Source of the DNA: a virus
DNA: 64,000 nucleotides
Strand: one strand, 5' to 3'
Virus record (IMG/VR): IMGVR_UViG_3300036781_000418
Span: 219,296 to 283,295 of that record
In this document: positions 1 through 64,000 of the stretch, in pieces
Layout of the letters: every line of letters starts with the position of its first letter
Numbering within the stretch: the stretch's first letter is position 1
Position numbers and translations under genes: made by a program
The notes under the pieces: generated by a model
Databases searched by the model: none
Told to the model about the DNA's origin: nothing
Seen by the model: the letters and a program-made list of their open reading frames with translations, nothing else

Positions 1-4
1 AGCC

Positions 5-334
5 ATGAAGGTTGCACAGTTGTTCGAAGAGCTGAAAGCCTACACAGGTGGTCGGCTTTCAAAGACTCTCGAGAATGCAATGTTGGAGTTCTGCGATGCG
101 TTTGACATCGACAGCTTCTCGGTCTCAACTGAGAAGTTTCATCAGCCGCATCCAACTAAAGGTTGGAGCGATACGGTAAACGTGAAGAACTTCTTCATCA
201 ACATGGGGACTGAAAAGAACGCGACGCTGTTGAAACGGTACTTGAAGGACAAGGGCTTTGGAGTCGAAGATCGATACCGCCCTGAACATGTCGTCAATAC
301 TTGGAACGTTCCAAAGAAGTTCAAGTCAAAGTAA
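5..334 (+). CDS. hypothetical protein (109 aa)
   Basis: ORF track; same strand as neighbours; no recognisable motif. Confidence 0.45.
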   Translation: MKVAQLFEELKAYTGGRLSKTLENAMLEFCDAFDIDSFSVSTEKFHQPHPTKGWSDTVNVKNFFINMGTEKNATLLKRYLKDKGFGVEDRYRPEHVVNTWNVPKKFKSK

Positions 335-443
335 CACGCGTCGTGACCCTACATCGGTCTTCTAAGCCGATGACGAAAAAGAGTAGGATGGACGTCCACG
401 GGTTCGATTCCTGCACGCCGCTCCATAACACAGAGGACCGATC

Positions 444-806
444 ATGATTTTGCTTGAGTACCCCGACAACAAGAGCGCCCGCCAACACCTTACCTTGGGT
501 AAGGACTACGCGGTCGTTCGAGAGCTTGGCAACGGTCTCGTGATCGAGGCCGACAACTCAACTCCTGAGTCGCCCAACTTTCACACGCTGTTGGCTTCAC
601 GCTTCAAGGAAGTCGGTGTTGTGGTAAACCGTGACTGCACGAAAGCGAAGCCGATGCCGTTGGAGCTTGGACCGAGAGCGGTCGAGCTCAACATCATCTG
701 GGACCATGATGACATTGAAGACCTAGCTCCCGACCTTGACTCACGTTACGCCCACTTCAAGTGTGGTTCATGTGGGCACGATTGGTGGGCGGATTTAGGC
801 GATTAA
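444..806 (+). CDS. hypothetical protein (120 aa)
   Basis: ORF track; ends 4 nt before tRNA array. Confidence 0.45.
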   Translation: MILLEYPDNKSARQHLTLGKDYAVVRELGNGLVIEADNSTPESPNFHTLLASRFKEVGVVVNRDCTKAKPMPLELGPRAVELNIIWDHDDIEDLAPDLDSRYAHFKCGSCGHDWWADLGD

Positions 807-809
807 CTT

Positions 810-897
810 GGAGATGTGGCAGAGTGGCCTATCGCACAACCTTGGAAAGGTTGAGGACTTTATCGTCCCATGGGTTCGAATCCCATCATCTCCTCCA
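810..897 (+). tRNA. tRNA-Ser (GGA), class II
   Basis: 7-bp acceptor ggagatg/catctcc, anticodon loop TTGGAAA, long variable arm, T-arm GGTTCGAATCC, encoded CCA. Confidence 0.8.
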
Positions 898-904
898 GAC
901 AGAA

Positions 905-981
905 GCAGGGTAGCTCAGCCAGGTAGAGCGCTGGTCTCATAAGCCAGAGGTCGTGGGTTCAAATCCCTCCCGTTGCAACCA
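905..981 (+). tRNA. tRNA-Met (CAT); acceptor stem imperfect
   Basis: D-arm tagctcagccaggtagagc, anticodon loop CTCATAA, T-loop TTCAAAT, 3' CCA; acceptor pairing has mismatches. Confidence 0.6.
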
Positions 982-1062
982 ACACGTGGACCCTTGTTCA
1001 CGGTACAGCGACCGTAGCGTCGCAGTAGAATTGACTCATCAACAACGCATTGGACCGATGCT

Positions 1063-1374
1063 ATGCAACACAAGATGAACCAACTGATGCGTGTCAGCAA
1101 GACACTTGGTTTCACTGAGTTCGCGTTTCCACTCGAACTCACGTACGGTCCAGCCTACGACGGCTACTGGATTGATCGAGTTGGACGTCTCTTTTCCACC
1201 AAGCGTGGTGAAGTTACGCCGCTGATCGCCAAGTGCACGGCCTTCGTCAAGGGCAACAGCTACGGCCTCATCATCCGTGGTAAGAACAAGTCGGTCTCTG
1301 GAACCGAACTGCTCCATGAACTGCGCAGCTCGCCCGAATGGCCGGTGCTGCTCGAACAATGGGGCAACATGTAA
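1063..1374 (+). CDS. hypothetical protein (103 aa) between tRNA genes
   Basis: ORF track; only sizeable ORF in the 982-1380 spacer. Confidence 0.4.
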   Translation: MQHKMNQLMRVSKTLGFTEFAFPLELTYGPAYDGYWIDRVGRLFSTKRGEVTPLIAKCTAFVKGNSYGLIIRGKNKSVSGTELLHELRSSPEWPVLLEQWGNM

Positions 1375-1380
1375 GATCAT

Positions 1381-1466
1381 GCGCATGTGGTGTAATTGGT
1401 AGCCACACTTCTCTCAAAAGGAAGCGTCCGTAGGGCGTGTCGGTTCGAGTCCGACCATGCGCACCA
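1381..1466 (+). tRNA. tRNA-Leu (CAA), class II
   Basis: perfect acceptor gcgcatg/catgcgc, loop CTCAAAA, long variable arm, CCA. Confidence 0.8.
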
Positions 1467-1712
1467 GGTGAGACCCCCGAAGTGACTAGGACGCGAGGCG
1501 GTCATCGAGTAGAGGCGGCCACGGAATCGTGGCGGTAAGTAGTGAACACAACCTCCTCTACCGACCAGTGAGGTGACTGGATGAGAAAGCAGGGTTAAAC
1601 GCACTGATGAGCTGGTGAGAGTCCAGCGAAACGGGAAGGTGAACAGCCGATCGAGCGCTAGGTCGCGGCTCTCGACGCAGTATCCTTTCCGTATGCGTAA
1701 ATAGAAACATAT

Positions 1713-1798
1713 GCTGGAGTAGCCAAGTGGTTGACGGCAACTGCCTTGTAAGCAGTCGGAGTTATCCCGCGCAGGTTCGAATCCTGTCTCCAGCTCCA
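1713..1798 (+). tRNA. class II tRNA; anticodon loop CTTGTAA reads TGT (Tyr-like scaffold, identity ambiguous)
   Basis: acceptor gctggag/ctccagc, anticodon stem actgc/gcagt, 16-nt variable arm, T-arm, CCA. Confidence 0.65.
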
Positions 1799-2041
1799 AG
1801 AAGTTCCAGGTGACTACGTGTAGGGGGTCTGGCCCAGTGCACACAGAAAATGCGTAGGATATTGGCCGTGAGAACCATGGTTTATGAGGCATGAGAAAAA
1901 GATTTGTCGGGACTGTGCCTCCGGAAACGACATGACCTGCACGAGAATAAGAGCAATGGTAAGCTTTGCAGGGTGCCACAAATATTTGTCAACGCGGAAG
2001 CAGTTGACCGGGGCTCTGTGTTTCATCCCCAACCTATCAAT

Positions 2042-2120
2042 GTCGAAGTGGGAGAGTGGATTACTTCCGACAGGCTGCAACCCTGTAGACGCATCGGTTC
2101 GATTCCGGCCTTCGACTCCA
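2042..2120 (+). tRNA. tRNA-Cys (GCA)
   Basis: acceptor gtcgaag/cttcgac, loop CTGCAAC, T-loop TTCGATT, CCA. Confidence 0.7.
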
Positions 2121-2233
2121 AACGGGACCCTACGTAAGGGTAAAACGTCTGACCTGACGGGGAAACGCTTGAAGGGGCGCCTGACGGTGGGAGAAACAGA
2201 CGACGAAACTGTAGGTCCTTCGGTTTCAACAAT

Positions 2234-2319
2234 GCGACTGTGGCGTAATTGGTAGCCGCGCAACGCTCAGAACGTTGTGGTCCTAGACCGTGGAGGTTCG
2301 AGTCCTCTCAGTCGCACCA
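2234..2319 (+). tRNA. tRNA-Leu (CAG), class II
   Basis: acceptor gcgactg/cagtcgc, loop CTCAGAA, long variable arm, CCA. Confidence 0.8.
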
Positions 2320-2328
2320 TTGATCAAT

Positions 2329-2416
2329 AGCGGGGTAGAGCGTAGTTTGGTAGCGTGTTGGGCTCATAACCCAGCGTCGTAAGACCCCGGAGGTTCGAGT
2401 CCTCCTCCCGCAACCA
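2329..2416 (+). tRNA. tRNA with CAT anticodon and a structured (GTAA-capped) variable arm; Met/Ile(lysidine)-like
   Basis: loop CTCATAA in stem ttggg/cccag, variable arm gtc-gtaa-gac, T-arm ggagg-TTCGAGT-cctcc, CCA; D-stem non-canonical. Confidence 0.55.
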
Positions 2417-2467
2417 CAACAATGGTCCAATAGTGTAGTAGCACGATCAACAAAAGCACATCATCAT

Positions 2468-2630
2468 GGCGGTAGCCAAGCCTAGGAGAGCGCATCTCCC
2501 ACTGATGAAGGAGCAGGTGGAGAATCGGGACTCCTGCGTTGGATCACCAGAATTAAGCAACCGATAGATAACGGTTATCAGAAAGTAGCGTCGAAAGACT
2601 TGTGGGTTCGAGTCCCACCTGAGAGTCACC
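2468..2630 (+). ncRNA. about 160-nt structured RNA ending in a canonical tRNA T-arm (interrupted tRNA or tRNA-like element)
   Basis: several internal hairpins (gcagg..cctgc, aaccg..cggtt) and 3' gtggg-TTCGAGT-cccac; no ORF support. Confidence 0.35.
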
Positions 2631-2743
2631 TAAGACGTGATGGTTTGTACTCAGTGGCGGAATTGGTAAACGCACAACTCCGGCCGCAAGGCCATCTCCG
2701 TGTCGCTCCTTTGTTGCTTTTCATAAACTAGAGGAACTTTCCC

Positions 2744-3190
2744 ATGTCAACCAAGTATGAACTCCACGTCACCACGTGGGAGTGTGATGCTGATCATCAC
2801 TTGACCAAGATTCTCGAGAATCTTAGCCGTGACGACGTTACCGCGTTCGTTGAACTGGCCAAGAAGTTCGCCTCAACACACGCCACACCACCGGGCGTCG
2901 GCAACCACAGTGTGGCCGACGACGTGCTCGTTGAGGCGGTCCAGTCGGTGCTGACAAAGTACCCAGACGCTTACTATCTTCAGCTGCTCTTTGAACAAGA
3001 CGCACCTAAAGATTACCAAGGTGACATCAGCCTTGCTGACTTTTACTGGCAGGCCCTATGCGAGTCGCTGTTGGACTATCCAGTGATCGAGCCGTACCAA
3101 GACGAGTACCACTTTTGCCGCGTCTACTGCGTCCACAAGGTCTATGAAGTCCCAGTCGCGAAGGTCGACGTCACGGAGTGTTTCCAATGA
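2744..3190 (+). CDS. hypothetical protein (148 aa)
   Basis: ORF track; RBS-like gaggaa 9 nt upstream of ATG. Confidence 0.55.
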   Translation: MSTKYELHVTTWECDADHHLTKILENLSRDDVTAFVELAKKFASTHATPPGVGNHSVADDVLVEAVQSVLTKYPDAYYLQLLFEQDAPKDYQGDISLADFYWQALCESLLDYPVIEPYQDEYHFCRVYCVHKVYEVPVAKVDVTECFQ

Positions 3191-3459
3191 GACCGCTGAA
3201 CGCACGCCAGATCGGCGAGCTTGAAGCCCGTGAGTTTCTCGGCGACGAAACGTGGAAGCGTTGGAAGATCGCGTATGACGAAGCCATGGGCTACCGCAAG
3301 ACGCTGAAAGGCAAACCGACGGAGGAGCAGCTGCTGACCCTCCAGAACAACGCAATGGACATCGAGTTCTACGGCTCCGTGCTGTTCCACTCGGCGACCC
3401 TTGCAAACCGAAACATGTGCGGCTGCACTCGATGCGGCCAAGCACGACAGAACAAGTAA
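3187..3459 (+). CDS. hypothetical protein (~90 aa), C-terminal Cys cluster
   Basis: ATGA overlap with upstream stop; CGCTRCG motif. Confidence 0.45.
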   Translation: MRPLNARQIGELEAREFLGDETWKRWKIAYDEAMGYRKTLKGKPTEEQLLTLQNNAMDIEFYGSVLFHSATLANRNMCGCTRCGQARQNK

Positions 3460-3494
3460 ACCGCTCGTTGTTGATTATCCCTTCCACCCTTAGG

Positions 3495-3561
3495 GACCTT
3501 AGTGTAACTGGTAGCATTCCGGATTGATACTCCGGGGGATGGGTTCGAATCCCTGGTCAAA
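3495..3561 (+). tRNA. degenerate tRNA-Ile(GAT)-like pseudogene
   Basis: anticodon arm ccgga-TTGATAC-tccgg and TTCGAAT T-loop present; acceptor and T stems do not pair. Confidence 0.3.
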
Positions 3562-3715
3562 CTCGACGACACTTCTTTGTTTACTTCTCAAAAACGCCGG
3601 CCTTCACGGGTCGGACCTTCGCCGAACGTGGTAGGCGTATCGCTGGCTAAATCGATTATGCGGGCGTAGCTAAGTAAAGACAACTCTTTCTAGTTATCGG
3701 ACTAAACTGGACCAT

Positions 3716-3805
3716 GGAGATATGGCTGAGAGGCTTAAGGCGACGGTTTGCTAAATCGTAGGCCCTTCACCGGGCCCGTGGGTTCGAATCCCACTATCTC
3801 CTCCA
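3716..3805 (+). tRNA. tRNA-Ser (GCT), class II
   Basis: acceptor ggagata/tatctcc, loop TTGCTAA, long variable arm, CCA. Confidence 0.8.
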
Positions 3806-3985
3806 AACACGATGTCACGTCAGATTTTGAGAACTCCGAGGGCCGCACCTCGATAACTTGCGGTCGGTGGTCACGCCATCGTGAATAACGCGTGACGGGT
3901 TCGGCTCTACCCCAGTTAGCAAATGAGCAGGCACGGCAGGAGTCTTTAACGCATCGTTGGACGGAGGTCCATCATGTCCGCTTAT

Positions 3986-4072
3986 GGGGAGTTGGTAGCG
4001 TGGCGCTTAACCGGTTTCGAAAGCCGGCCGCCCTCTTACGGGGGCAGGGTTCGATTCCCTAACTCCCCTCCA
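3986..4072 (+). tRNA. tRNA-Ser (CGA), class II
   Basis: perfect acceptor ggggagt/actcccc, loop TTCGAAA, long variable arm, CCA. Confidence 0.75.
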
Positions 4073-4085
4073 ACTTTACACCATC

Positions 4086-4385
4086 ATGAAACTTCGCTAC
4101 GTTCTTCAGGCACTCAGGGACCAGCTCCCTATTCGCCGCTTCCTACGCAACTTTCTCGTGACGAGAAACGCGTGGGGCCTGTTCCACATCAACTCACACG
4201 TCGCACAGCGCTCAGGTAAGCCTAAGGTCGGCTACCCAACGAAGGCGTCGGCGATTCGAGCTGGTGAGAATATGGGGAAGAAGACGGGCTACCACTACAG
4301 CCCGTACAAGTGCTGCCACTGCGCCGACTTTCACATCGGTCGGAACCGCGACTCCATCGCAGCCCGACCTGAACAACGACCTTAG
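4086..4385 (+). CDS. hypothetical basic protein (99 aa), Cys/His motif CCHCADFH
   Basis: ORF track. Confidence 0.45.
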   Translation: MKLRYVLQALRDQLPIRRFLRNFLVTRNAWGLFHINSHVAQRSGKPKVGYPTKASAIRAGENMGKKTGYHYSPYKCCHCADFHIGRNRDSIAARPEQRP

Positions 4386-5503
4386 ACGGCCGTTGGTGTG
4401 CTTGGCGCGGCCAAGGTGGTCATAGCCGCCGAGATCTGCGTCGAACCGACGAAGCCGGTGTTGATGTACTGGAACGTCGCGCCAGCCACACCCTTAACGG
4501 CGAAGCCAGTGCTGCCGTTCGAGTAGATCGTCGAAGCCAGCGACGCGAAGGTGCCGCCGTTGGCGACCACCGCAACGTCCGCGTTCAGCGAATCGTTCGT
4601 CACGTACATGCCTTCCACGACCAACGTGCCACCCAGCACCGAGACGGCACCAGTTGCGTTGTTGGCTTCAAGGCCGCCGTTCGACAGGTAGATCTTGCCA
4701 GACCGCATGATGATGGCGGGTGAAGCACCGCACTCGGACACGAAGTTGCGAGCGTAGCCCGACACGTTCAGCAGGTCGACGGCCGCGGTGGAACCGCTGG
4801 CGACCTTGATGTCGACATTGACCCAGTGCATTGGCGAGGCCGTGACCGAGGTGCCGTTCACGAGGATGGCGCGCTGGCCGGCGTTCTGCATGGCGATCTT
4901 GACGTTGCGCAGTTCGAGCAGTCCAGCATTGACGCCGGTCATGGTGATAGCATCACCAGCACTTGGGTTGACCATCACGTCGCACAAGCCAAGGATCGTG
5001 TTGAACTCGTTGCCGTTCAGCGTGGTCGACGGGTTGTAGGTGACGGAGCCGTTGATCGTGGTGCCAGCACCGGTGGAACCACCGAAGCCGACGATCACGG
5101 TGCGAGGGCGTGACACGCTCACGGCACCTGAGTAGACGCCTGGAAATACGAGGATGGTTGCCAAGGCACCGTCGGCCACGACCGTCAGCGCGTTGTCATG
5201 TGCCTTCTGGATAGTCAGGAACGGCTTGGAGATCGAACCGTCACCAGTCGTGTCGTTGCCGGTCTTGGAGACGAAGATGGCGGGCGTGAACGGTGCGATC
5301 GTCGTTGGCGCGCTGCCGCCACCTTCTTCGAACTCGATCCAGGCGGTGCCGTCCCAGGTGTAGTAGGTACCAGGCGCAACGCCTTCATCCGTAATGAGGA
5401 TGATGTTGCCAGGCTTGATGTCGTTTGGGTAGGTCGCGGCGAAGGAGTCGGCGCGAGCACGGGTCATCGTCTGTGGACCCTTACCAATAGCACGATAGGT
5501 CAT
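4382..5503 (-). CDS. tailspike/depolymerase-like protein with pectate-lyase-type beta-helix
   Basis: minus ORF; start moved to the MTYRAIGKG ATG with AAGGA RBS; Gly/Asn/Thr/Val-rich repeats and the SKPFLTIQKA pattern typical of the pectin-lyase fold. Confidence 0.55.
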   Translation of the reverse strand: MTYRAIGKGPQTMTRARADSFAATYPNDIKPGNIILITDEGVAPGTYYTWDGTAWIEFEEGGGSAPTTIAPFTPAIFVSKTGNDTTGDGSISKPFLTIQKAHDNALTVVADGALATILVFPGVYSGAVSVSRPRTVIVGFGGSTGAGTTINGSVTYNPSTTLNGNEFNTILGLCDVMVNPSAGDAITMTGVNAGLLELRNVKIAMQNAGQRAILVNGTSVTASPMHWVNVDIKVASGSTAAVDLLNVSGYARNFVSECGASPAIIMRSGKIYLSNGGLEANNATGAVSVLGGTLVVEGMYVTNDSLNADVAVVANGGTFASLASTIYSNGSTGFAVKGVAGATFQYINTGFVGSTQISAAMTTLAAPSTPTAV

Positions 5504-5611
5504 AGTGTTCCTTGTCAGGTAGTCATCCTGGTATTTAGCAAACCAACACACCAGGTTGTTCAACGTGAACCCACCCACGTACAATAGAGCAACCACCACC
5601 CAAGGAACGCT

Positions 5612-6289
5612 ATGCTGCTCGCGGCCCTAGCCCTCTCAACCACGATCTCGACCTGTTCCTGGAACAACCCAGGTGCCGATCCGTACATGGGTCGTTTTGA
5701 GGACGCGATCGACCGCTACGAGTTCATCGACGAAGACGTGCGGGCCAGGCTGAAGGCCAAGGTTGCGGCACATGAGTACGACGACATGGTGGAGATCAAG
5801 CGTGACGAGATCCACGGACGGCAGGAGTACTCCAACGAGCTCTCCAACATGAACTTCGGCAAGGGTCGGGTCTGCGTGACGGTGGACCGGTCTGGTTGGA
5901 AGCCGGAGCACGTTGAACGTGGCCTGGTGTTCTGTGTCGACGGCACCTGCATCTTGATTCCCACGGTTTGCCGTAACGTGACCGTAATAACTCGGCTTCA
6001 ACGGCTGACGGGTGGCGCCTCAGCTGGGCCGCTTGAAGGCCAGACGTTCGGTCTCGGTCCAGCTCCAGTGTCGCCACCCACCTCGCTACCGGTCGATGAC
6101 GTCACGTACGGCCTCTCGGCGACACCGGTGGGGCCGAGTACGTTTAGTTCGCCACCGATGTTGTACCAACCAATCGTCGTTCCACCGTTGCCGCCACTCA
6201 CCGCGATCCCCGTCGTGCCCGAGCCGTCCAGCCTGTGGCTGATGCTCGTCGGGCTGGCCATGATCGCGGTTCGAAAGCTCCGTCGGTAA
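5612..6289 (+). CDS. PEP-CTERM sorting-signal protein (putative exosortase substrate)
   Basis: N-terminal signal-like segment; C-terminus VPEPSSLWLMLVGLAMIAVRKLRR matches PEP + TM + Arg-rich. Confidence 0.65.
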   Translation: MLLAALALSTTISTCSWNNPGADPYMGRFEDAIDRYEFIDEDVRARLKAKVAAHEYDDMVEIKRDEIHGRQEYSNELSNMNFGKGRVCVTVDRSGWKPEHVERGLVFCVDGTCILIPTVCRNVTVITRLQRLTGGASAGPLEGQTFGLGPAPVSPPTSLPVDDVTYGLSATPVGPSTFSSPPMLYQPIVVPPLPPLTAIPVVPEPSSLWLMLVGLAMIAVRKLRR

Positions 6290-6591
6290 TGGCCACCTAC
6301 GACTCCAAGGCTGAGTGCCCGCTCTGTCGTCGTCCGCTCGGTGACGACAAGATTGAGTGGCACCACCTGACACCAAAGTCCAAGGGTGGTGAGACCACCT
6401 ACCCACTCCACGCGATCTGTCACCGCAAGATCCACGCCACCTTCAACAACGACGAGCTTGCCGCGACGTACAACACGTTCGGTGCGCTGCGGTCCCATTC
6501 AGCAATAGACTCGTTCGTGAAGTGGGTTCGCAAGAAGGACGGCACGTTCTATGATCGGTCAGCTCCAGCCAAACGAAAGAAACGAAAATGA
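6289..6591 (+). CDS. HNH endonuclease
   Basis: C-x2-C ... EWHHLTPKSKGG ... HAICHRKIH; ATG overlaps upstream TAA. Confidence 0.7.
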   Translation: MATYDSKAECPLCRRPLGDDKIEWHHLTPKSKGGETTYPLHAICHRKIHATFNNDELAATYNTFGALRSHSAIDSFVKWVRKKDGTFYDRSAPAKRKKRK

Positions 6592-6890
6592 GCGACAAAA
6601 ACCAGCTTGAGCCAGACGACCTTGCGATCGTGATCAAGAGCCTTACTGGCAAGTCCATCGGCAAGATAGTCACCTGCCTCCACAAGAACCCCATGGGGCC
6701 TGACCCCGTGTTCGGTGACGTGTGGCTGGTCCAGTCCTCACACGCCGACCTCATGGTCTTCGTGGACGGCACGACCTCGAACCAAGCCCACATGCCGCAG
6801 GACTGGCTGAAGAAGATTCCCAAAGACCCCATCCCGGACGATGAAGACGTCCTTGAACTTAACCCTACTAAGGAACTGGAGAACGTATGA
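6588..6890 (+). CDS. hypothetical protein (100 aa)
   Basis: ORF track; ATGA overlap. Confidence 0.5.
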   Translation: MSDKNQLEPDDLAIVIKSLTGKSIGKIVTCLHKNPMGPDPVFGDVWLVQSSHADLMVFVDGTTSNQAHMPQDWLKKIPKDPIPDDEDVLELNPTKELENV

Positions 6891-7192
6891 TCGACCAAAC
6901 AGTGATCACGTACTACGCTATCGTCATGACGCTCAACGTCCTCAACATTGTGTTTTGGATTTGGTACGATCGTACCACGGGTGGACTGACCGACGGCGAG
7001 TTCACAATCGGCACGTTGCTGTTGTGTATCGCGTTCTTTGCACTTGGTTGGGTGCCTATCTTGGGCTTGATCATCGTGATCATGACAACCTTTGCGGCCA
7101 TCGGAACGGCGTATGACGAAAACCTCTTGCGCTTCAAGGACTTTATCCACATGCCCATCGTGCGTAAGCGAGAACCGAAGAACCCAGATTGA
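6887..7192 (+). CDS. small membrane protein (2-3 TM)
   Basis: ORF track; hydrophobic segments; ATGA overlap. Confidence 0.5.
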   Translation: MIDQTVITYYAIVMTLNVLNIVFWIWYDRTTGGLTDGEFTIGTLLLCIAFFALGWVPILGLIIVIMTTFAAIGTAYDENLLRFKDFIHMPIVRKREPKNPD

Positions 7193-7303
7193 GGTTCATG
7201 AGTAGAACCCAAGGGCTTACTATGGTCAGGCGTCGACGCTAAATAGGCAGTCGATCAAGAAGATCGACGCTTTGATCTAACTTTACCTTTTTGGAGATAT
7301 TTT

Positions 7304-8383
7304 ATGAAGATGCATCTGATTTTCTTGAACGACCACTCTGGCTCAATGCAGGGTATCACGCGCTACGCGATGGCTGACTACAACTCAGTCACCAAGGCCG
7401 CTGCCGACGCCGCAGCCGCCCACAACATCCCCTCGACCTTCACGACAATTTCCTTCGGCAAGTACAACGGTGGCCGCTTTGCAGGGCGTGGCTACGCACC
7501 GATGCTGGAATCCCAGTTCGTGCCGTCTGACATCGCCAAGGCCATGACGAGCTGGCCAGCCGACGGCGGCACCCCGCTGTGGGAGGCCTTGATCCTTGCG
7601 ATCAACACCGCCATGTCGGCGCCGGACTACGCCGACCCTGAAACCACCTTCAACGTCGTGCTGACGACCGACGGCCAAGCGACCGACGATTACGAGTACG
7701 GCGGCGCAGCCCAGAAGCTGATGAAGGAGTGCATCGCCACCGACCGCTGGACCTTCGTGTTCCGCGTTCCGCGTGGTGGTGCTCGTTCGATCATCCAGAA
7801 GGGTGTGGACGAAGGCAACGTGATCGAGTGGGAACAGTCCGCAAAGGGTGTCGCCGATTCGACGGCCGCCACGTCGCGTGGTATGCAGGACATGTACCTT
7901 GGTCGCACGCAAGGTGTCCGTTCGACGAAGACCTTCTACTCGAGCCTGAAGGACGTCACCTCCGCCGACGTCAAGGCCGTGCTGACGGACATCTCAAAGG
8001 AAGTCCAACTCTGGCCGGTGTCAGCACCGGAAGCTGGCACGCAGATCCGCACGTTCGTCGAGTCCCGTCTTAACGATGGCAAAGGTGGCAAGCTGCTCAA
8101 GGGTGGTGCGTTCTACCAGCTGGTGAAGACCGAGACGAAGATCCAGGACTACAAGCTCATCGCCATCCGCGACAAGACGTCCGCCTCGATCTACTGCGGT
8201 GCCGCAGCCCGTGACATGCTCGGCCTGCCGAAGTACGGTGACGTTCGCGTTGCGCCGCAGGACCACGGCAACTTCGACGTGTTCATCCAGTCAACCAGCG
8301 TGAACCGCAAGGTCGATGCTGGCACCCAGATCATGTACTGGCCTGGTGTCGGTGTTGCGTACAAGGAGGGCGCCTCAGCCTAA
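7304..8383 (+). CDS. von Willebrand factor A (vWA) domain protein
   Basis: MIDAS-like LIFLNDHSGSM, TPLWEAL, LTTDGQATDD. Confidence 0.65.
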   Translation: MKMHLIFLNDHSGSMQGITRYAMADYNSVTKAAADAAAAHNIPSTFTTISFGKYNGGRFAGRGYAPMLESQFVPSDIAKAMTSWPADGGTPLWEALILAINTAMSAPDYADPETTFNVVLTTDGQATDDYEYGGAAQKLMKECIATDRWTFVFRVPRGGARSIIQKGVDEGNVIEWEQSAKGVADSTAATSRGMQDMYLGRTQGVRSTKTFYSSLKDVTSADVKAVLTDISKEVQLWPVSAPEAGTQIRTFVESRLNDGKGGKLLKGGAFYQLVKTETKIQDYKLIAIRDKTSASIYCGAAARDMLGLPKYGDVRVAPQDHGNFDVFIQSTSVNRKVDAGTQIMYWPGVGVAYKEGASA

Positions 8384-8445
8384 ACTGCTGGGTTACCCCA
8401 ACCAAACAAAGGGGCCTTGTGCCCCTTCTTTCATTTGAGGACAAG

Positions 8446-8946
8446 ATGGCTGGATATCACGTTACCAACATTCCGCGCGGCGAGTACGGCGAGCTCTCAA
8501 AGATCCAAGAGGAGCTGCTTGAGGCGATCGACTCCGAACACCAGGGCGTCAAGCTCATGGTGGCTCAAGAGTTGTCGGACATCATCGGCGCGATTCAAGG
8601 CTACCTGGCCAAGCACATGCCCGACACCACGCTCACCGACCTGGTGCAGATGAGTGAGGTCACCCAGCGCGCCTTCAAGGCCGGGGGTCGCACACCGAAG
8701 CCTGAGACCGATGGCACGGGCAAGTATTCAGTGTCAGACTTGATGAGTCTTACACCAGGTGCTCGAACCAAGACGCCGTTCATCGACGGCCAAGTGATCA
8801 AGTCATCTTGGGTGCGGGCAAATCGTGAAGGCCACATTGAACTAGTCGTGTTGGAGTTGATGTCGGGCCTGCAGCTGGAACTGCTGGCGGCTGAACGCAA
8901 CGACCTGCAAACCATCGGCGTGATCTTTGGAAAGGACACCGTATGA
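8446..8946 (+). CDS. hypothetical protein
   Basis: ORF track; start set at the MAGYH ATG. Confidence 0.45.
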   Translation: MAGYHVTNIPRGEYGELSKIQEELLEAIDSEHQGVKLMVAQELSDIIGAIQGYLAKHMPDTTLTDLVQMSEVTQRAFKAGGRTPKPETDGTGKYSVSDLMSLTPGARTKTPFIDGQVIKSSWVRANREGHIELVVLELMSGLQLELLAAERNDLQTIGVIFGKDTV

Positions 8947-9167
8947 GTCACATCAGTCGGGATATTAAGGACTTCAACGACGCGCTCGATGACGAACTGA
9001 TAAACGCCCTTGACCGCGCCATTTTTGATGAACTCATGAATGAGCAGGATTTTCCTGACCGTGAGCTTGTCATGCGAGTGTGGGACGCAACCCTGGCCAA
9101 CGGCGTGCGCAACGTCTTTGACGGTCCACTGCTGTACAAAATTATCAAGTGCAAGGACGAAAAATGA
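8943..9167 (+). CDS. hypothetical protein (74 aa)
   Basis: ORF track; ATGA overlap. Confidence 0.45.
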   Translation: MSHISRDIKDFNDALDDELINALDRAIFDELMNEQDFPDRELVMRVWDATLANGVRNVFDGPLLYKIIKCKDEK

Positions 9168-9898
9168 ACACCATCGACTACTCCCTCCTGGCTGACGCCA
9201 CCAAGCACTACCGTGACATGGGCTACGCGGCGATTGAGGTGCCGTGGCGCGTCTCTGTCGAGGTCTTGAACATCACCAAGCCAGCGTACGTCACCAACAC
9301 GGACTACAAGATCGAGGGTACCAACAAGGCCCTGATCGCGTCGGGTGAACAGGGCTTCATGTACCTGATGAACAAGGGCCACCTTCCACCAGGCGGCTAC
9401 CAGACCATCACGCCCTGCTTCCGCAACGAGCAGTACGACGCGACACACTCCAAGCAGTTCATGAAGTTGGAGTTGATCGAAGTGGTGGCGGAGTGCCAGG
9501 CGATCGGCCAGCACCACGTGCGAGCGCTGTTGGACGTCGTACTGAACGCCATGAAGAAGCTGGCGCCGTCGGACTACCACCGTGAACGACTGATGGTCGT
9601 GCAGCAGTCGGAGTGGGACCCGTTGGCGGTGCCCGGCACGGTGCAGCTGGACATCGAGGCTGAGTTCAACGACAAGCGCGTCGAACTTGGTTCCTTCGGT
9701 GCACGTCGCGCCCACTTCGGTGCGTGGGTCTACGGCACCGGCCTCGCTGAACCTCGGTTCTCCAAGACCATGCAGGCCCTGAGCCAACAGCAGTACCTTG
9801 AGGCCACCGTAAATAGGAGCGATGAAACGAACGACACCCATGTACAAGCTGCTCCTCACCCTATTCTTGAGCGTCTCACTCGACGCGCAGGCACTTGA
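9164..9898 (+). CDS. class II aminoacyl-tRNA synthetase-like catalytic core (AsnA/EpmA-like)
   Basis: class IIb motif-2-like TITPCFRNE...H..QFMKLELIE and motif-3-like GTGLAEPRF; no anticodon-binding domain. Confidence 0.45.
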   Translation: MNTIDYSLLADATKHYRDMGYAAIEVPWRVSVEVLNITKPAYVTNTDYKIEGTNKALIASGEQGFMYLMNKGHLPPGGYQTITPCFRNEQYDATHSKQFMKLELIEVVAECQAIGQHHVRALLDVVLNAMKKLAPSDYHRERLMVVQQSEWDPLAVPGTVQLDIEAEFNDKRVELGSFGARRAHFGAWVYGTGLAEPRFSKTMQALSQQQYLEATVNRSDETNDTHVQAAPHPILERLTRRAGT

Positions 9899-10637
9899 CG
9901 CTCCACTGCCGCTGACGGCCTGCGTGGCGCTGACACCGTACGGTCTGCCCGTCACACAGAAGCAACGCACCACGAAGATCTGTCGCACGGGCTACGTGCT
10001 TGAGCACGACGACGTCCACCACGTTCCAGTGTGGGTGGCGTACTCGCTCACGCCCGACCAGGCAACGGGCTGCTACCCACGTGTGAGCCACTTCGTGCCT
10101 GAGCCTGGCCTGCCACCTGGTGCGTCCGCTCAGTTAAAGGATTACGCCAAGCACGGCTACGACATCGGCCACCAGGCCAACGACTCCGACATGCGCTGGT
10201 CAAAGCTGACCGAGGAAGAGTCCAACATCTTCGCCAACGCCGCGCCACAGTTGCCCGAGTTCAACCGCGGCATCTGGAAGAAGCTTGAGGACACTACCCG
10301 TGGTTGGGCCATCAGCCGTGGCCACAAGCTTAAGGTCTACATCGCGCCCGTCGTGAACGCCCAAGACAAGGCGATCGGCGTCGACCAAGTTATTGTGCCA
10401 CACGCCTTCGTGAAGGTGTTGGTTGACACCCAGACGAACGAGGTGCTGGCGTTCCTGTTCAAGCACGAGGGCTCGAAGGCCGACCTAAGCACGTTCGTGA
10501 CGAGCTTGGCTGAAGCGCAGCGTCAGAGCGGCGTCATCTTCCCAGTGCCGCCGAACGCGGTCCTATCCACCACCATTTGGCCGGTGACGTTGAAGTCGAA
10601 CCGCGCGGCCAAGTCCAACGTGTGCCTGTTGAAATGA
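9822..10637 (+). CDS. secreted non-specific DNA/RNA endonuclease (EndoG/NUC1/Serratia-nuclease family)
   Basis: signal peptide; GYDIGHQAND (DRGH-like) and NIFANAAPQ...FNRGIWKKLE. Confidence 0.65.
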   Translation: MKRTTPMYKLLLTLFLSVSLDAQALDAPLPLTACVALTPYGLPVTQKQRTTKICRTGYVLEHDDVHHVPVWVAYSLTPDQATGCYPRVSHFVPEPGLPPGASAQLKDYAKHGYDIGHQANDSDMRWSKLTEEESNIFANAAPQLPEFNRGIWKKLEDTTRGWAISRGHKLKVYIAPVVNAQDKAIGVDQVIVPHAFVKVLVDTQTNEVLAFLFKHEGSKADLSTFVTSLAEAQRQSGVIFPVPPNAVLSTTIWPVTLKSNRAAKSNVCLLK

Positions 10638-10828
10638 GCGGCTCTGTCTACGTCGTCATGGACCCTGGCAAGGATGGCATGCACTACCCTGACAAGATCG
10701 TCTCCATCCATGCCGACTTCACCAAGGCCTACGAGGAACGCAAGCTCCTTCAAGACCGTCGTGAGTATGAGGACACCTTCATGGAGTACGAGCCCTACTA
10801 CGTTCGTCACTGGCACCTATCATCATGA
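10634..10828 (+). CDS. hypothetical protein (64 aa)
   Basis: ATG overlaps upstream TGA. Confidence 0.4.
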   Translation: MSGSVYVVMDPGKDGMHYPDKIVSIHADFTKAYEERKLLQDRREYEDTFMEYEPYYVRHWHLSS

Positions 10829-11091
10829 TCAACATTCCGCCAATCTACCTTCCACTCATCAAGAACCTCGACCCTAAGACGTTAGCGGCTGAGCTCTGCT
10901 CGGTGCAGCCCATGACGCAGGAGACTGGTGACGCCCTCAAGTGCATCATCAAGACAGCGGCGGAAGTTGAAGCCGAGGAACCAGCACAAGGCGCCGAGCG
11001 CCACGTCTTCTGCAAAGGTTGGGAGATCTACTACGGCACTGAGTGGATCGACTACGATGTGTGGGCGAAGATCAAGCGGGCTGGGCTGTGA
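10825..11091 (+). CDS. hypothetical protein (88 aa)
   Basis: ORF track; ATGA overlap. Confidence 0.45.
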   Translation: MINIPPIYLPLIKNLDPKTLAAELCSVQPMTQETGDALKCIIKTAAEVEAEEPAQGAERHVFCKGWEIYYGTEWIDYDVWAKIKRAGL

Positions 11092-11324
11092 AGGAGGTCT
11101 TCGTCGATCCACCTAATCGCACGGTGGCAGGCGCCGACTACACTGAGACCAGCCTGGTCTACCGCCTGAGGAAGCGGGCCGAAATTCGTCGGCAAATTCC
11201 TACACGTAAGTCGGTGCAAGAAGGCACGCCCGACCGACTTGCGGATCTACTTGAAGAGGCCGCCACCGAACTAGAGAGGCTCTATGCTGACCTTCTATCC
11301 AAAAGACCTGCCGATCTGGGGTGA
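11043..11324 (+). CDS. hypothetical protein; start uncertain
   Basis: ORF track only. Confidence 0.3.
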   Translation: MDRLRCVGEDQAGWAVKEVFVDPPNRTVAGADYTETSLVYRLRKRAEIRRQIPTRKSVQEGTPDRLADLLEEAATELERLYADLLSKRPADLG

Positions 11325-11562
11325 TCGATTCTGCTTCACCAACGACATCACGCTCGTGACGAAGGAGAAGTATGACCACACCAGCTTTGATACTTACCGT
11401 GCATTCTTGACTTTCCTTGAAGAATGCGGTGTGACGTTCACTGACCCAAACAACAAGGTCGAACTCCGTTCGACACCTTACCCATATGAACGGTGGGGCG
11501 TTGATCCACATACGGTGGTTCAAGGCGACGTCATCTACGGTACAATTACTACTCGATCGTAA
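11284..11562 (+). CDS. hypothetical protein (92 aa)
   Basis: ORF track. Confidence 0.45.
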   Translation: MLTFYPKDLPIWGDRFCFTNDITLVTKEKYDHTSFDTYRAFLTFLEECGVTFTDPNNKVELRSTPYPYERWGVDPHTVVQGDVIYGTITTRS

Positions 11563-11646
11563 GGAGGAAGCTATGTCACAGCTAAACGCGGTTCCAACGG
11601 AATCCCACGACACTCTGTAAACGGAGTCTCACCCAAGTTCCGACGC

Positions 11647-11961
11647 ATGTCGGAACTCTACCGCTTCTTCGCAAGCGGCAAGTCGAGTAAGCTCGACTTC
11701 AGCGACGAGGCGCTCTTGTCGCTCTACAACCACGAGTCCTACGGCACCCCACTCAGCGAGCAGAACGGCTTCGCGGTGGGTAAGCAGTACCTGAACCTTC
11801 AGGTCACGATGTGGCGGGAGGACCTTCGCCGCGGTTGGCTCTTCAAGTCCGAGCTGTACGAAGACCCGAACCTGCCGCACTGGTGGTTGGACTCAGTTCT
11901 TCAACACACGTACACTGGTGCTACCTGGGCGCAGCTTCAGGCCGAGTGTCGCCGTATTTGA
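11647..11961 (+). CDS. hypothetical protein (104 aa)
   Basis: ORF track. Confidence 0.5.
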   Translation: MSELYRFFASGKSSKLDFSDEALLSLYNHESYGTPLSEQNGFAVGKQYLNLQVTMWREDLRRGWLFKSELYEDPNLPHWWLDSVLQHTYTGATWAQLQAECRRI

Positions 11962-12000
11962 GCGCGTAGCGTACAATGCGCTCATACACGAAGGACACAT

Positions 12001-12228
12001 ATGAGCGCACGCAACGACCTGGGACTTATCGCTGGACTCTTGACGGTTGAACTGGACGTCAAGACACGGCAGTTCACTGAAATCACGGCGATGGAAACGA
12101 TCAACGTCGAGGAGGCGAAGATCAAGGAGTCCATCCTTATGTTCATCCAAGCTGATCTCGTCCGACTGCACAAGATCCACACGGAGGCGGTCATGGCCGT
12201 CGCTCGCTGTGAGAAGGAACCGGCGTGA
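12001..12228 (+). CDS. hypothetical protein (75 aa)
   Basis: ORF track. Confidence 0.45.
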   Translation: MSARNDLGLIAGLLTVELDVKTRQFTEITAMETINVEEAKIKESILMFIQADLVRLHKIHTEAVMAVARCEKEPA

Positions 12229-12752
12229 CCCACCTACCACTGCATCCTGACGATCTGACACCGCTCTGGGAGATGGTGCGGCCATGGGCCCAACGTCGCT
12301 TCGCTAAAAGTCAGATTACGCCGGACGAAGGCGTGATTCGCATGGACGTCAACGACTTCGACATCACCGTCAAGAACCGACGCACCTGGTCGTTCTACAT
12401 GCAACTCACCGGTTTTGGTACGGCCAACGGTGAGGTGACCTACGGCTCGGCCAACATCGACGTGATTTTCTCCCCGCCCGACCACTACGACGTCATCGAG
12501 TTCCGGGCCTCAATTCACCAAGGACAGTTCACGGGCGTGCGGCTCGGTCCAAACTTCTTGGGCCTCGGCAACAAGCACCCGGTCACCAGCATCCGCAACG
12601 AAACCATCTTGCAGGAAGTCGCCGCCATGTTGAAGGGACACTCTACCATCACCCGCACCCGCTTGGCTGACTTCAAGCCGATCGCGCCGCCTCCAATCGC
12701 CCCGCCGCCAGCTACACCGCTCTTGCGCCGTCTGTTTTGGTGGTGGCGCTGA
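12225..12752 (+). CDS. hypothetical protein (175 aa)
   Basis: ORF track; ATGA overlap. Confidence 0.5.
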   Translation: MTHLPLHPDDLTPLWEMVRPWAQRRFAKSQITPDEGVIRMDVNDFDITVKNRRTWSFYMQLTGFGTANGEVTYGSANIDVIFSPPDHYDVIEFRASIHQGQFTGVRLGPNFLGLGNKHPVTSIRNETILQEVAAMLKGHSTITRTRLADFKPIAPPPIAPPPATPLLRRLFWWWR

Positions 12753-13171
12753 TGGGCATGATCCGAATTTACCAGGGCAAGAGCAAGCCGAAGCCGAAGA
12801 AACCCGGCTGGGAGCAGGAGAAGCAGCAACACGACGAGTGGCTGGCCAAGGTAAACTCCATGACCCTTGGCGTGACGAAGCCGAAGAAATGGACCAAGGA
12901 GAAGATCGACCCGGTCGTGAAGAAGCCCGTCGTGAACAAGACAAGGTTAACGAAGGCCGGAAAAAGTGTGATGACGCCTGGCGACACGAGCACGAAACCC
13001 GTGCTGCGGCCGGAAATTCTCTACAGAGACGATCCGGAAATGTTGGCTCGAGAACTCAAAGCCCGGGAACGCCAGTTCAACGTCGCGCCCGCGTACAACA
13101 AGGGCGGTGATCAGTACGTGTCTGAGGAGGAGCTGGTGAAGCTCTTATCCGGCAACAAACGCCGGTCATAA
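12737..13171 (+). CDS. Lys-rich hypothetical protein (144 aa)
   Basis: ORF track. Confidence 0.5.
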   Translation: MVVALMGMIRIYQGKSKPKPKKPGWEQEKQQHDEWLAKVNSMTLGVTKPKKWTKEKIDPVVKKPVVNKTRLTKAGKSVMTPGDTSTKPVLRPEILYRDDPEMLARELKARERQFNVAPAYNKGGDQYVSEEELVKLLSGNKRRS

Positions 13172-13220
13172 CGTGTAACGGCCGGCAGACCTGACATTAA
13201 AGTGTAACGCGGGGGAACTT

Positions 13221-13250
13221 TTGGCCAGAGTGTTAAAAAGTGTTTAGAAT
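13221..13250 (+). promoter_or_regulatory. sigma70-like promoter (TTGGCC-N18-TAGAAT) for the PEP-CTERM gene
   Basis: hexamers with 18-nt spacer, 60 nt before ATG 13311; upstream GTGTAAC repeats at 13173 and 13202. Confidence 0.4.
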
Positions 13251-13310
13251 GACCATGTTCGCACCAAGCGAACGATCGATCGCTCAACTTGTGTCATAAG
13301 GACTTTCAAC

Positions 13311-14144
13311 ATGAAAAAACTCCTGCTTTCTGTACTGGTGGTCGCGGCGTCGTTCGCCGTCCACGCAGATCCGGTCCCGGATCCTGGCATGCTCACCTTG
13401 ACCGGCTATCAGAACGGCTCCGCGCCGATCGGTACCGTGACGGTGAATCCGCCCGGCTTGTTCAACAACCAAAGCGAACTGGTCGCGGTCAGCGGCCTCA
13501 AGGGTTCGTTCGACGATGGCTTTGGTGCTGTCAGTCTCAACGCGCTGTTCTGCGTCGAGCTGTTCGCTCCCACGGGCAACATCGGTCAATCCCTGGCCTA
13601 CACGCAGAACACGCCGGGTCTCGGCGCCTACAGCATGGGTTTCACGGCGCTGCAGTCCTCGCGCCTGAACAACCTGTTCGCCAAGGAATTCGCGACCTAC
13701 GGCGTCGTTGGTGGAACTACGGCCACGCAGTCGGCCGCCACGCAGCTCTCCATCTGGGAGATCCTGTACGGCGGTGATGCTGGCTTCGGTGATCTGACGG
13801 GCAACCTGCTGGAAACCCTGGGTGTGGCCGACACGAACGGCTTCTGGTCGACCGACCTGGCCGGTGCACGCACCACGGCTGAAGGCCTGCTGGCTGGCAT
13901 CGACTCGTACGACTCCTCGGGCTTCAACGTCTCGCTGACGTCGTACAACAACGGCCTGTCGAAGCCCGGCTACCAGGACTTCATCTCGGTGGACGTCAGT
14001 CTCGGTTCGCAATGCGGTCTGAACCCGCTGGGTTGCGATCCGACCACGGTGCCGGAACCTGACTCGCTCGCTCTCACCGGTGTCGGTCTGATGGGTCTCG
14101 GCTTCGTCGCTCGCCGTCGCAAGGCCAAGCAGCTGCAAAGCTGA
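13311..14144 (+). CDS. secreted PEP-CTERM protein (signal peptide + C-terminal PEP-CTERM anchor)
   Basis: MKKLLLSVLVVAASFAVHA signal; C-terminus VPEPDSLALTGVGLMGLGFVARRRKAKQ. Confidence 0.7.
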   Translation: MKKLLLSVLVVAASFAVHADPVPDPGMLTLTGYQNGSAPIGTVTVNPPGLFNNQSELVAVSGLKGSFDDGFGAVSLNALFCVELFAPTGNIGQSLAYTQNTPGLGAYSMGFTALQSSRLNNLFAKEFATYGVVGGTTATQSAATQLSIWEILYGGDAGFGDLTGNLLETLGVADTNGFWSTDLAGARTTAEGLLAGIDSYDSSGFNVSLTSYNNGLSKPGYQDFISVDVSLGSQCGLNPLGCDPTTVPEPDSLALTGVGLMGLGFVARRRKAKQLQS

Positions 14145-14168
14145 TCAGCCACAAGCTGATTCCTGAGC

Positions 14169-14197
14169 AAAGCCCCTGGTAACCCCAGGGGCTTTTT
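14169..14197 (+). terminator. rho-independent terminator
   Basis: gcccctgg-taac-ccaggggc followed by TTTTT. Confidence 0.7.
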
Positions 14198-14292
14198 GAC
14201 GTTCGTAACTCTGTAAAGTTCCAGCAGTCCGGTCAGGGCTGCCACGCGGACCCTCTAAATAATGCATCGCAACCGCATTACTAGGAGAAACC

Positions 14293-15180
14293 ATGTCCGC
14301 AATTCTCACCAAGCTCGTCGCATGGCTGAAGTCCATCTTCGCGTCCGCCGAAGTTCAAGTCAAGCAGGAAGTCACGACCATCGAGGCCGTGGCCAAGCAG
14401 AAGATTCAGGCCGCTGAACAGACCGTCGTGACCACCTTCGAGCAGAAGCTCCAAGGCTGGATTCCAGACGCGATCGACACGCGCGACCAGGTGTTCACGC
14501 TGTCCGCCCCACTGCCACCGTCCGTCGACCTGCGCTCCCAACTCAAGCCAGTCGACAACCAAGGTGCGCTCAACTCGTGCGTCTCCCACGCCGTCACGTC
14601 CGCACTTGAAACCGTGCTGAAGGTCTCCGACCTCTCGCGTCTCTTCACGTACTACAACGCACGTTCGCTTGAAGGCCGCACGGGCATGGACGCTGGCTGC
14701 GCGATTCGAAACGCCGTCAAGGGCGCCGTCACCTACGGCATCGCACCTGAAACCGACTGGCCGTACGTCACCACGCAGGTTCTGGTCGCCCCACCAACGA
14801 AGTCTTACACCGACGGTACCCCGTTGAAGGCACGCATCGGCTACGCCCAAGTCACGACCTTGACCGCGCTGAAGACCGCCCTCGCCACGGGTCTGCCAGT
14901 CGTCTTCGGCTTCACGGTCCCTGACGTCTTCGCCAGCGCCGTTCAGTCCGTCGGCACCGCCTACACGGGCGTCCTGCCGTACCCAACTGCCGCAAACAAG
15001 TTCATCGGTGCGCACGCGGTCCTGGCCGTCGGCTACGATGACCCGTCGGGCATGGTGATCGTGCGTAACTCGTTCGGTCCTGCATGGGGCAAGTCCGGTT
15101 ACTTCATGATGCCGTATGCATGGTTCGCCAACATGACCGGCCTGGTGTCAGACGCATGGGTGCTGAGCCCTAAGGCCTAA
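14293..15180 (+). CDS. papain-like cysteine peptidase (C1 family)
   Basis: QGALNSCVSHA (Cys site), HAVLAVGYDD (His site), NSFGPAWGKSGYF. Confidence 0.65.
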   Translation: MSAILTKLVAWLKSIFASAEVQVKQEVTTIEAVAKQKIQAAEQTVVTTFEQKLQGWIPDAIDTRDQVFTLSAPLPPSVDLRSQLKPVDNQGALNSCVSHAVTSALETVLKVSDLSRLFTYYNARSLEGRTGMDAGCAIRNAVKGAVTYGIAPETDWPYVTTQVLVAPPTKSYTDGTPLKARIGYAQVTTLTALKTALATGLPVVFGFTVPDVFASAVQSVGTAYTGVLPYPTAANKFIGAHAVLAVGYDDPSGMVIVRNSFGPAWGKSGYFMMPYAWFANMTGLVSDAWVLSPKA

Positions 15181-15525
15181 CACACGTCCGTACGACTCTA
15201 CGAGGCGACGCCGGTTCACTCCGGTCGTCGCCTTTGTTGTACCTACTGTCGAACTACGGCGTGTGCACCGGCGTCGCCTCGTGTCGCCGCCAACTGAACC
15301 CGCACTATCTGTCAGCTAATGCCTCTACGAGCGAGTGCTGAAGGTAAATACGCCGAACTCTGGAGCACCTCATGAACATCGTCCTTCGTCTGAACGACCT
15401 TTACCTCTCACTCGTCATGACGAACACGTTGGAGCAGTTCACGAACTGCCTGATGCTCGTCGTGTTCTGCACCCTGACCTGATACGAAGGTTGTTCACGG
15501 CCGGTGAGGCCGTTAGAATGGTGGC

Positions 15526-16053
15526 ATGAGCTCGAAACGTCCACCACCAAAGAACCCGTTCCCGATCCAAACCAACACGTTTGGAAAGGCGCCCGCGGCC
15601 ATCTACCTCTGTCACCTGCTGAACGAGGCGAAGGACGTGAACATGCTGCGTCGAATCTCCGCCTTGTTCCAAGCGCAGCGCACCCTCCTCAAAGAGGTCG
15701 TGGCCGCCCACAAGGACTACGACGTGCTGTCAACCAAGTCCTTAGGCGCCCTGCTCACGATGATGGCCAACAACATCCGAGATCAGGTGGGCCAAGGCAT
15801 CCGTAAGGACGCACCCTTCTTCGCCGACCTCGTCGTCAACATCCTCGACGGTGACATCAAGACGTGGCGCAACCGCCAAGCTGAAGCCAAGAAGCGCTTC
15901 GTCAAGCTCCAGCGGACCGCCGCCCCAGGCACGGTCTTCGAGCAAAACTGGTGTCCAGCCGACGAGGTGGAGGGCGAGAAGACCGTCGAGCTGCTCAGGG
16001 AGCGGTCGAAGAAGTACCTCGAGCGCAAGGGCAAGAAGGACACGTTGTACTGA
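15526..16053 (+). CDS. hypothetical protein (175 aa)
   Basis: ORF track. Confidence 0.5.
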   Translation: MSSKRPPPKNPFPIQTNTFGKAPAAIYLCHLLNEAKDVNMLRRISALFQAQRTLLKEVVAAHKDYDVLSTKSLGALLTMMANNIRDQVGQGIRKDAPFFADLVVNILDGDIKTWRNRQAEAKKRFVKLQRTAAPGTVFEQNWCPADEVEGEKTVELLRERSKKYLERKGKKDTLY

Positions 16054-16259
16054 CATGACGATCTTCAAACTTATCGGTACATGGGTCTTGGCTGCCAAGG
16101 ACGCTCGTGTTGAGCGTGTTAGGTTTAAGTTGTTCCTGGCACAAGCCAGACTCCGTAGCATGCAGCAAAATTCCCGCAGCTTCACGTCCTCAGAGTTCGT
16201 CGAGCAAGACGTTCGCGTGGCCAGACTGCAGTACAGCCTACAACGATTGGAGCGGCGCC

Positions 16260-16751
16260 ATGAAGCCAGTTAAGTTCTTCGCCGTGCTGGCCATGTGCTG
16301 TTGGCTCAACGCCTGGTTTCTCGAGCCTGGCGTCTACAACTTCTACGCGATGGTCACGTTGCCTGGCACGTTCCTCCATGAGTCCGCCCACTACCTGATG
16401 GCAGCCATGTTGGACGGTCACCCTGGCAACTTCAACCTCATTCCATCTGGTGACATTCTTGGCTCGGTAACCTTCTACCCAAACTGGTACAACCCAGCGC
16501 CGGTCAGCTGGGCGCCGCTCCTGCTGATGCCGTTCACCGCCTTCTTCGCGGCCATGGCGGCCCGCGCCCAGCTGCTGATGCTGCCAGTCTGGGGCTACGT
16601 CTCAGCGTGCTCATGGGCGGCCAGCACGCCGTCACCACAAGACTACCACAACGCGCTGGTGATGCCGACCAGCTTTCCGTTTGGCGTCATCATCTTGGCG
16701 GCCGTCACGTGGGCCGTCTACAAGATCACTCGCCGTATGGTGTTCACATGA
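16260..16751 (+). CDS. polytopic membrane protein with HExxH motif (putative membrane metalloprotease)
   Basis: start at the MKPVKFF ATG; LHESAHYLMA; about 5 hydrophobic segments. Confidence 0.45.
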   Translation: MKPVKFFAVLAMCCWLNAWFLEPGVYNFYAMVTLPGTFLHESAHYLMAAMLDGHPGNFNLIPSGDILGSVTFYPNWYNPAPVSWAPLLLMPFTAFFAAMAARAQLLMLPVWGYVSACSWAASTPSPQDYHNALVMPTSFPFGVIILAAVTWAVYKITRRMVFT

Positions 16752-17080
16752 GCGTAAATACGGACGAGCCGAAGCTCTGGGAGATCCTAGTTCCGACGGT
16801 GCGACGTGCTGACGGCAAACCCATCCGCACTCGCTTCCACCGGGTCTGGGACAATAAGGTTCGTGAAATCAGCGGTGGTCTCACGATTCTTACCCCAGCG
16901 AAAGGCCAGTGGGTAGCTCCTGATGGGGAGCTGTTTGTTGAACGCATGATCCCAGTAAGGATACTTGCAACACGGTCCCAGATTGAGGAGATCGTTGATC
17001 ACACGCTAGGTTACTATGACCAACTCGCGGTACTCTGTTACTGCGTCAGCAGTGAGGTGATCTTAAAGCACAGGAGTTGA
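16748..17080 (+). CDS. hypothetical protein (110 aa)
   Basis: ATGA overlap; start at MSVNTDE. Confidence 0.45.
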   Translation: MSVNTDEPKLWEILVPTVRRADGKPIRTRFHRVWDNKVREISGGLTILTPAKGQWVAPDGELFVERMIPVRILATRSQIEEIVDHTLGYYDQLAVLCYCVSSEVILKHRS

Positions 17081-17084
17081 AACT

Positions 17085-17471
17085 ATGACGACCATTCTTC
17101 GATGGCCGCCGACCTCGGTAACGCACCATGAAGTCTACAAGGACCAGTTCACCTGGGTCAGCGAAGACGAACGCGACAAGCTGATCGCCGAAGTTCAACG
17201 GATCGCGGCCGACTACATCGTCTTGGCTCCTCGTTCGGCTAACTTGATCCACAGCTTCGCCACCATGGCGGAGACTGCTGGCTACCACTTGTCCATGGGC
17301 ATGGACATTCGCAACCACTACTTGCTCTACCACACGAGCCCGCTGACGAAGCGGTGGCGCGATAACCCCTACTCGCACGACATCCGCTTCGGTATCGACT
17401 TTTCACCTGACCACCCAGACGCGATCTCAACTCTGATCTTGAAGGAAGTATGGATTCAACTTCATCCGTAA
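17085..17471 (+). CDS. hypothetical protein (128 aa)
   Basis: ORF track. Confidence 0.5.
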   Translation: MTTILRWPPTSVTHHEVYKDQFTWVSEDERDKLIAEVQRIAADYIVLAPRSANLIHSFATMAETAGYHLSMGMDIRNHYLLYHTSPLTKRWRDNPYSHDIRFGIDFSPDHPDAISTLILKEVWIQLHP

Positions 17472-18070
17472 AGGTGCTGTTCCTCGACGTGGACGGCGTG
17501 CTGAACACATCGACCAGCTGCCTGCTGAAGTGCGGCATGTACCTGTCGACGTGCGCCCAGCGTGACGCGTGGTGGGAGCTGTTTCACCTGGTCGGTCATG
17601 ATGACCAGGTGCCGTACGGTCCGACCTACAGTGTCAACTCGATCGACCCAATGGCCGTCGGGCTGGTGAACCGCTTGTTGGACAAGGAACCGACCCTGCG
17701 GATCGTATTCTCCAGCTCGCACCGTTCGTTCTTTGCGGCCTCAACCTACGAGTACCCGTGCGAGTTCGCCTCGCCGATTCACTTGGAGCGGCTGACGACG
17801 TACCTCACGTCGCTTGGTATCAAGATTCAGGGTCGGTTGATCGGCATCACACCGCGCCTGCACACTCGCCGTGGTCTGGAGATCAACACCTGGCTGCAGG
17901 CCTACGACGGTCCGGAGATCACGCACCACGCGGCGGTCGACGACGAGGCGGCTATCTACCCGTACGAGACGACGCTGATCCGAACCGACGCGAAGTTCGG
18001 CCTGACGGCGGACAAGTACTTCGAGCTCTGCAACGCGCTGGGCATCCACGAATCACCGATCATCTACTGA
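17450..18070 (+). CDS. HAD-superfamily phosphatase (Pnk-phosphatase/nucleotidase-like)
   Basis: motif I VLFLDVDGVLNT. Confidence 0.55.
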   Translation: MDSTSSVKVLFLDVDGVLNTSTSCLLKCGMYLSTCAQRDAWWELFHLVGHDDQVPYGPTYSVNSIDPMAVGLVNRLLDKEPTLRIVFSSSHRSFFAASTYEYPCEFASPIHLERLTTYLTSLGIKIQGRLIGITPRLHTRRGLEINTWLQAYDGPEITHHAAVDDEAAIYPYETTLIRTDAKFGLTADKYFELCNALGIHESPIIY

Positions 18071-18222
18071 CCATGGCTGGAACAAACGACGTCACGGGCG
18101 ACAAGCTCATCAACAAGCGAAACTCAGACGCGTACCGCGACAACTGGGACGCGATCTTCGGCAAGAAGGAAGTTCCACCGCCGAAAGAAGAAGAGCCGAC
18201 TGATGAGCCGGCTCCTGAATAA

Positions 18223-18298
18223 CTGTCCGTAGCTCAATTGGATAGAGCCACGCCCTCCTAAGGCGTAGATCCCAGTTCGAATCTGGGCGGATGGACCA
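18223..18298 (+). tRNA. tRNA-Arg (CCT)
   Basis: acceptor ctgtccg/cggatgg, D-arm tagctcaattggatagagc, loop CTCCTAA, T-arm, CCA. Confidence 0.8.
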
Positions 18299-19372
18299 TC
18301 AGTCCTCGAACTGATCCATGTAATCCAACCAACGACGACGTGAACGATCCAAGTAGCGGAGCAGCGTTTGACGCGTGTTCTGCACGAAGAACGTTGGGTT
18401 GGCACGCACCATCGACAGAACCTTCGTGATGTCATGGACGTCAGTAGGGTCAGCGTAGATTGGGTACGACCAGTCGATCTCAGCCGAGGTGACGAGTGGC
18501 CGACCGACGAAGGTCGCGTCCGCGGCCACGATGTTGAACGTCTCGCTGAACGAGACCTGCATCAGAATGTCGATGCCCGCCATCGTCGTCAGGAAGTCCT
18601 CGTGGCTCTGCCACTCGTGAGTCACCAACGTGAACTGGTCCGACGGCAGGACCGCGAACAGGTCATGGATGTTCTTGAACGGCGGTGCGCCACCCTGGTC
18701 GATCCGCGTGTTGACGTGGAAGCGCAGCTTTTGTCCAGTCTGCTTCACCAGCCTGATCGCGGCCATGGCCTGCTGCAGGTGGTTCTTCATTGGGCGCATG
18801 GCGCCGAAGCAGGCGATGTCAAGCGTGTCCTGCTGTGTGTAGTTGTGCGGGTGGCTTGGCAGCGGTTCAAAGTTCGTTGGGTAGTAGTTCATGAGCAGCG
18901 GAAGCAGCTCGTCGAGCTCATCGTCCGTGTAGCCCATCAACGACGCGCACAGCTTGATGTCCTCACGGATGCGTTCGGAGTTGCACGCAACCGTAACACC
19001 AGCCGCGAGGTACCCGAAGATGCGCTCCATCGCTGGACCTTCGGTCGCGATGAACGGCACGTCACTGTGAACCCGCACAACCCACTTACGACCAGCGTGG
19101 CGTGGAAGCGCCATCAGCTCGGTGAACTTCGATGGGAGCACCCAGATGCCTTCAATGAAGACAACCTTCGGGTTGTACGCTACGACCGTCGCGTCAATGG
19201 TGTTACCGTCGATCGTGATGACCACGTCGCTGGTGACCTCTTCCGCGTTTAGCATGTCACTCACGAACTTAGCGGAGTTGTACATCCCGGTTGCGATTTG
19301 ATTTGAACCCGAGTATGAGGGATCAGAAAGATAATCTGCTCGGCGCTTAAGGAGGAAGAGTGCGGTGGTCAT
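18299..19372 (-). CDS. hypothetical protein (357 aa), lone minus-strand gene
   Basis: long minus ORF with protein-like composition; stop abuts tRNA-Arg 3' end; no diagnostic motif. Confidence 0.5.
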   Translation of the reverse strand: MTTALFLLKRRADYLSDPSYSGSNQIATGMYNSAKFVSDMLNAEEVTSDVVITIDGNTIDATVVAYNPKVVFIEGIWVLPSKFTELMALPRHAGRKWVVRVHSDVPFIATEGPAMERIFGYLAAGVTVACNSERIREDIKLCASLMGYTDDELDELLPLLMNYYPTNFEPLPSHPHNYTQQDTLDIACFGAMRPMKNHLQQAMAAIRLVKQTGQKLRFHVNTRIDQGGAPPFKNIHDLFAVLPSDQFTLVTHEWQSHEDFLTTMAGIDILMQVSFSETFNIVAADATFVGRPLVTSAEIDWSYPIYADPTDVHDITKVLSMVRANPTFFVQNTRQTLLRYLDRSRRRWLDYMDQFED

Positions 19373-19465
19373 GAACTTTGCTGCTGTTGGTCCTTCTATT
19401 TATCGAAGTGCGCCGTAAAACGGTGCTACAATGACCTTCCCTTCTCAACTTTACGGAGCACCATC

Positions 19466-20389
19466 GTGGAGCTTTTCGGAATCATGTTTAACGGCTTGGC
19501 CATGCTGTGCTTGGTGGTCATCAGCCTCTTCATCTTCGCGGGGATCTGGCTTGATCGTCGCGGAACATGGTGGGCATGGAAATGGGCGGGTACGGCCGCA
19601 CTGTTCGCCTACGTCTACTACATCAGCAACCTCCCGTACAACTTCGACGCCGTCCTTGGTGTGTTGACCTCCGCCGCCTTCTGGAAACCAGTCGGTACGT
19701 TCATCGGCGTCGGGCTGCTGTACACCGTCGTTGAGTTCCTCGCTGGCAACTACCGCATGGCCCGCAAGATCGCCGCGCTGTGGCAGTCCTTCCTCTCGAG
19801 CCGTCTGTCGTTGCGGTTGCCTGGTCAGCAACACTCGTCCACTGACCTGTCGTTCCTGCAGTTCGCCGACCCGTCGTACGCCGCCAAGGCCGCCGCGGTC
19901 GACGCTGACCTTGCCACGACCAAGTCGCTGATCGCGAAGTTGGGCAAGCAAGTCTACGTACCGCTCGCCGAACTGGGTGGTGAGAACGCGCAAGCCAGCG
20001 AAGAGTTGGCCGGCCTCATCACCAAGTACGGTTGGAACTACAGCTACGTGGGCCGCCTTGATGAGGGTCACTACGTTGGTGACTACAACGACCAGCTCAA
20101 GGAACGCCTGGGCGACTTCGTCGGCAGCGTGCGCTTCTACGCGGACTACATCGACTTGAACATCGTGACGTCCTCCGCGCCACCGACCCTCGAACCGTCC
20201 GTGAACAAGCTGCGCCTCGGCAAGTCCATCTGCGCCTGGGCCCTGCTGTGGCCGTTCTACGCGATCCACCTGCTGCTGGGTGACCTGCTGCAACACGTCG
20301 CCGACGCCCTCGCCTCCCTGTTCGCCAAGTTCGGCAGCCGCTTCGTGAAGCTCGCCTTCGCCGGCGTCTTCGACATGAAGACCAGCTGA
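19466..20389 (+). CDS. membrane protein (307 aa)
   Basis: ORF track; N-terminal TM helices. Confidence 0.5.
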   Translation: MELFGIMFNGLAMLCLVVISLFIFAGIWLDRRGTWWAWKWAGTAALFAYVYYISNLPYNFDAVLGVLTSAAFWKPVGTFIGVGLLYTVVEFLAGNYRMARKIAALWQSFLSSRLSLRLPGQQHSSTDLSFLQFADPSYAAKAAAVDADLATTKSLIAKLGKQVYVPLAELGGENAQASEELAGLITKYGWNYSYVGRLDEGHYVGDYNDQLKERLGDFVGSVRFYADYIDLNIVTSSAPPTLEPSVNKLRLGKSICAWALLWPFYAIHLLLGDLLQHVADALASLFAKFGSRFVKLAFAGVFDMKTS

Positions 20390-20407
20390 TCACCAACGCT
20401 GTAACCT

Positions 20408-20434
20408 AAATAGGGAGGCGTTGCCTCCCTATTT
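20408..20434 (+). promoter_or_regulatory. conserved hairpin AAATAGGGAGGC-loop-GCCTCCCTATTT containing the TAAATAG box, 5 nt before ATG
   Basis: 12-bp perfect stem; second copy at 33591-33617. Confidence 0.5.
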
Positions 20435-20439
20435 CCATT

Positions 20440-21507
20440 ATGACCGCTCTCAAAACCTTCGAGCCAAACACCCTTGGTCGTGACATTGTCCTTGGTGACA
20501 TGCACGGCAAGCTTGGGCTCGTGCAGAAGGTGCTGACCCACCTGAACTACGATCCACAAGTTGACCGTCTCTTCTCGGTTGGTGACCTTGTTGACCGTGG
20601 CGAGGACAACCTCGGCTGCCTACGACTCCTGCGTCAGGGCCTGAACGCCGTACAGTCCAACCATGGCGAGTTCATGTCCCACGCCTACTTCGGTCCGAAC
20701 GACTCGACGTTGGCGATGAACTGGCCCAGCAACGGCGGCATGTGGGCGATCGACCAATGGGTTGAGTGGCACGACTTTCTGCACACCAACAAGCACATGA
20801 GTCAAGAGGCGGCCGAGTTGGCCGAACTTGCTGAGCTCCAACGTGAGCTGCCCGTGCTGATCACCATCAACCACCGCAACGGCAAGAAGTACCACATCGT
20901 CCACGCGGAGTTGCCGTACCTTCGGATGTACGAGCCGATCACGGACCGTCAGCTGTCTGACCCTGCCAAGGTACAGTTCATGTCGGATCGAAAGTATGAC
21001 CGGTACAACCTTGAGCGCTGCTTCCTTTGGCTGCGTGACATGTTCGGCTCGTTCCATGAGGCGGACATGTCGAACGAAGCCGTCTTTAAGCGGCGAGTTG
21101 CGGGAATGGCCCACCACTCGCACATCAACATGCGTGAAATCTTCACGGACCAGCTGAGCCACGTAATCTCAGGCCACACGCCAGTACACCGCCCGTTCAC
21201 CATGGTGGGCCAGACGAACATCGACACGGGCTCCTATAAGGAGTTTAAGTACAAGTGGGCCGGTGTCACCGCGTTGGTCCTAGACGACTGGACCTTCTGG
21301 AAGGCTCGATCCGAAGGTGTCGAGCAGGTTCAGCCGATGACTATGACCTTTGAGGACTTTGAAAGCTATGGACAGAACAATGACGTTCAAGTGCTCCCCG
21401 GAACAGGAGGAGTACATCATGGATCACCTACAACGGGGGACGAAGGACGTCCTGATCCATCACTCGGAACGGACGTGGATTGCGAACCACGTACACAAGA
21501 AGGTTGA
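20440..21507 (+). CDS. Ser/Thr protein phosphatase (PPP/lambda-phosphatase-like)
   Basis: GDMHG, GDLVDRGEDN, SNHGEF motifs. Confidence 0.7.
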   Translation: MTALKTFEPNTLGRDIVLGDMHGKLGLVQKVLTHLNYDPQVDRLFSVGDLVDRGEDNLGCLRLLRQGLNAVQSNHGEFMSHAYFGPNDSTLAMNWPSNGGMWAIDQWVEWHDFLHTNKHMSQEAAELAELAELQRELPVLITINHRNGKKYHIVHAELPYLRMYEPITDRQLSDPAKVQFMSDRKYDRYNLERCFLWLRDMFGSFHEADMSNEAVFKRRVAGMAHHSHINMREIFTDQLSHVISGHTPVHRPFTMVGQTNIDTGSYKEFKYKWAGVTALVLDDWTFWKARSEGVEQVQPMTMTFEDFESYGQNNDVQVLPGTGGVHHGSPTTGDEGRPDPSLGTDVDCEPRTQEG

Positions 21508-21604
21508 AGGTGCCTGTTCCATCAAGGGCGCTGACCTTGACATCACCACGGGAGCATGGACCGTAACCGTTCATACACCCGATAATACTCGCGCCGAACT
21601 GTAG
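21350..21604 (+). CDS. hypothetical protein; start uncertain (overlaps phosphatase 3' end)
   Basis: ORF track only. Confidence 0.3.
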   Translation: MRTLKAMDRTMTFKCSPEQEEYIMDHLQRGTKDVLIHHSERTWIANHVHKKVEGACSIKGADLDITTGAWTVTVHTPDNTRAEL

Positions 21605-21626
21605 GCCGTCGACTTAAAATGGTGAC

Positions 21627-21773
21627 ATGAAACTTGTAGTCAAACAACCGAAGCAGCGCAATAAGCGGCTTCACGAGGTGTTGGGACGATGCAAGAGCGG
21701 TAAGATGAAGGATCGTCGACGGCTCGCTAAGAACCAGGACGATCGCAACTGGAAGAAGTATGACTGCGAATGA
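21627..21773 (+). CDS. small basic protein (48 aa)
   Basis: ATG 5 nt after the TTAAAATGG box; not in >=60 aa track. Confidence 0.3.
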   Translation: MKLVVKQPKQRNKRLHEVLGRCKSGKMKDRRRLAKNQDDRNWKKYDCE

Positions 21774-22242
21774 CCTAGACGATTTGGACGTGCTGATCAC
21801 ACGGGCATTGCTCAACGAGCGCATCAACGTCTTCGGTGAAGATGCCGGTGGTCGCAACTACTACCAACCCTTCTTCTCGACGGTGGCCTTGGTTGACACC
21901 ATCTTTGGCGCAAAACGGTTTGAGCGCTCTTTTCAAGTGTCCACCATCGTCACCTACGCCATTGAGTTCCTGCTGGTGACGTCAACGATCGGTGAACTCT
22001 ACGATTCATTGGGCATGCGTCGTGAAGAGCAAGGCATGGACGAGCCAGTCGTCGACACCGTGAACAAGCTGAACAACGCCAAGTTGATCGGCGACCGCAA
22101 CCTCGAGCTTGGCCTGCGCGCCGCCTTCCAAGGTGTCGGTATTCCGGACGTTGCCTGGACGCTGCCGAACAAAACCATCAAGGGTGCTGACGGCAACGAA
22201 CGCACCCAGATCATCTTCTTCCTCGACAAAATTCCGATGTAG
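21760..22242 (+). CDS. hypothetical protein (160 aa)
   Basis: ORF track. Confidence 0.5.
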   Translation: MTANDLDDLDVLITRALLNERINVFGEDAGGRNYYQPFFSTVALVDTIFGAKRFERSFQVSTIVTYAIEFLLVTSTIGELYDSLGMRREEQGMDEPVVDTVNKLNNAKLIGDRNLELGLRAAFQGVGIPDVAWTLPNKTIKGADGNERTQIIFFLDKIPM

Positions 22243-22250
22243 GTGACCCT

Positions 22251-22427
22251 ATGCGCTGGCGCTGGTTTATTCGACTCCTTGAATATCTGCACCTTCGGTG
22301 CCGTCATGAAGACGTGTTCATCGAGACGATCCATGAACAGAGCCTGCGCGGTGGCTACGCCCATTGGTCCAACGTCTTCAAGTGCCAGAAGTGCGGCCGA
22401 TTCAGCACTCACGAACTCGACCTTTAG
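22251..22427 (+). CDS. small zinc-ribbon-like protein (58 aa)
   Basis: CQKCGRF motif; fills the gap before cca. Confidence 0.35.
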   Translation: MRWRWFIRLLEYLHLRCRHEDVFIETIHEQSLRGGYAHWSNVFKCQKCGRFSTHELDL

Positions 22428-22436
22428 GAGAACCAC

Positions 22437-23540
22437 ATGGAACGATACCTGGTCGGCGGTGCAGTCCGCGACGCGCTGATGAACGTGACACCAAAAGACC
22501 GTGACTGGGTCCTTGTCGGCGCTACGCAGCAGGACATTGACGACATGGTCAAGGAAGGGTACCAGTGGGTTGGTGCCGACTTCCCCGTGCTGATCCACCC
22601 AAAAACGAAAGAGGAGCACGCCCTCGCCCGAGTCGAACGTAAAGTCGGCCATGGCTACAACGGCTTTGAGGTGGACACGGAGGGCGTCACCCTCGAGCAG
22701 GACCTGGCACGTCGCGACCTGACCATCAACGCGATGGCTTGGGACACGAGCCCATCGATGGTGTACGAAGACGACATCATCGACCCGTACGGCGGTCGCA
22801 ATGACATCAAGCACAAGATCATCCGTCACACGACGATGGCCTTCGTTGAAGATCCGCTCCGAGCCCTGCGTGTCGCGCGCTTCGCCGCCCGCCTCAGCTT
22901 CAGCGTCCACCCCACCACACACGACCTCATCAAGCACATGGGAACGTCCGGTGAACTGGAACACCTGACCGACGAACGTGTCTGGGCCGAGGTGAAGAAG
23001 GGCCTAAGCGGTCCGCACCCCACCGTCTTCATGTACCAGCTCTACAACCTCGGCATCATCAAGCACTGCGCAGTACTGCGTGAGGTCTTTCCATGGACCT
23101 ACGAGTTCGTCGCCTACGGCGTGACGAAGTACCTGCGCATGGTCAAGGAGGAAGATCGCTTCGAACTGGGCCTGGCCTGCATGATGGCGTGTGGTGACGT
23201 TGAAAAGATCAAGGCCATTCCGTCCAGGACGAAGAAGGTCTACAACAACATCGGCTACCTGAACGAGATCCATGACTGGTCAAACGTGGCGGCCGACAAG
23301 TTGGTGACGGTCATCACGAAGATCGGCGGCCTACGTGAAGGCACGATGTTTGACGACATCGTCACCTGCCTCCAGCTGACGAAGCCAACGCAGATCGAGA
23401 TCATCGACATCTTGACGGCCAGCCGCATGGTGATGCAGCAAGTTCGAGCCGACCAGTTCCCAGACCTTGAAGGCCAAGCGCTCGGGGCCGCGATGATCCA
23501 AGAACGTGCGAAGCGCGTTGCTGAGCTGTTGTTACAATAA
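22437..23540 (+). CDS. cca: tRNA nucleotidyltransferase (CCA-adding enzyme, class II)
   Basis: [11 protein letters not shown] (GGxVRD), [26 protein letters not shown]. Confidence 0.8.
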
Positions 23541-23567
23541 CAACATCGACCACCTACAAGGAAAGCA

Positions 23568-23816
23568 ATGTCCCGCAACAGCAAAGGTTACCGCACCGTC
23601 GCTCGCCGCAAGGCCAACACACTGGCCCGTAAGAACGGCAACCCAGGACCGGCAAAGACGATGCCGCAGCACGGCAAGCGCTGGACCTACCGCCACAACC
23701 CCGAAGTCGCGAAGCGCGTCGCGGAAATGATCAAGGCGACGGCGGTCGCCGATCGCCAAGCCAAGACCTCCGGCAAGGCGCTCCTCGCCAAGGCCGGTGG
23801 CGCATCGAAGGAGTAA
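23568..23816 (+). CDS. basic hypothetical protein (82 aa)
   Basis: ORF track. Confidence 0.5.
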   Translation: MSRNSKGYRTVARRKANTLARKNGNPGPAKTMPQHGKRWTYRHNPEVAKRVAEMIKATAVADRQAKTSGKALLAKAGGASKE

Positions 23817-23819
23817 TCC

Positions 23820-24320
23820 ATGGAAGCCAAGGTCATCGACTCGAAGACGCTTCGACGTCTTGTGTACTACTACGGGCCATGGCACGAGTACCGTGACACG
23901 GTGTGGAGCGACGAAGAGCACACGTGGGTCGCAACGGGCACCAAGTACACTCGTGACACCGACATCTGCGACCTCTTCGGCGCGATCTGCAAGGCCTTGC
24001 TGAACATCAGCATGTTGATGCTCATGCTTTCCGTCGCGGCCTTCGTACTCGGTGACCTTGGTGCTTGGGTTCTGGCTGCCGTTCAAGCACACCACTGGAT
24101 CGAAGTAGGTCCAGGCTTCGTGGTGGTCTCTGTCATGTTGGCGATGATCGCGTTTCTTGCCGTCATCATGGGCATCTACTACGGCGGCAACTGGCTGATT
24201 AAGAAGATTGACGAACGTCGTGGCCGTAAGGCCGTGGCGTCAGGTGTCAACTACATGACGATCGGCGACGCCTGGAAAGCATGGCGCGAGAAGTACTGCT
24301 TCAAGTTGGAGATCCGCTGA
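23820..24320 (+). CDS. membrane protein (166 aa)
   Basis: ORF track; TM helices. Confidence 0.5.
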   Translation: MEAKVIDSKTLRRLVYYYGPWHEYRDTVWSDEEHTWVATGTKYTRDTDICDLFGAICKALLNISMLMLMLSVAAFVLGDLGAWVLAAVQAHHWIEVGPGFVVVSVMLAMIAFLAVIMGIYYGGNWLIKKIDERRGRKAVASGVNYMTIGDAWKAWREKYCFKLEIR

Positions 24321-24709
24321 TGTTCGCCGTCCTCACCCTGTTGACGCTGCTGCAGCTCAAGCACTTCATCATCGACTTTCCAATGCAGGGTCCGTTCCAG
24401 TACTTGAACAAGGGAACGTACGGTCACCCAGGCGGCCTGCTCCACGCGCTCAACCACGGCATCGGCACCCTGTTGGCGCTGTGCGGTCTCAGTCTCTTCG
24501 GAGTTCACGTCGCGCTGGTGACGGTGGTGTGGTTGTTCCTGTTCGACATGGTGATTCACTACCACATCGACTGGGCCAAGATGAGCCTCAACAAGAAGCT
24601 TGGCTGGGGACCGACGACGCATGAAGAGTTCTGGTGGCTCCTTGGTCTTGACCAGCTCCTCCACCAACTGACCTACCTCCTGATCGTTTACCTGGCACTT
24701 GCACCATGA
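24320..24709 (+). CDS. membrane protein (129 aa)
   Basis: ATGA overlap; TM helices. Confidence 0.5.
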   Translation: MFAVLTLLTLLQLKHFIIDFPMQGPFQYLNKGTYGHPGGLLHALNHGIGTLLALCGLSLFGVHVALVTVVWLFLFDMVIHYHIDWAKMSLNKKLGWGPTTHEEFWWLLGLDQLLHQLTYLLIVYLALAP

Positions 24710-25209
24710 GCATTCCAAAGAAGTGTGACTTGAACTTCTTCATCGACTCGGACGGCGTCGTCGCTGACTTCGTCACGACGAAGCTGAAGTTGGGCATGAC
24801 GTCTGAACAGTTCAAGCACGAGCCCGGCGCCTACACGTACCTTGGCTTCATGCCCGGCGCTGAAGACGCACTGACACGGTTGAAGATGTACGACGACGCG
24901 AACATCGCCCGTGTTTGGATCGCCACCAAGACACCGGCTGGCGCACCGTACGCATACTCCGAGAAGGCGCTCTGGTACCGTTGGAACGCGCCATGGCTTG
25001 AGGACCGCGTGATTCTCATCCATGACAAGTCGCTGCTTGGTACGGAGAACGACGTGCTCGTCGACGACCGCGCCCACAAGGGCGGTTGTGAGCACTTCCG
25101 CGGCACGTTCATCAACTTCGGTTCGGATCAGTACCCCAACTGGTCAGTGGTTCTCCAGAAGCTGGAGGACATCATCATTCAACGTCAACAGGCAAAGGAT
25201 CAACCATGA
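24706..25209 (+). CDS. 5'(3')-deoxyribonucleotidase-like HAD hydrolase
   Basis: motif FFIDSDGVVADF (DxDGVxADF). Confidence 0.55.
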   Translation: MSIPKKCDLNFFIDSDGVVADFVTTKLKLGMTSEQFKHEPGAYTYLGFMPGAEDALTRLKMYDDANIARVWIATKTPAGAPYAYSEKALWYRWNAPWLEDRVILIHDKSLLGTENDVLVDDRAHKGGCEHFRGTFINFGSDQYPNWSVVLQKLEDIIIQRQQAKDQP

Positions 25210-25478
25210 GTGCTGAACATGAACGTGTCGTCGCGATCAACGAAGCGGTCGACAACCTCGTCAACTACCTGCAATCGTTGCCCAAGGAACAGTACGCCAA
25301 GGCGATGGTGCTCCAGAACCGCATCTGGGCGGCCATGAACGAAGCCGGTGACGATCCGCAACAGCGCCTCGTCCACTTCATGAAGGTCTTCGCTCAGGTG
25401 ACCGCCGAGCAGGCCAACCTGATGGTCGCGGCCGTCTGCAAGTACGTGGGCGACGAAGTTCCGAAAGCGCCGACTTGA
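25206..25478 (+). CDS. hypothetical protein (90 aa)
   Basis: ORF track; ATGA overlap. Confidence 0.5.
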   Translation: MSAEHERVVAINEAVDNLVNYLQSLPKEQYAKAMVLQNRIWAAMNEAGDDPQQRLVHFMKVFAQVTAEQANLMVAAVCKYVGDEVPKAPT

Positions 25479-25684
25479 CGTCCATTCTCCGCAAGATCGC
25501 GGTCGACCTCCTACACGGTCGACTTCCGCCTTCAGCTTCGGTGGAGTTGAAGGAGGAGCGTCTCAAGCTCTGTGAGGGCTGCGACAACTTCAAACCACTG
25601 GCTCGTCAGTGTGGTCTTTGCGGATGTTTCATGGACATCAAGGCCAAGCTCCTCGAAGCCACCTGTCCAATTGACCTATGGTGA
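25475..25684 (+). CDS. Cys-rich small protein (69 aa)
   Basis: CEGCDNF...CGLCGC. Confidence 0.45.
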   Translation: MTSILRKIAVDLLHGRLPPSASVELKEERLKLCEGCDNFKPLARQCGLCGCFMDIKAKLLEATCPIDLW

Positions 25685-25688
25685 CCCT

Positions 25689-26489
25689 ATGCACGTAAAC
25701 ATGAACACCCCTACCGCCGTGGAAACTCGTTCCGGCCTCTTCATCGACTTGGCTGATCCAGACCCAGCCACCATCCTGACGACCGATATCTTCTGGGCCC
25801 TGTCGCGCCAGCCACGCTTCGGTGGCGCCTCTACCTGCGAGGAGATCTACACGGTCGCCCAGCACTCCGTGCTTGCGGCCCACCTGGTCTACAACCTGCT
25901 CTTCAGCGGCTCCATCTTGGAGGACGCTCCGGTTTACCCCAGTGGTGGTAATACCGTGACCGGCGAGCTGTGGATGCGCTTCCGTCAGTTCGTAATGTAC
26001 AAGGTTGGCGAAGGTCGGGCCGATCACGTTGAGACCATCAAGACGATGGAGCTGTTCACGGCCCTGACTCAGGGCGCCCATGAACCCAAGCTGCGCGTCG
26101 TCTTGGAAGGCCTCCGCCACGACTGGGCCGAAGGTTACCTGATCGACTTGCCCACGCCGGTCAAGCGCTACCAAGGAGTTCGTGCCGCCTACGAGGAGCT
26201 CGAGCAGAAGGTCATGGGCGCGATCAACGCGCGCTACGACCTTGATGTCATCACCCCACACCTGCCGATCATGGACATCATGGTCAAGTGGGCCGACGAC
26301 CAGGCCTTGGCGATCGAGGCCGCGCAGTTCATTCCATCAGGTGGCATCGGCTGGATGGTGTGGTCGAAGCCCCTGCCGCCTGACTTGACCGTGGAGATGG
26401 AGGTCTGGGACGGAGTATGGGACCAGGTTGAAGCTCGCCGCCAGCTGACCGAGCTCAACGGACACCTGATGCGTCAGTACCACGCGTAA
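25689..26489 (+). CDS. hypothetical protein, possible HD-domain hydrolase (YfbR-like)
   Basis: start at MHVNMNT; weak YTVAQHS...H pattern. Confidence 0.45.
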   Translation: MHVNMNTPTAVETRSGLFIDLADPDPATILTTDIFWALSRQPRFGGASTCEEIYTVAQHSVLAAHLVYNLLFSGSILEDAPVYPSGGNTVTGELWMRFRQFVMYKVGEGRADHVETIKTMELFTALTQGAHEPKLRVVLEGLRHDWAEGYLIDLPTPVKRYQGVRAAYEELEQKVMGAINARYDLDVITPHLPIMDIMVKWADDQALAIEAAQFIPSGGIGWMVWSKPLPPDLTVEMEVWDGVWDQVEARRQLTELNGHLMRQYHA

Positions 26490-26647
26490 CCTGACCGACC
26501 TCAACTGACGGCCTCCTCGTGAGGCCGTCATCGTCTGCACCGTACGGCGACACGAGGCGACGACAGGGCCTTCCGAAGCACGGCGACGTAGAGACATACA
26601 CGGCACGTGCCTGTAAATAGCTGATCACCACCGGTACCTTTGAGCAC

Positions 26648-27403
26648 ATGTACAAGAACCTATCCGATCTTCTCAAGGAAGACTTCGACGACACCGTCCA
26701 CAAGGCCTTCGGGACCGTCAACTCCGCCTTCTCTGACGTCTACGGCCGGTTCAAGCGTAAGCAGGACGAAGCTGAGGCCATGGACGCCAAGTCAAAGGCC
26801 GCCGCGGACGCTGAGCAGAAGAAGAACGACAAGGTCAACGCGACCATCTCCGCGGCCGAAGGCGACCAGCACCTGAAGGCCATCATGTACGGTGACCTGT
26901 TCGGTGCACAGACAATGTACGACGAGCATGGTGACTTTGAAGACCCGGCCTGGCACAGCCTGTCGGCCGAGAAGGTGCAGGACCTGCAGAAACTGGCGAA
27001 GAACTTCAAGGCTGACATGACGACCCTCAAGAAACAACTGACCCAGCGCATGGCTAAATCAGACCAGATTAAGGCGTACGAGCGCAGTGAAGTCGCTGGT
27101 TGGATGAACGACCGCACGGTCAACCGAGGCATCCTTAGCCTCCTACAAAACCCAGTCATCAGCGGCATCTTCGCCAACCTCCTTACAAGTCGAAACGTTG
27201 AGACGGCCGTTGATAAAATCTACAACAACTTCGTCGCTGGCATCGTCAAACAAAACAAGCGTGTTAGCTCAAAGATGTCCTCACCGCTATCTGACGAACG
27301 ACTGGTGCGTTTTCAAGGCGCGTTGGTGAATCAAGTTGAGAGCCGTGCCAACCTGTTTGTGGATGCGCTTGAGAAACTTGAGCACGAAACCATCCGTGAG
27401 TAA
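26648..27403 (+). CDS. hypothetical protein (251 aa)
   Basis: ORF track; TAAATAG box 18 nt upstream. Confidence 0.55.
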   Translation: MYKNLSDLLKEDFDDTVHKAFGTVNSAFSDVYGRFKRKQDEAEAMDAKSKAAADAEQKKNDKVNATISAAEGDQHLKAIMYGDLFGAQTMYDEHGDFEDPAWHSLSAEKVQDLQKLAKNFKADMTTLKKQLTQRMAKSDQIKAYERSEVAGWMNDRTVNRGILSLLQNPVISGIFANLLTSRNVETAVDKIYNNFVAGIVKQNKRVSSKMSSPLSDERLVRFQGALVNQVESRANLFVDALEKLEHETIRE

Positions 27404-27432
27404 ATAAGAGTACACCACTTGGAGTCCATCCG

Positions 27433-27753
27433 ATGAAATATGAGAACCTACAGACCCTAGCCGCACTGTTCAAGCCACGCTTGGAAGAGTCCGGGGCTGG
27501 CAAGTCGAACGTTGAGCGATCACTAGGTTCCGTAAATGACGCCCTGGCCATGCTGCATCGACTGCTGAAGCCAGGCGGTCAACTCCAAGACGACCTGAAG
27601 CGTGGTCAGTTCATGCACCTTGACAAGGCCGAAGACGAGCACGGTGAGAACGTCACGCAGCGCCTGGCCTCGATTACCAGCACCTACATCAAGGAAGTTG
27701 AACGCCTGACGACGGAGCTGGAGCTCATGGTTCACTCCAAACCTGACACCTGA
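27433..27753 (+). CDS. hypothetical protein (106 aa)
   Basis: ORF track. Confidence 0.5.
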   Translation: MKYENLQTLAALFKPRLEESGAGKSNVERSLGSVNDALAMLHRLLKPGGQLQDDLKRGQFMHLDKAEDEHGENVTQRLASITSTYIKEVERLTTELELMVHSKPDT

Positions 27754-27807
27754 TCCTCAGTTTCATTGTCTTCGATCTGCCTCATCAGGTACGTCTCAAC
27801 GTAGAAT

Positions 27808-28428
27808 GTGCCTAATGAGGCAGCATCGTTTGGAGAACCTGTGACTAAGATTCTGTACGTGTACGAACATGAGTTGGAGCTTGACGTTGGATTTGAGCTC
27901 CTGAAGCTGGAGCGGTTGGAACGCTACGCGTTCGTCGGTCAGCGCTGTGGATCCCCATCTGGCCGCGCCCTGTTCGCCAGCCTGCGAGACGAGCCGGCGA
28001 TCCGCTGTTTCAACTGCGGCCTGAAGGCCAGCGTTTGGATCGTGGACCGCTCCGCGAACGAGCAGTACCCTAACCGACAGCAGGGCGTCATAAATCGTCG
28101 GATGAACCTCTTCGGCCGGAACGCTGAAGGCGAGCTGGTGATGATGACCCAGGACCACATCATCCCAGTATCCAAGGGTGGTTTCACGGTCCTCGAGAAC
28201 TTGCGTCCCGCGTGTGAGCGCTGTAACTCACGACGTGGGAACACGATGAACGCGAACGATCTAAAATTCATGAAGCAGCACCCACACCTGCACCTTCATG
28301 GTAAGGTCAAGAAAGGCAAGAAGCGGCATGCGCCAAGACATGAACAAGCTCCTGACGGAACGGGAGCGCCAACACTCGCACGCGAAGTACCGTGCAATCC
28401 GTCACACGAAGTACAACTCGCTGCTTAA
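27808..28428 (+). CDS. HNH endonuclease
   Basis: QDHIIPVSKGG...N...CERCNSRRGN; GTG start per track. Confidence 0.6.
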   Translation: MPNEAASFGEPVTKILYVYEHELELDVGFELLKLERLERYAFVGQRCGSPSGRALFASLRDEPAIRCFNCGLKASVWIVDRSANEQYPNRQQGVINRRMNLFGRNAEGELVMMTQDHIIPVSKGGFTVLENLRPACERCNSRRGNTMNANDLKFMKQHPHLHLHGKVKKGKKRHAPRHEQAPDGTGAPTLAREVPCNPSHEVQLAA

Positions 28429-29323
28429 CGACGGCGAAGTTGGCGGGAAGCAGGGCGTCACCAAGCCCCACAAGCAGCGCTACGACCAGAAGTCCTTCAA
28501 CGAGAACCTCAACCCACTGTTGGGGTACCTCCACCGCAGCGTGGGTCGGCCTTGGGACAAGGTCTACTCCGAGATCTGCGAGGCCTTTGACACACGCAAG
28601 GTCATCAACCGCCACATCCTCGTGCACCTCGCCGACTTCGTCATCCTTGACGCGGTGATGAGGGACGGGGTCGTGTCCAAGCTTGACACGGGCTACACTG
28701 GCAAGCGTGAGAAGGACTACGAAGCGCGGTGGCGGCCGCTGTCTGAATGGACCGAGTCGCAGTCCTACCCGCTCTACTACAAGCACCCCATCGACGGCCT
28801 GTTGAAGATCCAAAAGGGTCCGTCGTACCGTCAAGTTCGGAAGCAGCGCGATCAAGCCCGTGAAGCTGAACATGCCAAGGTCTACCGTCGCATCGCGCCG
28901 TTGGTTGAGGCGATCAACCACAACGGCATTTGGTACCGCTGCGAGTGGGAGCCCTACCCAGAACCAACCGTCATCTACGTCTGCCCGCCGCTGAGAACTC
29001 CTGAGATGTACGGCGTCGCCTCTTGGAGCGACCTCTCTGACGAAACCAAGCGCAAGCACGGCCAAGCGGTGAACCGCTACGACTACAAGCCTGGCCACAT
29101 CCCTGGTTACGAGCTGTGCAAGGTGATCGAGAACATCAGCCGAGTCGAACGTTTCTCAAAGGAAGTGCTTGGTTCAACCGTGCGGCGCGGCGCCGACGGT
29201 AACAAGCCCAAGCTGGCAAAGTTCTACCTGCGTGACGTCACCCAGTGTTCACACAACCAGCTGCGTGACTACGGCCTGGTGAACACCCACGTCGCCAAAC
29301 AGCGCTCGCGCCGCGGTCGCTAA
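28328..29323 (+). CDS. hypothetical protein; start uncertain, overlaps HNH 3' end by ~100 nt
   Basis: ORF track. Confidence 0.45.
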   Translation: MRQDMNKLLTERERQHSHAKYRAIRHTKYNSLLNDGEVGGKQGVTKPHKQRYDQKSFNENLNPLLGYLHRSVGRPWDKVYSEICEAFDTRKVINRHILVHLADFVILDAVMRDGVVSKLDTGYTGKREKDYEARWRPLSEWTESQSYPLYYKHPIDGLLKIQKGPSYRQVRKQRDQAREAEHAKVYRRIAPLVEAINHNGIWYRCEWEPYPEPTVIYVCPPLRTPEMYGVASWSDLSDETKRKHGQAVNRYDYKPGHIPGYELCKVIENISRVERFSKEVLGSTVRRGADGNKPKLAKFYLRDVTQCSHNQLRDYGLVNTHVAKQRSRRGR

Positions 29324-29404
29324 ATACACCGTGCCACCCTGGCACGTCTAAACGGAGTCTTAATTTGGGCTCTTACTCCGTGAGCCGTTTCAATAGGAGA
29401 TACC

Positions 29405-30232
29405 ATGATGTATCAACAAAAGCTTGTCGTTTCCGTGAAGGCGAATGGCAAGGTCCTGCGGGAGCAGGGCGACAACGTCTTCGTGCCGTTCGGTTCGGAG
29501 TACAGCCTCTTCATCAAGAACTTGAACACCGTGCGCGCGTCGGTTAGCATCAGCATCGACGGCGAAGACGCCACCAGCGGCTACTCACTGATCGTCGGTC
29601 CCAACGAGTCGTTGGAGGTTGAGCGCTTCATCAAGGACGGCAACCTTCAGGCTGGCCAGCGCTTCAAGTTCATCGAGCGCACGAACAAGGTTGAGCAGCA
29701 CCGCGGTGTCGGCTCCGAGGATGGTCTGATCCGTGTGGAGTACCAGTTCGAAAAGCCGTACGTTCCGCCAGCCTACACGATCACCAGCACCTACTTCAAC
29801 AACCCACCACCAACGTACTACACGTGCGCTCGTGGGCGAATCGGCAGTGTGCAACCTAGTGCACAGGACTATGTAAAGGACTATTCAAAGGGTCTCGACA
29901 ACGTCTTCCTGAACAGCACGTTCTGCAGCACTACCGGCGCCGCGACGTTCGACAGCGGTGAGGTCGCTCAAGCGCAGAATGTGGCCTTGAACGACGTGGG
30001 TATCACGGTCGGCGGCTCGGTCTCGCAGCAGCTGTTTCACCAGGTGCTCGACTTCCAGAAGGAGGCGGCGAAGCACGTGATCGTCATGCACATGCGTGGT
30101 CAGGTTGGTGAGACGGTGATCAAGACTCCAGTCACCGTGAAGCACAAGGTTGAATGCCCAACCTGCGGAACTAAGAACAAGTCGTTCACGAAGTTCTGCG
30201 GCGAGTGCGGCACAGGTTTGTCAATGGTGTGA
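29405..30232 (+). CDS. hypothetical protein with C-terminal zinc ribbon
   Basis: CPTCGTKNKSFTKFCGECG. Confidence 0.55.
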   Translation: MMYQQKLVVSVKANGKVLREQGDNVFVPFGSEYSLFIKNLNTVRASVSISIDGEDATSGYSLIVGPNESLEVERFIKDGNLQAGQRFKFIERTNKVEQHRGVGSEDGLIRVEYQFEKPYVPPAYTITSTYFNNPPPTYYTCARGRIGSVQPSAQDYVKDYSKGLDNVFLNSTFCSTTGAATFDSGEVAQAQNVALNDVGITVGGSVSQQLFHQVLDFQKEAAKHVIVMHMRGQVGETVIKTPVTVKHKVECPTCGTKNKSFTKFCGECGTGLSMV

Positions 30233-30280
30233 CCCAACTCTAGTTGATCCCCTCGCTCGTGGTGTCGTTAAAATGGCACC

Positions 30281-30694
30281 ATGAAGATCTACCTCAACCG
30301 CAAGTTCACTGAGAACCTCAACACGTTCGGCAACGGTATCCTCATGGGGATCGTCGAGTCGCCGACGATCCTGTGGGCCATCGTTCGATGGCCCTTTCGG
30401 CTTGTCAAGAACATCTGCCTTACCATCTTCGAGTACGGTGGCGCTGAGGTTGGGTTGACGGTGCTCTTGATTGGAACAATTGTTGGGATTATAACCATCC
30501 TCATTGGTGTCCTCACCATGGCAACAAACGGGGCTGACGCCACGCCATCAGAGATCCGCGAGGCTCGAGCGGTCAGCGCCTGCACCGACCAGGCTATCAA
30601 GGACGCTGGCGTCAAGAACGGTGACGTTCCACTGATCCACCTGCAGGTTAAGAACATCGTCAAGGTCTGCGCGACGAAGGAGGCCCTCAAGTGA
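30281..30694 (+). CDS. membrane protein, paralog A of a tandem triplet
   Basis: TM segments plus conserved C-terminal Cys pair and ...ALK end. Confidence 0.5.
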   Translation: MKIYLNRKFTENLNTFGNGILMGIVESPTILWAIVRWPFRLVKNICLTIFEYGGAEVGLTVLLIGTIVGIITILIGVLTMATNGADATPSEIREARAVSACTDQAIKDAGVKNGDVPLIHLQVKNIVKVCATKEALK

Positions 30695-31116
30695 GCTTTA
30701 ACCCAACCTACCACCTGTGGCGGCGACGAGTAACCTCCGTCAAGTCCATCGTCTACGACCTCCTCCTGTTGGTCTGCTGGCCGATCCTGCTGCCGTACCG
30801 CGCAATGCGCTGGTTCTTTCGCCAAGATGGTGCTGACATCTTCGGTATACTCTTCTTAGGGTTCATTGGTAGCGTGATCACACTGTTCATCGGCGCGCTG
30901 GTCATGGAGGGAATCAGCGGGCGACCAGCTACACGCGAAGAGATTCAGGAGACGCGTGGAATCAGCTACTGCACGGCCAAGTACGTCAAGGACATGGCCA
31001 CCTCGAACAAGGACGTTCCAGTCACACTCAAGCAGCTGCACACGGCCAAGCGTGAATGCGCCGAGATGTACGAGCGGCTGGCCGCTCAAAAGGAACAAGC
31101 GGAGGCCCTCAAATGA
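30691..31116 (+). CDS. membrane protein, paralog B (GTG start)
   Basis: same architecture; overlapping stop/start. Confidence 0.5.
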   Translation: MSFNPTYHLWRRRVTSVKSIVYDLLLLVCWPILLPYRAMRWFFRQDGADIFGILFLGFIGSVITLFIGALVMEGISGRPATREEIQETRGISYCTAKYVKDMATSNKDVPVTLKQLHTAKRECAEMYERLAAQKEQAEALK

Positions 31117-31520
31117 GCGCACTAGCAAGCTTTCGGATGTGGAAGCGTCGGGCCGATGACGTCGCCGGCCTCCTGCTCTTCTTGGGTTTCACGGTCATAA
31201 AGTGGCCGCTCAAGGCGCTTGGCTTCTGCTGGGACTTGGTGTGCTACATGTTCGACAGTGCGTTCATTGTCGTGCTGCTACCGATGTCGGTGATTGGGCT
31301 GCTGTTCCTTGGCAACATGGTAGACAGCCACAACAACCAGCCAGTCTCGCCTGAGGTGCTCGCTGCCGAACGGGCTGGTTCCACCTGCATGGCCACCAAC
31401 CTGCGCGAGCAGCTGGCAGCCAACAAGAACAAACCCATTACCAAGCGACAACTCAACACGGTCCGAGAGACCTGCCAGCCCATCATCGACAGCGAGCGCC
31501 AGGCCGCCGCCCTCAAGTAA
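31113..31520 (+). CDS. membrane protein, paralog C
   Basis: ATGA overlap; ends ...AAALK. Confidence 0.5.
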   Translation: MSALASFRMWKRRADDVAGLLLFLGFTVIKWPLKALGFCWDLVCYMFDSAFIVVLLPMSVIGLLFLGNMVDSHNNQPVSPEVLAAERAGSTCMATNLREQLAANKNKPITKRQLNTVRETCQPIIDSERQAAALK

Positions 31521-31541
31521 TTCAACCACCACAGGACCCAC

Positions 31542-31766
31542 ATGTACCTGCACACGATCGACGAACCCCGCTCCAAGGCCTTCTTCCGCGGTCGCCTGAC
31601 CAAGGTGGAGGAGATCCAGATTCGTGCCGCCTCGGAGGCCGGGTTGGAGAGCATGATCGACACCCACTTCTCGGCGGACCGCATCACCATCGAGACCCTC
31701 AAGGAGGTCAAGGCCGACCTCCACGCCGAACTCGCCGCCTTCACCCAGACCAACTGGTGGAAGTGA
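31542..31766 (+). CDS. hypothetical protein (74 aa)
   Basis: ORF track. Confidence 0.45.
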   Translation: MYLHTIDEPRSKAFFRGRLTKVEEIQIRAASEAGLESMIDTHFSADRITIETLKEVKADLHAELAAFTQTNWWK

Positions 31767-32650
31767 TGTCCGAGGACTCAATCCCATTGGAGTTTAGCAA
31801 AATGTCAACTGAACAAAAATCATCCGCCGTCATCGTGATCATCGGCGTCGTGGCGGTCCTTGGGGCCGTCGCCACCTTCCTCGTCTGGCTCTTGCTCATG
31901 ACCACCCTTACGGTGGAACCGGGCCATGAGCAGGTCATCGTGGACAAACCCTACTTCTTCGGCCATGAGGGCGTCCGCACTGAACCGCTGAAGGACGGCC
32001 GCATCACGGTGTGGCGCACCACCACGTCCTACGACGTGAACATGACGCCACAGTCCACCCACGTCGTCTTCGATGACTTCAGCTCGCACGACAACATCCT
32101 GTTGGACTTCGAGACGACGATCCAGTTCCGCTACACGAACTCAGTGACGCTCATCTCCAAGTTCGGCGAGGAGTGGTTCGCGAACAACGTGGGTCGTCAG
32201 TACGGCGCCATCGTCCGAGAAGCCGTGAAACGCCGCACGATGTCGGACATGATGTCGGACGTCGACACCGCCACGCAGTTGGACGCTGAGGTCACGCTCG
32301 CCTTGGAGAAGCACGTCAAGGACAACGGCCTGCCCGTTCAAATCCTCGGCGTCTCCCTTGGCCGTGCCAAGCCGAACCCCAACGTCCTGGCGCAGATGAA
32401 CGAGACGGCGGCCCAGCAGCAACGCCAGAAGACCTTGGTCGCCGCGACGGCCGCTGAAGGTCAACGTGAGCTGGAGCAGGTGGCCAAGGCGAAGGCGGAC
32501 AACGCGTACCGCAACGCCATGAACTTGACCCCTGAGATGTTCATCCAGCTCGAGAAGATCAAGCGCTACTCGGACGCTTGCCAGAAACCCGGCAACGTGT
32601 GCGTGGTGGACGCGACGGGCAACACCAACGTGAACGTCGGCGTGAAGTAA
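31757..32650 (+). CDS. SPFH/band-7 (HflK/C-prohibitin-like) membrane protein
   Basis: N-terminal TM then TVEPGHEQVIVDKPYFFG and coiled-coil QQQRQKTLVAATAAEGQRELEQ. Confidence 0.6.
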   Translation: MEVMSEDSIPLEFSKMSTEQKSSAVIVIIGVVAVLGAVATFLVWLLLMTTLTVEPGHEQVIVDKPYFFGHEGVRTEPLKDGRITVWRTTTSYDVNMTPQSTHVVFDDFSSHDNILLDFETTIQFRYTNSVTLISKFGEEWFANNVGRQYGAIVREAVKRRTMSDMMSDVDTATQLDAEVTLALEKHVKDNGLPVQILGVSLGRAKPNPNVLAQMNETAAQQQRQKTLVAATAAEGQRELEQVAKAKADNAYRNAMNLTPEMFIQLEKIKRYSDACQKPGNVCVVDATGNTNVNVGVK

Positions 32651-32737
32651 ATAGAGCAGCCTAGGTCCCACACGTCAAAAGCACGTCACGACCTAGGTGT
32701 TACTATTTTGCATTCAACTTTCACTTTTGGAGAACCC

Positions 32738-33568
32738 ATGATCAAATCTATCCACACCCTCAAGAACCTCCTCGTGTCCCGCACGATTGAAGTCCGAACC
32801 AAGGCTCGCGTCGCCAAGATCGCCGCCATTCAAGTCGAGCTCCCTCACCTGCTCATCGACATCTCCTCCGCCAAAGCCTCTCCGTACGACACGTCTAAGG
32901 TTGCCGCCGACATGCTCGAGCTGGCCCTTGACCTGCTGCTGACGAACACGGCCTACGACCTCGATGTGATGGTGTCCAACCTTACGACCAAGCTGTCCGC
33001 CACGCTACCGAACATCGTGCCCAACGCGGCCGCGGCCGCCGTCGACATCAAGGATATCCTGAAATCTAGCGGTGCCGGTGCCACGGCCAAGGCCAAGCTT
33101 ATCGCGGACCTTGCGCAGAAGAAGATCGACGCCGCAATGACCGCCTGGCCGTTCGCCAAGCCCACCGTACCAGCTGACACGGTGGACACAACTCGGGCCG
33201 CGAAGAACGCCATGAAGGACGCCATCTTCAACGGCCTTCGGACCAACAGCTCCACCCCGGTTGCACCAACGCTGTCGACGGTGAAGGGCGTACCACCGCG
33301 CAAGGTGAACGGCAAGCCGGCCGTTTGGGCCAACGTCCGCAAAGGCGCTGGTATCACGACTGGCAAGCGTCGCATTACAGGAATGGCAACTGACTACAGT
33401 GGCTTCACGCAGGTGGGCATCGGCAAGGACGCCGCGTGCGGCTGGAAGGTGAAGACCGGCGTGACGGAAGCTCCGTTCCTGACCTTCATCATCGGTAGCG
33501 AGAACGGCGTCAAGGTCTCCTTCGACGAAGCACTCACCTACTGGAACCTCTCGCTCAACGCGAAGTAA
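32738..33568 (+). CDS. hypothetical protein (276 aa)
   Basis: start at MIKSIH; TAAATAG box upstream. Confidence 0.5.
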   Translation: MIKSIHTLKNLLVSRTIEVRTKARVAKIAAIQVELPHLLIDISSAKASPYDTSKVAADMLELALDLLLTNTAYDLDVMVSNLTTKLSATLPNIVPNAAAAAVDIKDILKSSGAGATAKAKLIADLAQKKIDAAMTAWPFAKPTVPADTVDTTRAAKNAMKDAIFNGLRTNSSTPVAPTLSTVKGVPPRKVNGKPAVWANVRKGAGITTGKRRITGMATDYSGFTQVGIGKDAACGWKVKTGVTEAPFLTFIIGSENGVKVSFDEALTYWNLSLNAK

Positions 33569-33590
33569 GCGTCTTTCGGCCGGGTTACGT

Positions 33591-33617
33591 AAATAGGGAC
33601 TGACTAAGTCCCTATTT
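33591..33617 (+). promoter_or_regulatory. conserved hairpin AAATAGGGAC-loop-GTCCCTATTT containing the TAAATAG box, 4 nt before ATG
   Basis: 10-bp stem; paralog of the 20408-20434 element. Confidence 0.5.
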
Positions 33618-33621
33618 TGGT

Positions 33622-33834
33622 ATGCGCAAGACCACTGAACTCGACGAAGACATTACCTCCGGCATCTCACCTTCGAAGCCAGCTTACCCAACGGGGCGCT
33701 TTGACCCTGAAGCCTGGCGGAACGGCAAGGGCCCTAAGAAGGACGACGCTGAGGAAGACAAGGGCAAGACCAAGAAGGTCTTGCCGAAGCGCCGCTCCTT
33801 TAGGGCCTACGTTGACGAGCAAAAGCGCTCGTAA
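33622..33834 (+). CDS. basic hypothetical protein (70 aa)
   Basis: ORF track. Confidence 0.45.
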   Translation: MRKTTELDEDITSGISPSKPAYPTGRFDPEAWRNGKGPKKDDAEEDKGKTKKVLPKRRSFRAYVDEQKRS

Positions 33835-34346
33835 ATCTAGATCAACGCTAAATAGACTACGTGCTTCCCAGTCCTGAATAAGGTTAGCACACCTTCGATA
33901 GTTGAGCTACAATACACCTATCGACGCTGCAACAACATTGGCAATCAAATGAACTTCACTCGCTCCATCAACAAACACAATCGATTCTGGCAACGCCAGG
34001 ATACGACCATGTTTGTGCGCGAGCAGAAGCATGAGATTGATAATAGCACCTCCCCAGGACGGAGGATCAGTACCGAGTAAGATACTCGAACTGTTCGAAT
34101 CTAAACCTGGGGAGCTATGAAAGTAGCTCCCCAGGTCCGTTTTAAGACCGCCTTTGCTTCATTTGGCGGGATATAAATCAAAGACTGCTAAGAAACGACC
34201 GAGTACTCTTCAGGTCGCCGAGCACGGAAAGGGAATGTTGGTAATGAGATCTTGCGTGTGCAAGATCTCATTCTTAGTCACACACGGTGTCGTGCCTAGT
34301 AGCAGGTCCTGCGTAGTAGGTTGTGAGTGTGACTAAGAATGAGAAT

Positions 34347-34421
34347 GGGAGTATGGCGTAGTCGGAAACGTACTTGGCTCTTACCCATGTGTCCACGGTT
34401 CGAATCCGTGTGCTCCCACCA
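34347..34421 (+). tRNA. tRNA-Lys (CTT)
   Basis: acceptor gggagta/tgctccc, loop CTCTTAC, T-loop TTCGAAT, CCA. Confidence 0.7.
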
Positions 34422-34429
34422 TCCAACAT

Positions 34430-34504
34430 GCCTCCGTCGTCTAGTGGCTAGGACATTGCACTTTCACTGCAAGAAAGACGGATCGAAACCGTTCGGAGGC
34501 ACCA
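34430..34504 (+). tRNA. tRNA-Glu (TTC)
   Basis: acceptor gcctccg/cggaggc, loop CTTTCAC, CCA. Confidence 0.75.
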
Positions 34505-34548
34505 ACACTAAGGACGATGAAAGTCGCCCTTCTAAGTAGAATGAGCGT

Positions 34549-34776
34549 ATGAAGCTTCCATCTACACACCAAATCGGCGACAACGTCAACTACACCCTCA
34601 AGCAAGAGGGACCTTGCCGCCTTATCGTACCAGCCATCGTACGACGTGTCATCTTTACTGAAAGCAAGGTGATTTACGACCTTACTACAAAAGATAACGT
34701 CGTTCAAGAAGTTGATTCAGTTTGGATCAGCTCAGCGGAGATGGAGCAAGACAGTTCCCCAGTAGCACAGTGGTAG
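34549..34776 (+). CDS. hypothetical protein (75 aa)
   Basis: ORF track; 3' end overlaps tRNA-Asn by ~20 nt. Confidence 0.4.
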   Translation: MKLPSTHQIGDNVNYTLKQEGPCRLIVPAIVRRVIFTESKVIYDLTTKDNVVQEVDSVWISSAEMEQDSSPVAQW

Positions 34777-34831
34777 TTGCGCCTGACTGTTAATCAGGAT
34801 GTCGGTGGTTCGAGCCCATCCTGGGGAGCCA
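34756..34831 (+). tRNA. tRNA-Asn (GTT)
   Basis: acceptor tccccag/ctgggga, loop CTGTTAA, CCA. Confidence 0.75.
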
Positions 34832-34842
34832 ACAAGATTTAT

Positions 34843-34918
34843 GGGTCCGTAGCTCAGTGGTAGAGCGTCTGCCTGAAGAGCAGAGCGTCGTCGGTTCGAA
34901 TCCGACCGTGACCCACCA
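34843..34918 (+). tRNA. tRNA-Phe (GAA)
   Basis: D-arm tagctcagtggtagagc, loop CTGAAGA, T-loop TTCGAAT, CCA; one bulge in acceptor. Confidence 0.65.
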
Positions 34919-34919
34919 T

Positions 34920-34995
34920 GTGTCTCAAGCCAATCAGGTGATGGCGTCGGTCTGAAGAACCGAACAGTCCGGTTCAATTCCGGAGGGACACACCA
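34920..34995 (+). tRNA. tRNA-Phe (GAA), second divergent copy
   Basis: acceptor gtgtctc/gggacac, loop CTGAAGA, T-loop TTCAATT, CCA. Confidence 0.65.
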
Positions 34996-35004
34996 ATCCA
35001 ACAT

Positions 35005-35078
35005 GGAGCGTTGATATATGGGTATTATGCTTGACTGTCTATCAGGCCAAACGGGTTCGAGTCCCGTACGCTCCGCCA
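35005..35078 (+). tRNA. tRNA-Asp (GTC)
   Basis: acceptor ggagcgt/acgctcc, loop CTGTCTA, CCA. Confidence 0.75.
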
Positions 35079-35087
35079 ACTTACAAT

Positions 35088-35179
35088 TCCCTTGTACTCT
35101 AATGGTAAGAGACCTGGCTGTTAACCAGACGTAGTCCGTCTAGAACGGTATGGAGGTTCGAGTCCTTCCGAGGGAGCCA
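35088..35179 (+). tRNA. class II (long-arm) tRNA with anticodon loop CTGTTAA (reads GTT; Tyr-like scaffold)
   Basis: 92 nt; acceptor tcccttg/cgaggga; variable-arm hairpin ccgt-ctaga-acgg; T-arm; CCA. Confidence 0.6.
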
Positions 35180-35183
35180 ACAT

Positions 35184-35258
35184 GGTGCTGAAGCTGAATG
35201 GTTACGCAGCGGTCTCATAAGCCGTGTGTCGTGGGTTCGATTCCCACCTGCACCACCA
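35184..35258 (+). tRNA. tRNA-Met/Ile (CAT)
   Basis: loop CTCATAA, T-arm gtggg-TTCGATT-cccac, CCA. Confidence 0.65.
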
Positions 35259-35369
35259 GCATTTTAGACGCGCAACATCCTTGAGAATAATGGGTTGCTC
35301 CACCAAGGTAGAGGCAGGGGTTGCATACAAAAGCGTTGAAGGAACGACCGATAGGCCTTCACCAACAGT

Positions 35370-35443
35370 TGGGGTGTAGTGTAATGGAAGCACAACAGGC
35401 TTTGACCCTGTTAGCGTGGGATCGATACCCGCCGCCCCTGCCA
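35370..35443 (+). tRNA. tRNA-Gln (TTG)
   Basis: stem acagg/cctgt, loop CTTTGAC, CCA. Confidence 0.7.
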
Positions 35444-35472
35444 GATAAATATGAGGATCAACGAAAGCATCA

Positions 35473-35931
35473 ATGAACCTCACAAAACTTACCCAACTCA
35501 ATGAGTCGACTGACGCTGACCTACTTTCCAAGCTGGACAATGTGTGTAAGCTCTCCATTCAGATGGAGTTGAAGCCGATTAAGTTCGCCAAGAACACCTC
35601 CAATGAGGACAAAGCCGAGGCCACAAAGCTCGCCATTGATCACTACAAGTCACGACTGGACAACTTTTGGTTTGATTCCAGGGCGCTTACGTCAGGCGTA
35701 AACGGCATCAAGGCCTACATGGAAGAATGCTCAAAGCATGGATTTAAGTACGACGCTGCGGCTTGTGAAAAGTTGATCGGAGAGATGACGCATGCGAAGT
35801 TAGTTGGCGACCTTGCTTCAACCATCACCACGCACATTGCCCTTGCCGCCCAAGGCCGTACGAACCGCACTTGGGATTCAGATCAGCAAACTGCGGCGAT
35901 CCTTCTGATGAAGGTCGTCGGTATCAAATAA
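35473..35931 (+). CDS. hypothetical acidic protein, member of the MK[LI]xx[LI]xE[ST] N-terminus family
   Basis: paralog of 38620-39063 (N- and C-termini align). Confidence 0.5.
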   Translation: MNLTKLTQLNESTDADLLSKLDNVCKLSIQMELKPIKFAKNTSNEDKAEATKLAIDHYKSRLDNFWFDSRALTSGVNGIKAYMEECSKHGFKYDAAACEKLIGEMTHAKLVGDLASTITTHIALAAQGRTNRTWDSDQQTAAILLMKVVGIK

Positions 35932-35936
35932 ACAAA

Positions 35937-36007
35937 CTCACCGCCAAAGGAATGGTCCGAACGCTACGAACGTTTGGCAGGAGGTTCGAGTCCTCTCGGT
36001 GGGTCCA
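35937..36007 (+). tRNA. tRNA-Arg (ACG)-like with reduced D-arm
   Basis: acceptor ctcaccg/cggtggg, anticodon stem gaacg/cgttt with loop CTACGAA, T-arm, CCA; only 71 nt. Confidence 0.45.
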
Positions 36008-36015
36008 CCAACAAT

Positions 36016-36090
36016 GGCGTTCGTAGTGTAATGGTAGCACCAGAGACTGTGAATCTTTTAGTGCGGGTTCGAACCCCGTCGATCGCCCCA
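36016..36090 (+). tRNA. tRNA-His (GTG) with encoded G-1
   Basis: extra 5' G pairing with discriminator C, loop CTGTGAA, CCA. Confidence 0.8.
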
Positions 36091-36096
36091 ATTAAC

Positions 36097-36170
36097 GCGT
36101 TCGTGGTGTAATGACTGCATAACCGGCCGAAAGCTGGCAGGGCCTGGGTAGAGACCAGGCGAACGCACCA
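36097..36170 (+). tRNA. tRNA-like element / degenerate tRNA-His duplicate
   Basis: identical acceptor gcgttcg/cgaacgc and CCA, similar D-arm; anticodon and T regions replaced by non-canonical hairpins. Confidence 0.35.
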
Positions 36171-36242
36171 AAATTGACAACCGCTTTGGTTGACGGTTAT
36201 CTCATTTCCAGAATCCCCCGTCACCTGTTCTTTGTTGTCTAT

Positions 36243-36317
36243 GGCTGCCTAGCTCAGTGGTAGAGCAATGTCTTGATAAGGCATAGGTCGTTGGTCCGAT
36301 TCCAACGGTAGCCACCA
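36243..36317 (+). tRNA. tRNA-Ile (GAT)
   Basis: D-arm tagctcagtggtagagc, loop TTGATAA, T-loop TCCGATT, CCA. Confidence 0.75.
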
Positions 36318-36321
36318 AATT

Positions 36322-36395
36322 GCCTCTGTAATTCAATGGCAGAATACCGTGCTGATAACGCGGCTACGCAGGTTCGATTCCTGACGGAGGCACCA
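36322..36395 (+). tRNA. tRNA with GAT anticodon (second Ile-like, divergent)
   Basis: acceptor gcctctg/cggaggc, stem ccgtg/cgcgg, loop CTGATAA, CCA. Confidence 0.65.
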
Positions 36396-36406
36396 GCTAA
36401 ATAGTC

Positions 36407-36676
36407 ATGTACTCAATGGAGATCTACATGGCTGATACGACCACAACCCCTGCAACTGACCTTTCCACCGCGGTTGACTCCGCCGCCGTTCAGGCGATCG
36501 TGGACAAGAAGTTCTGGCAGTCGAAGACTTTTTGGGCCAACGTCATTCTCGCTGGAGCGATCCTCTTGCAGATGAAGACAGGCTTCTTGATCAGCCCAGA
36601 CCTACAAGGTCTCGCGATCACTGGTATCAACCTCGTGCTGCGTAAGTTCACGAGCGGAGCCGTCACGCTCTGGTAA
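36407..36676 (+). CDS. small membrane protein (89 aa)
   Basis: ORF track; TAAATAG box 13 nt upstream. Confidence 0.45.
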   Translation: MYSMEIYMADTTTTPATDLSTAVDSAAVQAIVDKKFWQSKTFWANVILAGAILLQMKTGFLISPDLQGLAITGINLVLRKFTSGAVTLW

Positions 36677-36684
36677 CAAACTGA

Positions 36685-36758
36685 TGGGACGTGGTGTAGT
36701 GGTAACATGTGGGGATCTGACCCCCTCGCCCTAGGTTCGATTCCTAGCGTCCTTGCCA
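36685..36758 (+). tRNA. tRNA-Gln (CTG)
   Basis: stem gggg/cccc, loop ATCTGAC, T-arm ctagg-TTCGATT-cctag, CCA. Confidence 0.65.
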
Positions 36759-36834
36759 AACAATGGGACCAATTCGGTCACTTGATTTTCGTTCCTTAAG
36801 AACCGTAAGTCATCGTTATCGTCCCGCCAACAAT

Positions 36835-36907
36835 GGAGCCTAAGCCTGATTGGTGAGGGTGCAGTATGATTGCTGTTAAGATGGAGTTCGAATCTCTATG
36901 GGCTCCC
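36835..36907 (+). tRNA. tRNA-like gene with irregular (6- or 8-nt) anticodon loop, no encoded CCA
   Basis: acceptor ggagcct/gggctcc, T-loop TTCGAAT; anticodon region gcagtatgattgctgt cannot form a 5-bp stem with a 7-nt loop. Confidence 0.4.
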
Positions 36908-37374
36908 CTAATCTGAAAGTGACTCTTGAGCCGGCTGGTAAGCGTGGCTTGAAGTTTCTGATCTACGCGGTAGTTAACGGACGTAAGCGTGAAGTTGGAT
37001 ACCTCAACTCCGCCGTCACTCGGAACATCACGAAGCATGAAGTACTCGCGGCTCACGATGACTACAAGCTCGTCAAGCGCATCTTCAAGCAGGTTCCGGA
37101 CGAGTACACGTTCAACTACTACTGGCTGCAGAAGCTCTTCGTCTACGAGGAGTACAGTGGTCTTGGTATTGGTTCAGCGGCCCTGCAAGTTTGGTTTACC
37201 AAGCTGCGATCGATCGCGATGGTGGCCTTGGAAGCCTATCCAATTGGGTACCGAACGAAGGTGGAGCTTGAACGGTTCTACCTCAAGAACAACTTCGTCG
37301 TGTTTCATCGACTGCGTCCAGCAGGAGAGCGACAACGGCGAGCAACGATGGCCATGACGTTCGTCAAGGCCTAA
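36898..37374 (+). CDS. GNAT-family N-acetyltransferase
   Basis: motif VYEEYSGLGIGSAAL; start may be the downstream GTG at 36919. Confidence 0.5.
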   Translation: MGSPNLKVTLEPAGKRGLKFLIYAVVNGRKREVGYLNSAVTRNITKHEVLAAHDDYKLVKRIFKQVPDEYTFNYYWLQKLFVYEEYSGLGIGSAALQVWFTKLRSIAMVALEAYPIGYRTKVELERFYLKNNFVVFHRLRPAGERQRRATMAMTFVKA

Positions 37375-37381
37375 CGAATAT

Positions 37382-37457
37382 GGGTGATTGGTGTAGTTGG
37401 CAGCATAGCGGTCTCCAAAACCGTTGGTCATGGGTTCGAGTCCCTGGTCGCCCGCCA
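37382..37457 (+). tRNA. tRNA-Trp (CCA)
   Basis: acceptor gggtgat/gtcgccc, loop CTCCAAA, CCA. Confidence 0.8.
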
Positions 37458-37514
37458 TATAGCTTTGAGTAAGCTTGCTAAATAGGAAGCAACAATTCCA
37501 TTTAGGAGTCTCTC

Positions 37515-37751
37515 ATGGCACTTCGCAACGTAACGGGCCCAGCCCTGCACAGCTTCACGACTGACGAGCTTACCGCGATCGTCGGCAACTACGGCCCATC
37601 GGGCACCATTGACGACGGCGCAATCGCTCCTGGTGCAATGGTTTGGAACACGGATGAGTCCGCAGTTTGGGTCTTTGACGGCACGACGTTCAGCGCCGTA
37701 GCCGCCGCTCCAGCTCCAGCTCCTTCGCCTGCACCGGCTCCATCGCCGTAA
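37515..37751 (+). CDS. small protein (78 aa) with C-terminal (A/S)P repeat
   Basis: ORF track; TAAATAG box upstream; APAPAPSPAPAPSP tail. Confidence 0.45.
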   Translation: MALRNVTGPALHSFTTDELTAIVGNYGPSGTIDDGAIAPGAMVWNTDESAVWVFDGTTFSAVAAAPAPAPSPAPAPSP

Positions 37752-37774
37752 TTCAGTCGTAGGCTGAAAACAAA

Positions 37775-37807
37775 GAAGGGGAACCGAGTGATCGGTTCCC
37801 CTTACTT
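37775..37807 (+). terminator. rho-independent terminator
   Basis: ggggaaccga-gtga-tcggttcccc followed by T-rich run. Confidence 0.65.
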
Positions 37808-38086
37808 ACTTCGCGGTGACCCTTGGTGGTACCCTACTTTCTGGAGCAGCCAGGAAAGCGGAAAGGTCGGCTGAGGTTCCACACAACTGAAAGGAATCGT
37901 TTACCGGTGACCAAAGTTCCGGCAAAACACGACACCTCAGCTGGCCGTGTTCCTATTTGCTTCTCTAAGCAAGTACATTTTACGCAGCGACGTCTTCGGA
38001 TAACACTGCACATTTCAGGTTTAAGAAAGGATGCATCATGATGATCAGCTCGACGCTTGATGCGTCTGGTAAACACACCTCCTAAT

Positions 38087-38160
38087 GGGGGTGTAGCTCA
38101 AGGGTAGAGCAGGTGGCTTTTAACCACCCGGCGAGGGTTCGATCCCCTCCACCCCTACCA
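38087..38160 (+). tRNA. tRNA-Lys (TTT)
   Basis: stem ggtgg/ccacc, loop CTTTTAA, T-loop TTCGATC, CCA. Confidence 0.8.
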
Positions 38161-38194
38161 AATCACGTAAATAGCTGACCATATTGGAGTCCCC

Positions 38195-38623
38195 ATGAAG
38201 CTCAGCACCATTTCCGAACTCATCGCCATCAACGAAGCGGCGCTTAAGATCAGCGATACCGGTTGGTACGTAATCGATCCGACCGTGCACGACGGCGATA
38301 ACCCGCACTACAAGAAGGCCGCTGGCCCGTACAGGACGCGTGAAGAGGCGAAGGAGTACGCCACTGGCAAGGACCAAGTTAAGTTCGGTCACATGGTCAA
38401 CAACGGCTTCATTGAGGTCGATGAACATGGCACCTCGAACGAAGGCTACGTCGCCGTTTCACAGGCGCTGGTCTACGTGAAGAAGGCGATTGGCGCCCTT
38501 GCTGAAAGCGAGAACGAAGTGAAGGAGCACCTTGAGATGCTTGGCTTTGACATCTCCTTCGACAACCTGCTTCAACAGCTGAACGACCTTGAGGAACACC
38601 TTAAGGACGCGTCGACAAAATGA
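38195..38623 (+). CDS. hypothetical acidic protein, MKLxxIxE N-terminus family member
   Basis: N-terminus MKLSTISELIAINEA; TAAATAG box upstream. Confidence 0.5.
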   Translation: MKLSTISELIAINEAALKISDTGWYVIDPTVHDGDNPHYKKAAGPYRTREEAKEYATGKDQVKFGHMVNNGFIEVDEHGTSNEGYVAVSQALVYVKKAIGALAESENEVKEHLEMLGFDISFDNLLQQLNDLEEHLKDASTK

Positions 38624-39063
38624 AACTGATTCAGCTGAATGAAAACCTTGACGAGGCGAAAATTGACGCCTTCATCAAGGCCTACAACGGCATTGAAGCG
38701 CCACTCGCTAAGAAGCTCAAGCCGAAAGGATCGCCTGAGATGATCAAGGCGGCCTTTGACCTTGCATTTGATCATCATCAACGAGATGAAGTTCTGGACT
38801 TTGATGACGCGGCGATGACACGTGGCATCAAGGGCATCGAAGCCGCCCTCAACGCGGCCAAGGAGTACAAGACGTCAATTGACGTCGCCGCTTGCACCAA
38901 GGCCTCCATGGAGCTGAGTCAGCTCCGAAACTTTGGCAAGCTGGCCACTGACGTCGGCAACGCCATGTTCGTCGCTTTGCAGGGACTGAACAACGAACAT
39001 TGGTCTAAGGATGATCAAGCCCAAGCCCTACTCGCCTGTAAGTCGGTAGGCATCAGTAAATAA
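38620..39063 (+). CDS. hypothetical protein, MKLxxLxE family, paralog of 35473-35931
   Basis: N-terminus MKLIQLNENLD; ATGA overlap. Confidence 0.55.
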   Translation: MKLIQLNENLDEAKIDAFIKAYNGIEAPLAKKLKPKGSPEMIKAAFDLAFDHHQRDEVLDFDDAAMTRGIKGIEAALNAAKEYKTSIDVAACTKASMELSQLRNFGKLATDVGNAMFVALQGLNNEHWSKDDQAQALLACKSVGISK

Positions 39064-39064
39064 T

Positions 39065-39140
39065 GCATCGTTGACCTGAGAGGTTAAGGACCCTCCTTAC
39101 AAGTGGGAATATGCTGGTTCGAGTCCAGCACGATGCACCA
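39065..39140 (+). tRNA. tRNA-Val (TAC)
   Basis: acceptor gcatcgt/acgatgc, loop CTTACAA, T-loop TTCGAGT, CCA; one U-U mismatch in anticodon stem. Confidence 0.65.
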
Positions 39141-39147
39141 TATAATA

Positions 39148-39223
39148 GCTCTGGAAGTGTTACAAGGTGGCATGACAGTTTCGTAATCTGTAGGACGCGG
39201 TTCGAGGCCGCGCCGGAGCACCA
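39148..39223 (+). tRNA. tRNA-Thr (CGT)
   Basis: acceptor gctctgg/ccggagc, loop TTCGTAA with a U-U at the stem closing pair, T-arm cgcgg-TTCGAGG-ccgcg, CCA. Confidence 0.6.
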
Positions 39224-39284
39224 AAATTCCCGGGAGGACGCGCAAGCGTCCTCCTATTTTCGCATCAACAACTGGAGAAAATCC

Positions 39285-39671
39285 ATGAACGCCGACTTCC
39301 ATTCTCGCTTTATCACCAACACGGACGACACAGGCCGTTTCATCGTGAGCTCACAGCGGACGGGTATTCGGTACTACGTGGAACCGGTCGTGACGGAGCA
39401 CACCCCTGAGTGGGGCTCCATCGATCCAGCCACCGGCAACCTTACCCACAAGAAGGGTGACGGCAAGTACCGTGGCGGTGTCTCACCGTCTGAGTCCATC
39501 GTGAACGAGGATGCGGTCAAGGTTGGTGTCTTCGCGAAGGTGCACGACCTTGGACGAGGCGTGTCACCACACCAGGCGATTGACTACCTCGACGCACAGT
39601 ACCCAACCGTCAACCCAGCGTATGAGCTCACCGCTGAGTTTATCGGCTCCATCGTCAACCCAGCCTACTAA
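39285..39671 (+). CDS. hypothetical protein (128 aa)
   Basis: start at MNADFHS; the track's upstream extension overlaps tRNAs and is rejected. Confidence 0.5.
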   Translation: MNADFHSRFITNTDDTGRFIVSSQRTGIRYYVEPVVTEHTPEWGSIDPATGNLTHKKGDGKYRGGVSPSESIVNEDAVKVGVFAKVHDLGRGVSPHQAIDYLDAQYPTVNPAYELTAEFIGSIVNPAY

Positions 39672-39679
39672 GGATTATC

Positions 39680-39901
39680 ATGGCTACCCTCAAGGACCTC
39701 GTTGGTCCGGACAAGACCGTCCACTTTCAATTCTATCGTAAGGGTGCGCTCTACTATCGCACGTCAGACAACTTTGAATTCTTGGTGCCGATTGAGGACT
39801 GTGGTGACGCGGAATTTTTGGCAATGGACAAGGCTATGATGTTCATGCGGTACATTCGCAAACAGCTAGCCGTCAACGCTGAAGGCAGGGAGGCTGTATG
39901 A
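39680..39901 (+). CDS. hypothetical protein (73 aa)
   Basis: ORF track. Confidence 0.45.
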   Translation: MATLKDLVGPDKTVHFQFYRKGALYYRTSDNFEFLVPIEDCGDAEFLAMDKAMMFMRYIRKQLAVNAEGREAV

Positions 39902-40077
39902 ACGCCAAGAAGCTGGAAAAGAAGAAGCTCAAGCTCGCCGAGCGGATCAAGCAGCTGGAGGATGGGCTCGTCCTCTCCCTCCAGAAGAAGTCCTCCTCAG
40001 CAACCGAGATCGACATGCCTGGCACGATGCGCCAGATCCGAGAGCTGAAGGAAGAGCTGGACGAGCTAAATAGCTAA
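39898..40077 (+). CDS. small coiled-coil protein (59 aa)
   Basis: ATGA overlap; Lys/Glu/Leu heptads; below track cutoff. Confidence 0.35.
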   Translation: MNAKKLEKKKLKLAERIKQLEDGLVLSLQKKSSSATEIDMPGTMRQIRELKEELDELNS

Positions 40078-40080
40078 CCA

Positions 40081-40155
40081 ACAATTTACGCTGTCATAGT
40101 GCTAGTGGAAACACACGTCTTTGGTAAGGACGGATCGAAGGTTCGATTCCTTCTG
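40081..40155 (+). tRNA. tRNA-Thr (GGT)
   Basis: acceptor gctgtca/tggcagc, loop TTGGTAA, CCA. Confidence 0.8.
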
Positions 40156-40159
40156 GCAG

Positions 40160-40504
40160 CACCACTCTATGTTCGTCACCATCCATGAACTGCTGAACGC
40201 AATCCAAGTGAACGAGTCTCGCTACTCGGACATGGTGGAGCAATGGTGCTCAACGAACCTTGAGTCCTTTAAGACCGCCACGGACGCCTACCTTGCGCTT
40301 CGCAAGTACGTGGACGAGACGAGCGTCTTGAAGAACTACCTCACGGCCACCTTTAAGGGCAGTGAGGTCCGAATTCAGAGGTACCTCATCGACATCCTTT
40401 CACAGATGGCCAAGGAGAAGAACCTCAGCGGCTACGGTGAGGTTGACCTAACACAGGCCAACTACAACCACAGCGCGTCAGGAAGCGCGTCAGCTTCCAT
40501 GTAA
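40160..40504 (+). CDS. hypothetical protein (114 aa)
   Basis: start at MFVTIHE just after the tRNA. Confidence 0.5.
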   Translation, partial: HHSMFVTIHELLNAIQVNESRYSDMVEQWCSTNLESFKTATDAYLALRKYVDETSVLKNYLTATFKGSEVRIQRYLIDILSQMAKEKNLSGYGEVDLTQANYNHSASGSASASM

Positions 40505-40511
40505 GGTCAAT

Positions 40512-40592
40512 TGACAGGTGGTGTAATCCGGATGGCAACACACTTGGGCCCAACTTAAGGAGATGCTGGTTCGACCCCAGCCCTGTCAGCCA
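40512..40592 (+). tRNA. tRNA-like gene with atypical anticodon loop GCCCAAC (CCA with C33?) and oversized D-loop
   Basis: perfect acceptor tgacagg/cctgtca, T-arm gctgg-TTCGACC-ccagc, CCA. Confidence 0.4.
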
Positions 40593-40688
40593 AATGCAAC
40601 TACTCATCCTCATTATCCTGGCGCCGCTCTGGTTGCCGATCGCGATCATTGGAGCCCCACTGTGGCTCCTCCTCATGGTAATCCTTTC

Positions 40689-41084
40689 ATGGAAGCGCTG
40701 AACCACAAGCAGGTTATCGTCCTGCGTAAGGACCTCAACATGCGTAAGGGCAAGCTGGTTGCACAGGGCGCGCACGCCTCAATGGCGGCGATCCTTAGCC
40801 AGGGCCAGGCCACCGACGTTGGTGACACCTTCACCATTCAGCTGGACGATCGCATGAAGGACTGGCTCCTAGGCTCCTTCAAGAAGATCACAGTCTCAGT
40901 AAACTCGGAGGAGGAGCTGCTGTCCCTGTACGAGCGAGCTAAAGGTTCAGGTCTGATCTGCTCACTGATCCTTGACTCTGGCCTGACCGAATTTGGTGGT
41001 CGCCCCACCTACACCGCGGTCGCCGTCGGTCCGGACGTAGCTGCGAAGGTCGACGTGCTCACCGGTGACCTTCCGCTGCTGTAG
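40689..41084 (+). CDS. peptidyl-tRNA hydrolase, PTH2 family
   Basis: VLRKDLNMRKGKLVAQGAHAS matches the PTH2 active-site region. Confidence 0.65.
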   Translation: MEALNHKQVIVLRKDLNMRKGKLVAQGAHASMAAILSQGQATDVGDTFTIQLDDRMKDWLLGSFKKITVSVNSEEELLSLYERAKGSGLICSLILDSGLTEFGGRPTYTAVAVGPDVAAKVDVLTGDLPLL

Positions 41085-41167
41085 GCGTAGCACCTTACAC
41101 CGTCGCCGAACGGTGTGCACTCGGTCAACCTCTACTCACGGTCCAACACCAACGTCCCGCTAACTTA

Positions 41168-41207
41168 AAATGGCAGCAACGCTTCGGCTTGCTGCCATTT
41201 TTGTTTT
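41168..41207 (+). terminator. rho-independent terminator
   Basis: atggcagcaa-cgcttcggc-ttgctgccat followed by TTTTGTTTT. Confidence 0.7.
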
Positions 41208-41220
41208 CTTGAGACCATAA

Positions 41221-41394
41221 TGGACCGCTCAAAATCTTACTACCGACTTAAACTGCGTCGAGATGAACTGTGGTGGCGTAACTCCGAGCCTCTGAACCTG
41301 CAGTGCGCCAATGATCGACTCTGGAGAAAGTTGAAGCTCAAGCCATTTTTCTTCGACTACAACGAGAAGACTGGGCCAGCATGAGCATCGCATA
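41221..41394 (+). CDS. small basic protein (57 aa)
   Basis: below track cutoff; low support. Confidence 0.25.
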
Positions 41395-41485
41395 ACATTG
41401 AAGCTTTAAGTCCGTCTCAGGTTCAGCAGGATCCGTGCAGATGCGCGTGTTATGATGTTCTGATCGGACATAACCCGGACCAGAT

Positions 41486-42004
41486 ATGATCACCAACGAA
41501 CAACAGGCAATCCGGCAGTGGTTGTCAAAACCCGCTCCGTACAGCGGCGGTTGCGGCTGTGTTGGTCCACAACGGATGAAGTATCCCGGACCTGTGTACG
41601 GAGTTGGAGGCCCCGTCCATGACGAGTACACTCTCAAGGTACTCGTGCCCAAGAGCCTCACCCGTGCCCAAGCCATCCGCGCCACCCTGCGCTGCAAACA
41701 AGCTATGGCCCTCAGCATGGAGGAAGCTAAGCAGCTGATGTCGCACGAACCGATATCTCGAAAATCCGAGTATCCGTTGTTCAGCCACACCGACCTTAAC
41801 GCCATGAAGGAGCTAGGTGTCGAGGTCGCCGAAGGACGGGCCGTTGATCCAAACTATGGCTACAAGCCCGTGTGTCCGTGTGCCATGGCGTACGTTGAGG
41901 AGGTCAACGGCTTCTTCTACATGATCATTGAACATCGTAGCCCAGATGGCATCACGCACACGGCCAAGAACCTTGGTCCAGTTGGCGGGCCCTACTACAA
42001 ATGA
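41486..42004 (+). CDS. hypothetical protein (172 aa)
   Basis: plus-strand ORF preferred over antisense 41338-41805. Confidence 0.45.
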   Translation: MITNEQQAIRQWLSKPAPYSGGCGCVGPQRMKYPGPVYGVGGPVHDEYTLKVLVPKSLTRAQAIRATLRCKQAMALSMEEAKQLMSHEPISRKSEYPLFSHTDLNAMKELGVEVAEGRAVDPNYGYKPVCPCAMAYVEEVNGFFYMIIEHRSPDGITHTAKNLGPVGGPYYK

Positions 42005-42336
42005 AGTTCGCCGAATTCATCATTCAGCCTCGACCACTGGGGTCAGCTGAGCTGGAGTTGAAGGCGGCGATCGAGGCGGATCCACGACTGGTGGTCACGA
42101 AGCTGCAGGTTCGGCGGCAGTACAAGACGGATCCGTTGTTTGTGCGTCGCCGCCTTCGTTACTACATGACTCGTACCCTACTGCTGGTGTACGAGTTCAT
42201 CTGTCCGTGTGGTGAAATTCAACGGGAGGTGAAGTCCCTGCCGTTCAACTGGCGTCACCCTGACACCTTGTCCGTGCTCTGCGCTAAGCTCAGTGCGAAC
42301 ACCTACCAACATCTTAAAGATGAAGGACTCGTATGA
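42001..42336 (+). CDS. hypothetical protein (111 aa)
   Basis: ATGA overlap. Confidence 0.5.
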   Translation: MKFAEFIIQPRPLGSAELELKAAIEADPRLVVTKLQVRRQYKTDPLFVRRRLRYYMTRTLLLVYEFICPCGEIQREVKSLPFNWRHPDTLSVLCAKLSANTYQHLKDEGLV

Positions 42337-42575
42337 AGCATGATGATGCACCCCATAAACGATGGGAACCGAAGCCGGCCTACTTGTCCGGTCGGTTCCA
42401 TCGTCCCCCACGTGGCCTGATCACCAAGGCGCGTCATGGTGAAGACGGCGTGCCGTTCGACGCCCAGTTCTACTATGACAACCAGTGGTACCACGTCGAG
42501 GGCAAAACGAGAATCAAGCTCGTCGACGACCCTCGCGATCTTCAATGGCTCCAAACCCCTAACCAAGGAACCTGA
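42333..42575 (+). CDS. hypothetical protein (80 aa)
   Basis: ATGA overlap. Confidence 0.45.
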   Translation: MKHDDAPHKRWEPKPAYLSGRFHRPPRGLITKARHGEDGVPFDAQFYYDNQWYHVEGKTRIKLVDDPRDLQWLQTPNQGT

Positions 42576-42576
42576 C

Positions 42577-42819
42577 ATGAACGTCAACGCCCACTGTGAA
42601 CTGACCAAGGTGCTCTCCGAGATCATCCTTGAAGCCCACACCGCCTGCACCGACGCAGCCTCCACGTACGCCCACTTTGAAAAGGTGCAAGCCAACCCCG
42701 CCACCCGTATCGAAGGTCTCGAGATGTCCGAGGTCAAGACCTTTGCCGCCATCCTTGACTATGACGCGATCCGCGCCGACACCAAGGCGCTGTCCGACCT
42801 GATCATCACGGCGGGCTGA
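42577..42819 (+). CDS. hypothetical protein (80 aa)
   Basis: start at MNVNAHC. Confidence 0.45.
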   Translation: MNVNAHCELTKVLSEIILEAHTACTDAASTYAHFEKVQANPATRIEGLEMSEVKTFAAILDYDAIRADTKALSDLIITAG

Positions 42820-43116
42820 TTGATGCCGCACTTCACCACCTTGATCTTTGGCACGGGCAACGTTGAAGCGAACCGAGAACTTGATCGGCTTCGGGCACTG
42901 GATTGCTGGGTGTCGGGTGAAGTGCAGCCGACCAGCAATCGCCCACATGTGCATGTAGGCGTGTCGGCACAGGTGGAGCTGCCAGCCCATGGCTACTTCG
43001 TTGATGCCACCTTAACCTACCACGAGTTGGAGCTACGCGCCCAGGTCTTTCCAAATGGACAGATCATGAGCGTGCTGGTTCCAGTTGGTGCGACTGTATG
43101 CGGATATGGATCCTAA
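42820..43116 (+). CDS. hypothetical protein (98 aa)
   Basis: ORF track. Confidence 0.45.
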   Translation: MMPHFTTLIFGTGNVEANRELDRLRALDCWVSGEVQPTSNRPHVHVGVSAQVELPAHGYFVDATLTYHELELRAQVFPNGQIMSVLVPVGATVCGYGS

Positions 43117-44164
43117 GCTGCTAACGCGTGACGACTTCCGAGAGGGGGTCTTTAAACGCGACAACTACAAGTGCATCTTCTGCGGTAAATCCGCAGCTGA
43201 AACGCCTGAGGGCAAGCTCGACGCCCACCACATCCTTGAGCGTCGGCTTTGGCCGGACGGCGGTTATTATCTGGAGAACGGCGCGACCGTCTGTGAGGAG
43301 CACCACCTTGAATGCGAACGAACTATCAAGAGCGTGGAGGAAGTTAGAGCTCAATGCGGTGTATCCAAGATCTGGGTGCCACCGCACCTATACCCCGATC
43401 ATCTCTATGACAAGTGGGGAAATCCAGTCCTTGATGACGGCCGTCGCGGCCGTGGGGAACTCTATCACGATGAGTCTGTTCAAAAGGCTCTCGGAGCTGG
43501 AGGCGTCCTCGACCTCTTCACGTGGTATGTCAAGTACGAGCGGACGTTCCATCTCCCATGGAGTCCAGGACTCCATGACGACGACAAGGCCTTAAAGGAC
43601 TGCTCACAGTTCGAGGGTCAGCGCGTTATCGTGTCCTACAAAGCGGACGGCGAGAACACGACGGGTTACCATGACGGTCATATTCACGCACGGTCGATCG
43701 ACTCCCGTGGTGGTGAGGACCGAGCATGGGTGAAGAAGTTCCTGATTGAACAGGTGTGCTTCAACCTACCTGAAGGCTGGCGGATCTGCGGTGAAAACCT
43801 GTGGGCCGAGCACTCCATCCACTACGACGACCTGAAGTCGTACTTTTACGGGTTTAGTATCTGGAACGAGCGCAACACGTGCTTGTCCTGGGACGAAACG
43901 GTGGAGTGGTTCGAGCTGCTTAGCGTGACTCCGGTCGACGTCCTGTATGACGGTGTATGGGACGAAGCGCTGATCCGGAAAATGGCCTCGCAGGTTGACA
44001 CGGTAAAACACGAAGGTCTTGTGATAAGATTGGCTCGGAGCTTCACGTACGGTGACTTCCGGAAAAGTGTCGCGAAGTACGTCCGTGAAGGGCATGTGCA
44101 GACCACCAAGCACTGGCGTACGGGACGCGCGTTTGTTCCCAACGAACTGGAGCGAAAGCCATGA
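43085..44164 (+). CDS. HNH endonuclease fused to RNA ligase (Rnl2/RnlB-like nucleotidyltransferase)
   Basis: N-terminus CIFCGK...DAHHILERRLW...C..HH; C-terminus motif I SYKADGEN, motif IV HEGLVIRL, motif V-like RKSVAKYVRE. Confidence 0.6.
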   Translation: MVRLYADMDPKLLTRDDFREGVFKRDNYKCIFCGKSAAETPEGKLDAHHILERRLWPDGGYYLENGATVCEEHHLECERTIKSVEEVRAQCGVSKIWVPPHLYPDHLYDKWGNPVLDDGRRGRGELYHDESVQKALGAGGVLDLFTWYVKYERTFHLPWSPGLHDDDKALKDCSQFEGQRVIVSYKADGENTTGYHDGHIHARSIDSRGGEDRAWVKKFLIEQVCFNLPEGWRICGENLWAEHSIHYDDLKSYFYGFSIWNERNTCLSWDETVEWFELLSVTPVDVLYDGVWDEALIRKMASQVDTVKHEGLVIRLARSFTYGDFRKSVAKYVREGHVQTTKHWRTGRAFVPNELERKP

Positions 44165-44508
44165 AGCAGAAGTTTGGACCGTTGTTAGACTGCCTACGAC
44201 GAGCACGGGCGCGTGGCGTGCAGGTGTTCATCCACGAAGACAACAACTTGACCTGCGTCAAGGGCGATAAGTCACGGCACGTTGAGCACCAACGCTTCAA
44301 CCACGCCTGGCTGAACACGGAGTTTCCGATTCGACCCGCGCTGTCGACTGAAGAGCTTGCCCATCGTCGCGCCCTCCTGATCGAGTGGGACCACTCCTTC
44401 GCCTACCGCACGTCGGAGCAGCGCTACGTCCCGACTGAACGGAAACCATTCTTCACACAGGCGTTTCCGTGGGTCGCCGTGATGCCCGAACTGTTCGAGG
44501 TCTACTGA
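44161..44508 (+). CDS. hypothetical protein (115 aa)
   Basis: ATGA overlap. Confidence 0.5.
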   Translation: MKQKFGPLLDCLRRARARGVQVFIHEDNNLTCVKGDKSRHVEHQRFNHAWLNTEFPIRPALSTEELAHRRALLIEWDHSFAYRTSEQRYVPTERKPFFTQAFPWVAVMPELFEVY

Positions 44509-44509
44509 C

Positions 44510-44695
44510 ATGAAGATGCTCATCAACGCAGTCCTGTCAGGACTGGCTGGCTTCGTGATCGGCGCGGTGGGCGGGTGCTACTTTCAAGGTGACGCCTCGC
44601 CGTCTTGCTGGGCGCTCTTGATCGTAGGCTTTGCGCTGCCGTACGCGTCCGACTGGCTGGACCTTGATCACCTCACCGACGGTTTCAACTACTGA
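44510..44695 (+). CDS. small membrane protein (61 aa)
   Basis: ORF track. Confidence 0.4.
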   Translation: MKMLINAVLSGLAGFVIGAVGGCYFQGDASPSCWALLIVGFALPYASDWLDLDHLTDGFNY

Positions 44696-44697
44696 CC

Positions 44698-44946
44698 ATG
44701 CGCAAGGACGACTCCCTCGCGAAGATTGCGATGACGAATAAGGTCCTGCGGCGCCTGCTTGACATGATGTTCGAGTGTGAGCCGCCTCATGACAAGAAGA
44801 AACCCAAGACCACTGAGCGAATCTGGTGGGAGGCCGAGTACGAGGAGGTCCGGTGGCTGTTCATCGACCTCCACAACCGATCGATTGAGTTCAACGTCCA
44901 ACAACTGAAGAGGAAGCGTGATGCGCAATCAAAAACGAGCGCGTGA
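44698..44946 (+). CDS. hypothetical protein (82 aa)
   Basis: ORF track. Confidence 0.45.
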   Translation: MRKDDSLAKIAMTNKVLRRLLDMMFECEPPHDKKKPKTTERIWWEAEYEEVRWLFIDLHNRSIEFNVQQLKRKRDAQSKTSA

Positions 44947-45469
44947 CTTCGCTAAGATCCACCATGAAGATCCATCTGGCTTCTGGAAGTTGGTGGCCAC
45001 TGGCAAGGAACTGCCTGAGGTTGGACAGCAGATCCTTTACGTGGTGGACATCCGTGGTCATAAGGATGAGCTCATGCACAACTTGCTGGCGAAGATAGCG
45101 GACGGTGATCCCTACCACGTCATCAACAAGGCCGTCAAGGATGGTCGCATGCGGCATGACAAGTTCGCCACCATGATGGCCAGCGTCTTTGAGCTTCCAG
45201 TTGATCCAGCCAAAGCCAACTCTCATGTCGGCATTGTAGACCATGTAGAGTATGACGCCACCCTGCAGGAGTGGTACATCGGCGTCCGACACCGCATCAC
45301 CGAATGCATCATCTACTGGTCGCCAATTCCTCGCCCACCAAACACGTACACCCCGCGCGATGAAGACGTTGAGGACCTGCACATGTTTGAGAGCGCGCGC
45401 AGTCGCGAGGTATACATCCGTGACCGTCTTGAATCACGTCGTCTGAGGAGACTGCCGTGTACCGATTAA
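44918..45469 (+). CDS. hypothetical protein (183 aa)
   Basis: ORF track. Confidence 0.5.
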   Translation: MMRNQKRARDFAKIHHEDPSGFWKLVATGKELPEVGQQILYVVDIRGHKDELMHNLLAKIADGDPYHVINKAVKDGRMRHDKFATMMASVFELPVDPAKANSHVGIVDHVEYDATLQEWYIGVRHRITECIIYWSPIPRPPNTYTPRDEDVEDLHMFESARSREVYIRDRLESRRLRRLPCTD

Positions 45470-45762
45470 GGGGCCGCGTTCGCTGGCGGATGAAGGTTGA
45501 CACTCACCTGCCGCCGTTCATCTACAAAGGTGTCAAGGTTCAACTTACCCGAATCAGGGGCAGCCGCTGGTCAGAGTGGGTACTGACCCCCATCAAGCCG
45601 TCTCACAAACGAATGTTGGAGAAGTGGTCACGCGGTAGCCGATCAACCGATGTCCGATGTCCAACTTCCTTCAGCAGCCTCAAATGGACCTATAAGATGG
45701 CTCTTGAGGAGGTTGGAATTTTTACCGCACCTTACCTTAACTGGCGATGGAACATCGCGTAA
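45457..45762 (+). CDS. hypothetical protein (101 aa)
   Basis: ORF track. Confidence 0.45.
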   Translation: MYRLRGRVRWRMKVDTHLPPFIYKGVKVQLTRIRGSRWSEWVLTPIKPSHKRMLEKWSRGSRSTDVRCPTSFSSLKWTYKMALEEVGIFTAPYLNWRWNIA

Positions 45763-45775
45763 CTGGAGACCCACG

Positions 45776-46792
45776 ATGAAAGTTGTCCTTAACCCAAACC
45801 TCGTTGAAGTGCCGGCACTTCAACGCAATCCACGCTACAAGTCCTATCGCGATGACATGAACGCCTTCATGCCGTACATGACGGAGCGGCTTCTTGGCTG
45901 GAAAGGTTTTAAGACTACGCTCAAGGACTACGTCAGCATGACGCCGCGCGAGGGTCGTGATCGTTTGACCATGGGTTTCATGGGCACGTTGGCTGACTGC
46001 TACTCGCGCCACCGCAAGTTCCGCCTGTCACCGACTGACATGTGGTTTGTAGCCATGTCCGAAACGGCCAAGCTCGTCAACGCCCAACCTGAAGTGTACC
46101 GCCACTTGTTCACGGACTCCGACCAAAAGAAGGAGATCACGGTGATGACGGGCGACCCGGCGCAAATTGGCATCAGCGCCCTCATCCAGCAGTTGGTTGG
46201 CCTGCTGCCTAAGCAGGATGGCTACGACACCCTTGAGTTGATGGTGCCTGAGCTGTCCACCTCCAACAGTCGTTCCAGCATCGCCGTGGCGGCCTGCTTC
46301 TGCGACATGGTTCAGTCGTACTACAGCTACTCCACGATGATGTGCGGTCTGCCGGAGCTTGACGTGGCCGGCGTGGTGGAAGACTGGACCATGCTGACTC
46401 GGAACACTGAGGCCCTTGGCGAGATGTTCGGTAGCACGCCAGCTGGGGTGTACATGGTTCAGCTCAACTGGTTGTTCTCAGCCATCGCCGCGCAGTTCAT
46501 GCTGCCTGAACCTAACGTTGACTTCTGGAAGGACATCTTCCGCACGAAGAACGTCGGCTCAGGCGGTGAGCTTGAGATCAACGGTTGGATCGCACAGCTT
46601 TATCCACTTGACAAGCGTGGCAAGAAGCTTGAAAACTTTGAGATCGCGGTGGGCGGCGTTCCGTACAAGAACCTCGAGACCCAGCGTGAATTCACCGCCT
46701 ACTACGGCGCCTTCTCCGAGCTGATCGACGCCGACGGTTTCGTCTACCTCGACTACGACTACTTCGTCATTGAACGCAACCCCAAGGAGTGA
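45776..46792 (+). CDS. hypothetical protein (338 aa)
   Basis: start at MKVVLNPN. Confidence 0.5.
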   Translation: MKVVLNPNLVEVPALQRNPRYKSYRDDMNAFMPYMTERLLGWKGFKTTLKDYVSMTPREGRDRLTMGFMGTLADCYSRHRKFRLSPTDMWFVAMSETAKLVNAQPEVYRHLFTDSDQKKEITVMTGDPAQIGISALIQQLVGLLPKQDGYDTLELMVPELSTSNSRSSIAVAACFCDMVQSYYSYSTMMCGLPELDVAGVVEDWTMLTRNTEALGEMFGSTPAGVYMVQLNWLFSAIAAQFMLPEPNVDFWKDIFRTKNVGSGGELEINGWIAQLYPLDKRGKKLENFEIAVGGVPYKNLETQREFTAYYGAFSELIDADGFVYLDYDYFVIERNPKE

Positions 46793-46795
46793 ACC

Positions 46796-47215
46796 ATGTT
46801 GATCAAGGATAGGATGCCTAAGTTGGTCGAGCTCGATAAAGTGTGTCTTGAGTCTCGCGCCGCGATGGTCAAGCCGCTGATTAAGGTCAACAACAAGCTT
46901 TGGACCATTCAGCCAGTGGATCTCAGAAACGAGGTCTTTACCTGGGATCCAAAGCGACTGCAGCAGGTAGATGACGTAGAGCTGGTCACGTCCATCTCTA
47001 CCTATCACCACTGCGGCCACCCCGCGCTGTTTAAACCGTCCATCAGTGAGGTGCTGTGTCAGCTTCCAGAGGACTTCGCCAAGCAAGGCATCTGTTGGTT
47101 TGTAACCGAGACTGAAGACGTCCAAATTTGTGCGGACGGCGAAGGTCACAAAACAACCACCCACCTGTACCGATACAAGGCGGACGACGTCGGCAGCGTC
47201 GCCAACTGGGGCTGA
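46796..47215 (+). CDS. hypothetical protein (139 aa)
   Basis: ORF track. Confidence 0.5.
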   Translation: MLIKDRMPKLVELDKVCLESRAAMVKPLIKVNNKLWTIQPVDLRNEVFTWDPKRLQQVDDVELVTSISTYHHCGHPALFKPSISEVLCQLPEDFAKQGICWFVTETEDVQICADGEGHKTTTHLYRYKADDVGSVANWG

Positions 47216-47216
47216 G

Positions 47217-47759
47217 ATGAAACCGTACCATCACCTTCAAGGCTTCATGCACCGCTGGTTGGTGTACAAGCTTGGGCGCTTGATGGTGCGCGTCCATCAC
47301 TTTCTCGACGTGGATCGGACACCCTTCCACCACACCCACCCGTTCCACTACATCTCGATCGTCTACTGGGGTGGGTACACCGAGGAGGTAGTAGACGAAC
47401 GTGGCATCGTGTGGACGAAGTCATGGCGGGCGCCGGCCATCATCGTTCGTCGGCAGGAAGTTCCACACCGCATCATCAGCCTGCGTGGAGGTTGCTGCCG
47501 TACGCTGATCTTCACATGGTACACTGGTCGCACATGGCACCTACGCCGCATTCCCAACTTTACGCCTGAAGGTTACTTCAACTGCAAGGATGGAATGTAC
47601 ATGTTCAGTGACGGATTTCGTAAACGGTTCAACGGTCGCTGGTACAAGCTTTATCCAACGATCAACGAGGCGCGGGACACCCTGGTCTTGTCGATCCACC
47701 AGAACATAAACGCTGGTGAACCAACAAATCACTTCAGCGCGCGCCGCGCCTCACTATAA
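47217..47759 (+). CDS. hypothetical His-rich protein (180 aa)
   Basis: start at MKPYHH. Confidence 0.5.
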   Translation: MKPYHHLQGFMHRWLVYKLGRLMVRVHHFLDVDRTPFHHTHPFHYISIVYWGGYTEEVVDERGIVWTKSWRAPAIIVRRQEVPHRIISLRGGCCRTLIFTWYTGRTWHLRRIPNFTPEGYFNCKDGMYMFSDGFRKRFNGRWYKLYPTINEARDTLVLSIHQNINAGEPTNHFSARRASL

Positions 47760-47766
47760 TTGGCGT

Positions 47767-48165
47767 ATGAGACAACCAATCATTCATCCAGGCGACGCTG
47801 ACGCGTCGTTTGAGGACCATGAATTCGTGATTCGCTTCGCAGACGGCCGCTGGCACGCTGGCGACGGGCGAGCCGTCGACAAGCTACGCGAGGCCATCGT
47901 CTACGAGACCTCTACTGAGCTCAACGTGGACCTTGCACGCCTAAGACGCGCCAAGCCTTACCAGGGTCCGTGCGACTGTGGCTGCATGGACATGGTGGCT
48001 ACCACCTCCTTCGGCATGCTGAACTTCCTGAAGCGCCGTATGGAGGGTGCCGGTGTGTCGGACACCGTGGGTCAAGGCTACGCCCGTGATATCGGATTCA
48101 TCCTGGAGCGTGAACGTCGGATGCTCCTCAACCTGCCAACCAACCGCCTCAAGGACAAATCATGA
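47767..48165 (+). CDS. hypothetical protein (132 aa)
   Basis: start at MRQPIIH. Confidence 0.45.
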   Translation: MRQPIIHPGDADASFEDHEFVIRFADGRWHAGDGRAVDKLREAIVYETSTELNVDLARLRRAKPYQGPCDCGCMDMVATTSFGMLNFLKRRMEGAGVSDTVGQGYARDIGFILERERRMLLNLPTNRLKDKS

Positions 48166-48332
48166 CACCGCCCTTCATCATCGTCGCGTTGATCGTCGCC
48201 GCCCTAGCGCTGCTGGTCATTGGCCCAATCGTTGCGATCGGCCTGCTGCTCAAGCTGGTCTTCTCAAAAGCCGGGCTCTTCCTCTTGTTCGTGGGTGTGC
48301 TGTCCTACTACTCCTTCAGAGATCGCAAATGA
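48162..48332 (+). CDS. small hydrophobic membrane protein (56 aa)
   Basis: ATGA overlap; 2 TM; below track cutoff. Confidence 0.35.
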   Translation: MTPPFIIVALIVAALALLVIGPIVAIGLLLKLVFSKAGLFLLFVGVLSYYSFRDRK

Positions 48333-48562
48333 ACACCCGTTCGGAAGGTAAGCGCTACATCCTGCATGTCGCTGGCCGTGGGTTCTATCGAGGCGTCACT
48401 GGTTCGAGTCCAGTGTACTCTTACACCAAGAACGTCGGTGAGGCGAAGCGCTACGTCACCCTTACCGAGTTGGGCGCGATCTCAGTGGCCCTCGAAGCCT
48501 ACGTTGGTCTAGGCACTGTGACGCCTCGCCAAATCAAGATCACCGTGGAGCTCCTCCCATGA
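48329..48562 (+). CDS. hypothetical protein (77 aa)
   Basis: ATGA overlap. Confidence 0.45.
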   Translation: MNTRSEGKRYILHVAGRGFYRGVTGSSPVYSYTKNVGEAKRYVTLTELGAISVALEAYVGLGTVTPRQIKITVELLP

Positions 48563-48933
48563 TTGAGTACCTGTGGTATGTCCTGAGGCTGAACTTCAGA
48601 TTTGGAGGTCCAGCTTCCGTCGGTGCAGTCATGCAGATGGAAGGCTACACTGACTGCGATATCCATGAAATTGAGCGGCACGTCGCCCATGAAGAGGCGC
48701 TTAAGCTCTGGAACCTGCTTGGTGAAGCGCCTCGGTCGCATATTGCGTCAGGTTTTGTACGTGACGTCTTTGGTTGGGCGGCCGGCGGAAAGCTGCCGGC
48801 GAGAACGGCCCTCCTCTACGCACAGCACTCCGTGAACACCAACGAGACCAGCTGCTGGGTGCGGTGGGCTATGGAGGAGATCATGAGCCTGGTTGAAGGC
48901 TATGACCTGGAGAACTATTCCGGCCGGAATTGA
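48559..48933 (+). CDS. hypothetical protein (124 aa)
   Basis: ORF track. Confidence 0.5.
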   Translation: MIEYLWYVLRLNFRFGGPASVGAVMQMEGYTDCDIHEIERHVAHEEALKLWNLLGEAPRSHIASGFVRDVFGWAAGGKLPARTALLYAQHSVNTNETSCWVRWAMEEIMSLVEGYDLENYSGRN

Positions 48934-48949
48934 TCCTGCACCAGGAAAT

Positions 48950-49015
48950 ATGTTACACAGTCCTGGGGCCGTTACACCTTCGGATATGTACATTTCGTCA
49001 GACAGGTCTATAATT
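48950..49015 (+). promoter_or_regulatory. promoter module copy A: GTTACA-N13-GTTACA, TGTACA, N16, TATAAT
   Basis: same architecture and spacing as copies at 51262 and 55931; 68 nt before ATG 49083. Confidence 0.5.
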
Positions 49016-49082
49016 CGCTCAACGCCACAGAACGTGTGCGCCGGAACCGAGCCACCTCTCGGATACTTGCTGAGGAAAACGA

Positions 49083-49679
49083 ATGAACACAGCTCAAAGC
49101 GCCGGCAGCACCGGCGGAACTCCTTCGACGGCCACGAATCCGGCTGACACCTCCACCACGACCTCCACGGAACCCGGCACCACCACGGTGAATCCGGCTA
49201 CGACGCCAGCTGGTACGCCGGACAACACCACCCCGCCGGCCCCGAAGGCCACGGTCAAGGTGAAGGCCGCCGCCAAGTCGACCAAGGTCAAGGCTGACGG
49301 CAAGAAGGAAGCTCCGAAGAAGGAGGCCAAGCCGAAGGCTGAGCCCAAGGCCAAACCCGTCAAAGAAGCCAAGCCGCCGAAGGAGCCCAAGGCTCCGCGC
49401 GTTCCGACCGAGCGCAAGCCGGCCAAGGACGCCATGGCCCTCCGCACGCGCTTCTCCTTCGGTGACGCGTTCCTCCGCGTCGCTGAAGAAGGCAAGCACC
49501 ACGACATGGGCAAGCTGGCCGCGTTCGGCGCTGCCTGCGGCCTGGGTACCTTCGAGGAACTCTCGAAGCGTGAGCACCAAAACCTGAGCGACGCGATCAT
49601 GGGCCACATCAAGCTCGGCGACCGCAAAGACTTCCCGAAGAACTTCAAGCTCGACGAAGGCAAGATCGCCGGTATCTGA
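49083..49679 (+). CDS. histone-H1-like AKP/KPK-repeat protein with C-terminal 'SFG...HHD..KL(S/A)AF' domain
   Basis: T/P-rich N-terminus, Lys/Ala/Pro repeats, C-terminal domain paralogous to 51378 and 56071 gene products. Confidence 0.6.
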   Translation: MNTAQSAGSTGGTPSTATNPADTSTTTSTEPGTTTVNPATTPAGTPDNTTPPAPKATVKVKAAAKSTKVKADGKKEAPKKEAKPKAEPKAKPVKEAKPPKEPKAPRVPTERKPAKDAMALRTRFSFGDAFLRVAEEGKHHDMGKLAAFGAACGLGTFEELSKREHQNLSDAIMGHIKLGDRKDFPKNFKLDEGKIAGI

Positions 49680-49696
49680 TCGGCCACGCCATCCAC

Positions 49697-49726
49697 AAGG
49701 GGACCGTAAGGTCCCCTTTCCGTTTT
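49697..49726 (+). terminator. rho-independent terminator
   Basis: ggggacc-gtaa-ggtcccc followed by TTTCCGTTTT. Confidence 0.65.
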
Positions 49727-49737
49727 CAGGAGAACTC

Positions 49738-50118
49738 ATGAAGCCTCTGTTCCCATTTGACCTGTCCACATACGACTGCGACATGCTGCTCAGCGACAAC
49801 CCTGAGCACGCCGAGGCCTTCCGAAAGCTCACGGTATATCGCACCGTTAACCGTCATGAAGTCACCGCCACGGTCACCGAGGACGCAAAGGTCAAGATCA
49901 ACGCGTGGGCGTCCAGCGACAGCGGCTTCATGCAGCAGGCCGGTACGTACTGGACGAAGATCATTCAGCTGTCTCAACTCCAGGTCCGGCAATACGTCAT
50001 GAAGGAGGTGCAGCGCCGGGCGATTGAGGAGATTATGGAGGAGGATCGCCAGGAACAGCTTCAACGGGTGGCCGCCAGAGCCAAGTCGATCGCTGCTAAG
50101 CTTGGTGTGTCGAAGTAG
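49738..50118 (+). CDS. hypothetical protein (126 aa)
   Basis: ORF track. Confidence 0.5.
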   Translation: MKPLFPFDLSTYDCDMLLSDNPEHAEAFRKLTVYRTVNRHEVTATVTEDAKVKINAWASSDSGFMQQAGTYWTKIIQLSQLQVRQYVMKEVQRRAIEEIMEEDRQEQLQRVAARAKSIAAKLGVSK

Positions 50119-50137
50119 TACCGACCCGGCGACACGA

Positions 50138-50166
50138 GGGAGGCTGAGGGCCTCCCTTCTTCGTTT
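50138..50166 (+). terminator. rho-independent terminator followed by a TAAATAG box
   Basis: gggaggc-tgagg-gcctccc then TTCTTCGTTT then gTAAATAG. Confidence 0.6.
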
Positions 50167-50197
50167 GTAAATAGTGCATTCACTTGAGCTCCTACGA

Positions 50198-51259
50198 ATG
50201 CGCCTGACCACCCTACTAGAGTCCCGAAAGGTCCGTGACTACCGTCATCCTCACGCTAACATGGCACGAGAAAAGTACTTCGGAGATGACAAGGGTCCGG
50301 AGTACATCGACCCGAAGGACGGCTTTCACTTTGAGACGAACTCCTACGGCGAGCTTGTCCTGTCAAGCACGAACAACCACAACTACTCCGCCATCGTGTC
50401 CATGGATCCGGAGGAGGTGGCCAAGCTGCGCAAGCCAGGTCAAGGTCAAGGTCTACCTCGCGCCCTTGCGGATCGAATCAAGCAGGGCGGCAACGAGACG
50501 TGGAACGAGTTCGGCGGCAAGGTCACCTACGCCGACAAGACGATTCGCTGCACCATCCAGCACATCCACAACAACAGGAAGCGGACCCGCATCGCCGAGG
50601 ACATTCACGTAATCAAGACCGCGTTGTCGCAGCTGAAAAAGTACGGCGTCACCGACGACTTCAAGCTGACTGCGATTCAAAGCCCGTTCAAGAATATGAC
50701 GGTGGGTGAAGTGCTCGGTATGCCGGACAGCAACTTCGTCTACAACATGGCCAACGCCACCACGGCCGCCATGCGCAAGCACATCAAGAACGTCAACAAG
50801 AACGGCAAATCTCGAGTTGTTAAGGACATGGACTCCTTCACCGAGCTGGCGAACAAGACGGACCTTGATTGGCCTGATCGCTACTGGCACGCGCAGGACA
50901 TCACCACCAACTCCTACTGGTTTGGCGGCAAGATGGAGTCGCTCCACGGAGACGAGGACGGTGAAATTCTGTCGCTGAAGGACCACGCCAAGCTCTTCTC
51001 CAAGCTCCTGCTCCGCCACATCGCGAAGCTGCAGGACGAAGGCATCGACGTGGTGTTCCCACCGGACGGCACGCGTCGCATGCAGCAGGCCATGCACCCA
51101 GACTGGGTATCACTTACGGGTGAGGATCTGAAGGAGCGCAAGACGGAGAAGCTTGAGCAGATGAAGGAGGACATGACGAAGTTCTTCAACGGAATCGAGG
51201 ACGATGCCAAGAAGATCGAGCTGAACCTGCTCTTGACCTACTTGGGGATCACGATCTAG
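50198..51259 (+). CDS. hypothetical protein (~353 aa); start uncertain
   Basis: ORF track (GTG at 50174) or the ATG at 50198. Confidence 0.5.
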   Translation: MRLTTLLESRKVRDYRHPHANMAREKYFGDDKGPEYIDPKDGFHFETNSYGELVLSSTNNHNYSAIVSMDPEEVAKLRKPGQGQGLPRALADRIKQGGNETWNEFGGKVTYADKTIRCTIQHIHNNRKRTRIAEDIHVIKTALSQLKKYGVTDDFKLTAIQSPFKNMTVGEVLGMPDSNFVYNMANATTAAMRKHIKNVNKNGKSRVVKDMDSFTELANKTDLDWPDRYWHAQDITTNSYWFGGKMESLHGDEDGEILSLKDHAKLFSKLLLRHIAKLQDEGIDVVFPPDGTRRMQQAMHPDWVSLTGEDLKERKTEKLEQMKEDMTKFFNGIEDDAKKIELNLLLTYLGITI

Positions 51260-51261
51260 AA

Positions 51262-51324
51262 CGTTACAACTTCGGGATAACGTTACACTTTAGCAGTGTA
51301 CAAATCCCCAGGTCATGCTAGAAT
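51262..51324 (+). promoter_or_regulatory. promoter module copy B: GTTACA-N13-GTTACA, TGTACA, N16, TAGAAT, then conserved leader
   Basis: leader tcaactcatgcaaacaagcaat shared with copy C. Confidence 0.5.
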
Positions 51325-51377
51325 TCAACTCATGCAAACAAGCAATCCCGCTAGTTGCAGAACCTGGAGAATACATC

Positions 51378-51692
51378 ATGACCTCGACTTCCAAGACCGC
51401 ACGAACCGCCGCTACCCGTGACCTGGCCGCCCATCGCATCGCGATGAACAGCCGCGGTCGCATGTCCTTCGGCCGCACGTTCCTCGACACCCTCAAGGCT
51501 GGCAACTCCCACCACGACGCCGCCAAGCTGTCCGCCTTCTTGGTCGCCAACGGCGCCGAGACCGCGAAGTCCATCAAGGCGAAAGCCAAGTCCGGCGAGC
51601 TGACGCTGGAATCCTTGAGCAAGGCCGCTACGACCCTGATCAAGAAGACACCGGAAGACCAACTGGTGATGAAGTTCAACCTGAACGACTAA
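51378..51692 (+). CDS. small 'SFG...HHD' family protein (104 aa)
   Basis: AAHRIAMNSRGRMSFGRTFL...HHDAAKLSAF; paralog of 56071-56358. Confidence 0.55.
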   Translation: MTSTSKTARTAATRDLAAHRIAMNSRGRMSFGRTFLDTLKAGNSHHDAAKLSAFLVANGAETAKSIKAKAKSGELTLESLSKAATTLIKKTPEDQLVMKFNLND

Positions 51693-51745
51693 ACCTCAGC
51701 CACCTACGCCCACATCGCTGGGCGTAGGACCTTTCTGGAGACATC

Positions 51746-51952
51746 ATGACTGTGACGAATGTCCTCCGCGAGTTGCTTGCCGTTCGCGAGTTACGCGCCG
51801 AGTATATGCGCCAAAAGCAGCGACGCGCTGTGAAGTTCCGCCGCGACCTTGCCCAAGTTGCTGAGGCTGATCGTCTGAAAGCCGAGCTGGACGTTCGAGA
51901 GCCGGCCGCCTGGAAGATGGCCGAGGACGTCCTTCGAATCCAAGGAGATTAA
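51746..51952 (+). CDS. hypothetical protein (68 aa)
   Basis: ORF track. Confidence 0.45.
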   Translation: MTVTNVLRELLAVRELRAEYMRQKQRRAVKFRRDLAQVAEADRLKAELDVREPAAWKMAEDVLRIQGD

Positions 51953-51953
51953 C

Positions 51954-52133
51954 ATGATCAACCATGACTACGACGCAGTCAGCCTTCAAGCTGACGTTTG
52001 GAAGGCCGTGGCTCGCAGTCAGCTGCAACGTCCGGACTTTAACAGCCGTGGCGCAGCCATTGCGTTCGCCAAGGCGGTGTTCGAGGGTAAGCGTAAGGCC
52101 GAACCGGCCGTTGAGGAGATCAAGCATGACTGA
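51954..52133 (+). CDS. small protein (59 aa)
   Basis: below track cutoff; overlaps next start. Confidence 0.3.
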   Translation: MINHDYDAVSLQADVWKAVARSQLQRPDFNSRGAAIAFAKAVFEGKRKAEPAVEEIKHD

Positions 52134-52812
52134 AGACCGCATCATCGACAAGATCAAGAAGTGCCTGGAGCTGGCCAAGGACGATCGTGCTAACCCATCC
52201 GAGGCCGCCAACGCCCTGCGTCAGGCCCAAGCCCTGATGAAGAAGCACAACGTCACCTTGGGTCACATCGACCGGTCGGCCATCGGCACGGTGAACGTCA
52301 CGGCCTGCAGTGTCTCGCGCCCGAAGCGCTGGGAGCTGGACCTGATGCACCTGATGGGTCGTGCCTTTGGCTGTAAGGTCACCTGGATCTCGGGTCGGTC
52401 TGGTACGCGCTTCGGTCGGTTTAACCTGATCGGCGTGAAGTCTCAGCTGGAGATCGCCCACTACACGGCCGAGGTCATGCAGCGGAAGCTCTACAAGGCC
52501 CGCGCCAACTACGTGTCCACGTTGCCGCTCTGGATGACACGCGGTGAGAAGACCCAGGCGGCCGACGGTTTCTGCATCGGTTGGGTCGAGGCAGTCCAGA
52601 AGACGGTCCACGACTTTGAGCAGGACGGCAAGGTTAAACTGTTGCTCGAGACGATCGTCAAGGAAGCAACTGGTGATCGTCAGGCGAACATCCATGATCG
52701 TGAAGTGGCGGACGAGGACATGATGGCGGGCTACCGTGTCGGCAAGACCGAGTCGATCCACCGCCCCATGAAGGACCGTGACCCCCAACTTCAGATTGGA
52801 CACGACTCATGA
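52126..52812 (+). CDS. hypothetical protein with DUF2786-like N-terminus
   Basis: IIDKIKKCLELAKDDRANPSEAANALRQAQALMKKH pattern; remainder unknown. Confidence 0.45.
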   Translation: MTEDRIIDKIKKCLELAKDDRANPSEAANALRQAQALMKKHNVTLGHIDRSAIGTVNVTACSVSRPKRWELDLMHLMGRAFGCKVTWISGRSGTRFGRFNLIGVKSQLEIAHYTAEVMQRKLYKARANYVSTLPLWMTRGEKTQAADGFCIGWVEAVQKTVHDFEQDGKVKLLLETIVKEATGDRQANIHDREVADEDMMAGYRVGKTESIHRPMKDRDPQLQIGHDS

Positions 52813-52991
52813 AGAACATTCCCAACATCACGTACCTGATGCGCTGCATCCGGTGTGATCACGAGCAGAAGGTAACCTCAGCCGCGGCCCATGAGGACGA
52901 CAAGGGCGAGCAGAGCTTCTACTTTGGTTCTCGATACGACTTCTGTGACCTGTGCGACGGTCACATGGTCGTCATCAAGCAGCTCGATTAA
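52809..52991 (+). CDS. small zinc-ribbon protein (60 aa)
   Basis: CIRCDHE...CDLCDGH. Confidence 0.45.
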   Translation: MKNIPNITYLMRCIRCDHEQKVTSAAAHEDDKGEQSFYFGSRYDFCDLCDGHMVVIKQLD

Positions 52992-53010
52992 CCACCTCGA
53001 AACCACCGAC

Positions 53011-53037
53011 AGGGCCTTAGGGCCCTTTGTTCGTTTC
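53011..53037 (+). terminator. rho-independent terminator followed by a TAAATAG box
   Basis: agggcc-ttag-ggccct then TTGTTCGTTTC then ttaaatag. Confidence 0.6.
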
Positions 53038-53068
53038 TTAAATAGAGGATCACAATGTGGATCCTCGA

Positions 53069-53548
53069 ATGAAGCTTGCCACCCTCCATGAAAGCGGCAC
53101 CCTAGATACCAAGGACGTCTCGACGCTCGTCCAGTTCCTGACTGATGTATGCGAAAATCATAAGTTCAGTCACTGGCAGCCGTTTCTCGGTTTGGTAAAG
53201 GACTATGGGCACTACGACGCCGCGTCAGTTGAGGCCATGTACATGGGAATGTACATGGACGGCACTATTGGAATAGGAAGCCTAGATCAGGTTGTCAAGA
53301 ATCTAAATCAGCTGAACAATGAGTTTACTCGGAACCTTGACCACGTGATGGGCAAGGAAGCCAAGGAGCTTATCAGCCGAGGCATGATCAACCGCTTCGA
53401 TCAACTAGGTGAGACAATAAAGCTTGCCAACGCCTTTCACACCCTGATTCAGTGGGCTGACGACGACAAAGATGAATTTGATTCAGACGAACGGGCAATC
53501 TACGACAAGCTAATCACGCACCTTGAAAACAAGGCCCAGACGGTCTAA
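53069..53548 (+). CDS. acidic helical protein, MKLATLxES family member 1
   Basis: start at MKLATLHESG (track start 53057 is upstream in frame). Confidence 0.5.
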   Translation: MKLATLHESGTLDTKDVSTLVQFLTDVCENHKFSHWQPFLGLVKDYGHYDAASVEAMYMGMYMDGTIGIGSLDQVVKNLNQLNNEFTRNLDHVMGKEAKELISRGMINRFDQLGETIKLANAFHTLIQWADDDKDEFDSDERAIYDKLITHLENKAQTV

Positions 53549-53572
53549 ATACCAGATCACACGGATTCCCAA

Positions 53573-54052
53573 ATGAAGCTAGCAACCCTACGAGAAAGCC
53601 TAACTGGCAAGGCCCTCATCGATCACATCGAGCTCGCCGCGACCGAGGTCTTCGGCGAGGAGAACTCCCAGTGGGCGCCAGGCATCAACACCAAAGTAGA
53701 GGTCCTTGAACAAGGTCTCAAGTGGGCCGTTCACGAATGGAACGATTCAGGTGGTCACCATGATTTTGGATTTAGCCTTAACAGTCGAGCTGTCAAGCTT
53801 GGCCAGGCCGCCTCTTCTCTGCAGCTAAGCCCTGCACCGAATCCGGCTAAGCTTGAGGTGCTTGAGGAATTTGACCGAAAGGTCAATGAACTTGTCGATG
53901 TTTACTCTCAGCTGGATGCAGTTTCCACCGCCGCCGAGATGTTCTTCGACATCGTTCATGACATGAACCAGGTCATCGAAGATGACGAGGATAAGTACAA
54001 AACAAAGGTCGCGATGAACACCATGAAGCTCATGGGCGCGGAGGTCTTCTAA
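53573..54052 (+). CDS. acidic helical protein, MKLATLxES family member 2
   Basis: N-terminus MKLATLRESLTGK. Confidence 0.55.
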   Translation: MKLATLRESLTGKALIDHIELAATEVFGEENSQWAPGINTKVEVLEQGLKWAVHEWNDSGGHHDFGFSLNSRAVKLGQAASSLQLSPAPNPAKLEVLEEFDRKVNELVDVYSQLDAVSTAAEMFFDIVHDMNQVIEDDEDKYKTKVAMNTMKLMGAEVF

Positions 54053-54831
54053 TGAACCTAGAACAACTACTCGAAGGCGACGACGCAACCGAGAGCACAC
54101 CAGTCGCGCTCTTCAAAGAACTACGTGCGCTCGTTGCGAAGTTTGAGGCGCCACTTACCGTCGCTGCGCGAAAAACTAGAACCGGAACGGTCATCGTGTT
54201 TAAGCCGTCGAATAAGTCAGACGCCAACAATATCCTGTCGAACGAAGACCTGATCATGCTGTTCAGCAAACAGCTCAAGAAGGTCTTGGCTGAGAAGATC
54301 CACGCTGGTCAGAAGTTCGTGCTCTTTCAGCTCCAACTCTCCGACGCGCAGGCAGCCCATTGGTTCAAGCAGTTCAACAAGGAAGACACACTTGACGAGC
54401 TGGACGCCTTCACAAAGGACGGCCGACTACCAAAGATCTACGTTCAGCGTGGGGCGGACGACCTTGGTGAAATGACGATCGACTTGACGATTGGGTATAA
54501 GACGCCTAGCGCGAAACGAGCCAAGAGCTTTCAAACCAGTTTTAGCTTTTCAGCGCCCACCGACACGATCAACGCCATCGTCAAGATCGCCAACCGCGAT
54601 GGACGCTATCTCCAACTACATTATCCATCCGTGGTGTTCAACGAGCTGGTCAAGTTGCTGGTGTCACTTGGCGCGCCAATCGACAAGGTCATCACCGACC
54701 TTGATCAACAGTTTCCTAGCGCGAGCATGCACGTGATCGCGTACCAGTCGCTTAAGCGAGCTCGCAACGTCCCTGGACCAAGGATTGGAGAGCTGATGTT
54801 GAAGCTCGCCAACGAATCGACTAAGGCCTAA
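54052..54831 (+). CDS. hypothetical protein (259 aa), N-terminus MNLEQLLEG
   Basis: ORF track; ATGA overlap. Confidence 0.5.
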   Translation: MNLEQLLEGDDATESTPVALFKELRALVAKFEAPLTVAARKTRTGTVIVFKPSNKSDANNILSNEDLIMLFSKQLKKVLAEKIHAGQKFVLFQLQLSDAQAAHWFKQFNKEDTLDELDAFTKDGRLPKIYVQRGADDLGEMTIDLTIGYKTPSAKRAKSFQTSFSFSAPTDTINAIVKIANRDGRYLQLHYPSVVFNELVKLLVSLGAPIDKVITDLDQQFPSASMHVIAYQSLKRARNVPGPRIGELMLKLANESTKA

Positions 54832-54832
54832 C

Positions 54833-55357
54833 GTGAAACTTTCAAACCTTACCGAGTCAAGTGGTGGCAAGCCAATGGTTGATTCGCTAGTAAAGCTTGC
54901 CAATGAGGTGCACAGCACGACCAACGCGCAACGAGTGAGAAGCGCAATGGACGGCTTGTCAGACGAAAGCGTACAGCACGCCCTTGAACAAGCCGTCAAG
55001 CTGTCGCAGAAGTACGGCTCAGACGGTGCCTACAACTTGTTCTCAAATCCACTTGACAACTACGACAAAATTAGGTTGGACATCGACAAGCTTCATGTGG
55101 GAAGTGAGGATTCTCACGGTGACAGGGTGCAGGTGCTTGATCCAAAGCTGCTGGTTAAGTTGAAGGCCGTCTCAGAGAGCTTCATCTCCGTAATTGAGGA
55201 GCTGCACGATGGGGCGAACCTCATCAAACAGCTCCTTAAGCTGTTTGACTTCTTTGAGCACTATCATCGAAACATCGAAACGCGTGATCATGAAGATGCG
55301 GACGTTCACAAGGCGTTGATCAAGGCCATTTTTAAAAAGCTAGGATTGGATCTATGA
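54833..55357 (+). CDS. acidic helical protein, family member 3 (GTG start)
   Basis: N-terminus (M)KLSNLTESSGGK. Confidence 0.5.
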   Translation: MKLSNLTESSGGKPMVDSLVKLANEVHSTTNAQRVRSAMDGLSDESVQHALEQAVKLSQKYGSDGAYNLFSNPLDNYDKIRLDIDKLHVGSEDSHGDRVQVLDPKLLVKLKAVSESFISVIEELHDGANLIKQLLKLFDFFEHYHRNIETRDHEDADVHKALIKAIFKKLGLDL

Positions 55358-55421
55358 AGAAGGGTTTCCTATTTGAAGCTGGTCCGGTGTCGGCGAAGAA
55401 GTTTGGATTGGAGTTTACGGA

Positions 55422-55928
55422 ATGAAGATCGCGCAGATCAACGAAACGGTTACCCCTGAACGTGCACTTGAAGTGCTGATCAAGGTTCTCAACGAGATCA
55501 TCAATGATAAATCCACGCCACAACCTATGTCCAGTAACCGCTTGGACAAGATGAGCAAGCTATCGCATTCAGCGCAGGAGTGGGGGGCGGCCGCGGCGGT
55601 GGAAAGTTGGAACAAAAACGGCGGCGTCATGCCGTCCATCAACCTTGTCGACGTTAAGCAATTTCACCGGCCGCTAGGCCAGTTGGAAGACGCAAAGTTT
55701 CACGGTTGGCTTGGGCCCAAGCACGGTGAAGAGGCGATAAAGCAGATGCAGGCAATTATAGCAGAATACAGTGAACTGTCTGAAAGACTACAGGCGTTTG
55801 AACTCGCCACAAGCATACTGGCGATCCTTCAAGGTGAAGCTGATGATTCCCGCTCCAACAAGTACACAATCAGTCTAGCCAAAGGCGCCTTCCGTGCGCT
55901 AAATCTAAAGGTGAACGGCACAAGCTAA
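55422..55928 (+). CDS. acidic helical protein, family member 4
   Basis: N-terminus MKIAQINETVTPE. Confidence 0.5.
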   Translation: MKIAQINETVTPERALEVLIKVLNEIINDKSTPQPMSSNRLDKMSKLSHSAQEWGAAAAVESWNKNGGVMPSINLVDVKQFHRPLGQLEDAKFHGWLGPKHGEEAIKQMQAIIAEYSELSERLQAFELATSILAILQGEADDSRSNKYTISLAKGAFRALNLKVNGTS

Positions 55929-55930
55929 TC

Positions 55931-55993
55931 CGTTACAGTTCCCTGGACTTGTTACACTCTAATGATGTACAAGTCCTGGATTGGGTATAGAAT
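55931..55993 (+). promoter_or_regulatory. promoter module copy C: GTTACA-N12-GTTACA, TGTACA, N16, TAGAAT, then conserved leader
   Basis: leader tcaactcatgcaatcaagcaat. Confidence 0.5.
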
Positions 55994-56070
55994 TCAACTC
56001 ATGCAATCAAGCAATAAATCAAAAGCTTGAAAGCAAGTTGAACCCTTACCAAACTTTCTAGGAGCCTACC

Positions 56071-56358
56071 ATGTCGAAGCAAGCCAACCAAATCGCCGCC
56101 CACCGTGTTGCCATGAACGGCCGTGGTCGTATGTCCTTCGGTCGTACCTTCCTCGCCACGCTGCGTGAAGGTAAGAACCACCACGACGCCGGCAAGCTGT
56201 CCGCCTTCATCGTCGCCGCTGGTGTCGCCACGGCCAAGCAGCTGAAGTCGCTCGCTGCCAAGGGCCAGGTTACCCTGGAAACGCTGAACGACGTCGCTCA
56301 TGGCATCGTTACCCTGCTGCCCGCCGATCAACTGCCGGTCCGCACGAACCTGCAATGA
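56071..56358 (+). CDS. small 'SFG...HHD' family protein (95 aa)
   Basis: AAHRVAMNGRGRMSFGRTFL...HHDAGKLSAF. Confidence 0.55.
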   Translation: MSKQANQIAAHRVAMNGRGRMSFGRTFLATLREGKNHHDAGKLSAFIVAAGVATAKQLKSLAAKGQVTLETLNDVAHGIVTLLPADQLPVRTNLQ

Positions 56359-56523
56359 GACAACTCGTCAAAAAGCTTCTGATCGCGTTCATCACCTTTA
56401 CCATGGAAATGGTCCATGGTGATGAACGCTACAGATGCAAACAGGCCCTTGGTCAGAAGCTCTACCTCAAGAAGAGGATGATCCGACGGAGACGCGGCAA
56501 ACACTACGTCTAGGAGAGCAGTT

Positions 56524-57435
56524 TTGAGCTTTTTCAAAAATAAACCCAAAAAGGTAACCGCTGGCCAGCACCAGTCAGTCATGCGCCGCGTGATGCCAAA
56601 GGTTCCACGGCTGACATCTACTGACTACGATCGGCCACAAGAACAAAGTTTGGTGTATACCACTGAACTTGTCAGCGCCGCTTTCGCAAGGCGCTATTGG
56701 TCTAACGACTCATATTCCAAGATCGCCGATGATCTTGGAATATCAATTGAGGAAGCCAAAAAAGCGGTGTCAAAGAAACACAAAGACGCCAAGGTGTATA
56801 AAAGCTGGTGTGATGTTATTCCACCACTTGAGTATAAGACAACAGTGGTTCGTGTTCGACCTGTGAAGGTTGAAGATAAGGCCACAGTGCAGCTGCGGCG
56901 AGAGGCTGACGAAGATGCAGAGGCCGCCTTAGTAGATGGTGAAATTTTGAGGATAATCAAGCGCGATTTAGTTCGCCTTGAAAAGAATCCGCACATGGCT
57001 GAAAAATTTCCACTTGAGTTGATTGCCACAACCTATGAGGTAAGCTTGGCTGTGGTGCAATCAATCGATCGATCTCGTGCCATTTTTCCAATCTTTGGGG
57101 ATGCGCCATCAAAGCTGTCAGCTGAAATTTTAGTGGCGCTTAAGATGCACCATCCAGTCAGTGCGCAGAGAGCCATCGACGAAGCACGGGCAAAGCTGCT
57201 GCCCCATCAGCGAGCAATAATCTCTGAACTGGATAGATGGTATCACGGGGTCAGATACCTTGTCATGACCAACCTTACCTACAACGATACATGGCATGAT
57301 TACGAGCACACAAAGATCACTCATGGTGGTCATACGGTGCTGTTGTTTAAGACTGGCGCCGCTCGACTGCATGCCGCCGCTTTTCTACAAGCGCAAGATC
57401 TGACAGTTAATACCTTAACTGGTTTTGTAGAGTAG
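56524..57435 (+). CDS. hypothetical protein (303 aa)
   Basis: ORF track. Confidence 0.5.
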   Translation: MSFFKNKPKKVTAGQHQSVMRRVMPKVPRLTSTDYDRPQEQSLVYTTELVSAAFARRYWSNDSYSKIADDLGISIEEAKKAVSKKHKDAKVYKSWCDVIPPLEYKTTVVRVRPVKVEDKATVQLRREADEDAEAALVDGEILRIIKRDLVRLEKNPHMAEKFPLELIATTYEVSLAVVQSIDRSRAIFPIFGDAPSKLSAEILVALKMHHPVSAQRAIDEARAKLLPHQRAIISELDRWYHGVRYLVMTNLTYNDTWHDYEHTKITHGGHTVLLFKTGAARLHAAAFLQAQDLTVNTLTGFVE

Positions 57436-57441
57436 ATAGAG

Positions 57442-57702
57442 TCATTTCGAGGAGCAGCCTTGGATGTACATCGTGGCTCCAGGCTGCCCCAGTTTGGCCG
57501 TCATGCCGCCGTTTGAGTTGATCAGGTACACGGTGCCGTCGTAGCAGAACTCCTTGATCCTCAGCTCGGTACCAGCTGAGTTAGCGGCTTGTGGAATCGA
57601 CACGGTGACGGTCGGCGCGCTTGCAGTAGAGGACTCTCCACAGCCGCACACCAGGAGGAGCGCGGCCAGCACGGCGTATTTTCTAGCTGTCATGATGTTC
57701 AT
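57442..57702 (-). CDS. small secreted/lipoprotein-like protein
   Basis: minus ORF; AVLAALLLVCGCGESS signal with Cys; start uncertain. Confidence 0.4.
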   Translation of the reverse strand: MNIMTARKYAVLAALLLVCGCGESSTASAPTVTVSIPQAANSAGTELRIKEFCYDGTVYLINSNGGMTAKLGQPGATMYIQGCSSK

Positions 57703-57839
57703 CCTGTTCTCGTTTCCATTTGAGGTACGGCTCGTACGGCTCCGACCCCCACTCAACCCCATCGCTCCACATGGCGTAGATCACGTTGACCAGCAGGCCA
57801 ACGAGGACTGCCAGACCTAGAGCGATGCAGTACCACATG

Positions 57840-58448
57840 TCAGCGCTTCAGGATTGACCTGAGGACCGTTGAGATGTTCAGGGCGTCGTCCGCGCCGTTG
57901 TGGTGGCGGCCTTGGAACGGCGTGTTCAGGTACTTCAGCGCACCGTCCAACCCCATCTCGCGCCGTAGGTTGTTCTTCAGGGCGAAGAGTGTTTTGACGT
58001 TGAAGTGCGTGCGAGCTCGAGTGAAGGGGCTCTCCTCATACTCGTAGTAGTACGTGAGGTTGTGGTCACGTTCTCCGGTACCAAGAACCCAACGGTCGTA
58101 CTCGCCGTACGAGGCCCAGACGGTCTGGTTGTCCATCTTGAACTCCTTCTGCACAAAGTGCAGGGCCTCTTCGATGTCTTGTCCAGAGTCCACGTCGGCC
58201 TGCGTCCAACCCGTTAGCTGGGTGCAGAACGCCGACACTTTACCGAAGCGCGGCTTCACAAGGACTGAGAGGTTCTGCACCACGCCACCCGACTTTACGT
58301 CGTACAGGGCGCAACCAAGTTCAATGATCTCCTTCTGGAGACCTGGTGGGCCAGTTGGATCAAGCTCACCCGGCTTGACTGGGTCGTTCTTGTCCCAGCA
58401 AAGGGCTTCAACGTCAACTATGAGTATTGTTTTGGCGGCGTCAGGCAT
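57840..58448 (-). CDS. 3'-5' exonuclease, DEDDh (DnaQ-like) family
   Basis: AAGGAG RBS; ILIVDVEALCW (exo I), HNGADDALN (exo III). Confidence 0.65.
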   Translation of the reverse strand: MPDAAKTILIVDVEALCWDKNDPVKPGELDPTGPPGLQKEIIELGCALYDVKSGGVVQNLSVLVKPRFGKVSAFCTQLTGWTQADVDSGQDIEEALHFVQKEFKMDNQTVWASYGEYDRWVLGTGERDHNLTYYYEYEESPFTRARTHFNVKTLFALKNNLRREMGLDGALKYLNTPFQGRHHNGADDALNISTVLRSILKR

Positions 58449-58566
58449 AGTGCTCCTTGAATAGGTTTGACCCAATTATACAGGGCGGAGCACGCTTAGT
58501 GAACCCAAGAATCTTGGTTGAACTTGGGTCTCCGTGATACGATAATCGTGTACTTTTGGAGACCAC

Positions 58567-58785
58567 ATGCGCTCTTTCGCCGCCTTCCTTCCCTGCTGGT
58601 TCCTCTTCCTCCTTGGCACGATTCCCGGCCTACTTGCGGATCACTGTAGATCCGACTACTGGAGTGACTTTTGGTTCAACATCTTCAACGACTGCATGCT
58701 CGGGTCTGTGAGCTGGCAGGCCTGGACGGAGATCACCGACAGCCAGTTCTGGCCATGGGAGCTCTTTGAAGATAAGGACGGCTAG
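58567..58785 (+). CDS. hypothetical protein (72 aa)
   Basis: ORF track. Confidence 0.4.
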   Translation: MRSFAAFLPCWFLFLLGTIPGLLADHCRSDYWSDFWFNIFNDCMLGSVSWQAWTEITDSQFWPWELFEDKDG

Positions 58786-58934
58786 GCGACACGAGGCGAC
58801 GCCGGCTGCATTCAACCGATTCAGGCACAGAGCACAACACCCGAGGGACCAGCTGGTCCCTCGGGTCGTTTCGTGTCGCCGTCAACTGAACCCGCACTAT
58901 CTGCCAGCTAATGCCTCTACGAGCGAGCGCTGTG

Positions 58935-61781
58935 TCACTTCGCCTCAAGGACCGCGACGCGAGCGCGCAGCTCCTGAACTTCCTTGACGAGCAACGGAAC
59001 GAGCTTTGAGAAGTCAACACCCCATGCGTCCGTCTGTGCATCGTCGCCACCGACCTTGACGGCGTCTGGAACAACCTCGAACAGCTCTTGTGCGATGAAG
59101 CCAAGTTGAACATGTGTCGGGTCCGTCTTGAAGTTGAACGACCGAACTTGGATGGCGTCGATGGCGGTGGACTGGCTTACGGCAGGAACGATGTTCTCCT
59201 TCAACCGCTGGTCCGAGGATACGTTGTACAGCACGCCCGTGGTGCCGTTCTGGGTGACACCGCCGATCAAGCCGCCGTTGTAGTAGTACGACGTGTAGCT
59301 TGAACCAGTGGAGGTGCCAGACGTGTGGCCAGTGTAGATGTTCGCAGCACCGGCTCCGGTGATCACGTTCCCGCCGACGTTAGTTGCGATCTGCGATGTG
59401 TCAGTGTACCCAACCAACAGATTACCTGAACCGTCAAGAGTCATCGACTGCGTGAAGGTAATCGCGGTTCCTGCAGTTGGAGTACCGACCGATGAGTACC
59501 ATTGATGGTTCCCTGTGCTTGGTGAGAACTCGTTCAGCCCAGCTTTTGCGGTGAAGCGTGCAATCCAGTTCGCGCCGTTGAAATAGCTGTTGTAGGCGGT
59601 GCCAACGTTCGTAGTACCTGAGTCATAGTGTGCCAAGTACGAGCCGAACTGCATGGCTTTCATGGTGCCCCATGCATCTGGAATGACGTTCAAGCCAAGA
59701 ATACCGTTCGCATCCAACGCCATGGAGGATGTCAAGGTCGCCGCATTCCCGGCGGTGCCTGCTGGGGCCGACTGCCATTGGAACGAACCATTTGACACCG
59801 TGAAGGCAGCGCCACCGGTGGAACCAGCATACGTGTACTGTGATCCAGTGTAGAATAGGTTCTCAATCAAGCGAATTGAATCTCCACGGGCCCAGAGTGA
59901 ACCAGTAGTTCCACTCGTACCGCCAGCACCCGCCGAAGAAAGTTGGATGACCTTTGCCCCTGACTCCCAAGCGCTCGGCGTAACGCCCTGTCCTACGTTG
60001 CCGTTGTTATCAAGGCGAACGCGCTCGGTACCAGTTGGTCCACCAGTGTATAGAGAAAGGAATGCACCTGCACCGATAGACACGCGAGATTCGGTGGTTG
60101 AGCGCAGGTACAAACCAGTCAGGTTTGCTGGGGTGCTGGTGTCACCGATCACCACCGGCGCGGACGCAGCTCCGGCATGAGACACCAACAGGCCGCTAGC
60201 ACCGGTGATGAAGCCAGTTGCCGAAGCACCGATACCAAGTGCCCCACTTAGCAGGCTCTGGTTTGTACCTGACTGGTTGATGAAGTAGTTGCCAGTGAAC
60301 GCAAGGTTGTCGGCGATGGTGGCGTTGTTCGTGCCAACCGTCTGATCAAGCGCATACAGCCCGATCGCACGGGTGATCGTCGAGCCCGCGCCCTTGATGA
60401 TCGCCTGTGATGCGTATCCAGCAACGTACGGCACCGTGAACGCGGAGGCCGCGGTAGCTGGAACTGAGTTTACGCCGATGGCGGCGACCGTCGCCGTGGC
60501 GGTGATCGCCAACGCTGAGTTCACGCCAGTCTGTGACGTACTAGCCAACGGACCAGAGGTGCCAACCGTCAGGGCCGCGGACGAAACGTACGAGCTGGCG
60601 CCGAGCCCGGTTGGCTTGCTGGTGTTCAAGCCGTTTCCATCGTACGTGAACGAGCCAGACGATGTCAGCGCCTTTGAACCACCAGTGTACATCACGCAGT
60701 TCGCCGATAGGTTCGACATCGTAAGGTTGCCGGCCAAGGTGATGCTGCCGCCGATGAACGACGCCACGTTACTCTGTTGGTTGATGAACCATGAGCCAGT
60801 AAAGTTGGTCGTGTCCGCGAGCGTGGCGTTGTTCGTGCCCGCCGTTTGGGTTGGTGCAAGGATACCAACGGTGTTCGTAATCGTCGAGCCTGCACCCTTG
60901 ATGATCGGCGCGCTGTTGAAGTTCGAGACATACGGTGCCGTAAACGTCGCGGCTGAAGTTGACGTTGCTGAGGAGACACCAACCACGGCGACCGTCGCGG
61001 CGGACGTAGCCGTCAACGAAGTCAGCTGGCCAATTTGGGTCGTCGTCGACAGTGGGTTGGTGTTGGCGATGGAGACGGCTGAGTTGGCGGCCGTTGAACC
61101 GGCCAGACCCAACAAGCTGCCACTGGTGATCAGCTGACTGGTGCCCACCTGCAGTCCGTTGACTGGAAGGTTGAGCGTACCCGTCATGGTGTCACCGGTC
61201 TTCTGTACGAAGCCAGTACCCAGCGCACCCGTGATGTCGGAGCTTGTCACCGCGGTGGTACCGGTGACAAGGCCCTTGCCGTTGACCGTCACCTTCAAGA
61301 AGGAACCGGTGCCGCTGTCCGTTTGGTTAGCAAGCGACGAGATGATGTTGACGTTCTGGGAACCGTCGAAGGTGGTCGAGCCGGTGACAGCGCCTGAGAT
61401 GACGATGTTCCGACCAGTCTCAAGCAAGGTCGCCTTGGAGGCGGTGCCGATGAAGTTGGAAGCCGTCACCGTGCCGGTTGAGCTGACGTTGCCGCCTGCG
61501 ACGACGAGCTGACCAACGCCGACGTTCAGACCGTTGGATGGCAGGTTCAAGGTGCCAGTCATGGTATCACCGGACTTCAACACGAACAAGCCGTCGGCGT
61601 CGGTGCTCAGTCGAGCCCAGTCACCGTTCAGGTAGCAGTACATGCCCTTGATTGACAGGTCCGAATCTGAACGGTAGAACAGCTCGCCTTCATCTGGATC
61701 CGATGGAAAGCTAGCACCGGACGCAATGGACGCGTTGGCGATCACCGATCCTTCTTGGATCTGTACACCGTGAAACTTCAT
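58935..61781 (-). CDS. tail fibre protein with C-terminal intramolecular-chaperone (peptidase S74) domain
   Basis: 948 aa, Gly/Thr/Ser/Ala-rich repeats; C-terminus SDQRLKENIVPA...GFIAQELFEVVPDAV. Confidence 0.75.
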   Translation of the reverse strand: MKFHGVQIQEGSVIANASIASGASFPSDPDEGELFYRSDSDLSIKGMYCYLNGDWARLSTDADGLFVLKSGDTMTGTLNLPSNGLNVGVGQLVVAGGNVSSTGTVTASNFIGTASKATLLETGRNIVISGAVTGSTTFDGSQNVNIISSLANQTDSGTGSFLKVTVNGKGLVTGTTAVTSSDITGALGTGFVQKTGDTMTGTLNLPVNGLQVGTSQLITSGSLLGLAGSTAANSAVSIANTNPLSTTTQIGQLTSLTATSAATVAVVGVSSATSTSAATFTAPYVSNFNSAPIIKGAGSTITNTVGILAPTQTAGTNNATLADTTNFTGSWFINQQSNVASFIGGSITLAGNLTMSNLSANCVMYTGGSKALTSSGSFTYDGNGLNTSKPTGLGASSYVSSAALTVGTSGPLASTSQTGVNSALAITATATVAAIGVNSVPATAASAFTVPYVAGYASQAIIKGAGSTITRAIGLYALDQTVGTNNATIADNLAFTGNYFINQSGTNQSLLSGALGIGASATGFITGASGLLVSHAGAASAPVVIGDTSTPANLTGLYLRSTTESRVSIGAGAFLSLYTGGPTGTERVRLDNNGNVGQGVTPSAWESGAKVIQLSSAGAGGTSGTTGSLWARGDSIRLIENLFYTGSQYTYAGSTGGAAFTVSNGSFQWQSAPAGTAGNAATLTSSMALDANGILGLNVIPDAWGTMKAMQFGSYLAHYDSGTTNVGTAYNSYFNGANWIARFTAKAGLNEFSPSTGNHQWYSSVGTPTAGTAITFTQSMTLDGSGNLLVGYTDTSQIATNVGGNVITGAGAANIYTGHTSGTSTGSSYTSYYYNGGLIGGVTQNGTTGVLYNVSSDQRLKENIVPAVSQSTAIDAIQVRSFNFKTDPTHVQLGFIAQELFEVVPDAVKVGGDDAQTDAWGVDFSKLVPLLVKEVQELRARVAVLEAK

Positions 61782-61828
61782 CCCATATCTCCTTGTAGAT
61801 ATGGGTATTTAGGTCCTGGTGTCCCGGT

Positions 61829-62641
61829 TTACCGAACCATGAGCATGACCTGGTTCGTGCCGCCCATGTTCGAGTCAAGGCTGGAACCACCCTGCACGTA
61901 GACGTTTCCAGAGAGCGAGGCACCGTTGCAGAACGCACCTGGGTACCATGCTGGACTAGACACGTTACAGTACGTTGTGGTCATGCCAGTCGCGTTGATT
62001 CCGTAACCACCGACGCTTGGGGTGCAGCAGTCGCGCATGAAGTAGTTGTCGTCAGCCGTCGCGGTAATTGGGAAGCCAAGGTTCGTCTGCATACCAGGAA
62101 AGATTGAACCACCACCGTAGACGCTGGTGTCCTGCTTAAGCACCGCCACGCCCGTGTACGTCTGGGTCGTGTCGCTGTTGAACAGCTGCCCGGCTCCACC
62201 AACGAAGCTGACCATGTAGATGTACGGACCCCAAGAGAAGTCGTCGTTCCGAGCTTGGTTGCCGTACATGTACTGGTAGAAGTTCAAGCCGTTCTGCCAG
62301 AGGCCGTAGATTCCAAGTTGGTAGCAGTTGTTCATGACCGCCAGGGAGCCGATCGCCGGCCCACGCCAGCCCCATGTTCCAGCGGTGGCTAGGGTCGCGC
62401 CTGGGTTGGTGCGAGCGACCAACATCCAACCACCGCCGTCCGTCGTCATGTCGCAGTAGACCTGCACCGCCGAGCCAGCGGGCGGCTTGATCCAGTAGGC
62501 ACCACTTCCAGATGTTGGAAACTGTCGCTTAATCTGCAGGGCTGACGCCCCGGCGTTTACGGCCGTTGAGCCGTCACGCGTTCCAGCTCCACCAACGGTG
62601 ATGTACCCCGCACCAAGGTGCATCGTCTGCTGCATCGTCAT
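61829..62641 (-). CDS. fibrinogen-related-domain (FReD) protein in the tail-fibre module
   Basis: YWIKPPAGSAVQVYCDMTTDGGGWMLVAR matches the fibrinogen C-terminal domain signature. Confidence 0.65.
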   Translation of the reverse strand: MTMQQTMHLGAGYITVGGAGTRDGSTAVNAGASALQIKRQFPTSGSGAYWIKPPAGSAVQVYCDMTTDGGGWMLVARTNPGATLATAGTWGWRGPAIGSLAVMNNCYQLGIYGLWQNGLNFYQYMYGNQARNDDFSWGPYIYMVSFVGGAGQLFNSDTTQTYTGVAVLKQDTSVYGGGSIFPGMQTNLGFPITATADDNYFMRDCCTPSVGGYGINATGMTTTYCNVSSPAWYPGAFCNGASLSGNVYVQGGSSLDSNMGGTNQVMLMVR

Positions 62642-64000
62642 GTCACGTTCCCGTTGATGACACAGGTAGCCGTGTCAATAAACCAAATGGTGGCAAACCC
62701 AAACGGTAGCAGCGTGCGGTTGCCCGTGGCGGTCGTCCCACCAAGGCGTAGTGTCACTCCAGCGTCTTGAATAAGGGTGACCGCCGAGTTGGAGTTGTTG
62801 AAGACGGAGAACGTGGCCCCCGCGGTGCTTGTGCCTACTGTCTGACTGGTTGTAATCACCCAGCACGCACCACGTACAAACCCAGAGGCAACTGGTGGAA
62901 TGTTACGCCAACCAAGCTCTTGGGTGTTGGTCTGGTCGAAGATGCCGTTTTGATTGATCAACATCCGCTCAGTGTAGACCGCCGTCTGGGAGTTGTAGCT
63001 ACCAAACGAGATCGACGTAGGTGACGCACCAGCCGACCCAGCGAAGAGGTTCAACTGAAAGGAGGAGCCTGTACCCATGTCAACTCCGAAGCCGTGCTGC
63101 GCGTTGCCTGGGTTGTCGTACATAAGGGCGCGGACGCCAGTCGTAGTGCCAAGTGAAAGGGCCGCGCTTGGTGACTGCGTGCTGATGCCCAGCTTCGAGT
63201 TGACCGCCACGACTCCAGTGTTCAAAATCGTGATGGCACCGTTTGCCGGCTCCGTATTACCGTTGCCGCCAAGTTCAAGCGTGTTTCCAGGCTTGCCAGT
63301 GAACCAGTACGCCACACCTGAACCGGCGTTCGCCTGCAGAACCATGTTGGCGCTGACTGACGCGGCCCCACGCAGCTGCAGTGGAACGTTGTCAGTCGCC
63401 TGAATCAACAGGTCGCCCGTCATCGTGTCACCAGTCTTCAACACGTTCAGTGAGGCTGCACCGACCACCGAGCCGACGAAGCCTGGGGCCGTGACGTTAC
63501 CGGAGAAGGTGGCTGCCCCAGATGCTCGGTTGACGGCCAGCGCCGTGCTAAGCACGACACCGGTATCGGAGTAGCGAATCAGGCTGAAGTCTGAGCCAAC
63601 GTTCAACCCAGACTCAGCGGTGTTCGTCTTCTGAATCGTCCAACGGTTTGAGTTGGACGTCTGCAAGTTGACGCCGCCCGTCTGTGTCGCAGCCGAGGAG
63701 TTGATGTTGATGACGGGGTTCGCCTTCGTCATCGTCATGTCGCCGCCCAGACCGATCAAGCCGGTGGCGCGTCCAATGGCGAACGGCGTATCAATCAAGA
63801 CGCCGTTGTCGGCGTAGCGTGAGATCAAGAAGGTTGAACCAGCGTTGCCACCCGTCTCGGTGTCGTTGTTCTTACCCACCTGCCAACGCAGCAGACCAGT
63901 TGAAAAGTACTGGGTCAGCGACTGCTTGCCCGAAGCGGCGCTTAGCCGTAGGAACGCGTCCGTAGATGAGCCAATCAACATGTAGCTGCCTGACGACGTG
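62638..64000 (-). CDS. tail fibre protein, 5'-truncated by the window edge
   Basis: minus ORF running off the window end; Gly/Thr/Asn/Ser-rich fibre-like repeats; ATGA overlap with the FReD gene. Confidence 0.6.
   Translation of the reverse strand, partial: TSSGSYMLIGSSTDAFLRLSAASGKQSLTQYFSTGLLRWQVGKNNDTETGGNAGSTFLISRYADNGVLIDTPFAIGRATGLIGLGGDMTMTKANPVININSSAATQTGGVNLQTSNSNRWTIQKTNTAESGLNVGSDFSLIRYSDTGVVLSTALAVNRASGAATFSGNVTAPGFVGSVVGAASLNVLKTGDTMTGDLLIQATDNVPLQLRGAASVSANMVLQANAGSGVAYWFTGKPGNTLELGGNGNTEPANGAITILNTGVVAVNSKLGISTQSPSAALSLGTTTGVRALMYDNPGNAQHGFGVDMGTGSSFQLNLFAGSAGASPTSISFGSYNSQTAVYTERMLINQNGIFDQTNTQELGWRNIPPVASGFVRGACWVITTSQTVGTSTAGATFSVFNNSNSAVTLIQDAGVTLRLGGTTATGNRTLLPFGFATIWFIDTATCVINGNVT

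Follow-up and report, generated by a model that had tools for sequence, protein, structure and literature searches.

Pnk and Rnl1 of phage T4 repair tRNA that has been cut by the anticodon nuclease PrrC. In jumbo phages, a set of genes for RNA repair and translation rescue has been described (Iyer et al. 2021, PMC7824862; Burroughs & Aravind 2016); the whole kit, dispersed in group 2/3 jumbo phages, is set out in PMC7824862, which also mentions an HNH-ligase architecture. A bacterial system is found in Runella slithyformis, where, in the account given in PMC6097658, a ligase gene lies directly upstream of that of HD-Pnk, a proven end-healing enzyme (Munir & Shuman 2017, as cited there). HD-Pnk heals both DNA and RNA ends, according to the title of a paper cited in the same article. 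The Runella ligase-like protein was self-adenylylated, but none of the 3'-OH/5'-P substrates reported there as tried was sealed.

The 64-kb stretch of DNA analysed here (the window) comes from a jumbo phage with a genome of roughly 340 kb, and the gene set in this stretch differs in nothing essential from that described for jumbo phages. The initial annotation proposed that it encodes a dispersed tRNA/RNA maintenance toolkit, and profile and fold searches confirmed the families concerned. All six named ORFs are present on the + strand with coding-type GC3 and a significant family match each, including those to the RNA_ligase, PTH2 and CCA models. Both the tRNA-mending and recycling genes and the HNH-ligase fusion are thus real, but both have already been catalogued in giant phages.

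The window supplies about 28 tRNA genes, all on the + strand. Island A (810-4072) comprises nine tRNAs called by ARAGORN and a weak Rfam match at 3495-3559, and island B (34347-40164) comprises 18 ARAGORN tRNAs and one detected by Rfam only at 35184-35255. A solitary tRNA-Arg(CCU) gene (18223-18298) directly follows a phosphatase gene described below. Introns were considered as the cause of the unusual length of some tRNAs and rejected, as the extra length corresponds to long variable arms. The 3' CCA is genome-encoded in all 27 ARAGORN-called tRNA genes. The predicted class II CCA-adding enzyme (tRNA nucleotidyltransferase; 22437-23540) has a PolyA_pol head (71.8 bits) and a PolyA_pol_RNAbd domain in Pfam, matches PHROG 2244 (E 2.9e-93) and scores 287 bits over the N-terminal 225 positions of the NCBIfam Cca model vs 83 bits for PcnB. 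It shows the motifs GGAVRD, DRD, RRD and EDPLR in a head-neck-body layout, without the HD domain that E. coli Cca has. Since the tRNA genes already encode their CCA ends, this enzyme would serve repair rather than maturation. The Pth2-type peptidyl-tRNA hydrolase (40689-41084) was likewise borne out by PF01981 (E 3.4e-28) and TIGR00283 (101.3 bits vs a cut-off of 82).

The other components called for some revision. The two HAD proteins that had been taken for repair phosphatases both exist, but they belong to different families. The product of 17450-18070 (+ strand), with a DVDGV motif I, is a 'Swiss-army-knife' HAD (PF18143 HAD_SAK_2, 58.7 bits vs a cut-off of 27.5), a family described as the stand-alone RNA-repair phosphatase of jumbo phages (PMC7824862), and is thus a candidate RNA 3'-phosphatase. 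In contrast, that of 24706-25209 (+ strand) is not Pnk-like but of the NT5C 5'(3')-deoxynucleotidase type (PF06941, 27.3 bits vs a cut-off of 24.8), and has its place in nucleotide metabolism, not in RNA repair. The second gene after it (25572-26489) codes for an HD protein of the dNMP-phosphatase type (PHROG 318, E 7e-30). The aminoacyl-tRNA synthetase-like protein encoded at 9164-9898 (+ strand), which has homologues in 185 phage records, is indeed a minimal class II catalytic core without an anticodon-binding domain (tRNA-synt_2d, 22.8 bits vs a cut-off of 19.8). However, its assignment to subclass IIb is unsupported, as its motif 2 (FRNE...H..F..E) aligns to PheRS alpha and its PHROG match is to 'histidyl tRNA synthetase' (PHROG 4806, E 8e-36).

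The proposed analogy with T4 Pnk/Rnl therefore holds in part. The likeness is that of a phage heal-and-seal set, predicted here from the genes, with an RNA-repair HAD-type phosphatase and an ATP-dependent ligase; the polynucleotide kinase component has no counterpart in the window. No 5' kinase was revealed in these 64 kb by the HD-Pnk profile, by searching for Walker-A motifs or by scanning ~60 ORFs with Pfam, and the remaining ~280 kb of the genome lie outside the searched region. RlaP, 2H and RtcB were not found within the window either. The repair pathway is thus incomplete within the window.

The most likely start of the fusion gene is ATG 43106; the gene ends at 44164 (+ strand) and codes for a 352-residue protein. 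The TTG at 43085 initially taken as its start probably lies 21 nt too far upstream, since the identical database entry begins at the ATG, as do all homologues. PHROG 24030 ('RNA ligase') spans the protein from end to end (residues 4-349 vs positions 2-341/342, E 2.5e-137), and AF2 modelled the full-length protein at pLDDT 88.7 and pTM 0.82. Profile and fold searches bear out a two-domain protein with the proposed N-terminal HNH nuclease and C-terminal RNA ligase. The HNH (beta-beta-alpha-Me) domain, residues 1-75 (43106-43330), harbours C23xxC26, H41-H42, N58, C63, H66-H67 and C70, and a D38-A-H41-H42 motif can also be read in its sequence. At least eight HNH PHROGs match residues 9-76 (best E 2.6e-8), while none of Pfam's own HNH models reaches its threshold on this sequence; the assignment thus rests on PHROGs, fold and motifs. 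A conserved linker module follows, residues 76-142 (43331-43531), with KWG... and GEL..DESVQK motifs and invariant alignment columns, modelled mostly as coil and short strands with helices at 78-84 and 124-133. The ATP-dependent RNA ligase nucleotidyltransferase domain, residues 143-352 (43532-44161), matches Pfam RNA_ligase PF09414 (86.3 bits vs a cut-off of 27, E 3.6e-24), contains motifs I (K179ADGEN), III (E230 in G229ENLW), IIIa (F247YGFS), IV (E303GLVIR) and V (K324), and has no C-terminal accessory domain. It would follow the classic three-step route, in which AMP becomes attached to K179 and is passed on to a 5'-phosphate before a 3'-OH attacks.

By fold, the nearest solved relatives of the ligase are the Rnl5 enzyme NgrRnl and T4 Rnl2, which rank level, whereas PMC7824862 files it under the 'Rnl2 family'. 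HMMER detected no sequence similarity of the fusion to Rnl5 ligases. In the latter (Naegleria NgrRnl, Deinococcus DraRnl) the N-terminal part is an OB fold, while here it is the HNH domain and the linker, which stand where other RNA ligase families have an OB or helical accessory domain.

Such fusions had been considered unusual, but they are not. A search with the fusion found 4821 homologues, the best 120 of which are all full length; the family has its dedicated PHROG, and in 17 deposited phage records the match extends over 80% or more of the protein. An exact 352-residue copy (P0001) is carried by a 342,591-bp contig. The fusion is also present in isolated jumbo phages, the closest by ligase identity being Ralstonia phage RsoM2USA (62%), and viruses with the fused form include proteobacterial jumbo phages as well as a haloarchaeal virus. 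Both catalytic centres are kept in 34 close and 40 distant homologues. Inteins are inserted in motif I of homologues of the ligase, which are thus targeted by mobile elements.

We also considered the genomic contexts of the family. Stand-alone bacterial ligases, 49-58% identical to the ligase domain, lack the HNH domain and mostly the linker, their alignment beginning at about residue 143. In 64 of the 74 loci from bacteria or archaea, a gene for an HD and AAA_33 (P-loop) kinase lies immediately downstream, the same gene arrangement as in Runella slithyformis. RtcB, RlaP and an RF-1 domain protein, PrfH-like by its context, are recurrently encoded nearby. In contrast, an adjacent HD-kinase was found in none of six genome loci and one of 63 viral loci (a weak case) of the fused form. 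One huge phage, LR756500.1, has the fused gene directly followed by, and overlapping with, that of an HD-Pnk homologue (E 2e-68). No conserved neighbour of the phage fused gene emerged, the commonest family occurring in just eight of 72 loci. Among 47 long phage loci, at least three tRNAs lie within 10 kb of the fused gene in 25 and at least eight in 19, counts that are inflated by relatedness. In the window, the ligase gene lies 3 kb downstream of island B with its 18-19 tRNAs, the Pth2 gene being in between. The two-gene operons of the bacterial homologues, LR756500.1 and the tRNA islands near the phage copies place the ligase in an RNA-repair context, as had been suggested.

We tentatively favour the view that the HNH module, whose catalytic residues are intact, shares its nucleic acid target with the ligase instead of being an unrelated passenger. 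HNH chemistry leaves 5'-phosphate and 3'-OH ends, those needed by the ligase, and the domain would thus cut or trim its target to generate them. The conserved linker, the full-length pTM and the spread of the fusion from proteobacterial to haloarchaeal viruses argue for such cooperation, as do the presence of a flanking domain in every structurally characterised RNA ligase family (PMC7261155) and the existence of a tRNA-cutting HNH domain, PtuB, as cited in PMC12409363. What counts against action on RNA is that the structural neighbours of the domain, McrA, Cap5, IscB and Cas9, are all DNA cutters, and that the sole published suggestion is an independent attack on DNA (PMC7824862, section 3.4.9). 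These same points suggest a rather unlikely alternative in which the ligase mends RNA and the HNH domain separately cuts host or superinfecting-phage DNA, the fusion ensuring co-expression only. In LR756500.1, moreover, a complete HD-Pnk adjoins the fused gene, so that the HNH domain is not needed there for end healing. However, an opportunistic fusion is expected to vary, whereas this architecture is fixed and its linker invariant across that viral range, and an unregulated DNA nuclease would threaten the phage's own DNA, with no immunity gene conserved alongside.

It is improbable that the HNH domain replaces end healing altogether, by re-cutting damaged ends or because the ligase reseals only breaks made by metal-dependent nucleases. 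The contrast in HD-kinase adjacency between stand-alone and fused forms would fit, as would the window's lack of a kinase, but phage genomes rarely hold pathway genes together, which makes missing adjacency weak evidence; LR756500.1 has both proteins, and the window, the only region covered by the kinase search, also has a gene for an HAD phosphatase of the RNA-repair type. Phages commonly carry HNH nickases, Rnl5 and Rnl2 seal duplex nicks, and HD-Pnk, by the title mentioned above, heals DNA as well; a nick-and-seal enzyme of phage DNA metabolism, acting on site-specific nicks or ribonucleotide patches in DNA or DNA-RNA hybrids, is nevertheless quite improbable, as the bacterial operon neighbours indicate RNA or the ribosome and phage copies group with tRNA islands, not replication genes. 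The chance in-frame fusion of a selfish homing endonuclease to a conserved ligase gene is already disfavoured and highly implausible: although free-standing HNH homing genes are frequent in phages (one lies at 27808-28428) and motif I attracts inteins, the HNH and ligase domains are equally conserved (mean column identity 74-77% in close homologues), and the HNH domain retains its catalytic residues at 39-57% identity, is found in all of the best 120 matches and is attached through a conserved linker specific to the family.

Finally, the inability of the Runella ligase-like protein to seal the substrates tried, if it is of this family, the window without a 5' kinase and the lack of a conserved phage neighbour count against a repair role. 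Nevertheless, a jumbo-phage kit for translation maintenance and counter-defence, in which the phosphatase and the ligase mend cut RNA, is probably the best explanation overall. The fusion itself would most likely seal broken tRNA or rRNA as a counter-defence. This new, unisolated phage thus represents a new example of a kit known from jumbo phages: it would supply its own ~28 tRNAs, rebuild their damaged 3' ends with the CCA-adding enzyme and free those trapped as peptidyl-tRNA with Pth2, while host nucleases that cut tRNA or rRNA would be countered by the HAD phosphatase and the ATP-dependent RNA ligase, which together would heal and seal the breaks.

The gene of the HNH-RNA ligase fusion most likely starts at the ATG at position 43106, since the database copy of the protein and all homologues begin there. 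It ends at 44164 on the plus strand and codes for a protein of 352 residues (called HNH-ligase), with an HNH domain (residues 1–75), a linker (residues 76–142) and a ligase nucleotidyltransferase (NTase) domain (residues 143–352). The ligase motifs are present in order, namely K179ADGEN (motif I), E230 (III), F247YGFS (IIIa), E303GLVIR (IV) and K324 (V), and their residues are invariant in 40 representatives of the family. The Pfam RNA_ligase profile is significantly matched over positions 2–171 of 171, and an NTase fold surrounds the motif I lysine, as is required for the covalent nucleotidyltransferase superfamily. Judged from sequence and modelled fold, HNH-ligase is a member of this superfamily of ATP-dependent polynucleotide ligases, and its activity is predicted.

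The N-terminal domain has the fold of an HNH (beta-beta-alpha-Me) nuclease. Its catalytic and zinc residues (C23, C26, H41, H42, N58, C63, H66, H67 and C70) are kept across the family, and the HNH residues of the window protein align to the HNH motifs of IscB. HNH PHROGs match residues 9–76 (E 2.6e-8 to 5.6e-4), the NCBIfam IscB model matches below its equivalog cut-off (E 2.7e-4), and Pfam HNH models yield sub-threshold matches (E about 0.005–0.008), on homologues only. The catalytic centres of both domains show little or no variation among 34 close and 40 distant homologues. The outcomes that the initial annotation had named as refuting it were thus not observed. An HNH domain derived from a homing endonuclease is disfavoured by the conservation of the HNH. 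The linker is conserved as well, and in the predicted model it comprises two helices and short strands only.

Flanking domains serve to define the families of RNA ligases, and Rnl2 enzymes have an N-terminal NTase domain followed by an Rnl2-specific C-terminal domain (PMC7261155). HNH-ligase does not have this architecture, as its NTase domain is C-terminal and ends 28 residues after motif V, and the NCBIfam Rnl2 and DRB0094 models did not match it at E<0.01. Like Rnl5 ligases, it has a C-terminal NTase domain devoid of a C-terminal accessory domain, but its N-terminal 75 residues form an HNH fold instead of the OB-fold module. Its best structural match is NgrRnl; HMMER searches against PDB sequences found no ligase, and ligase relatives were seen by fold comparison only. 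Its fold is closest to those of Rnl2 (T4 Rnl2 type) and Rnl5 (NgrRnl/DraRnl type), but it has the architecture of neither. By the flanking-domain criterion, its predicted domain organization is that of a distinct ligase type. Profile comparison places it in a catalogued family of HNH-RNA ligases, PHROG 24030, with an end-to-end match (residues 4–349 against profile positions 2–341 of 342, E 2.5e-137).

The initial annotation considered such fusions to be unusual, which does not hold in view of this end-to-end match, of the number of homologues and of the copies in isolated phages. A word-indexed search retrieved 4821 homologues, the best 120 of which are all full length, with 66–81% identity. 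In an exhaustive search of 50%-identity representatives, 447 clusters were found at E<=1e-30; among the top 150 of them, roughly a third are fusions of full length, and about as many consist of the ligase only (~210 residues). Full-length copies are present in RsoM2USA, in the Caulobacter phages CcrSC, CcrBL9 and their relatives, in Salicola phage SCTP-2, in Acinetobacter phage ME3 and also in the haloarchaeal virus HGTV-1; in XacN1 and Atu_ph07, only the ligase part is present. HNH-ligase is abundant in metagenomes. It is 62–81% identical between phages whose flanking genes share nothing detectable, and it ranks with the best-conserved genes of its phage lineage. In a crude neighbour-joining tree of the ligase domain, fused and stand-alone forms are intermixed, with about seven state changes, and the resolution of the tree is insufficient for dating the fusion.

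Other forms of these proteins were also found. Two homologues, P0121 (713 residues) and P0129 (700 residues), harbour inteins of ~350 residues with LAGLIDADG homing-endonuclease motifs, which interrupt the protein just behind ligase motif I (KMDGE|C...HN|C). Similar inteins may be present in several further cluster representatives (520–743 residues), in which the match to the query is split into two parts. The ligase domain is also found, at about 50% identity, inside very large multidomain proteins (P0209, 2792 residues; P0247, 1631 residues; P0259, 1723 residues; and P0269, 1859 residues).

We analysed the other putative RNA maintenance genes of the window. All the genes named in the initial annotation are real, and family matches support the CCA-adding enzyme, Pth2, the HAD phosphatases, the aminoacyl-tRNA synthetase (aaRS)-like core and HNH-ligase; that annotation was thus confirmed with corrections, and its interpretation was supported in part. 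The product of 22437–23540 has a PolyA_pol head (71.8 bits), an RNA-binding domain and the motifs GGxVRD, DxD, RRD and EDxxR, and it matches PHROG 2244 (E 2.9e-93). The N-terminal 225 positions of the E. coli-type NCBIfam Cca model score 287 bits, versus 83 bits for PcnB, and the protein remains below the Cca equivalog cut-off because it has no HD domain. It is a class II enzyme of the CCA-adding type by sequence, a level at which full CCA addition is not separated from partial (CC- or A-) addition. All 27 tRNA genes called by ARAGORN encode the 3' CCA (Rfam matches overlapping them stop three bases before the ARAGORN ends). Given these encoded ends and established knowledge of CCA-adding enzymes, this protein most likely serves in 3'-end repair rather than maturation. 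Pth2 (40689–41084) is matched over its full length and scores above the cut-offs of both PF01981 (98.6 bits, cut-off 23) and TIGR00283 (101.3 bits, cut-off 82).

Both HAD phosphatases had been included in the repair set, and this assignment holds for one of them. The product of 17450–18070 matches the Pfam family HAD_SAK_2, reportedly named by Aravind's group for RNA-repair 'Swiss army knife' proteins. The phosphatase of T4 Pnk belongs to a different HAD family, and the substrate of the HAD_SAK_2 protein is a prediction. The product of 24706–25209 belongs to the NT5C deoxynucleotidase family in Pfam; as only one gene lies between its own gene and one of the HD dNMP-phosphatase type, it most likely belongs to nucleotide metabolism. 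The aaRS-like core (9164–9898) was described as class IIb, but its best matches point elsewhere in class II. It matches tRNA-synt_2d weakly (22.8 bits) and PHROG 4806, annotated 'histidyl tRNA synthetase' (E 8e-36), its motif 2 aligns to PheRS alpha, and it has a motif-3-like sequence, GTGLAEPRF; tRNA-synt_2, at 21.3 bits, does not reach its cut-off of 25. Pfam, PHROG and NCBIfam profiles detected no anticodon-binding domain in it. Proteins of this family (about 190–245 residues) occur in 185 deposited phage records, under the names HisRS, SerRS, RNA polymerase alpha CTD or hypothetical protein. The end of the aaRS-like gene is overlapped by the gene that directly follows it, which codes for a DNA/RNA non-specific endonuclease (Endonuclease_NS, 9822–10637, E 1e-35).

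As to the analogy with T4 Pnk/Rnl, the 64-kb window holds no 5'-OH polynucleotide kinase detectable by Pfam searches of about 60 ORFs, a Walker-A scan or an HD-Pnk HMM (HD-Pnk being an end-healing enzyme with HD and P-loop kinase domains). Neither was any RlaP, RtcB or 2H enzyme found in it. The metallophosphatase encoded at 20440–21507 was considered as a Pnkp-type RNA phosphatase and ruled out: it is a protein phosphatase of the lambda NinI/PrpA type, present in 1148 phage records, that matches the phosphatase part only of PHROG 246. Overall, the locus is a new example of a set of genes already described, as tRNAs, ligases, a stand-alone SAK-type HAD, a CCA-adding enzyme and Pth2 have been described together as the genes by which group 2/3 jumbo phages repair RNA and rescue ribosomes (PMC7824862).

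The window contains 27 tRNA genes according to ARAGORN and 28 according to Rfam. One tRNA at 35184–35255 (CAU anticodon, 53.5 bits) was found by Rfam and missed by ARAGORN, a weak Rfam match is located at 3495–3559 (31.5 bits), and the ARAGORN tRNA-Ser(CGA) at 3986–4072 is absent from the Rfam matches at the gathering threshold. Three tRNAs, at 1713–1798, 2329–2416 and 35088–35179, have long, type-II-like variable arms with anticodons normally of short-arm tRNAs, namely UGU (Thr, 13-nt arm), CAU (Met/Ile, 12-nt arm) and GUU (Asn, 17–19-nt arm); an ordinary tRNA-Asn(GUU) is present at 34756–34831. These three could be identity-switched or mischarging tRNAs. No tRNA-Tyr was found within the window. 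tRNA introns as a cut-and-reseal substrate were ruled out, as the extra length of the long tRNAs lies in their variable arms, and their anticodon loops are intact.

The tRNA set, a tail-fibre gene with an endosialidase-chaperone domain, and the presence of an exact copy of the HNH-ligase protein on a 342,591-bp metagenomic contig and of close relatives on contigs of 330–375 kb indicate that the window is a fragment of a jumbo phage. Its genes are mostly on the plus strand, with high GC3. No near-identical or similar DNA was found among deposited phages. Judged by the ligase, the nearest isolate is Ralstonia phage RsoM2USA (62% identity), and the ligase is the only gene that the window has in common with RsoM2USA or with a 350-kb relative. 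The neighbourhood of a 75%-identical relative of HNH-ligase is devoid of repair genes. Other genes of the window code for a papain-family cysteine protease (14293–15180), a free-standing HNH endonuclease (27808–28428), an SPFH/Band 7 protein (31757–32650) and a DUF4419 protein (45650–46792, E 3.7e-38). Two proteins (5612–6289 and 13311–14144) end with PEP-CTERM sorting motifs (E about 1e-5), which suggests that the host is Gram-negative and has an exosortase system.

We determined the genetic associations of the ligase. In phages, HNH-ligase has no conserved neighbour, the commonest neighbour family being present at 8 of 72 loci. tRNA genes are frequent in its vicinity: at least three are found within 10 kb in 25 of the 47 phage loci that are 19 kb or longer and at least eight in 19 of these 47, although these loci are mutually related, so that the counts overstate their independence. 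In the window, it lies 3 kb beyond an island of 18–19 tRNAs, with the Pth2 gene in between. When prokaryotes were scanned with one genome for each species, 74 loci with stand-alone homologues were found, whose ligase domains share 49–58% identity with that of the window protein. At 64 of them, the ligase gene is immediately followed in the same orientation, after a median gap of 5 nt, by a gene for a protein of ~420 residues that combines an HD domain with a P-loop kinase domain of the AAA_33 family. Genes for RtcB, for RlaP and for a protein with an RF-1 domain (PrfH-like by context) also recur near the stand-alone ligases. The same order of ligase and HD-Pnk is found in Runella slithyformis, the ligase of which is likened to these proteins by gene arrangement only and not by sequence family. 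As described in PMC6097658, its HD-Pnk is a proven end-healing enzyme with 2',3'-phosphoesterase and 5'-kinase activities, the start of which is overlapped by the putative ligase ORF, and the possibly related ligase-like protein adenylylates but sealed none of the tested 3'-OH/5'-P substrates.

Defences that cleave tRNA, such as PrrC, RloC, VapC, PARIS and Retron-Eco7, are now regarded as a major arm of bacterial immunity, which phages counter with tRNA islands and repair enzymes. We infer that the ligase would seal breaks made in tRNA or rRNA by host defence nucleases once they have 5'-P/3'-OH ends. Healing of the ends before sealing might involve the HAD_SAK phosphatase, with a kinase encoded outside the window or dispensable. 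One explanation is that the HNH domain replaces HD-Pnk and end healing. Fused forms and adjacent HD-kinases are indeed almost mutually exclusive, as an HD-kinase adjoins the fused form at none of six genome loci and, in one weak case, among 63 viral loci, and the kinase is absent from the window. However, in the uncultured 462-kb phage LR756500.1 (24505–26710, minus strand), a full-length HNH-ligase ORF overlaps the start of a co-oriented HD-Pnk homologue (E 2e-68). Therefore, both can work side by side, which weakens the replacement hypothesis, and this gene pair ties the fused form to the heal-and-seal pathway. An AAA-type ATPase ORF is located just upstream of the pair.

More tentatively, the HNH domain and linker would be the flanking substrate module of the ligase, acting on the same molecule and leaving 5'-P/3'-OH ends for it. 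The architecture does not change between proteobacterial phages and a haloarchaeal virus, the linker is conserved, the two-domain model has a pTM of 0.82, and RNA ligases follow the flanking-domain rule (PMC7261155). In addition, an HNH protein that cuts tRNA exists, namely PtuB (PMC12409363). The published alternative, that the HNH domain is an independent DNA nuclease, appears about as probable as action on the same molecule.

It seems unlikely at this stage that HNH-ligase represents a seventh type of ATP-dependent RNA ligase in the full sense, with an active HNH domain and linker as substrate-engaging module for self-contained repair or remodelling of tRNA or rRNA, by cutting or trimming and then resealing. 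If it did, its repair would be independent of kinase/phosphatase healing or would add one step to it. The genome scan re-identifies a set of genes already described. Nevertheless, as the possibly related Runella ligase did not seal the standard substrates, the phage fusion may help find the substrate of this clade of ligases.

Follow-up and report, generated by a model that had tools for sequence, protein, structure and literature searches.

A conserved structured leader ahead of a tRNA array in uncultured giant phages: a candidate ribosome-mediated attenuator

Organization of the locus

The window considered here is a 64,000-nt stretch of the IMG/VR virus record IMGVR_UViG_3300036781_000418 (positions 219,296 to 283,295), and it contains, at 33846-34346, an element of about 500 nt that leads directly into an array of tRNA genes (Table 1). 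The inverted repeats of this region are parts of that one element and not isolated features, and the best reading of the sequence is that the whole is transcribed as the 5' leader of a tRNA operon, the second of this phage. A repeat search recovered all three inverted repeats listed in the initial annotation, each a little longer than given there and with 100% complementary arms: 13 bp at 34105-34117/34124-34136 (previously 12 bp, 34106-34135), or 14 bp if the U.G pair closing the GAAA loop is counted; 13 bp at 34243-34255/34260-34272 (previously a 9-bp palindrome, 34246-34269); and 18 bp at 34266-34283/34327-34344 (previously 17 bp, 34267-34343). The 43-nt loop ascribed to the longest repeat does separate the 18-bp arms, and the TAAATAG box is present at 33849 as described, whereas the gap between this repeat and tRNA-Lys(CTT), which starts at 34347, is 2 nt and not 4 nt. 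A fourth complementarity, absent from that list, joins CTCCCCAGG (34050-58) to CCTGGGGAG (34106-14) (pair I13 of the repeat search). When the 512-nt stretch ending at the tRNA is folded, its minimum free energy (MFE) is -178.7 kcal/mol, compared with -136.9 +/- 6.1 for dinucleotide shuffles (z = -6.9), and 0 of 100 shuffles folds equally well. The region had also been called ORF-poor, which holds for long ORFs only: a 43-codon ORF starting with ATG, conserved in all relatives and referred to below as the uORF, had been overlooked.

Table 1. Features of the leader and the first gene of the tRNA array, in window coordinates
Feature	Coordinates	Strand	Basis	Details
CGCTAAATAG motif	33846..33855	+	motif counts, alignment	candidate phage-specific promoter element
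Sigma-70-like promoter	33884..33913	+	promoter scan	TTAGCA-18 nt-TACAAT
Conserved box	33914-33927	+	alignment	ACACCTATCGACGC, just after the promoter
uORF	33949..34080	+	frame conservation	43 codons, MNFTRSINKHNRFWQRQDTTMFVREQKHEIDNSTSPGRRISTE
H_orf hairpin	33971..34016	+	recurs in independent folds of homologues	inside the uORF
Segment A in hairpin H_A	34049..34065	+	alignment	CTCCCCAGG within CCTCC/GGAGG
H_stop hairpin	34065..34096	+	folds of homologues	encloses the uORF stop codon (34078-80)
T1 hairpin	34105..34146	+	repeat search, covariation	13-14 bp, GAAA loop, tail CCGTTTTAAG
Middle domain	34148..34240	+	covariation	
M1 hairpin	34148-34170	+		part of the middle domain
M0 stem	34186-89/34221-24	+		part of the middle domain
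M2 stem	34196-200/34213-17	+		part of the middle domain
P1 hairpin	34243..34272	+	repeat search	13 bp, loop GTGT, then a U-rich run
P2 hairpin	34266..34344	+	repeat search	18 perfect bp, structured 43-nt apical part
tRNA-Lys(CTT)	34347..34421	+	ARAGORN, Rfam	first gene of the array

A family of leaders in uncultured giant phages

The element was found in 12 uncultured phage contigs (the window, L003, L040, L037, L036, L054, L055, L057 and L059-L062), always with the same order of parts. According to ARAGORN, a tRNA array follows directly in 11 of the 12, the remaining contig, L003, ending inside an unannotated tRNA-Lys homologue. Ten of the 12 loci have Lys(CTT) as their first annotated tRNA, L036 and L060 have Phe, and L062 carries an unannotated tRNA-like sequence between P2 and tRNA-Lys. 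The genes upstream of the element vary among the 12 loci. In the closest relative the leader shows 83% nucleotide identity, compared with only 49% identity for the adjacent 276-aa protein, and a search with that protein led to one other phage only.

As far as these searches show, the family, which belongs to giant phages of the ~310-345 kb class, is previously undescribed. No copy of the element was detected in GenBank phages by blastn or tblastn, scans of viral contigs with a 17-mer and a 16-mer gave chance matches only, and a first pattern search of metagenomes gave no match. One further candidate, L056, was rejected as a chance match inside a coding region. Tunturiibacter phage Tunturi_5, the best match at the tRNA level, was rejected as well, its tRNA region having a different intergenic sequence. 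With 4227 Rfam families, cmscan reported tRNAs only, and within 33560-34430 nothing besides tRNA-Lys exceeded 17 bits even at E <= 10; ARAGORN found no tmRNA. Neither program thus matched the element to tmRNA, RNase P RNA or any other known RNA (6S, T-box, GOLLD, ROOL or the Rfam leader families).

The conserved stems contain 17 G.U cells and 3 A.C cells when read in the sense of the plus strand, and each helix recurs when the homologues are folded one by one. Compensatory changes and G.U pairs together place the structure in plus-strand RNA. This bears on the proposal, made in the initial annotation, that the region is a replication origin or a packaging site, and on the related notion of a cruciform recombination hotspot. 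Long perfect inverted repeats would suit such a DNA-level element, and the contigs of the closest relative all end here; however, there are no iterons (only short two-copy direct repeats) and no AT-rich unwinding region, the cumulative GC skew does not turn at 34 kb, the compensatory changes preserve RNA helices, the G.U pairs by which stems keep pairing are workable only in plus-strand RNA, and the element always faces the tRNA array in the direction of transcription. A function at the level of DNA is therefore extremely unlikely. Conservation of the inverted repeats in relatives, which had been put forward as a check, is borne out by helices that are kept either through compensatory changes or with differing sequences. 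The element does read as the 5' leader of the tRNA operon, the simple outcome that the initial annotation had set against its own candidates, but it is a strongly conserved leader and not an unconserved one. Taken as a whole, the earlier interpretation is partly supported.

Promoter region

TAAATAG occurs in the window 14 times on the plus strand and once on the minus strand, and all copies are intergenic. The version CGCTAAATA stands at the head of the element in 8/8 aligned sequences and likewise precedes the uORF in L059-L062. Of the aligned relatives, 7/8 keep the -35/-10 pair together with the ATCGAC box that follows it; both are absent from L036. Between T1 and the first tRNA, neither a TAAATAG motif nor a sigma-70-like site was detected, and a conserved ATAYAA box in that interval was rejected as a promoter because it has no -35 element at workable spacing.

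The small ORF and its codons

The reading frame of the uORF is open in 12/12 relatives (41-46 codons), the other frames being closed, and at least 19 homologous proteins of 42-50 aa have been called in public metagenomes. Its summed pN/pS is 0.61 (0.4-1.0 per pair), a modest protein-level selection, so that the case for coding relies chiefly on the frame having stayed open and on changes that are both synonymous and compensatory. For instance, the apical stem of H_orf is kept in L060 by synonymous changes, TTC->TTT being paired with CAG->CAA. H_orf contains AATCGATTCTGGCAA, invariant in 9/12 sequences, and H_stop is a hairpin found at the same place in every homologue folded alone, with a different sequence each time. 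The Shine-Dalgarno sequence is weak (-1.5 to -4.2 kcal/mol, compared with a gene median of -5.6). The uORF is nevertheless a short leader ORF of the kind that characterizes attenuators, and it is probably translated. The conservation of its peptide core (NRFWQxCQ, KHEI, PQxGG) goes beyond the needs of a pure sensor, and the peptide may be functional in itself. Two other ORFs were rejected: a 60-codon ORF starting with TTG at 34154-34336, inside which the closest relative has indels of +1 and +25 nt, and a 19-codon ORF from an ATG beside the T1 loop, which is 9 codons long in L003 and whose ATG is ACG in L036.

The codons in the head of the uORF match the downstream tRNA array. The tRNAs of that array can read 53-93% of the head codons in seven phages, compared with 23-56% of codons in the genes of the same phages (Table 2). 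Gene windows of equal length reach the uORF value in 13/7803 cases (window) and 8/2610 cases (L059), and in 0/2327, 0/1781, 0/2105, 0/3110 and 0/2944 cases in the other five phages, i.e. in at most 0.3%, as would befit the regulatory codons of an attenuator. Tested as a whole against composition-matched shuffles, the uORF has P <= 0.0002, it being understood that the lineages share a common uORF core and the codon tests are thus not independent. The split into head and tail was chosen with the first three sequences already seen, and L059-L062 were tested only after the codon rule had been fixed. Four Arg codons of the window uORF (CGC x3, CGA) have no matching tRNA in the window.

Table 2. Codons of the uORF head decodable by tRNAs of the downstream array, with the background in ORFs of the same phage
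Phage	Decodable head codons	Background
Window	24/29	0.52
L054	27/29	0.56
L057	26/29	0.55
L061	26/29	0.53
L062	25/30	0.51
L059	23/31	0.46
L060	17/32	0.23

Terminator-like hairpin and alternative pairing

T1 has a GC-rich stem of 13-16 bp across the family, followed by GUYGUUUY. In the 12 sequences 93.5% of its cells are paired, compared with 34-58% when the partners are slid, and four pairs are compensatory. It resembles the window's own gene-end terminators, such as the one at 49697-49718 followed by TCCGTTTTCAGG, and in L057 its tail is UUUUUGUUUU, a canonical U-tract. The U-run is short (3-5 U), usually lies 2-3 nt past the stem and went unflagged in a generic terminator scan; T1 is thus best described as terminator-like, and termination at this hairpin is predicted from these likenesses.

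The 5' arm of T1, termed segment B, is also the partner of segment A in the fourth complementarity. The CCCCAGG core of segment A is identical in 11/12 sequences and reads CCCCGGG in L059, where pairing is kept via G.U, whereas the stem of H_A varies by lineage. When the RNA is cut before the 3' arm of T1, the MFE structure contains the A:B helix with all seven core pairs formed in 12/12 sequences. In the first eight sequences this helix has 8-11 bp and a duplex energy of -17 to -23 kcal/mol, and the A:B state falls short of T1 in stability by 8-24 kcal/mol. The A:B helix encloses the stop-codon hairpin. It is made of mostly invariant bases with two informative changes, namely the A->G change in segment A of L059, the only one in that segment, and a flank pair that goes from U-A to G.U; two flank pairs are lost in some lineages. 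The leader thus shows the alternative pairing of the attenuator class, with segment A inside the uORF and the stop codon between A and B, though with limited covariation, and A:B looks like the geometry of an antiterminator that a ribosome finishing the uORF would block. Counting against such a switch, besides the greater stability of T1, is that the loop-proximal pairs of T1 could act as a toehold by which segment A is displaced.

Another explanation is that unrelated parts lie side by side: a small phage gene (43 aa) with its own terminator T1, followed by a structured processing or stability leader, with no regulatory coupling and with the tRNAs expressed by leaky read-through or from an unrecognised promoter after T1. 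Several observations agree with it, since the peptide core shows amino-acid conservation along with synonymous changes, terminators of this style are frequent at gene ends in the window, covariation in A:B is scarce, and the strong U-tract of T1 in L057 is followed by an insertion of about 115 nt, as if the two halves were separable. This explanation is unlikely, though it retains real weight. The small ORF always accompanies the tRNA array (12/12) despite the varied upstream genes, and CCCCAGG is kept although it is read as S-P-G in the window lineage and as P-Q-A in the others. The spacing is also kept within limits: in 12/12 sequences there are 24-33 nt from the start of the CCCCAGG core to the first base of the stop codon and 25-30 nt from that base to the start of segment B. 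Moreover, no promoter-like site was seen between T1 and the tRNA, and the codon match with the array would be left unexplained.

Middle domain and the hairpins abutting the first tRNA

Besides M0, M1 and M2, the middle domain holds the ATAYAA box, the M2 loop GAGTACTCTTCA and a purine-rich stretch, GGAAAGGG. Among eight sequences, 90.8% of its cells are paired, compared with 24-45% with slid partners, and 8/15 pairs have changed on both sides; 0/500 shuffles came out as high. RNAalifold also proposed, with weak support, a further helix in which the T1 U-run would pair at long range with the purine-rich stretch.

When measured on the homologue sequences themselves, P1 is a hairpin at the same place in all relatives, with a different sequence in each, and abuts P2 with a 0-nt gap; P2 has 12-19 contiguous perfect bp and ends 1-7 nt before the first tRNA. 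The base of P2 (GUCAUUCUU/AAGAAUGAC) is conserved in sequence, and its distal half covaries. P1 and P2 most likely guide or insulate 5' processing of the tRNA precursor, by an enzyme of the RNase III type and then by RNase P. In proposing a processing signal for the tRNA precursor or an sRNA, the initial annotation was right in direction, as the element reads as plus-strand RNA tied to the tRNA array and the 18-bp hairpin abutting tRNA-Lys is kept as a structure in all relatives, but it missed the core points, namely the small ORF, the terminator/antiterminator pair and the existence of a family.

The leader, or its 3' part of about 200 nt, could instead be a stable trans-acting RNA that is co-transcribed with the tRNAs. 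RNase P, cutting at the 5' end of tRNA-Lys, would free this RNA and P2 would protect it; analogous cases would be GOLLD and ROOL or, in the T4 tRNA cluster, the stable RNAs C and D. Strong covariation and conserved unpaired nucleotides in the middle domain, for which the attenuator model offers no role, fit such an RNA, and P2 would provide a nuclease-resistant 3' end. However, no Rfam family matches even at E <= 10, the element measures only ~200-430 nt and contains a conserved ORF, and the A:B/T1 arrangement and the codon match would find no explanation. As a rival this reading is distinctly unlikely; it is nonetheless compatible with the attenuator model and does not exclude it.

It can also be imagined that read-through at T1, at P1 with its U-run or at both is set by a protein or by direct tRNA contact, as in T-boxes, and not by a ribosome, the site of contact being CCCCAGG, the invariant AAUCGAUUCUGGCAA hairpin or the middle domain. 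The nucleotide invariance of AAUCGAUUCUGGCAA exceeds the coding requirement, the base of P2 is conserved in sequence, and P1 followed by UCAUUCUU resembles a second, weak terminator after a folded domain, as in riboswitches. Against this very unlikely possibility stand the absence of T-box or other riboswitch matches in Rfam and the fact that no specifier-loop or T-box bulge motifs were recognised. In addition, the L059 change breaks the identity of A and C while keeping A:B, which speaks against a single protein that recognises one motif at two places.

A model of ribosome-mediated attenuation

The preferred model, that of a ribosome-mediated attenuator gauging tRNA supply and followed by a processing hairpin, is computational in all its parts, and the case for and against it is about evenly balanced. 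Transcription would start at the host-type promoter, at the phage TAAATAG motif or at both, and would yield a leader RNA bearing the uORF, with segment A at its 3' end and able to pair with segment B in the 5' arm of T1. During smooth translation, the ribosome would lie between A and B while the polymerase makes T1; A:B being blocked, T1 would fold and transcription would stop before the tRNAs. Conversely, if the ribosome stalled in the first ~30 codons, nearly all of which are decoded by downstream phage tRNAs, A:B would pair, T1 would be prevented and the polymerase would read into the array. The net outcome would be a feedback that raises phage tRNA synthesis when those tRNA species are scarce. 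After read-through, the three-helix middle domain would be followed by P1 and P2 as coaxial perfect hairpins abutting tRNA-Lys. Neither the middle domain nor the sequence-conserved base of P2 has a role in the attenuator model.

A tentative extension, which we consider rather more likely to be wrong than right, is that the sensor is 'polyvalent': the ~30 codons of one leader ORF would sample the whole downstream tRNA set, so that any shortage would switch the array on. The shortage might stem from host anticodon nucleases, from other tRNA-targeting defences or from the phage's own degradation of host tRNAs.

Relationship to known regulatory leaders

The closest likeness is with the leader-peptide attenuators (trp, his, leu, thr, ilv, pheA, and pheST with its pheM leader). 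They share with this leader a short leader ORF in which codons related to the operon's product abound, an intrinsic-terminator-like hairpin ahead of the structural genes and an upstream segment that can pair with the 5' arm of the terminator, the position of the ribosome being decisive in them and, on the model, here as well. In the trp leader, too, the terminator is more stable than the antiterminator, as is T1 compared with A:B. In contrast, the genes regulated here would be those of tRNAs, and not of enzymes or a synthetase; the sensor codons mix about 12 amino acids that mirror the array, with no run of a single residue; the layout has three segments (A, B and C), and a hairpin between the first two holds the stop codon; and the setting is a phage, with no sequence or Rfam relationship to these leaders.

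T-box riboswitches are likewise leader RNAs that couple the state of the tRNA pool to terminator read-through, as is proposed for this one. In them, the specifier loop and T-box bulge bind uncharged tRNA directly, and the genes under control are synthetase or amino-acid genes, whereas here a translated ORF is the likely sensor, and neither such motifs nor an Rfam match are present. In rRNA operon leaders and in the precursor of the T4 tRNA cluster, RNase III stems adjoin the mature RNAs, and P2 (12-19 bp, stacked on P1) is similarly a long perfect duplex right 5' of the first stable RNA; the base of this putative processing stem differs, however, in being sequence-conserved and U-rich and in doubling as the tail of the P1 hairpin. 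Finally, the structured non-coding RNAs GOLLD and ROOL also lie beside tRNA genes, in both phages and prophages (PMC5737381). Their size is much greater (581 nt on average for ROOL, more for GOLLD), they lack an ORF and have other folds, and the leader has no covariance-model match.

Implications

To our knowledge, essentially nothing is known of how phage tRNA arrays are controlled. The current view of the arrays themselves is that they counter host defences which act by cutting or depleting tRNAs (PMC10264068, PMC11555353). If the attenuator model is true, a leader that senses decoding capacity and adjusts tRNA output would supply a control logic for these arrays. It would carry classical attenuation over to RNA genes and to a sensor made of many codons, and it could serve as a compact, portable reporter that follows the supply of many tRNA species together. 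In the polyvalent version, it would be the first attenuator known for tRNA genes and a built-in feedback loop in the conflict between phage and host over tRNAs. Even without the sensor, the leader constitutes a new, well-supported family of structured RNAs with a dual-coded ORF, and it marks where tRNA operons start in giant phages of a little-known group.

A probable RNA leader upstream of the tRNA genes

The stretch directly 5' of tRNA array 2 very probably forms a conserved RNA that acts in cis as the leader of the tRNA operon, comprising a dual-coded small ORF (uORF), conserved RNA structure in the transcribed strand and a terminator-like hairpin, T1. The three inverted repeats described there in the initial annotation are all present and all perfect; the third does adjoin tRNA-Lys(CTT), but the gap is 2 nt rather than 4, the gene starting at 34347. 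Compared with its dinucleotide shuffles, the stretch is 6.9 standard deviations more stable when folded. Two features had been overlooked, namely the 43-codon ATG ORF at 33949-34080 and a 9-nt complementarity that links 34050-34058 to the first hairpin's 5' arm. The element is neither a known RNA nor a DNA element: Rfam (4227 models) gave tRNAs and nothing else, also when the small region was searched at E <= 10, ARAGORN found no tmRNA, and the small ORFs were recognised by neither Pfam nor PHROGs. The suggested replication origin or packaging site finds no support, as the stretch contains no iterons and the GC skew has no turning point there.

Features of the leader and its surroundings (window coordinates unless a contig is named)
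Feature	Position	Strand	Remarks
TAAATAG copies	1698, 7240, 9810, 20407, 26614, 32648, 33590, 33849, 36398, 37479, 38168, 40067, 50168, 53039	+	
CGCTAAATAG	33846-33855	+	heads the element; contains TAAATAG
σ70-like promoter	33884-33913	+	promoter prediction, TTAGCA-18-TACAAT
uORF	33949-34080	+	43 codons, ATG start
Hairpin inside uORF	33971-34016	+	contains AATCGATTCTGGCAA
Segment A	34050-34058	+	within small hairpin with GGAGG
Stop-codon hairpin	34065-34096	+	encloses uORF stop
T1	34105-34136	+	GAAA loop, tail CCGUUUU
Inverted repeat 1	34105-34117/34124-34136		13 bp, perfect
Middle domain	34148-34240	+	helices M1, M0, M2
P1	34243-34272	+	hairpin 5' of tRNA-Lys
Inverted repeat 2	34243-34255/34260-34272		13 bp, perfect
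P2	34266-34344	+	hairpin 5' of tRNA-Lys
Inverted repeat 3	34266-34283/34327-34344		18 bp, perfect, 43 nt enclosed
Long tRNA-Asn(GTT)	35088-35179; L040 137-228; L057 8466-8553; L061 8291-8385; L062 8126-8213		
tRNA-like gene	35184-35255		Rfam 53.5 bits, missed by ARAGORN; anticodon CAT
tRNA-like gene, odd	40512-40589		Rfam 36.6 bits, missed by ARAGORN; weak 'skipping-rope' RNA match too
Gene-end tetraloop hairpins	14169-14207, 37776-37815, 39232-39267, 49697-49729, 50136-50167		

Distribution among related phages

The neighbouring 276-aa protein has a single relative among 5.8 billion proteins, at 49% identity, whereas the noncoding stretch is 83% nucleotide-identical on the contigs of that relative (L002-L004), and its conservation greatly exceeds that of the coding genes beside it. 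These three contigs all end inside P2 or tRNA-Lys (at 11321, 2608 and 1687, respectively), which suggests that assemblies break at the hairpin/tRNA junction. Further loci were obtained by pattern scans with conserved pieces (L036, L037; L040; L054, L055, L057), and a profile of eight small peptides matched at least 19 homologous proteins of 42-50 aa called in public metagenomes, from among which four contigs (L059-L062) were fetched.

According to ARAGORN, a tRNA array lies right 3' of the element in 11 of the 12 loci, window included; the L003 contig terminates within an unannotated tRNA-Lys homologue. Ten loci have Lys(CTT) as the first annotated tRNA; in L036 and L060 it is Phe. The genes on the 5' side vary. 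Each of nine loci checked carries one copy, and the element was not found in 50,697 GenBank phage records. Several arrays show further peculiarities. In L062, the gap between P2 and tRNA-Lys (~7395-7530) holds a tRNA-like sequence (GGTGATTTGGTGTAATGG...GGGTTCGAATCCCACGATCACCACCA), unannotated and not called by ARAGORN, whose ~60-nt interruption may be an intron. An ORF inserted in L036 (380-910, - strand) has the first tRNA (Phe) on one side and tRNA-Lys on the other, and L058 (Tunturi_5) has an annotated HNH endonuclease, with HNH-type genes within the tRNA array. The tRNA-Asn(GTT) genes, of 88-95 nt with a long extra segment, are unusual for tRNA-Asn and kept across these phages.

Conserved RNA structure

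Conservation of the inverted repeats in relatives, proposed as a check, was found: the T1, P1 and P2 hairpins are kept, and independent folding of each homologue reproduces the helices at corresponding positions. For T1 (12 sequences), 93.5% of cells are paired versus 34-58% with slid partners, with four compensatory pairs (A-U to U-A; G-C to A-U). For the middle domain (eight sequences) the values are 90.8% versus 24-45%, 8 of 15 pairs are compensatory, 0 of 500 shuffles score as high, and M2 occurs as six different stems. In each lineage P1 forms a hairpin, with sequence unrelated between lineages; P2, which directly abuts P1 and lies 1-7 nt from the tRNA, has 12-19 contiguous perfect pairs, a conserved base (GUCAUUCUU/AAGAAUGAC) and a covarying distal half. 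Since G.U cells number 17 and A.C cells 3, the helices belong to the tRNA-encoding (+) strand, and the conserved structure, judging from these alignments, is + strand RNA. A (G)ATAYAA(R) box at 34171-34179 is conserved and single-stranded 3' of M1 in 8/8 sequences, with no -35 element at a workable distance.

The uORF and its codons

In all 12 sequences the uORF frame stays open over 41-46 codons from its ATG (usually MN...), and in those checked the other two frames close before segment A, the window excepted. The peptide consensus is M-N-x4-6-K-T-N-R-F-W-Q-(E/Q)-C-Q-R-F-D-x-A-Q-x2-4-K-H-E-I-x-T-D-x2-P-Q-A-G-G-x3. With a pN/pS of 0.61 when lineage pairs are summed, and of 0.3-0.65 for the member that diverges most, constraint at the protein level is only modest. 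The uORF of L060 shows the synonymous changes TTC->TTT, CAA->CAG, TGC->TGT and CAG->CAA, the first and last of which are also compensatory in the uORF hairpin; therefore, both the protein and the RNA code are under selection. The weak Shine-Dalgarno sequence is a point against efficient translation.

The uORF codon set mirrors the downstream tRNAs. Codons at which an A-site ribosome is still short of CCCCAGG were termed the head and the remainder the tail, and a codon was decodable if readable, under standard wobble rules, by an ARAGORN tRNA downstream in the same locus. This split was devised after the first three sequences had been seen. In the window, L054 and L057, decodable head codons number 24/29 (array 2 only), 27/29 and 26/29 versus ORF backgrounds of 0.52, 0.56 and 0.55. 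Once the rule was fixed, L061, L062, L059 and L060 (a locus with eight tRNAs) gave 26/29, 25/30, 23/31 and 17/32 versus 0.53, 0.51, 0.46 and 0.23. The lineages have the uORF core in common. Equal-length gene windows reached the uORF value in 13/7803 cases in the window's phage, 8/2610 in L059, and 0/2327, 0/1781, 0/2105, 0/3110 and 0/2944 in the other five. Tested against its mononucleotide shuffles, the whole uORF yields P <= 0.0002, its other two frames score 0.21-0.62, and the tails, under RNA-pairing constraint, score much lower than the heads. The misses in the window head are CGC (three), CGA (one) and TCC (one); tRNA-Arg(ACG) occurs in the arrays of L037, L054, L055, L057, L059 and L061, and not in this window.

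Alternative pairing of T1

Segment A, near the uORF end, is able to sequester the T1 5' arm (segment B), its core CCCCAGG being the complement of CCUGGGG. The core is the same in 11 of the 12 sequences (CCCCGGG in L059); the window lineage reads it as S-P-G and the others as P-Q-A, so that the constraint is on nucleotides, not amino acids. Folding of the nascent RNA that begins with the uORF and reaches the T1 loop, i.e., before the 3' arm exists, gives a minimum-energy structure with all seven A:B core pairs in 12/12 sequences. In the first eight sequences the helix extends to 8-11 bp (duplex energy -17 to -23 kcal/mol), and with the 3' arm present T1 is favoured by 8-24 kcal/mol, just as the trp terminator wins over the trp antiterminator; the A:B helix encloses the stop-codon hairpin. 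The sole core change, A->G in L059, retains a G.U pair with B and breaks the identity with segment C, the third segment of the layout. Among flank pairs one changes from U-A to G.U and the others are lineage-specific or lost; covariation support for A:B is therefore thin, though what there is points the right way. The first base of the uORF stop lies 24-33 nt 3' of the A start, and B starts 25-30 nt further on (12/12); thus, a ribosome finishing the uORF would sit between them.

T1 resembles the window's gene-end terminators, hairpins with a GNRA loop and a YCCGUUUU or CUUCGUUU tail (e.g., 49697-49718 and 50136-50158). In L057, where the CAGG end is missing from the 3' arm, T1 has gained a canonical U-tract (UUUUUGUUUU). 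Directly 3' of T1, L057 also carries a ~115-nt AT-rich insertion (~6300-6415). Three of the gene-end tetraloops are of GNRA type (GTAA, GCAA, GTGA), and these hairpins constitute a recognisable phage terminator style, often followed by TAAATAG, as directly 3' of 50136-50158.

Candidate promoter motifs

TAAATAG, often CG[CT]TAAATAG, has 14 + strand copies and one - strand copy in the window, all intergenic, and lies 10-40 nt 5' of start codons or tRNAs. It heads the leader in relatives too and is probably a phage-specific promoter element. The σ70-like promoter and an ATCGAC box are kept in 7/8 aligned relatives. Two hairpins (33586-33622, the former kept in L002/L003, and 20408-20434) carry TAAATAG in the 5' arm (TAAATAGGGACT.. 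/ AAATAGGGAGGC..), their 3' arms ending at the start codon or 5 nt before it (ATG 33622; ATG 20440); such sites may combine terminator, promoter and translational control.

Proposed mechanism and significance

Whether the element is a ribosome-mediated attenuator we regard as an even question; that it gauges how well the cell is supplied with the array's tRNA species is a more tentative proposal. Smooth uORF translation would bring the ribosome between A and B, letting T1 fold and transcription end, while a stall in the head would allow A:B pairing and let polymerase enter the array, the net outcome being negative feedback on phage tRNA supply. P1 and P2 would probably take part in processing, with an RNase III-like step ahead of RNase P, or else act as an insulator. 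Of four features of leader-peptide attenuators that sequence can test, the element has three; for the fourth, the terminator, T1 is a putative candidate. It differs from those attenuators in that it would control tRNA genes, in a sensor mixing ~12 amino acids and in being phage-borne. It has no sequence relation to any Rfam leader family, shares with GOLLD and ROOL only the tRNA neighbourhood, and among the 8 million papers searched none was found that describes a leader or an attenuator of tRNA arrays in phages.

The window is part of a very large phage genome (a 342,591-bp JGI contig encodes a protein identical to the window's), with ~57% GC, genes almost throughout on the + strand and 27 tRNAs by ARAGORN plus two by Rfam. 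Close to the arrays lies a tRNA repair-type gene set: an RNA ligase (43085-44164; 62% identity to the Ralstonia jumbo phage RsoM2USA enzyme, ~58% to Caulobacter Bertelyvirus enzymes), a PolyA_pol/CCA-adding-type nucleotidyltransferase (22437-23540) and a metallophosphoesterase (20440-21507). L058 and L062 also encode tRNA-related enzymes (tRNA splicing ligase, PTH2). Feedback would make sense in a phage equipped with an RNA ligase, a CCA-adding-type enzyme and a phosphoesterase as well. Phage tRNAs are currently viewed as counter-defence, and feedback on their supply would fit that view (PMC10264068, PMC11555353).

Follow-up and report, generated by a model that had tools for sequence, protein, structure and literature searches.

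The locus examined here raises the question of whether a short N-terminal sequence that recurs on a series of phage proteins is a genuine signal and, if so, what it marks. In large phages, the function of the majority of genes is not known, and the proteins that are injected with the DNA, which act first in infection, include inhibitors of host defence. The window, a 64,000-nucleotide stretch of the 342,591-bp (~342 kb) genome of an uncultured phage, was analyzed together with ~12 kb of further sequence. The original prediction had listed seven start codons with their N-termini, all of which were found as quoted (that at 54833 is GTG). The tagged genes, on the + strand throughout the window, are the following:

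5..334, + strand: gene I, 109 aa, MKVAQLFEE; also called as a gene in a public assembly
35473..35931, + strand: gene A, 152 aa, MNLT-KLTQLNES; tag shifted by three residues
38195..38623, + strand: gene B, 142 aa, MKLSTISEL
38620..39063, + strand: gene C, 147 aa, MKLIQLNEN; start overlapping with the B stop
50198..51259, + strand: gene J, 353 aa, MRLTTLLES
53069..53548, + strand: gene D, 159 aa, MKLATLHES
53573..54052, + strand: gene E, 159 aa, MKLATLRES
54052..54831, + strand: gene F, 259 aa, MNLEQLLEG, a looser tag; no homology detectable with the adjacent genes
54833..55357, + strand: gene G, 174 aa, GTG start, MKLSNLTES
55422..55928, + strand: gene H, 168 aa, MKIAQINET
L004 4487-4798, ~3 kb past the window end: gene K, the eleventh member, MKIDQLLEA

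The tag is cut off in two public gene calls, which are corrected here; the public call of gene G starts 14 codons later (at an ATG, 160 aa), so that its tag was missed.

The tag is real and occurs far above chance, is constrained at the level of amino acids and is carried by unrelated proteins. In its strict form, K[LI]xx[LI]xE, it starts at residue 2 in 6 of the ~98 called genes of the window and at residue 5 in gene A, the seventh carrier, as compared with two internal matches among ~16,000 positions of the window proteins (binomial P ~1e-15 for the N-terminal enrichment). The observation in the original prediction is confirmed. A looser pattern, [KRN][LIV]xx[LIV]xE, was used to widen membership and picked up genes I, J and F, the last having already been proposed as a looser member, as well as gene K, bringing the total to 10 tagged genes in the window and one just outside. 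The consensus is M-K-[LIV]-x-[TQN]-[LI]-x-E, eight residues followed mostly by S or T; the T, Q or N at position 5 is present in every member and was absent from the earlier account. In gene A the tag spans residues 4-11; in the other nine of the 10 window members and in gene K, it covers residues 1-8. All 11 members carry [LI]-x-E at tag positions 6-8, and in eight of them the residue after the glutamate is S, T, G or A, the exceptions being B, C and I, with L, N and E, respectively, instead of a small residue. The overall layout is Met-Lys, hydrophobic residues three apart, [LI]-x-E, a small residue and then a linker rich in G, P, T and D. A Sec or lipoprotein signal peptide was considered and rejected: polar and acidic residues appear from position 4, with Glu at 8, and there is no hydrophobic core of ~10 or more residues.

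At the level of sequence, the tag resembles the leader class of phage T4, best gp24 and gp22, and not the IPIII sequence. The T4 record gives MKTYQEFIAE followed by A for ipII and ipIII, MAKINELLRE followed by S for gp24, and MLKEQLIAE followed by A for gp22; that gp24 is cleaved after Glu10 is established and accords with the propeptides of 10-20 residues described in PMC5694885. The closest resemblance is to the gp21-processed head leaders of gp24, gp22 and gp67 (MEGLIE followed by A): K-[IVL]-x-[EQ]-L-[LF]-x-E-[SA] fits gp24 and gp22 nearly residue for residue, and the LRES of gene E is identical to residues 8-11 of gp24. These three are conserved structural or core proteins, whereas the carriers here are ORFans and lie outside any visible head module. 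The T4 capsid targeting sequence (CTS), found on IPI, IPII, IPIII and Alt (Mullaney & Black 1996; PMC9026906, PMC3012670), is enough for packaging in the first 10 residues of IPIII, of which residues 8 and 10 govern processing (PMC9026906). The CTS and the tag are alike in being short Met-Lys leaders with spaced hydrophobic residues, an [LI]-x-E end and a small residue thereafter, and in being borne by otherwise unrelated, fast-evolving small proteins; moreover, the T4 ip genes flank a tRNA cluster and one tagged cluster here is interleaved with tRNAs. They differ in that the leader here is the eight-residue MK[LIV]x[TQN][LI]xE and that of T4 MKTYQEFIAE, and in that this phage is uncultured, with a genome of 342 kb. 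IPII and IPIII, internal proteins of T4, are basic, whereas several carriers here are acidic; as a general trait of the tagged proteins, the acidity described earlier does not hold (pI 4.7-9.2). No tag member matches the IPIII leader MKTYQEFIAE itself, the consensus being different, although MKITFKQFIAES, on a protein of a related contig, comes near to it.

Two other systems are less close. Among the phiKZ-like giants, propeptides of ejection or inner-body proteins are known for SPN3US gp53/gp54 (MANFVKSKLARESVE), and phiKZ gp93 is cut at SLE-13 (PMC5694885); there, too, diverged giant-phage paralogs keep an extreme N-terminus with a protease site ending in Glu. However, the cleavage motif is S/A/G-x-E and most of the propeptides exceed 100 residues (PMC5694885). 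A phiKZ-type propeptide was rejected, as all members have, like T4, L or I three residues before the predicted cut. In P1 DarB, an N-terminal segment suffices to load a protein, even a foreign reporter, into the capsid for injection (PMC9024508); unlike the tag, the DarB signal needs more than nine and up to 30 residues, and the Dar proteins have no common consensus.

The tag recurs in gene-sharing phages and in T4-like head modules. IMG/VR contigs with genes 44-66% identical to those of the window, and with shared tRNA arrays, carry related tags on unrelated proteins (MKVHELFES, MKVHDLFET, MKLQELFED, MKVCELFEA, MKLVELFEE and MKITFKQFIAES), and the closest relative found, a 343-kb contig with a 74% identical RNA ligase, carries MKLIQLFEA and MKVKELFEE. 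The window tag differs from the widespread consensus at position 5 (T/Q/N as compared with E/D) and at position 7 (variable as compared with F); gene I is the window member nearest the MKVx[EQ]LFE consensus of the other phages. Across IMG/VR, MKVx[DE]LFE gave 124 matches, 104 of them at ORF starts, against 12 and four, respectively, for a permuted control pattern with the same codons, making the tag ~10-fold commoner overall and ~26-fold commoner at ORF starts. Of the 104 ORF-start proteins, 62 have A, G, S or T next to the Glu on its C-terminal side, and a few bear effector-type domains (Zeta toxin, ART-PolyVal, transglutaminase-like). Where contigs carry T4-like gp20, gp21 and gp23, the head module contains tagged ORFs, located either between portal/protease and scaffold/capsid genes or directly 5' of the portal gene. 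Homologs of gp21, the scaffold and gp23 are present on five other tag-bearing IMG/VR contigs; none were found on the loci covered from jumbo relatives.

The tagged units also share a promoter motif with tail-fibre genes here and with head genes of T4-like contigs. The hexamer TAAATA, the core of the T4 late promoter, occurs co-oriented and 20-37 nt upstream of starts 25 times, against 4.2 expected, and precedes genes A, B, J, D, E and I as well as the two large tail-fibre genes. The sites at the tagged genes, with two adjacent hairpins, are:

35446..35451, + strand: TAAATA before A
38168..38173, + strand: TAAATA before the B-C pair
50136..50158, + strand: terminator-like hairpin directly before the J promoter motif
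50168..50173, + strand: TAAATA before J
53011..53026, + strand: terminator-like hairpin before the D promoter motif
53039..53044, + strand: TAAATA before D
53546..53551, + strand: TAAATA before the E-F-G-H operon, overlapping the D stop codon
L002 2170-2175, just outside the window: TAAATA before I, 21 nt upstream of its ATG

On T4-like IMG/VR contigs, TAAATA stands ahead of gp21, gp23 and tagged ORFs, and on a low-GC T4-like contig the motif has the full form TATAAATA. As TAAATA is also found ahead of tRNAs and genes of non-structural look, the promoter class alone does not imply virion proteins. The window has sigma-70-like promoter motifs beside the T4-late-like ones, a further difference from the phiKZ-like giants.

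The close likeness to T4 leaders suggests that the tag marks proteins packaged with the DNA and injected, and we consider it probable, with some reserve, that it is a portable T4-type capsid-targeting leader, removed by a protease, on such proteins. The packaging or propeptide signal put forward in the original prediction is the best-supported explanation owing to the T4 gp21-leader form, the gene-sharing phages, the ~26-fold IMG/VR enrichment and the placement in head modules; the single family implied there is not supported, and, with its [LI]xE, the tag is closer to the T4 type than to the jumbo phiKZ type. We infer docking, cleavage, packaging, injection and effector function as follows. 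The tagged genes would be transcribed late, from the TAAATA promoters; the leader would dock the protein on the scaffolding core of the assembling prohead; and a gp21-family prohead protease would cleave after the Glu of [LI]-x-E. The mature proteins would then stay with the DNA inside the head and pass into the host on infection, there probably to function as fast-evolving effectors of host takeover or anti-defence. Points against this reading are the departures of the window tag from the widespread consensus at positions 5 and 7, the L, N and E that follow the glutamate in B, C and I, the acidity of several carriers and the arrangement of the tag in J. More tentatively, and with the balance tipping slightly against it, the leader of eight residues, MK[VLI]x[EQT]L[FL]E, together with the variant found here, may be a general, portable capsid-loading tag of many T4-like phages and of a ~330-360-kb tRNA-rich jumbo clade, flagging more than 100 unrelated, mostly unannotated proteins as packaged, injected cargo, an uncatalogued 'injectome' rich in anti-defence and host-takeover effectors. 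If the leader is a capsid-loading signal, a simple sequence rule would find such proteins in genomes and metagenomes, there would be an explanation for the location of these ORFans in hypervariable clusters, with late promoters of their own, and a minimal tag would be available to load foreign proteins into non-T4 phages.

An unlikely alternative takes the tag for a short N-terminal helix with a different common partner (for instance a host protein, a phage chaperone, or ClpXP or another regulatory protease) and with a role in localization or timed turnover in the infected cell in place of capsid loading. Met-basic-hydrophobic N-termini are known ClpX recognition signals, any peptide-recognition system would yield amino-acid-level conservation on unrelated proteins, and capsid and protease genes are not among the sequence examined (the window and ~12 kb). 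Such a helix nevertheless leaves unexplained the ending in [LI]-x-E and a small residue, as in gp21 sites, the tagged ORFs within T4-like head modules, and the promoter motif that these ORFs share with head and tail-fibre genes.

Descent of all tagged genes from one ancestor by duplication, with the N-terminus merely the slowest-evolving part and serving no signal role, is considerably less probable still. Tandem duplication is clear at this locus: A and C are full-length paralogs (35% identity, E ~1e-20), as the original prediction had recognized, and D, E, G and H, in tandem at 53069-55928, are weakly related to each other (this block, described earlier as four members, contains five tagged genes). 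Nevertheless, the designation as a gene family is not supported by blastp or profile-profile comparison, as similarity across groups is confined to the N-terminus; between A/C and the 53069-55928 group, the profile-profile alignment is limited to the first ~21 columns. For the singletons B, F, I, J and K, blastp and profile comparison detected no homology past the N-terminus; weak similarity is seen between B residues 31-88 and J residues 12-66. By these comparisons, the tag is common to at least six sequence-unrelated protein groups, which range from 103 to 353 aa in length and widely in pI. Elsewhere it heads proteins with different Pfam domains, a heterogeneous census with 5% mean column identity (n = 104). 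The ORFan status of the tagged proteins follows from searches that gave no match among 50,697 phage records, self matches only among 5.8 billion clusters, and self matches plus one marginal match (E = 4e-4) among 1.84 billion representatives. Even given common descent, the selective retention of eight residues would imply a function for those residues.

A role of the conservation in translation initiation or recombination, exerted at the level of DNA or RNA through, for example, a favourable 5' coding region or a homology patch used in cassette exchange, is very improbable. Well-expressed genes commonly have Lys at codon 2, and the T4 ipII and ipIII leaders are identical in DNA; against this, codons vary freely in the tags: Ser9 is encoded by AGC in D and E, whereas G, J and A use TCA, TCC or TCG, and five different Leu codons occur. 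The use of both AGY and TCN boxes for Ser, together with the varied Leu codons, shows that selection is on the peptide and not on the DNA; furthermore, the sequences upstream of the tagged genes are not conserved, and the same-codon permuted control is the rarer pattern both overall and at ORF starts. Chance, finally, can be regarded as already refuted, for although MKL is a frequent bacterial N-terminus and the motif was defined post hoc from the same data, the motif is far more frequent at starts than at internal positions, unrelated phage loci (~150 kb), phage Cr30 (50 kb) and T4 (14 kb) contain no tag-type ORFs, the motif was recovered independently in gene-sharing phages, and in IMG/VR the tag is far commoner than its permuted control.

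With a pLDDT of 42, the predicted structure is too low in confidence to judge whether the tag is a free extension. In gene J, the tag passes directly into a conserved domain (residues 6-177) that also occurs in P0009, a protein from a related phage, although the two proteins differ in their C-terminal halves; the only J homolog carries LLE at residues 15-17, behind a longer N-terminus.

All seven start codons named in the original prediction are present, each yielding the N-terminus as quoted, and the likeness of these N-termini stood up when compared with chance in a set of 98 genes from a crude codon-usage gene call. The motif K[LI]xx[LI]xE is found at residue 2 in 6 of the 98 called genes (and at residue 5 in 35473), compared with two internal occurrences in about 16,000 positions (P about 1e-15). 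A looser form of the tag opens three genes:

5-334, tagged gene starting MKVAQLFEE
50198-51259, tagged gene starting MRLTTLLES
54052-54831, tagged gene starting MNLEQLLEG

An eleventh tagged gene (MKIDQLLEA) lies about 3 kb beyond the window end. Aligned in register, the tags give M-K-[LIV]-x-[TQN]-[LI]-x-E-[S/T mostly] as their consensus, usually with a G-, P-, T- and D-rich stretch behind it. Unrelated phage loci totaling about 150 kb, together with 50 kb from phage Cr30 and 14 kb from T4, contained no tagged ORF start; a search anchored on the DUF2786/DUF7168 neighbor gene returned only unrelated small phages and was used as a negative control. Public gene calls placed the start of 54833-55357 at a downstream ATG, leaving 160 aa, and that of 50198-51259 at Met22, leaving 332 aa, and so lost the tags by dropping 54833-54874 and 50198-50260, respectively; the longer forms are favored because of the tag and the homolog alignment. 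MYKNLSDLLKE (26648-27403) and MKYENLQTL (27433-27753), each with a TAAATA motif directly upstream, and MFVTIHELL (40169-40504), which starts just past a tRNA that is itself 3′ of a TAAATA, may represent the tag in degenerate form and were left out of the member count.

Beyond the tag, the proteins have little in common. As predicted, 35473 and 38620 form a clear paralogous pair, at 35% identity (E about 1e-20), and 53573 has weak similarity to both 54833 and 55422, yet blastp detected no other relation among the tagged proteins. When the two groups with several members were compared profile to profile, only their first ~21 columns aligned; the label of a gene family is therefore not upheld. 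Lengths range from 103 to 353 aa, and the description of the proteins as acidic is only partly right, fitting some members and not others, because pI spans 4.7 to 9.2. Pfam and PHROGs gave no significant family for any of the ten window members, the concatenated members had no tblastn match at E < 0.1 in 50,697 phages, and a near-identity DNA search with 52900-56000 among the same phages gave none. In a word-indexed homolog search of 5.8 billion clusters the tagged proteins matched only themselves, an exhaustive HMMER search of 1.84 billion representatives added one marginal match to a 1,021-aa protein (E = 4e-4), and IMG/VR searches with 53573 and 38620 found no relatives. All of the tagged proteins are ORFans, with the one exception of 50198-51259. 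Weak coiled-coil-like matches in a PDB sequence search (e.g., IpaD, E about 1e-3) were judged compositional, and an AlphaFold2 model of 53069-53548 from a four-sequence alignment (pLDDT 42) was excluded from fold search.

The 353-aa protein encoded by 50198-51259 and its only homolog, at L029 10001-10975 on a 97-kb contig that has two further genes in common with the window, match in an N-terminal domain of some 170 aa (39% identity, residues 6-177 against residues 15-179 of the homolog), and their C-terminal halves are unrelated. The C-terminus of the homolog contains a YHGT...VYLA...E pattern and gives weak, sub-threshold matches to ADP-ribosyltransferase-fold families, including Tpt1/KptA and ART-PolyVal. 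Such an architecture is reminiscent of a delivery domain to which different effector modules can be attached. Just behind the tag, residues 31-88 of 38195-38623 are 29% identical to residues 12-66 of 50198-51259 (E about 1e-3 against a very small database), a weak similarity that may reflect a shared sub-domain.

A secretion signal is ruled out for the tag, which has no hydrophobic core, and a phiKZ-type motif by the wrong residue three before the cut. Conservation at the nucleotide level is also ruled out: five different Leu codons are in use within the tags, Ser9 is encoded by AGC in two members and by TCA, TCC or TCG in three others, and the leaders upstream of the tagged genes are not conserved, so selection acts on the peptide rather than on DNA or RNA. 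In the T4 record, ipII and ipIII start MKTYQEFIAE|A (the bar marks the cut) and ipI starts MKTFKEF, the three genes flanking the tRNA cluster; gp24 starts MAKINELLRE|S, gp22 MLKEQLIAE|A and gp67 MEGLIE|A, and gp23 has KPLLEGEG close to its N-terminus. The tag resembles these leaders in its Met-Lys, its two hydrophobic residues three apart and its [LI]-x-E followed by a small residue, and fits gp24 and gp22 best. In three window members the Glu is not followed by a small residue. For T4 IPIII, ten N-terminal residues are enough for packaging, with targeting governed by residues 4 and 7 and processing by residues 8 and 10 (PMC9026906); the T4, phiKZ and SPN3US proteases all cleave after Glu, and the giant-phage cleavage motif is A/S/G-x-E (PMC5694885). 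Judged from sequence, the tag is probably a T4-type capsid-targeting leader, removed by protease, on fast-evolving proteins that would be packaged and injected. The concept of such a leader is already known from T-even phages; no description of its distinct consensus, tRNA-rich jumbo-phage setting or apparent metagenomic breadth turned up in the literature searched.

Via a 73-aa window protein (39680-39901), three IMG/VR contigs were reached that each hold four or five window genes (44-66% identity) and 12-23 tRNAs, with TAAATA strand-biased. Their tags read MKVHELFES, MKVHDLFET, MKLQELFED, MKVCELFEA, MKLVELFEE, MKVTELLEN, MRVQELLAES and MKITFKQFIAES, on proteins unrelated to one another and to the window's members. 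Scanning IMG/VR DNA for MKVx[DE]LFE turned up 124 matches, spread over 117 stretches and placed at ORF starts in 104 cases, against 12 matches, 4 at ORF starts, for a permuted-order control with the same codons. At positions 5 and 7 the window's tag does not follow this widespread consensus. The matching contigs have 30-66% GC and several are of 330-360 kb; one of 343 kb encodes an RNA ligase 74% identical to the window's and carries MKLIQLFEA and MKVKELFEE, and another has three tagged genes in tandem. Mean column identity among 104 non-redundant tagged proteins from the scan is 5%, in 62 of them the tag Glu is followed by A, G, S or T, and nearly all are without a Pfam match, the few exceptions including Zeta toxin, ART-PolyVal and transglutaminase-like families.

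Homologs of T4 gp20, gp21 and gp23 were detected in several other tag-bearing loci, where the tagged ORFs belong to the head module: they have portal or protease on one side and scaffold or capsid on the other, or stand directly 5′ of the portal gene. Contigs related to the window also encode members of one tagged family located next to the portal (…KYTEKRVK…). In the loci available from the jumbo relatives, no homolog of gp21, scaffold or gp23 was found. In the T4-like sheath neighborhoods of a 360-kb contig, no head genes were present within 10 kb. The T4 late promoter, TATAAATA, has TAAATA as its core. In the T4-like head modules, TATAAATA (at low GC) or TAAATA (at higher GC) stands upstream of gp20, gp21, gp23 and the tagged ORFs.

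Within the window, TAAATA is in six-fold excess (25 observed, 4.2 expected), nearly always in gene orientation and typically 20-37 nt 5′ of a start, and looks like a T4-late-type promoter of which six bases are left, in a genome of 57% GC. It precedes 35473, 38195, 50198, 53069, 53573 and 5-334 (the last copy just outside the window), as well as both large tail-fiber genes; the other tagged members are translationally coupled to TAAATA-led genes, except for 55422, which follows a 64-nt gap. Further copies, often overlapping the previous stop codon, include those at 1698, 14256, 20407, 26614, 27401, 33590 and 61806 (minus strand), and some tRNAs also have one upstream. Terminator-like hairpins lie directly 5′ of the motifs of 50198 and 53069. 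Three neighboring paralogs each follow a sigma-70-like TGTACA-N16-TAnAAT, a pattern found nowhere else in the window:

48987-49014, sigma-70-like promoter; 49083-49679, paralog gene
51297-51324, sigma-70-like promoter; 51378-51692, paralog gene
55966-55993, sigma-70-like promoter; 56071-56358, paralog gene

The tagged genes thus form separate units, with a promoter class that differs from that of their neighbors. The three paralogs have RMSFGRTFL...HHD..KLSAF in common, each sits just ahead of or beside a block of tagged genes, and one has a Lys/Pro/Ala-rich, histone-like N-terminal half. A promoter-plus-tag DNA pattern gave no match in IMG/VR and 11 chance-like matches in JGI metagenomes, a collection that does not hold the window's own contig. 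Among the latter is a tRNA-array contig (GenBank JACCDS010965756 and JACCDY010241775; L007 8372 and L010 5137), with no protein homology to the window found, whose 9-kb array of 16-19 tRNAs has small genes within it, including a MKLQTLFES gene placed after a tRNA and TAAATA exactly as in the window.

The window lies on a metagenomic contig of 342,591 bp, the longest listed for these proteins, and fragmented public assemblies of the same phage extended the sequence covered by about 2 kb on the left and 10 kb on the right. None of 50,697 deposited phages is a near relative of the window, and its scattered accessory proteins are 34-40% identical to those of Caulobacter phage Cr30, Ralstonia phages RSL1/RsoM2USA and Xanthomonas phage XacN1; the window therefore belongs to an uncultured jumbo phage with no close relative in culture. 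Recognizable genes encode a CCA-adding enzyme, a peptidyl-tRNA hydrolase (Pth2), an Rnl2-type RNA ligase, phosphatases and two large tail fibers with a Peptidase_S74 chaperone domain. Fragments of a PCRF/RF-1 peptide chain release factor gene lie outside the window (L004 3816-4490, about 67.3-68.0 kb in window numbering), directly 3′ of the eleventh tagged gene; together with the 27 tRNA genes of the 64-kb window, the CCA-adding enzyme, Pth2 and the RNA ligase, they point to a large translation-related gene set. A small GNAT-type acetyltransferase (36898-37374, weak Pfam hit) lies in the first cluster, with tagged genes and tRNAs on either side; that it modifies N-termini is pure speculation. 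The tRNA array extends leftward past the window (L002 1-2100), and several tRNA-like stretches are apparently split by long inserts.
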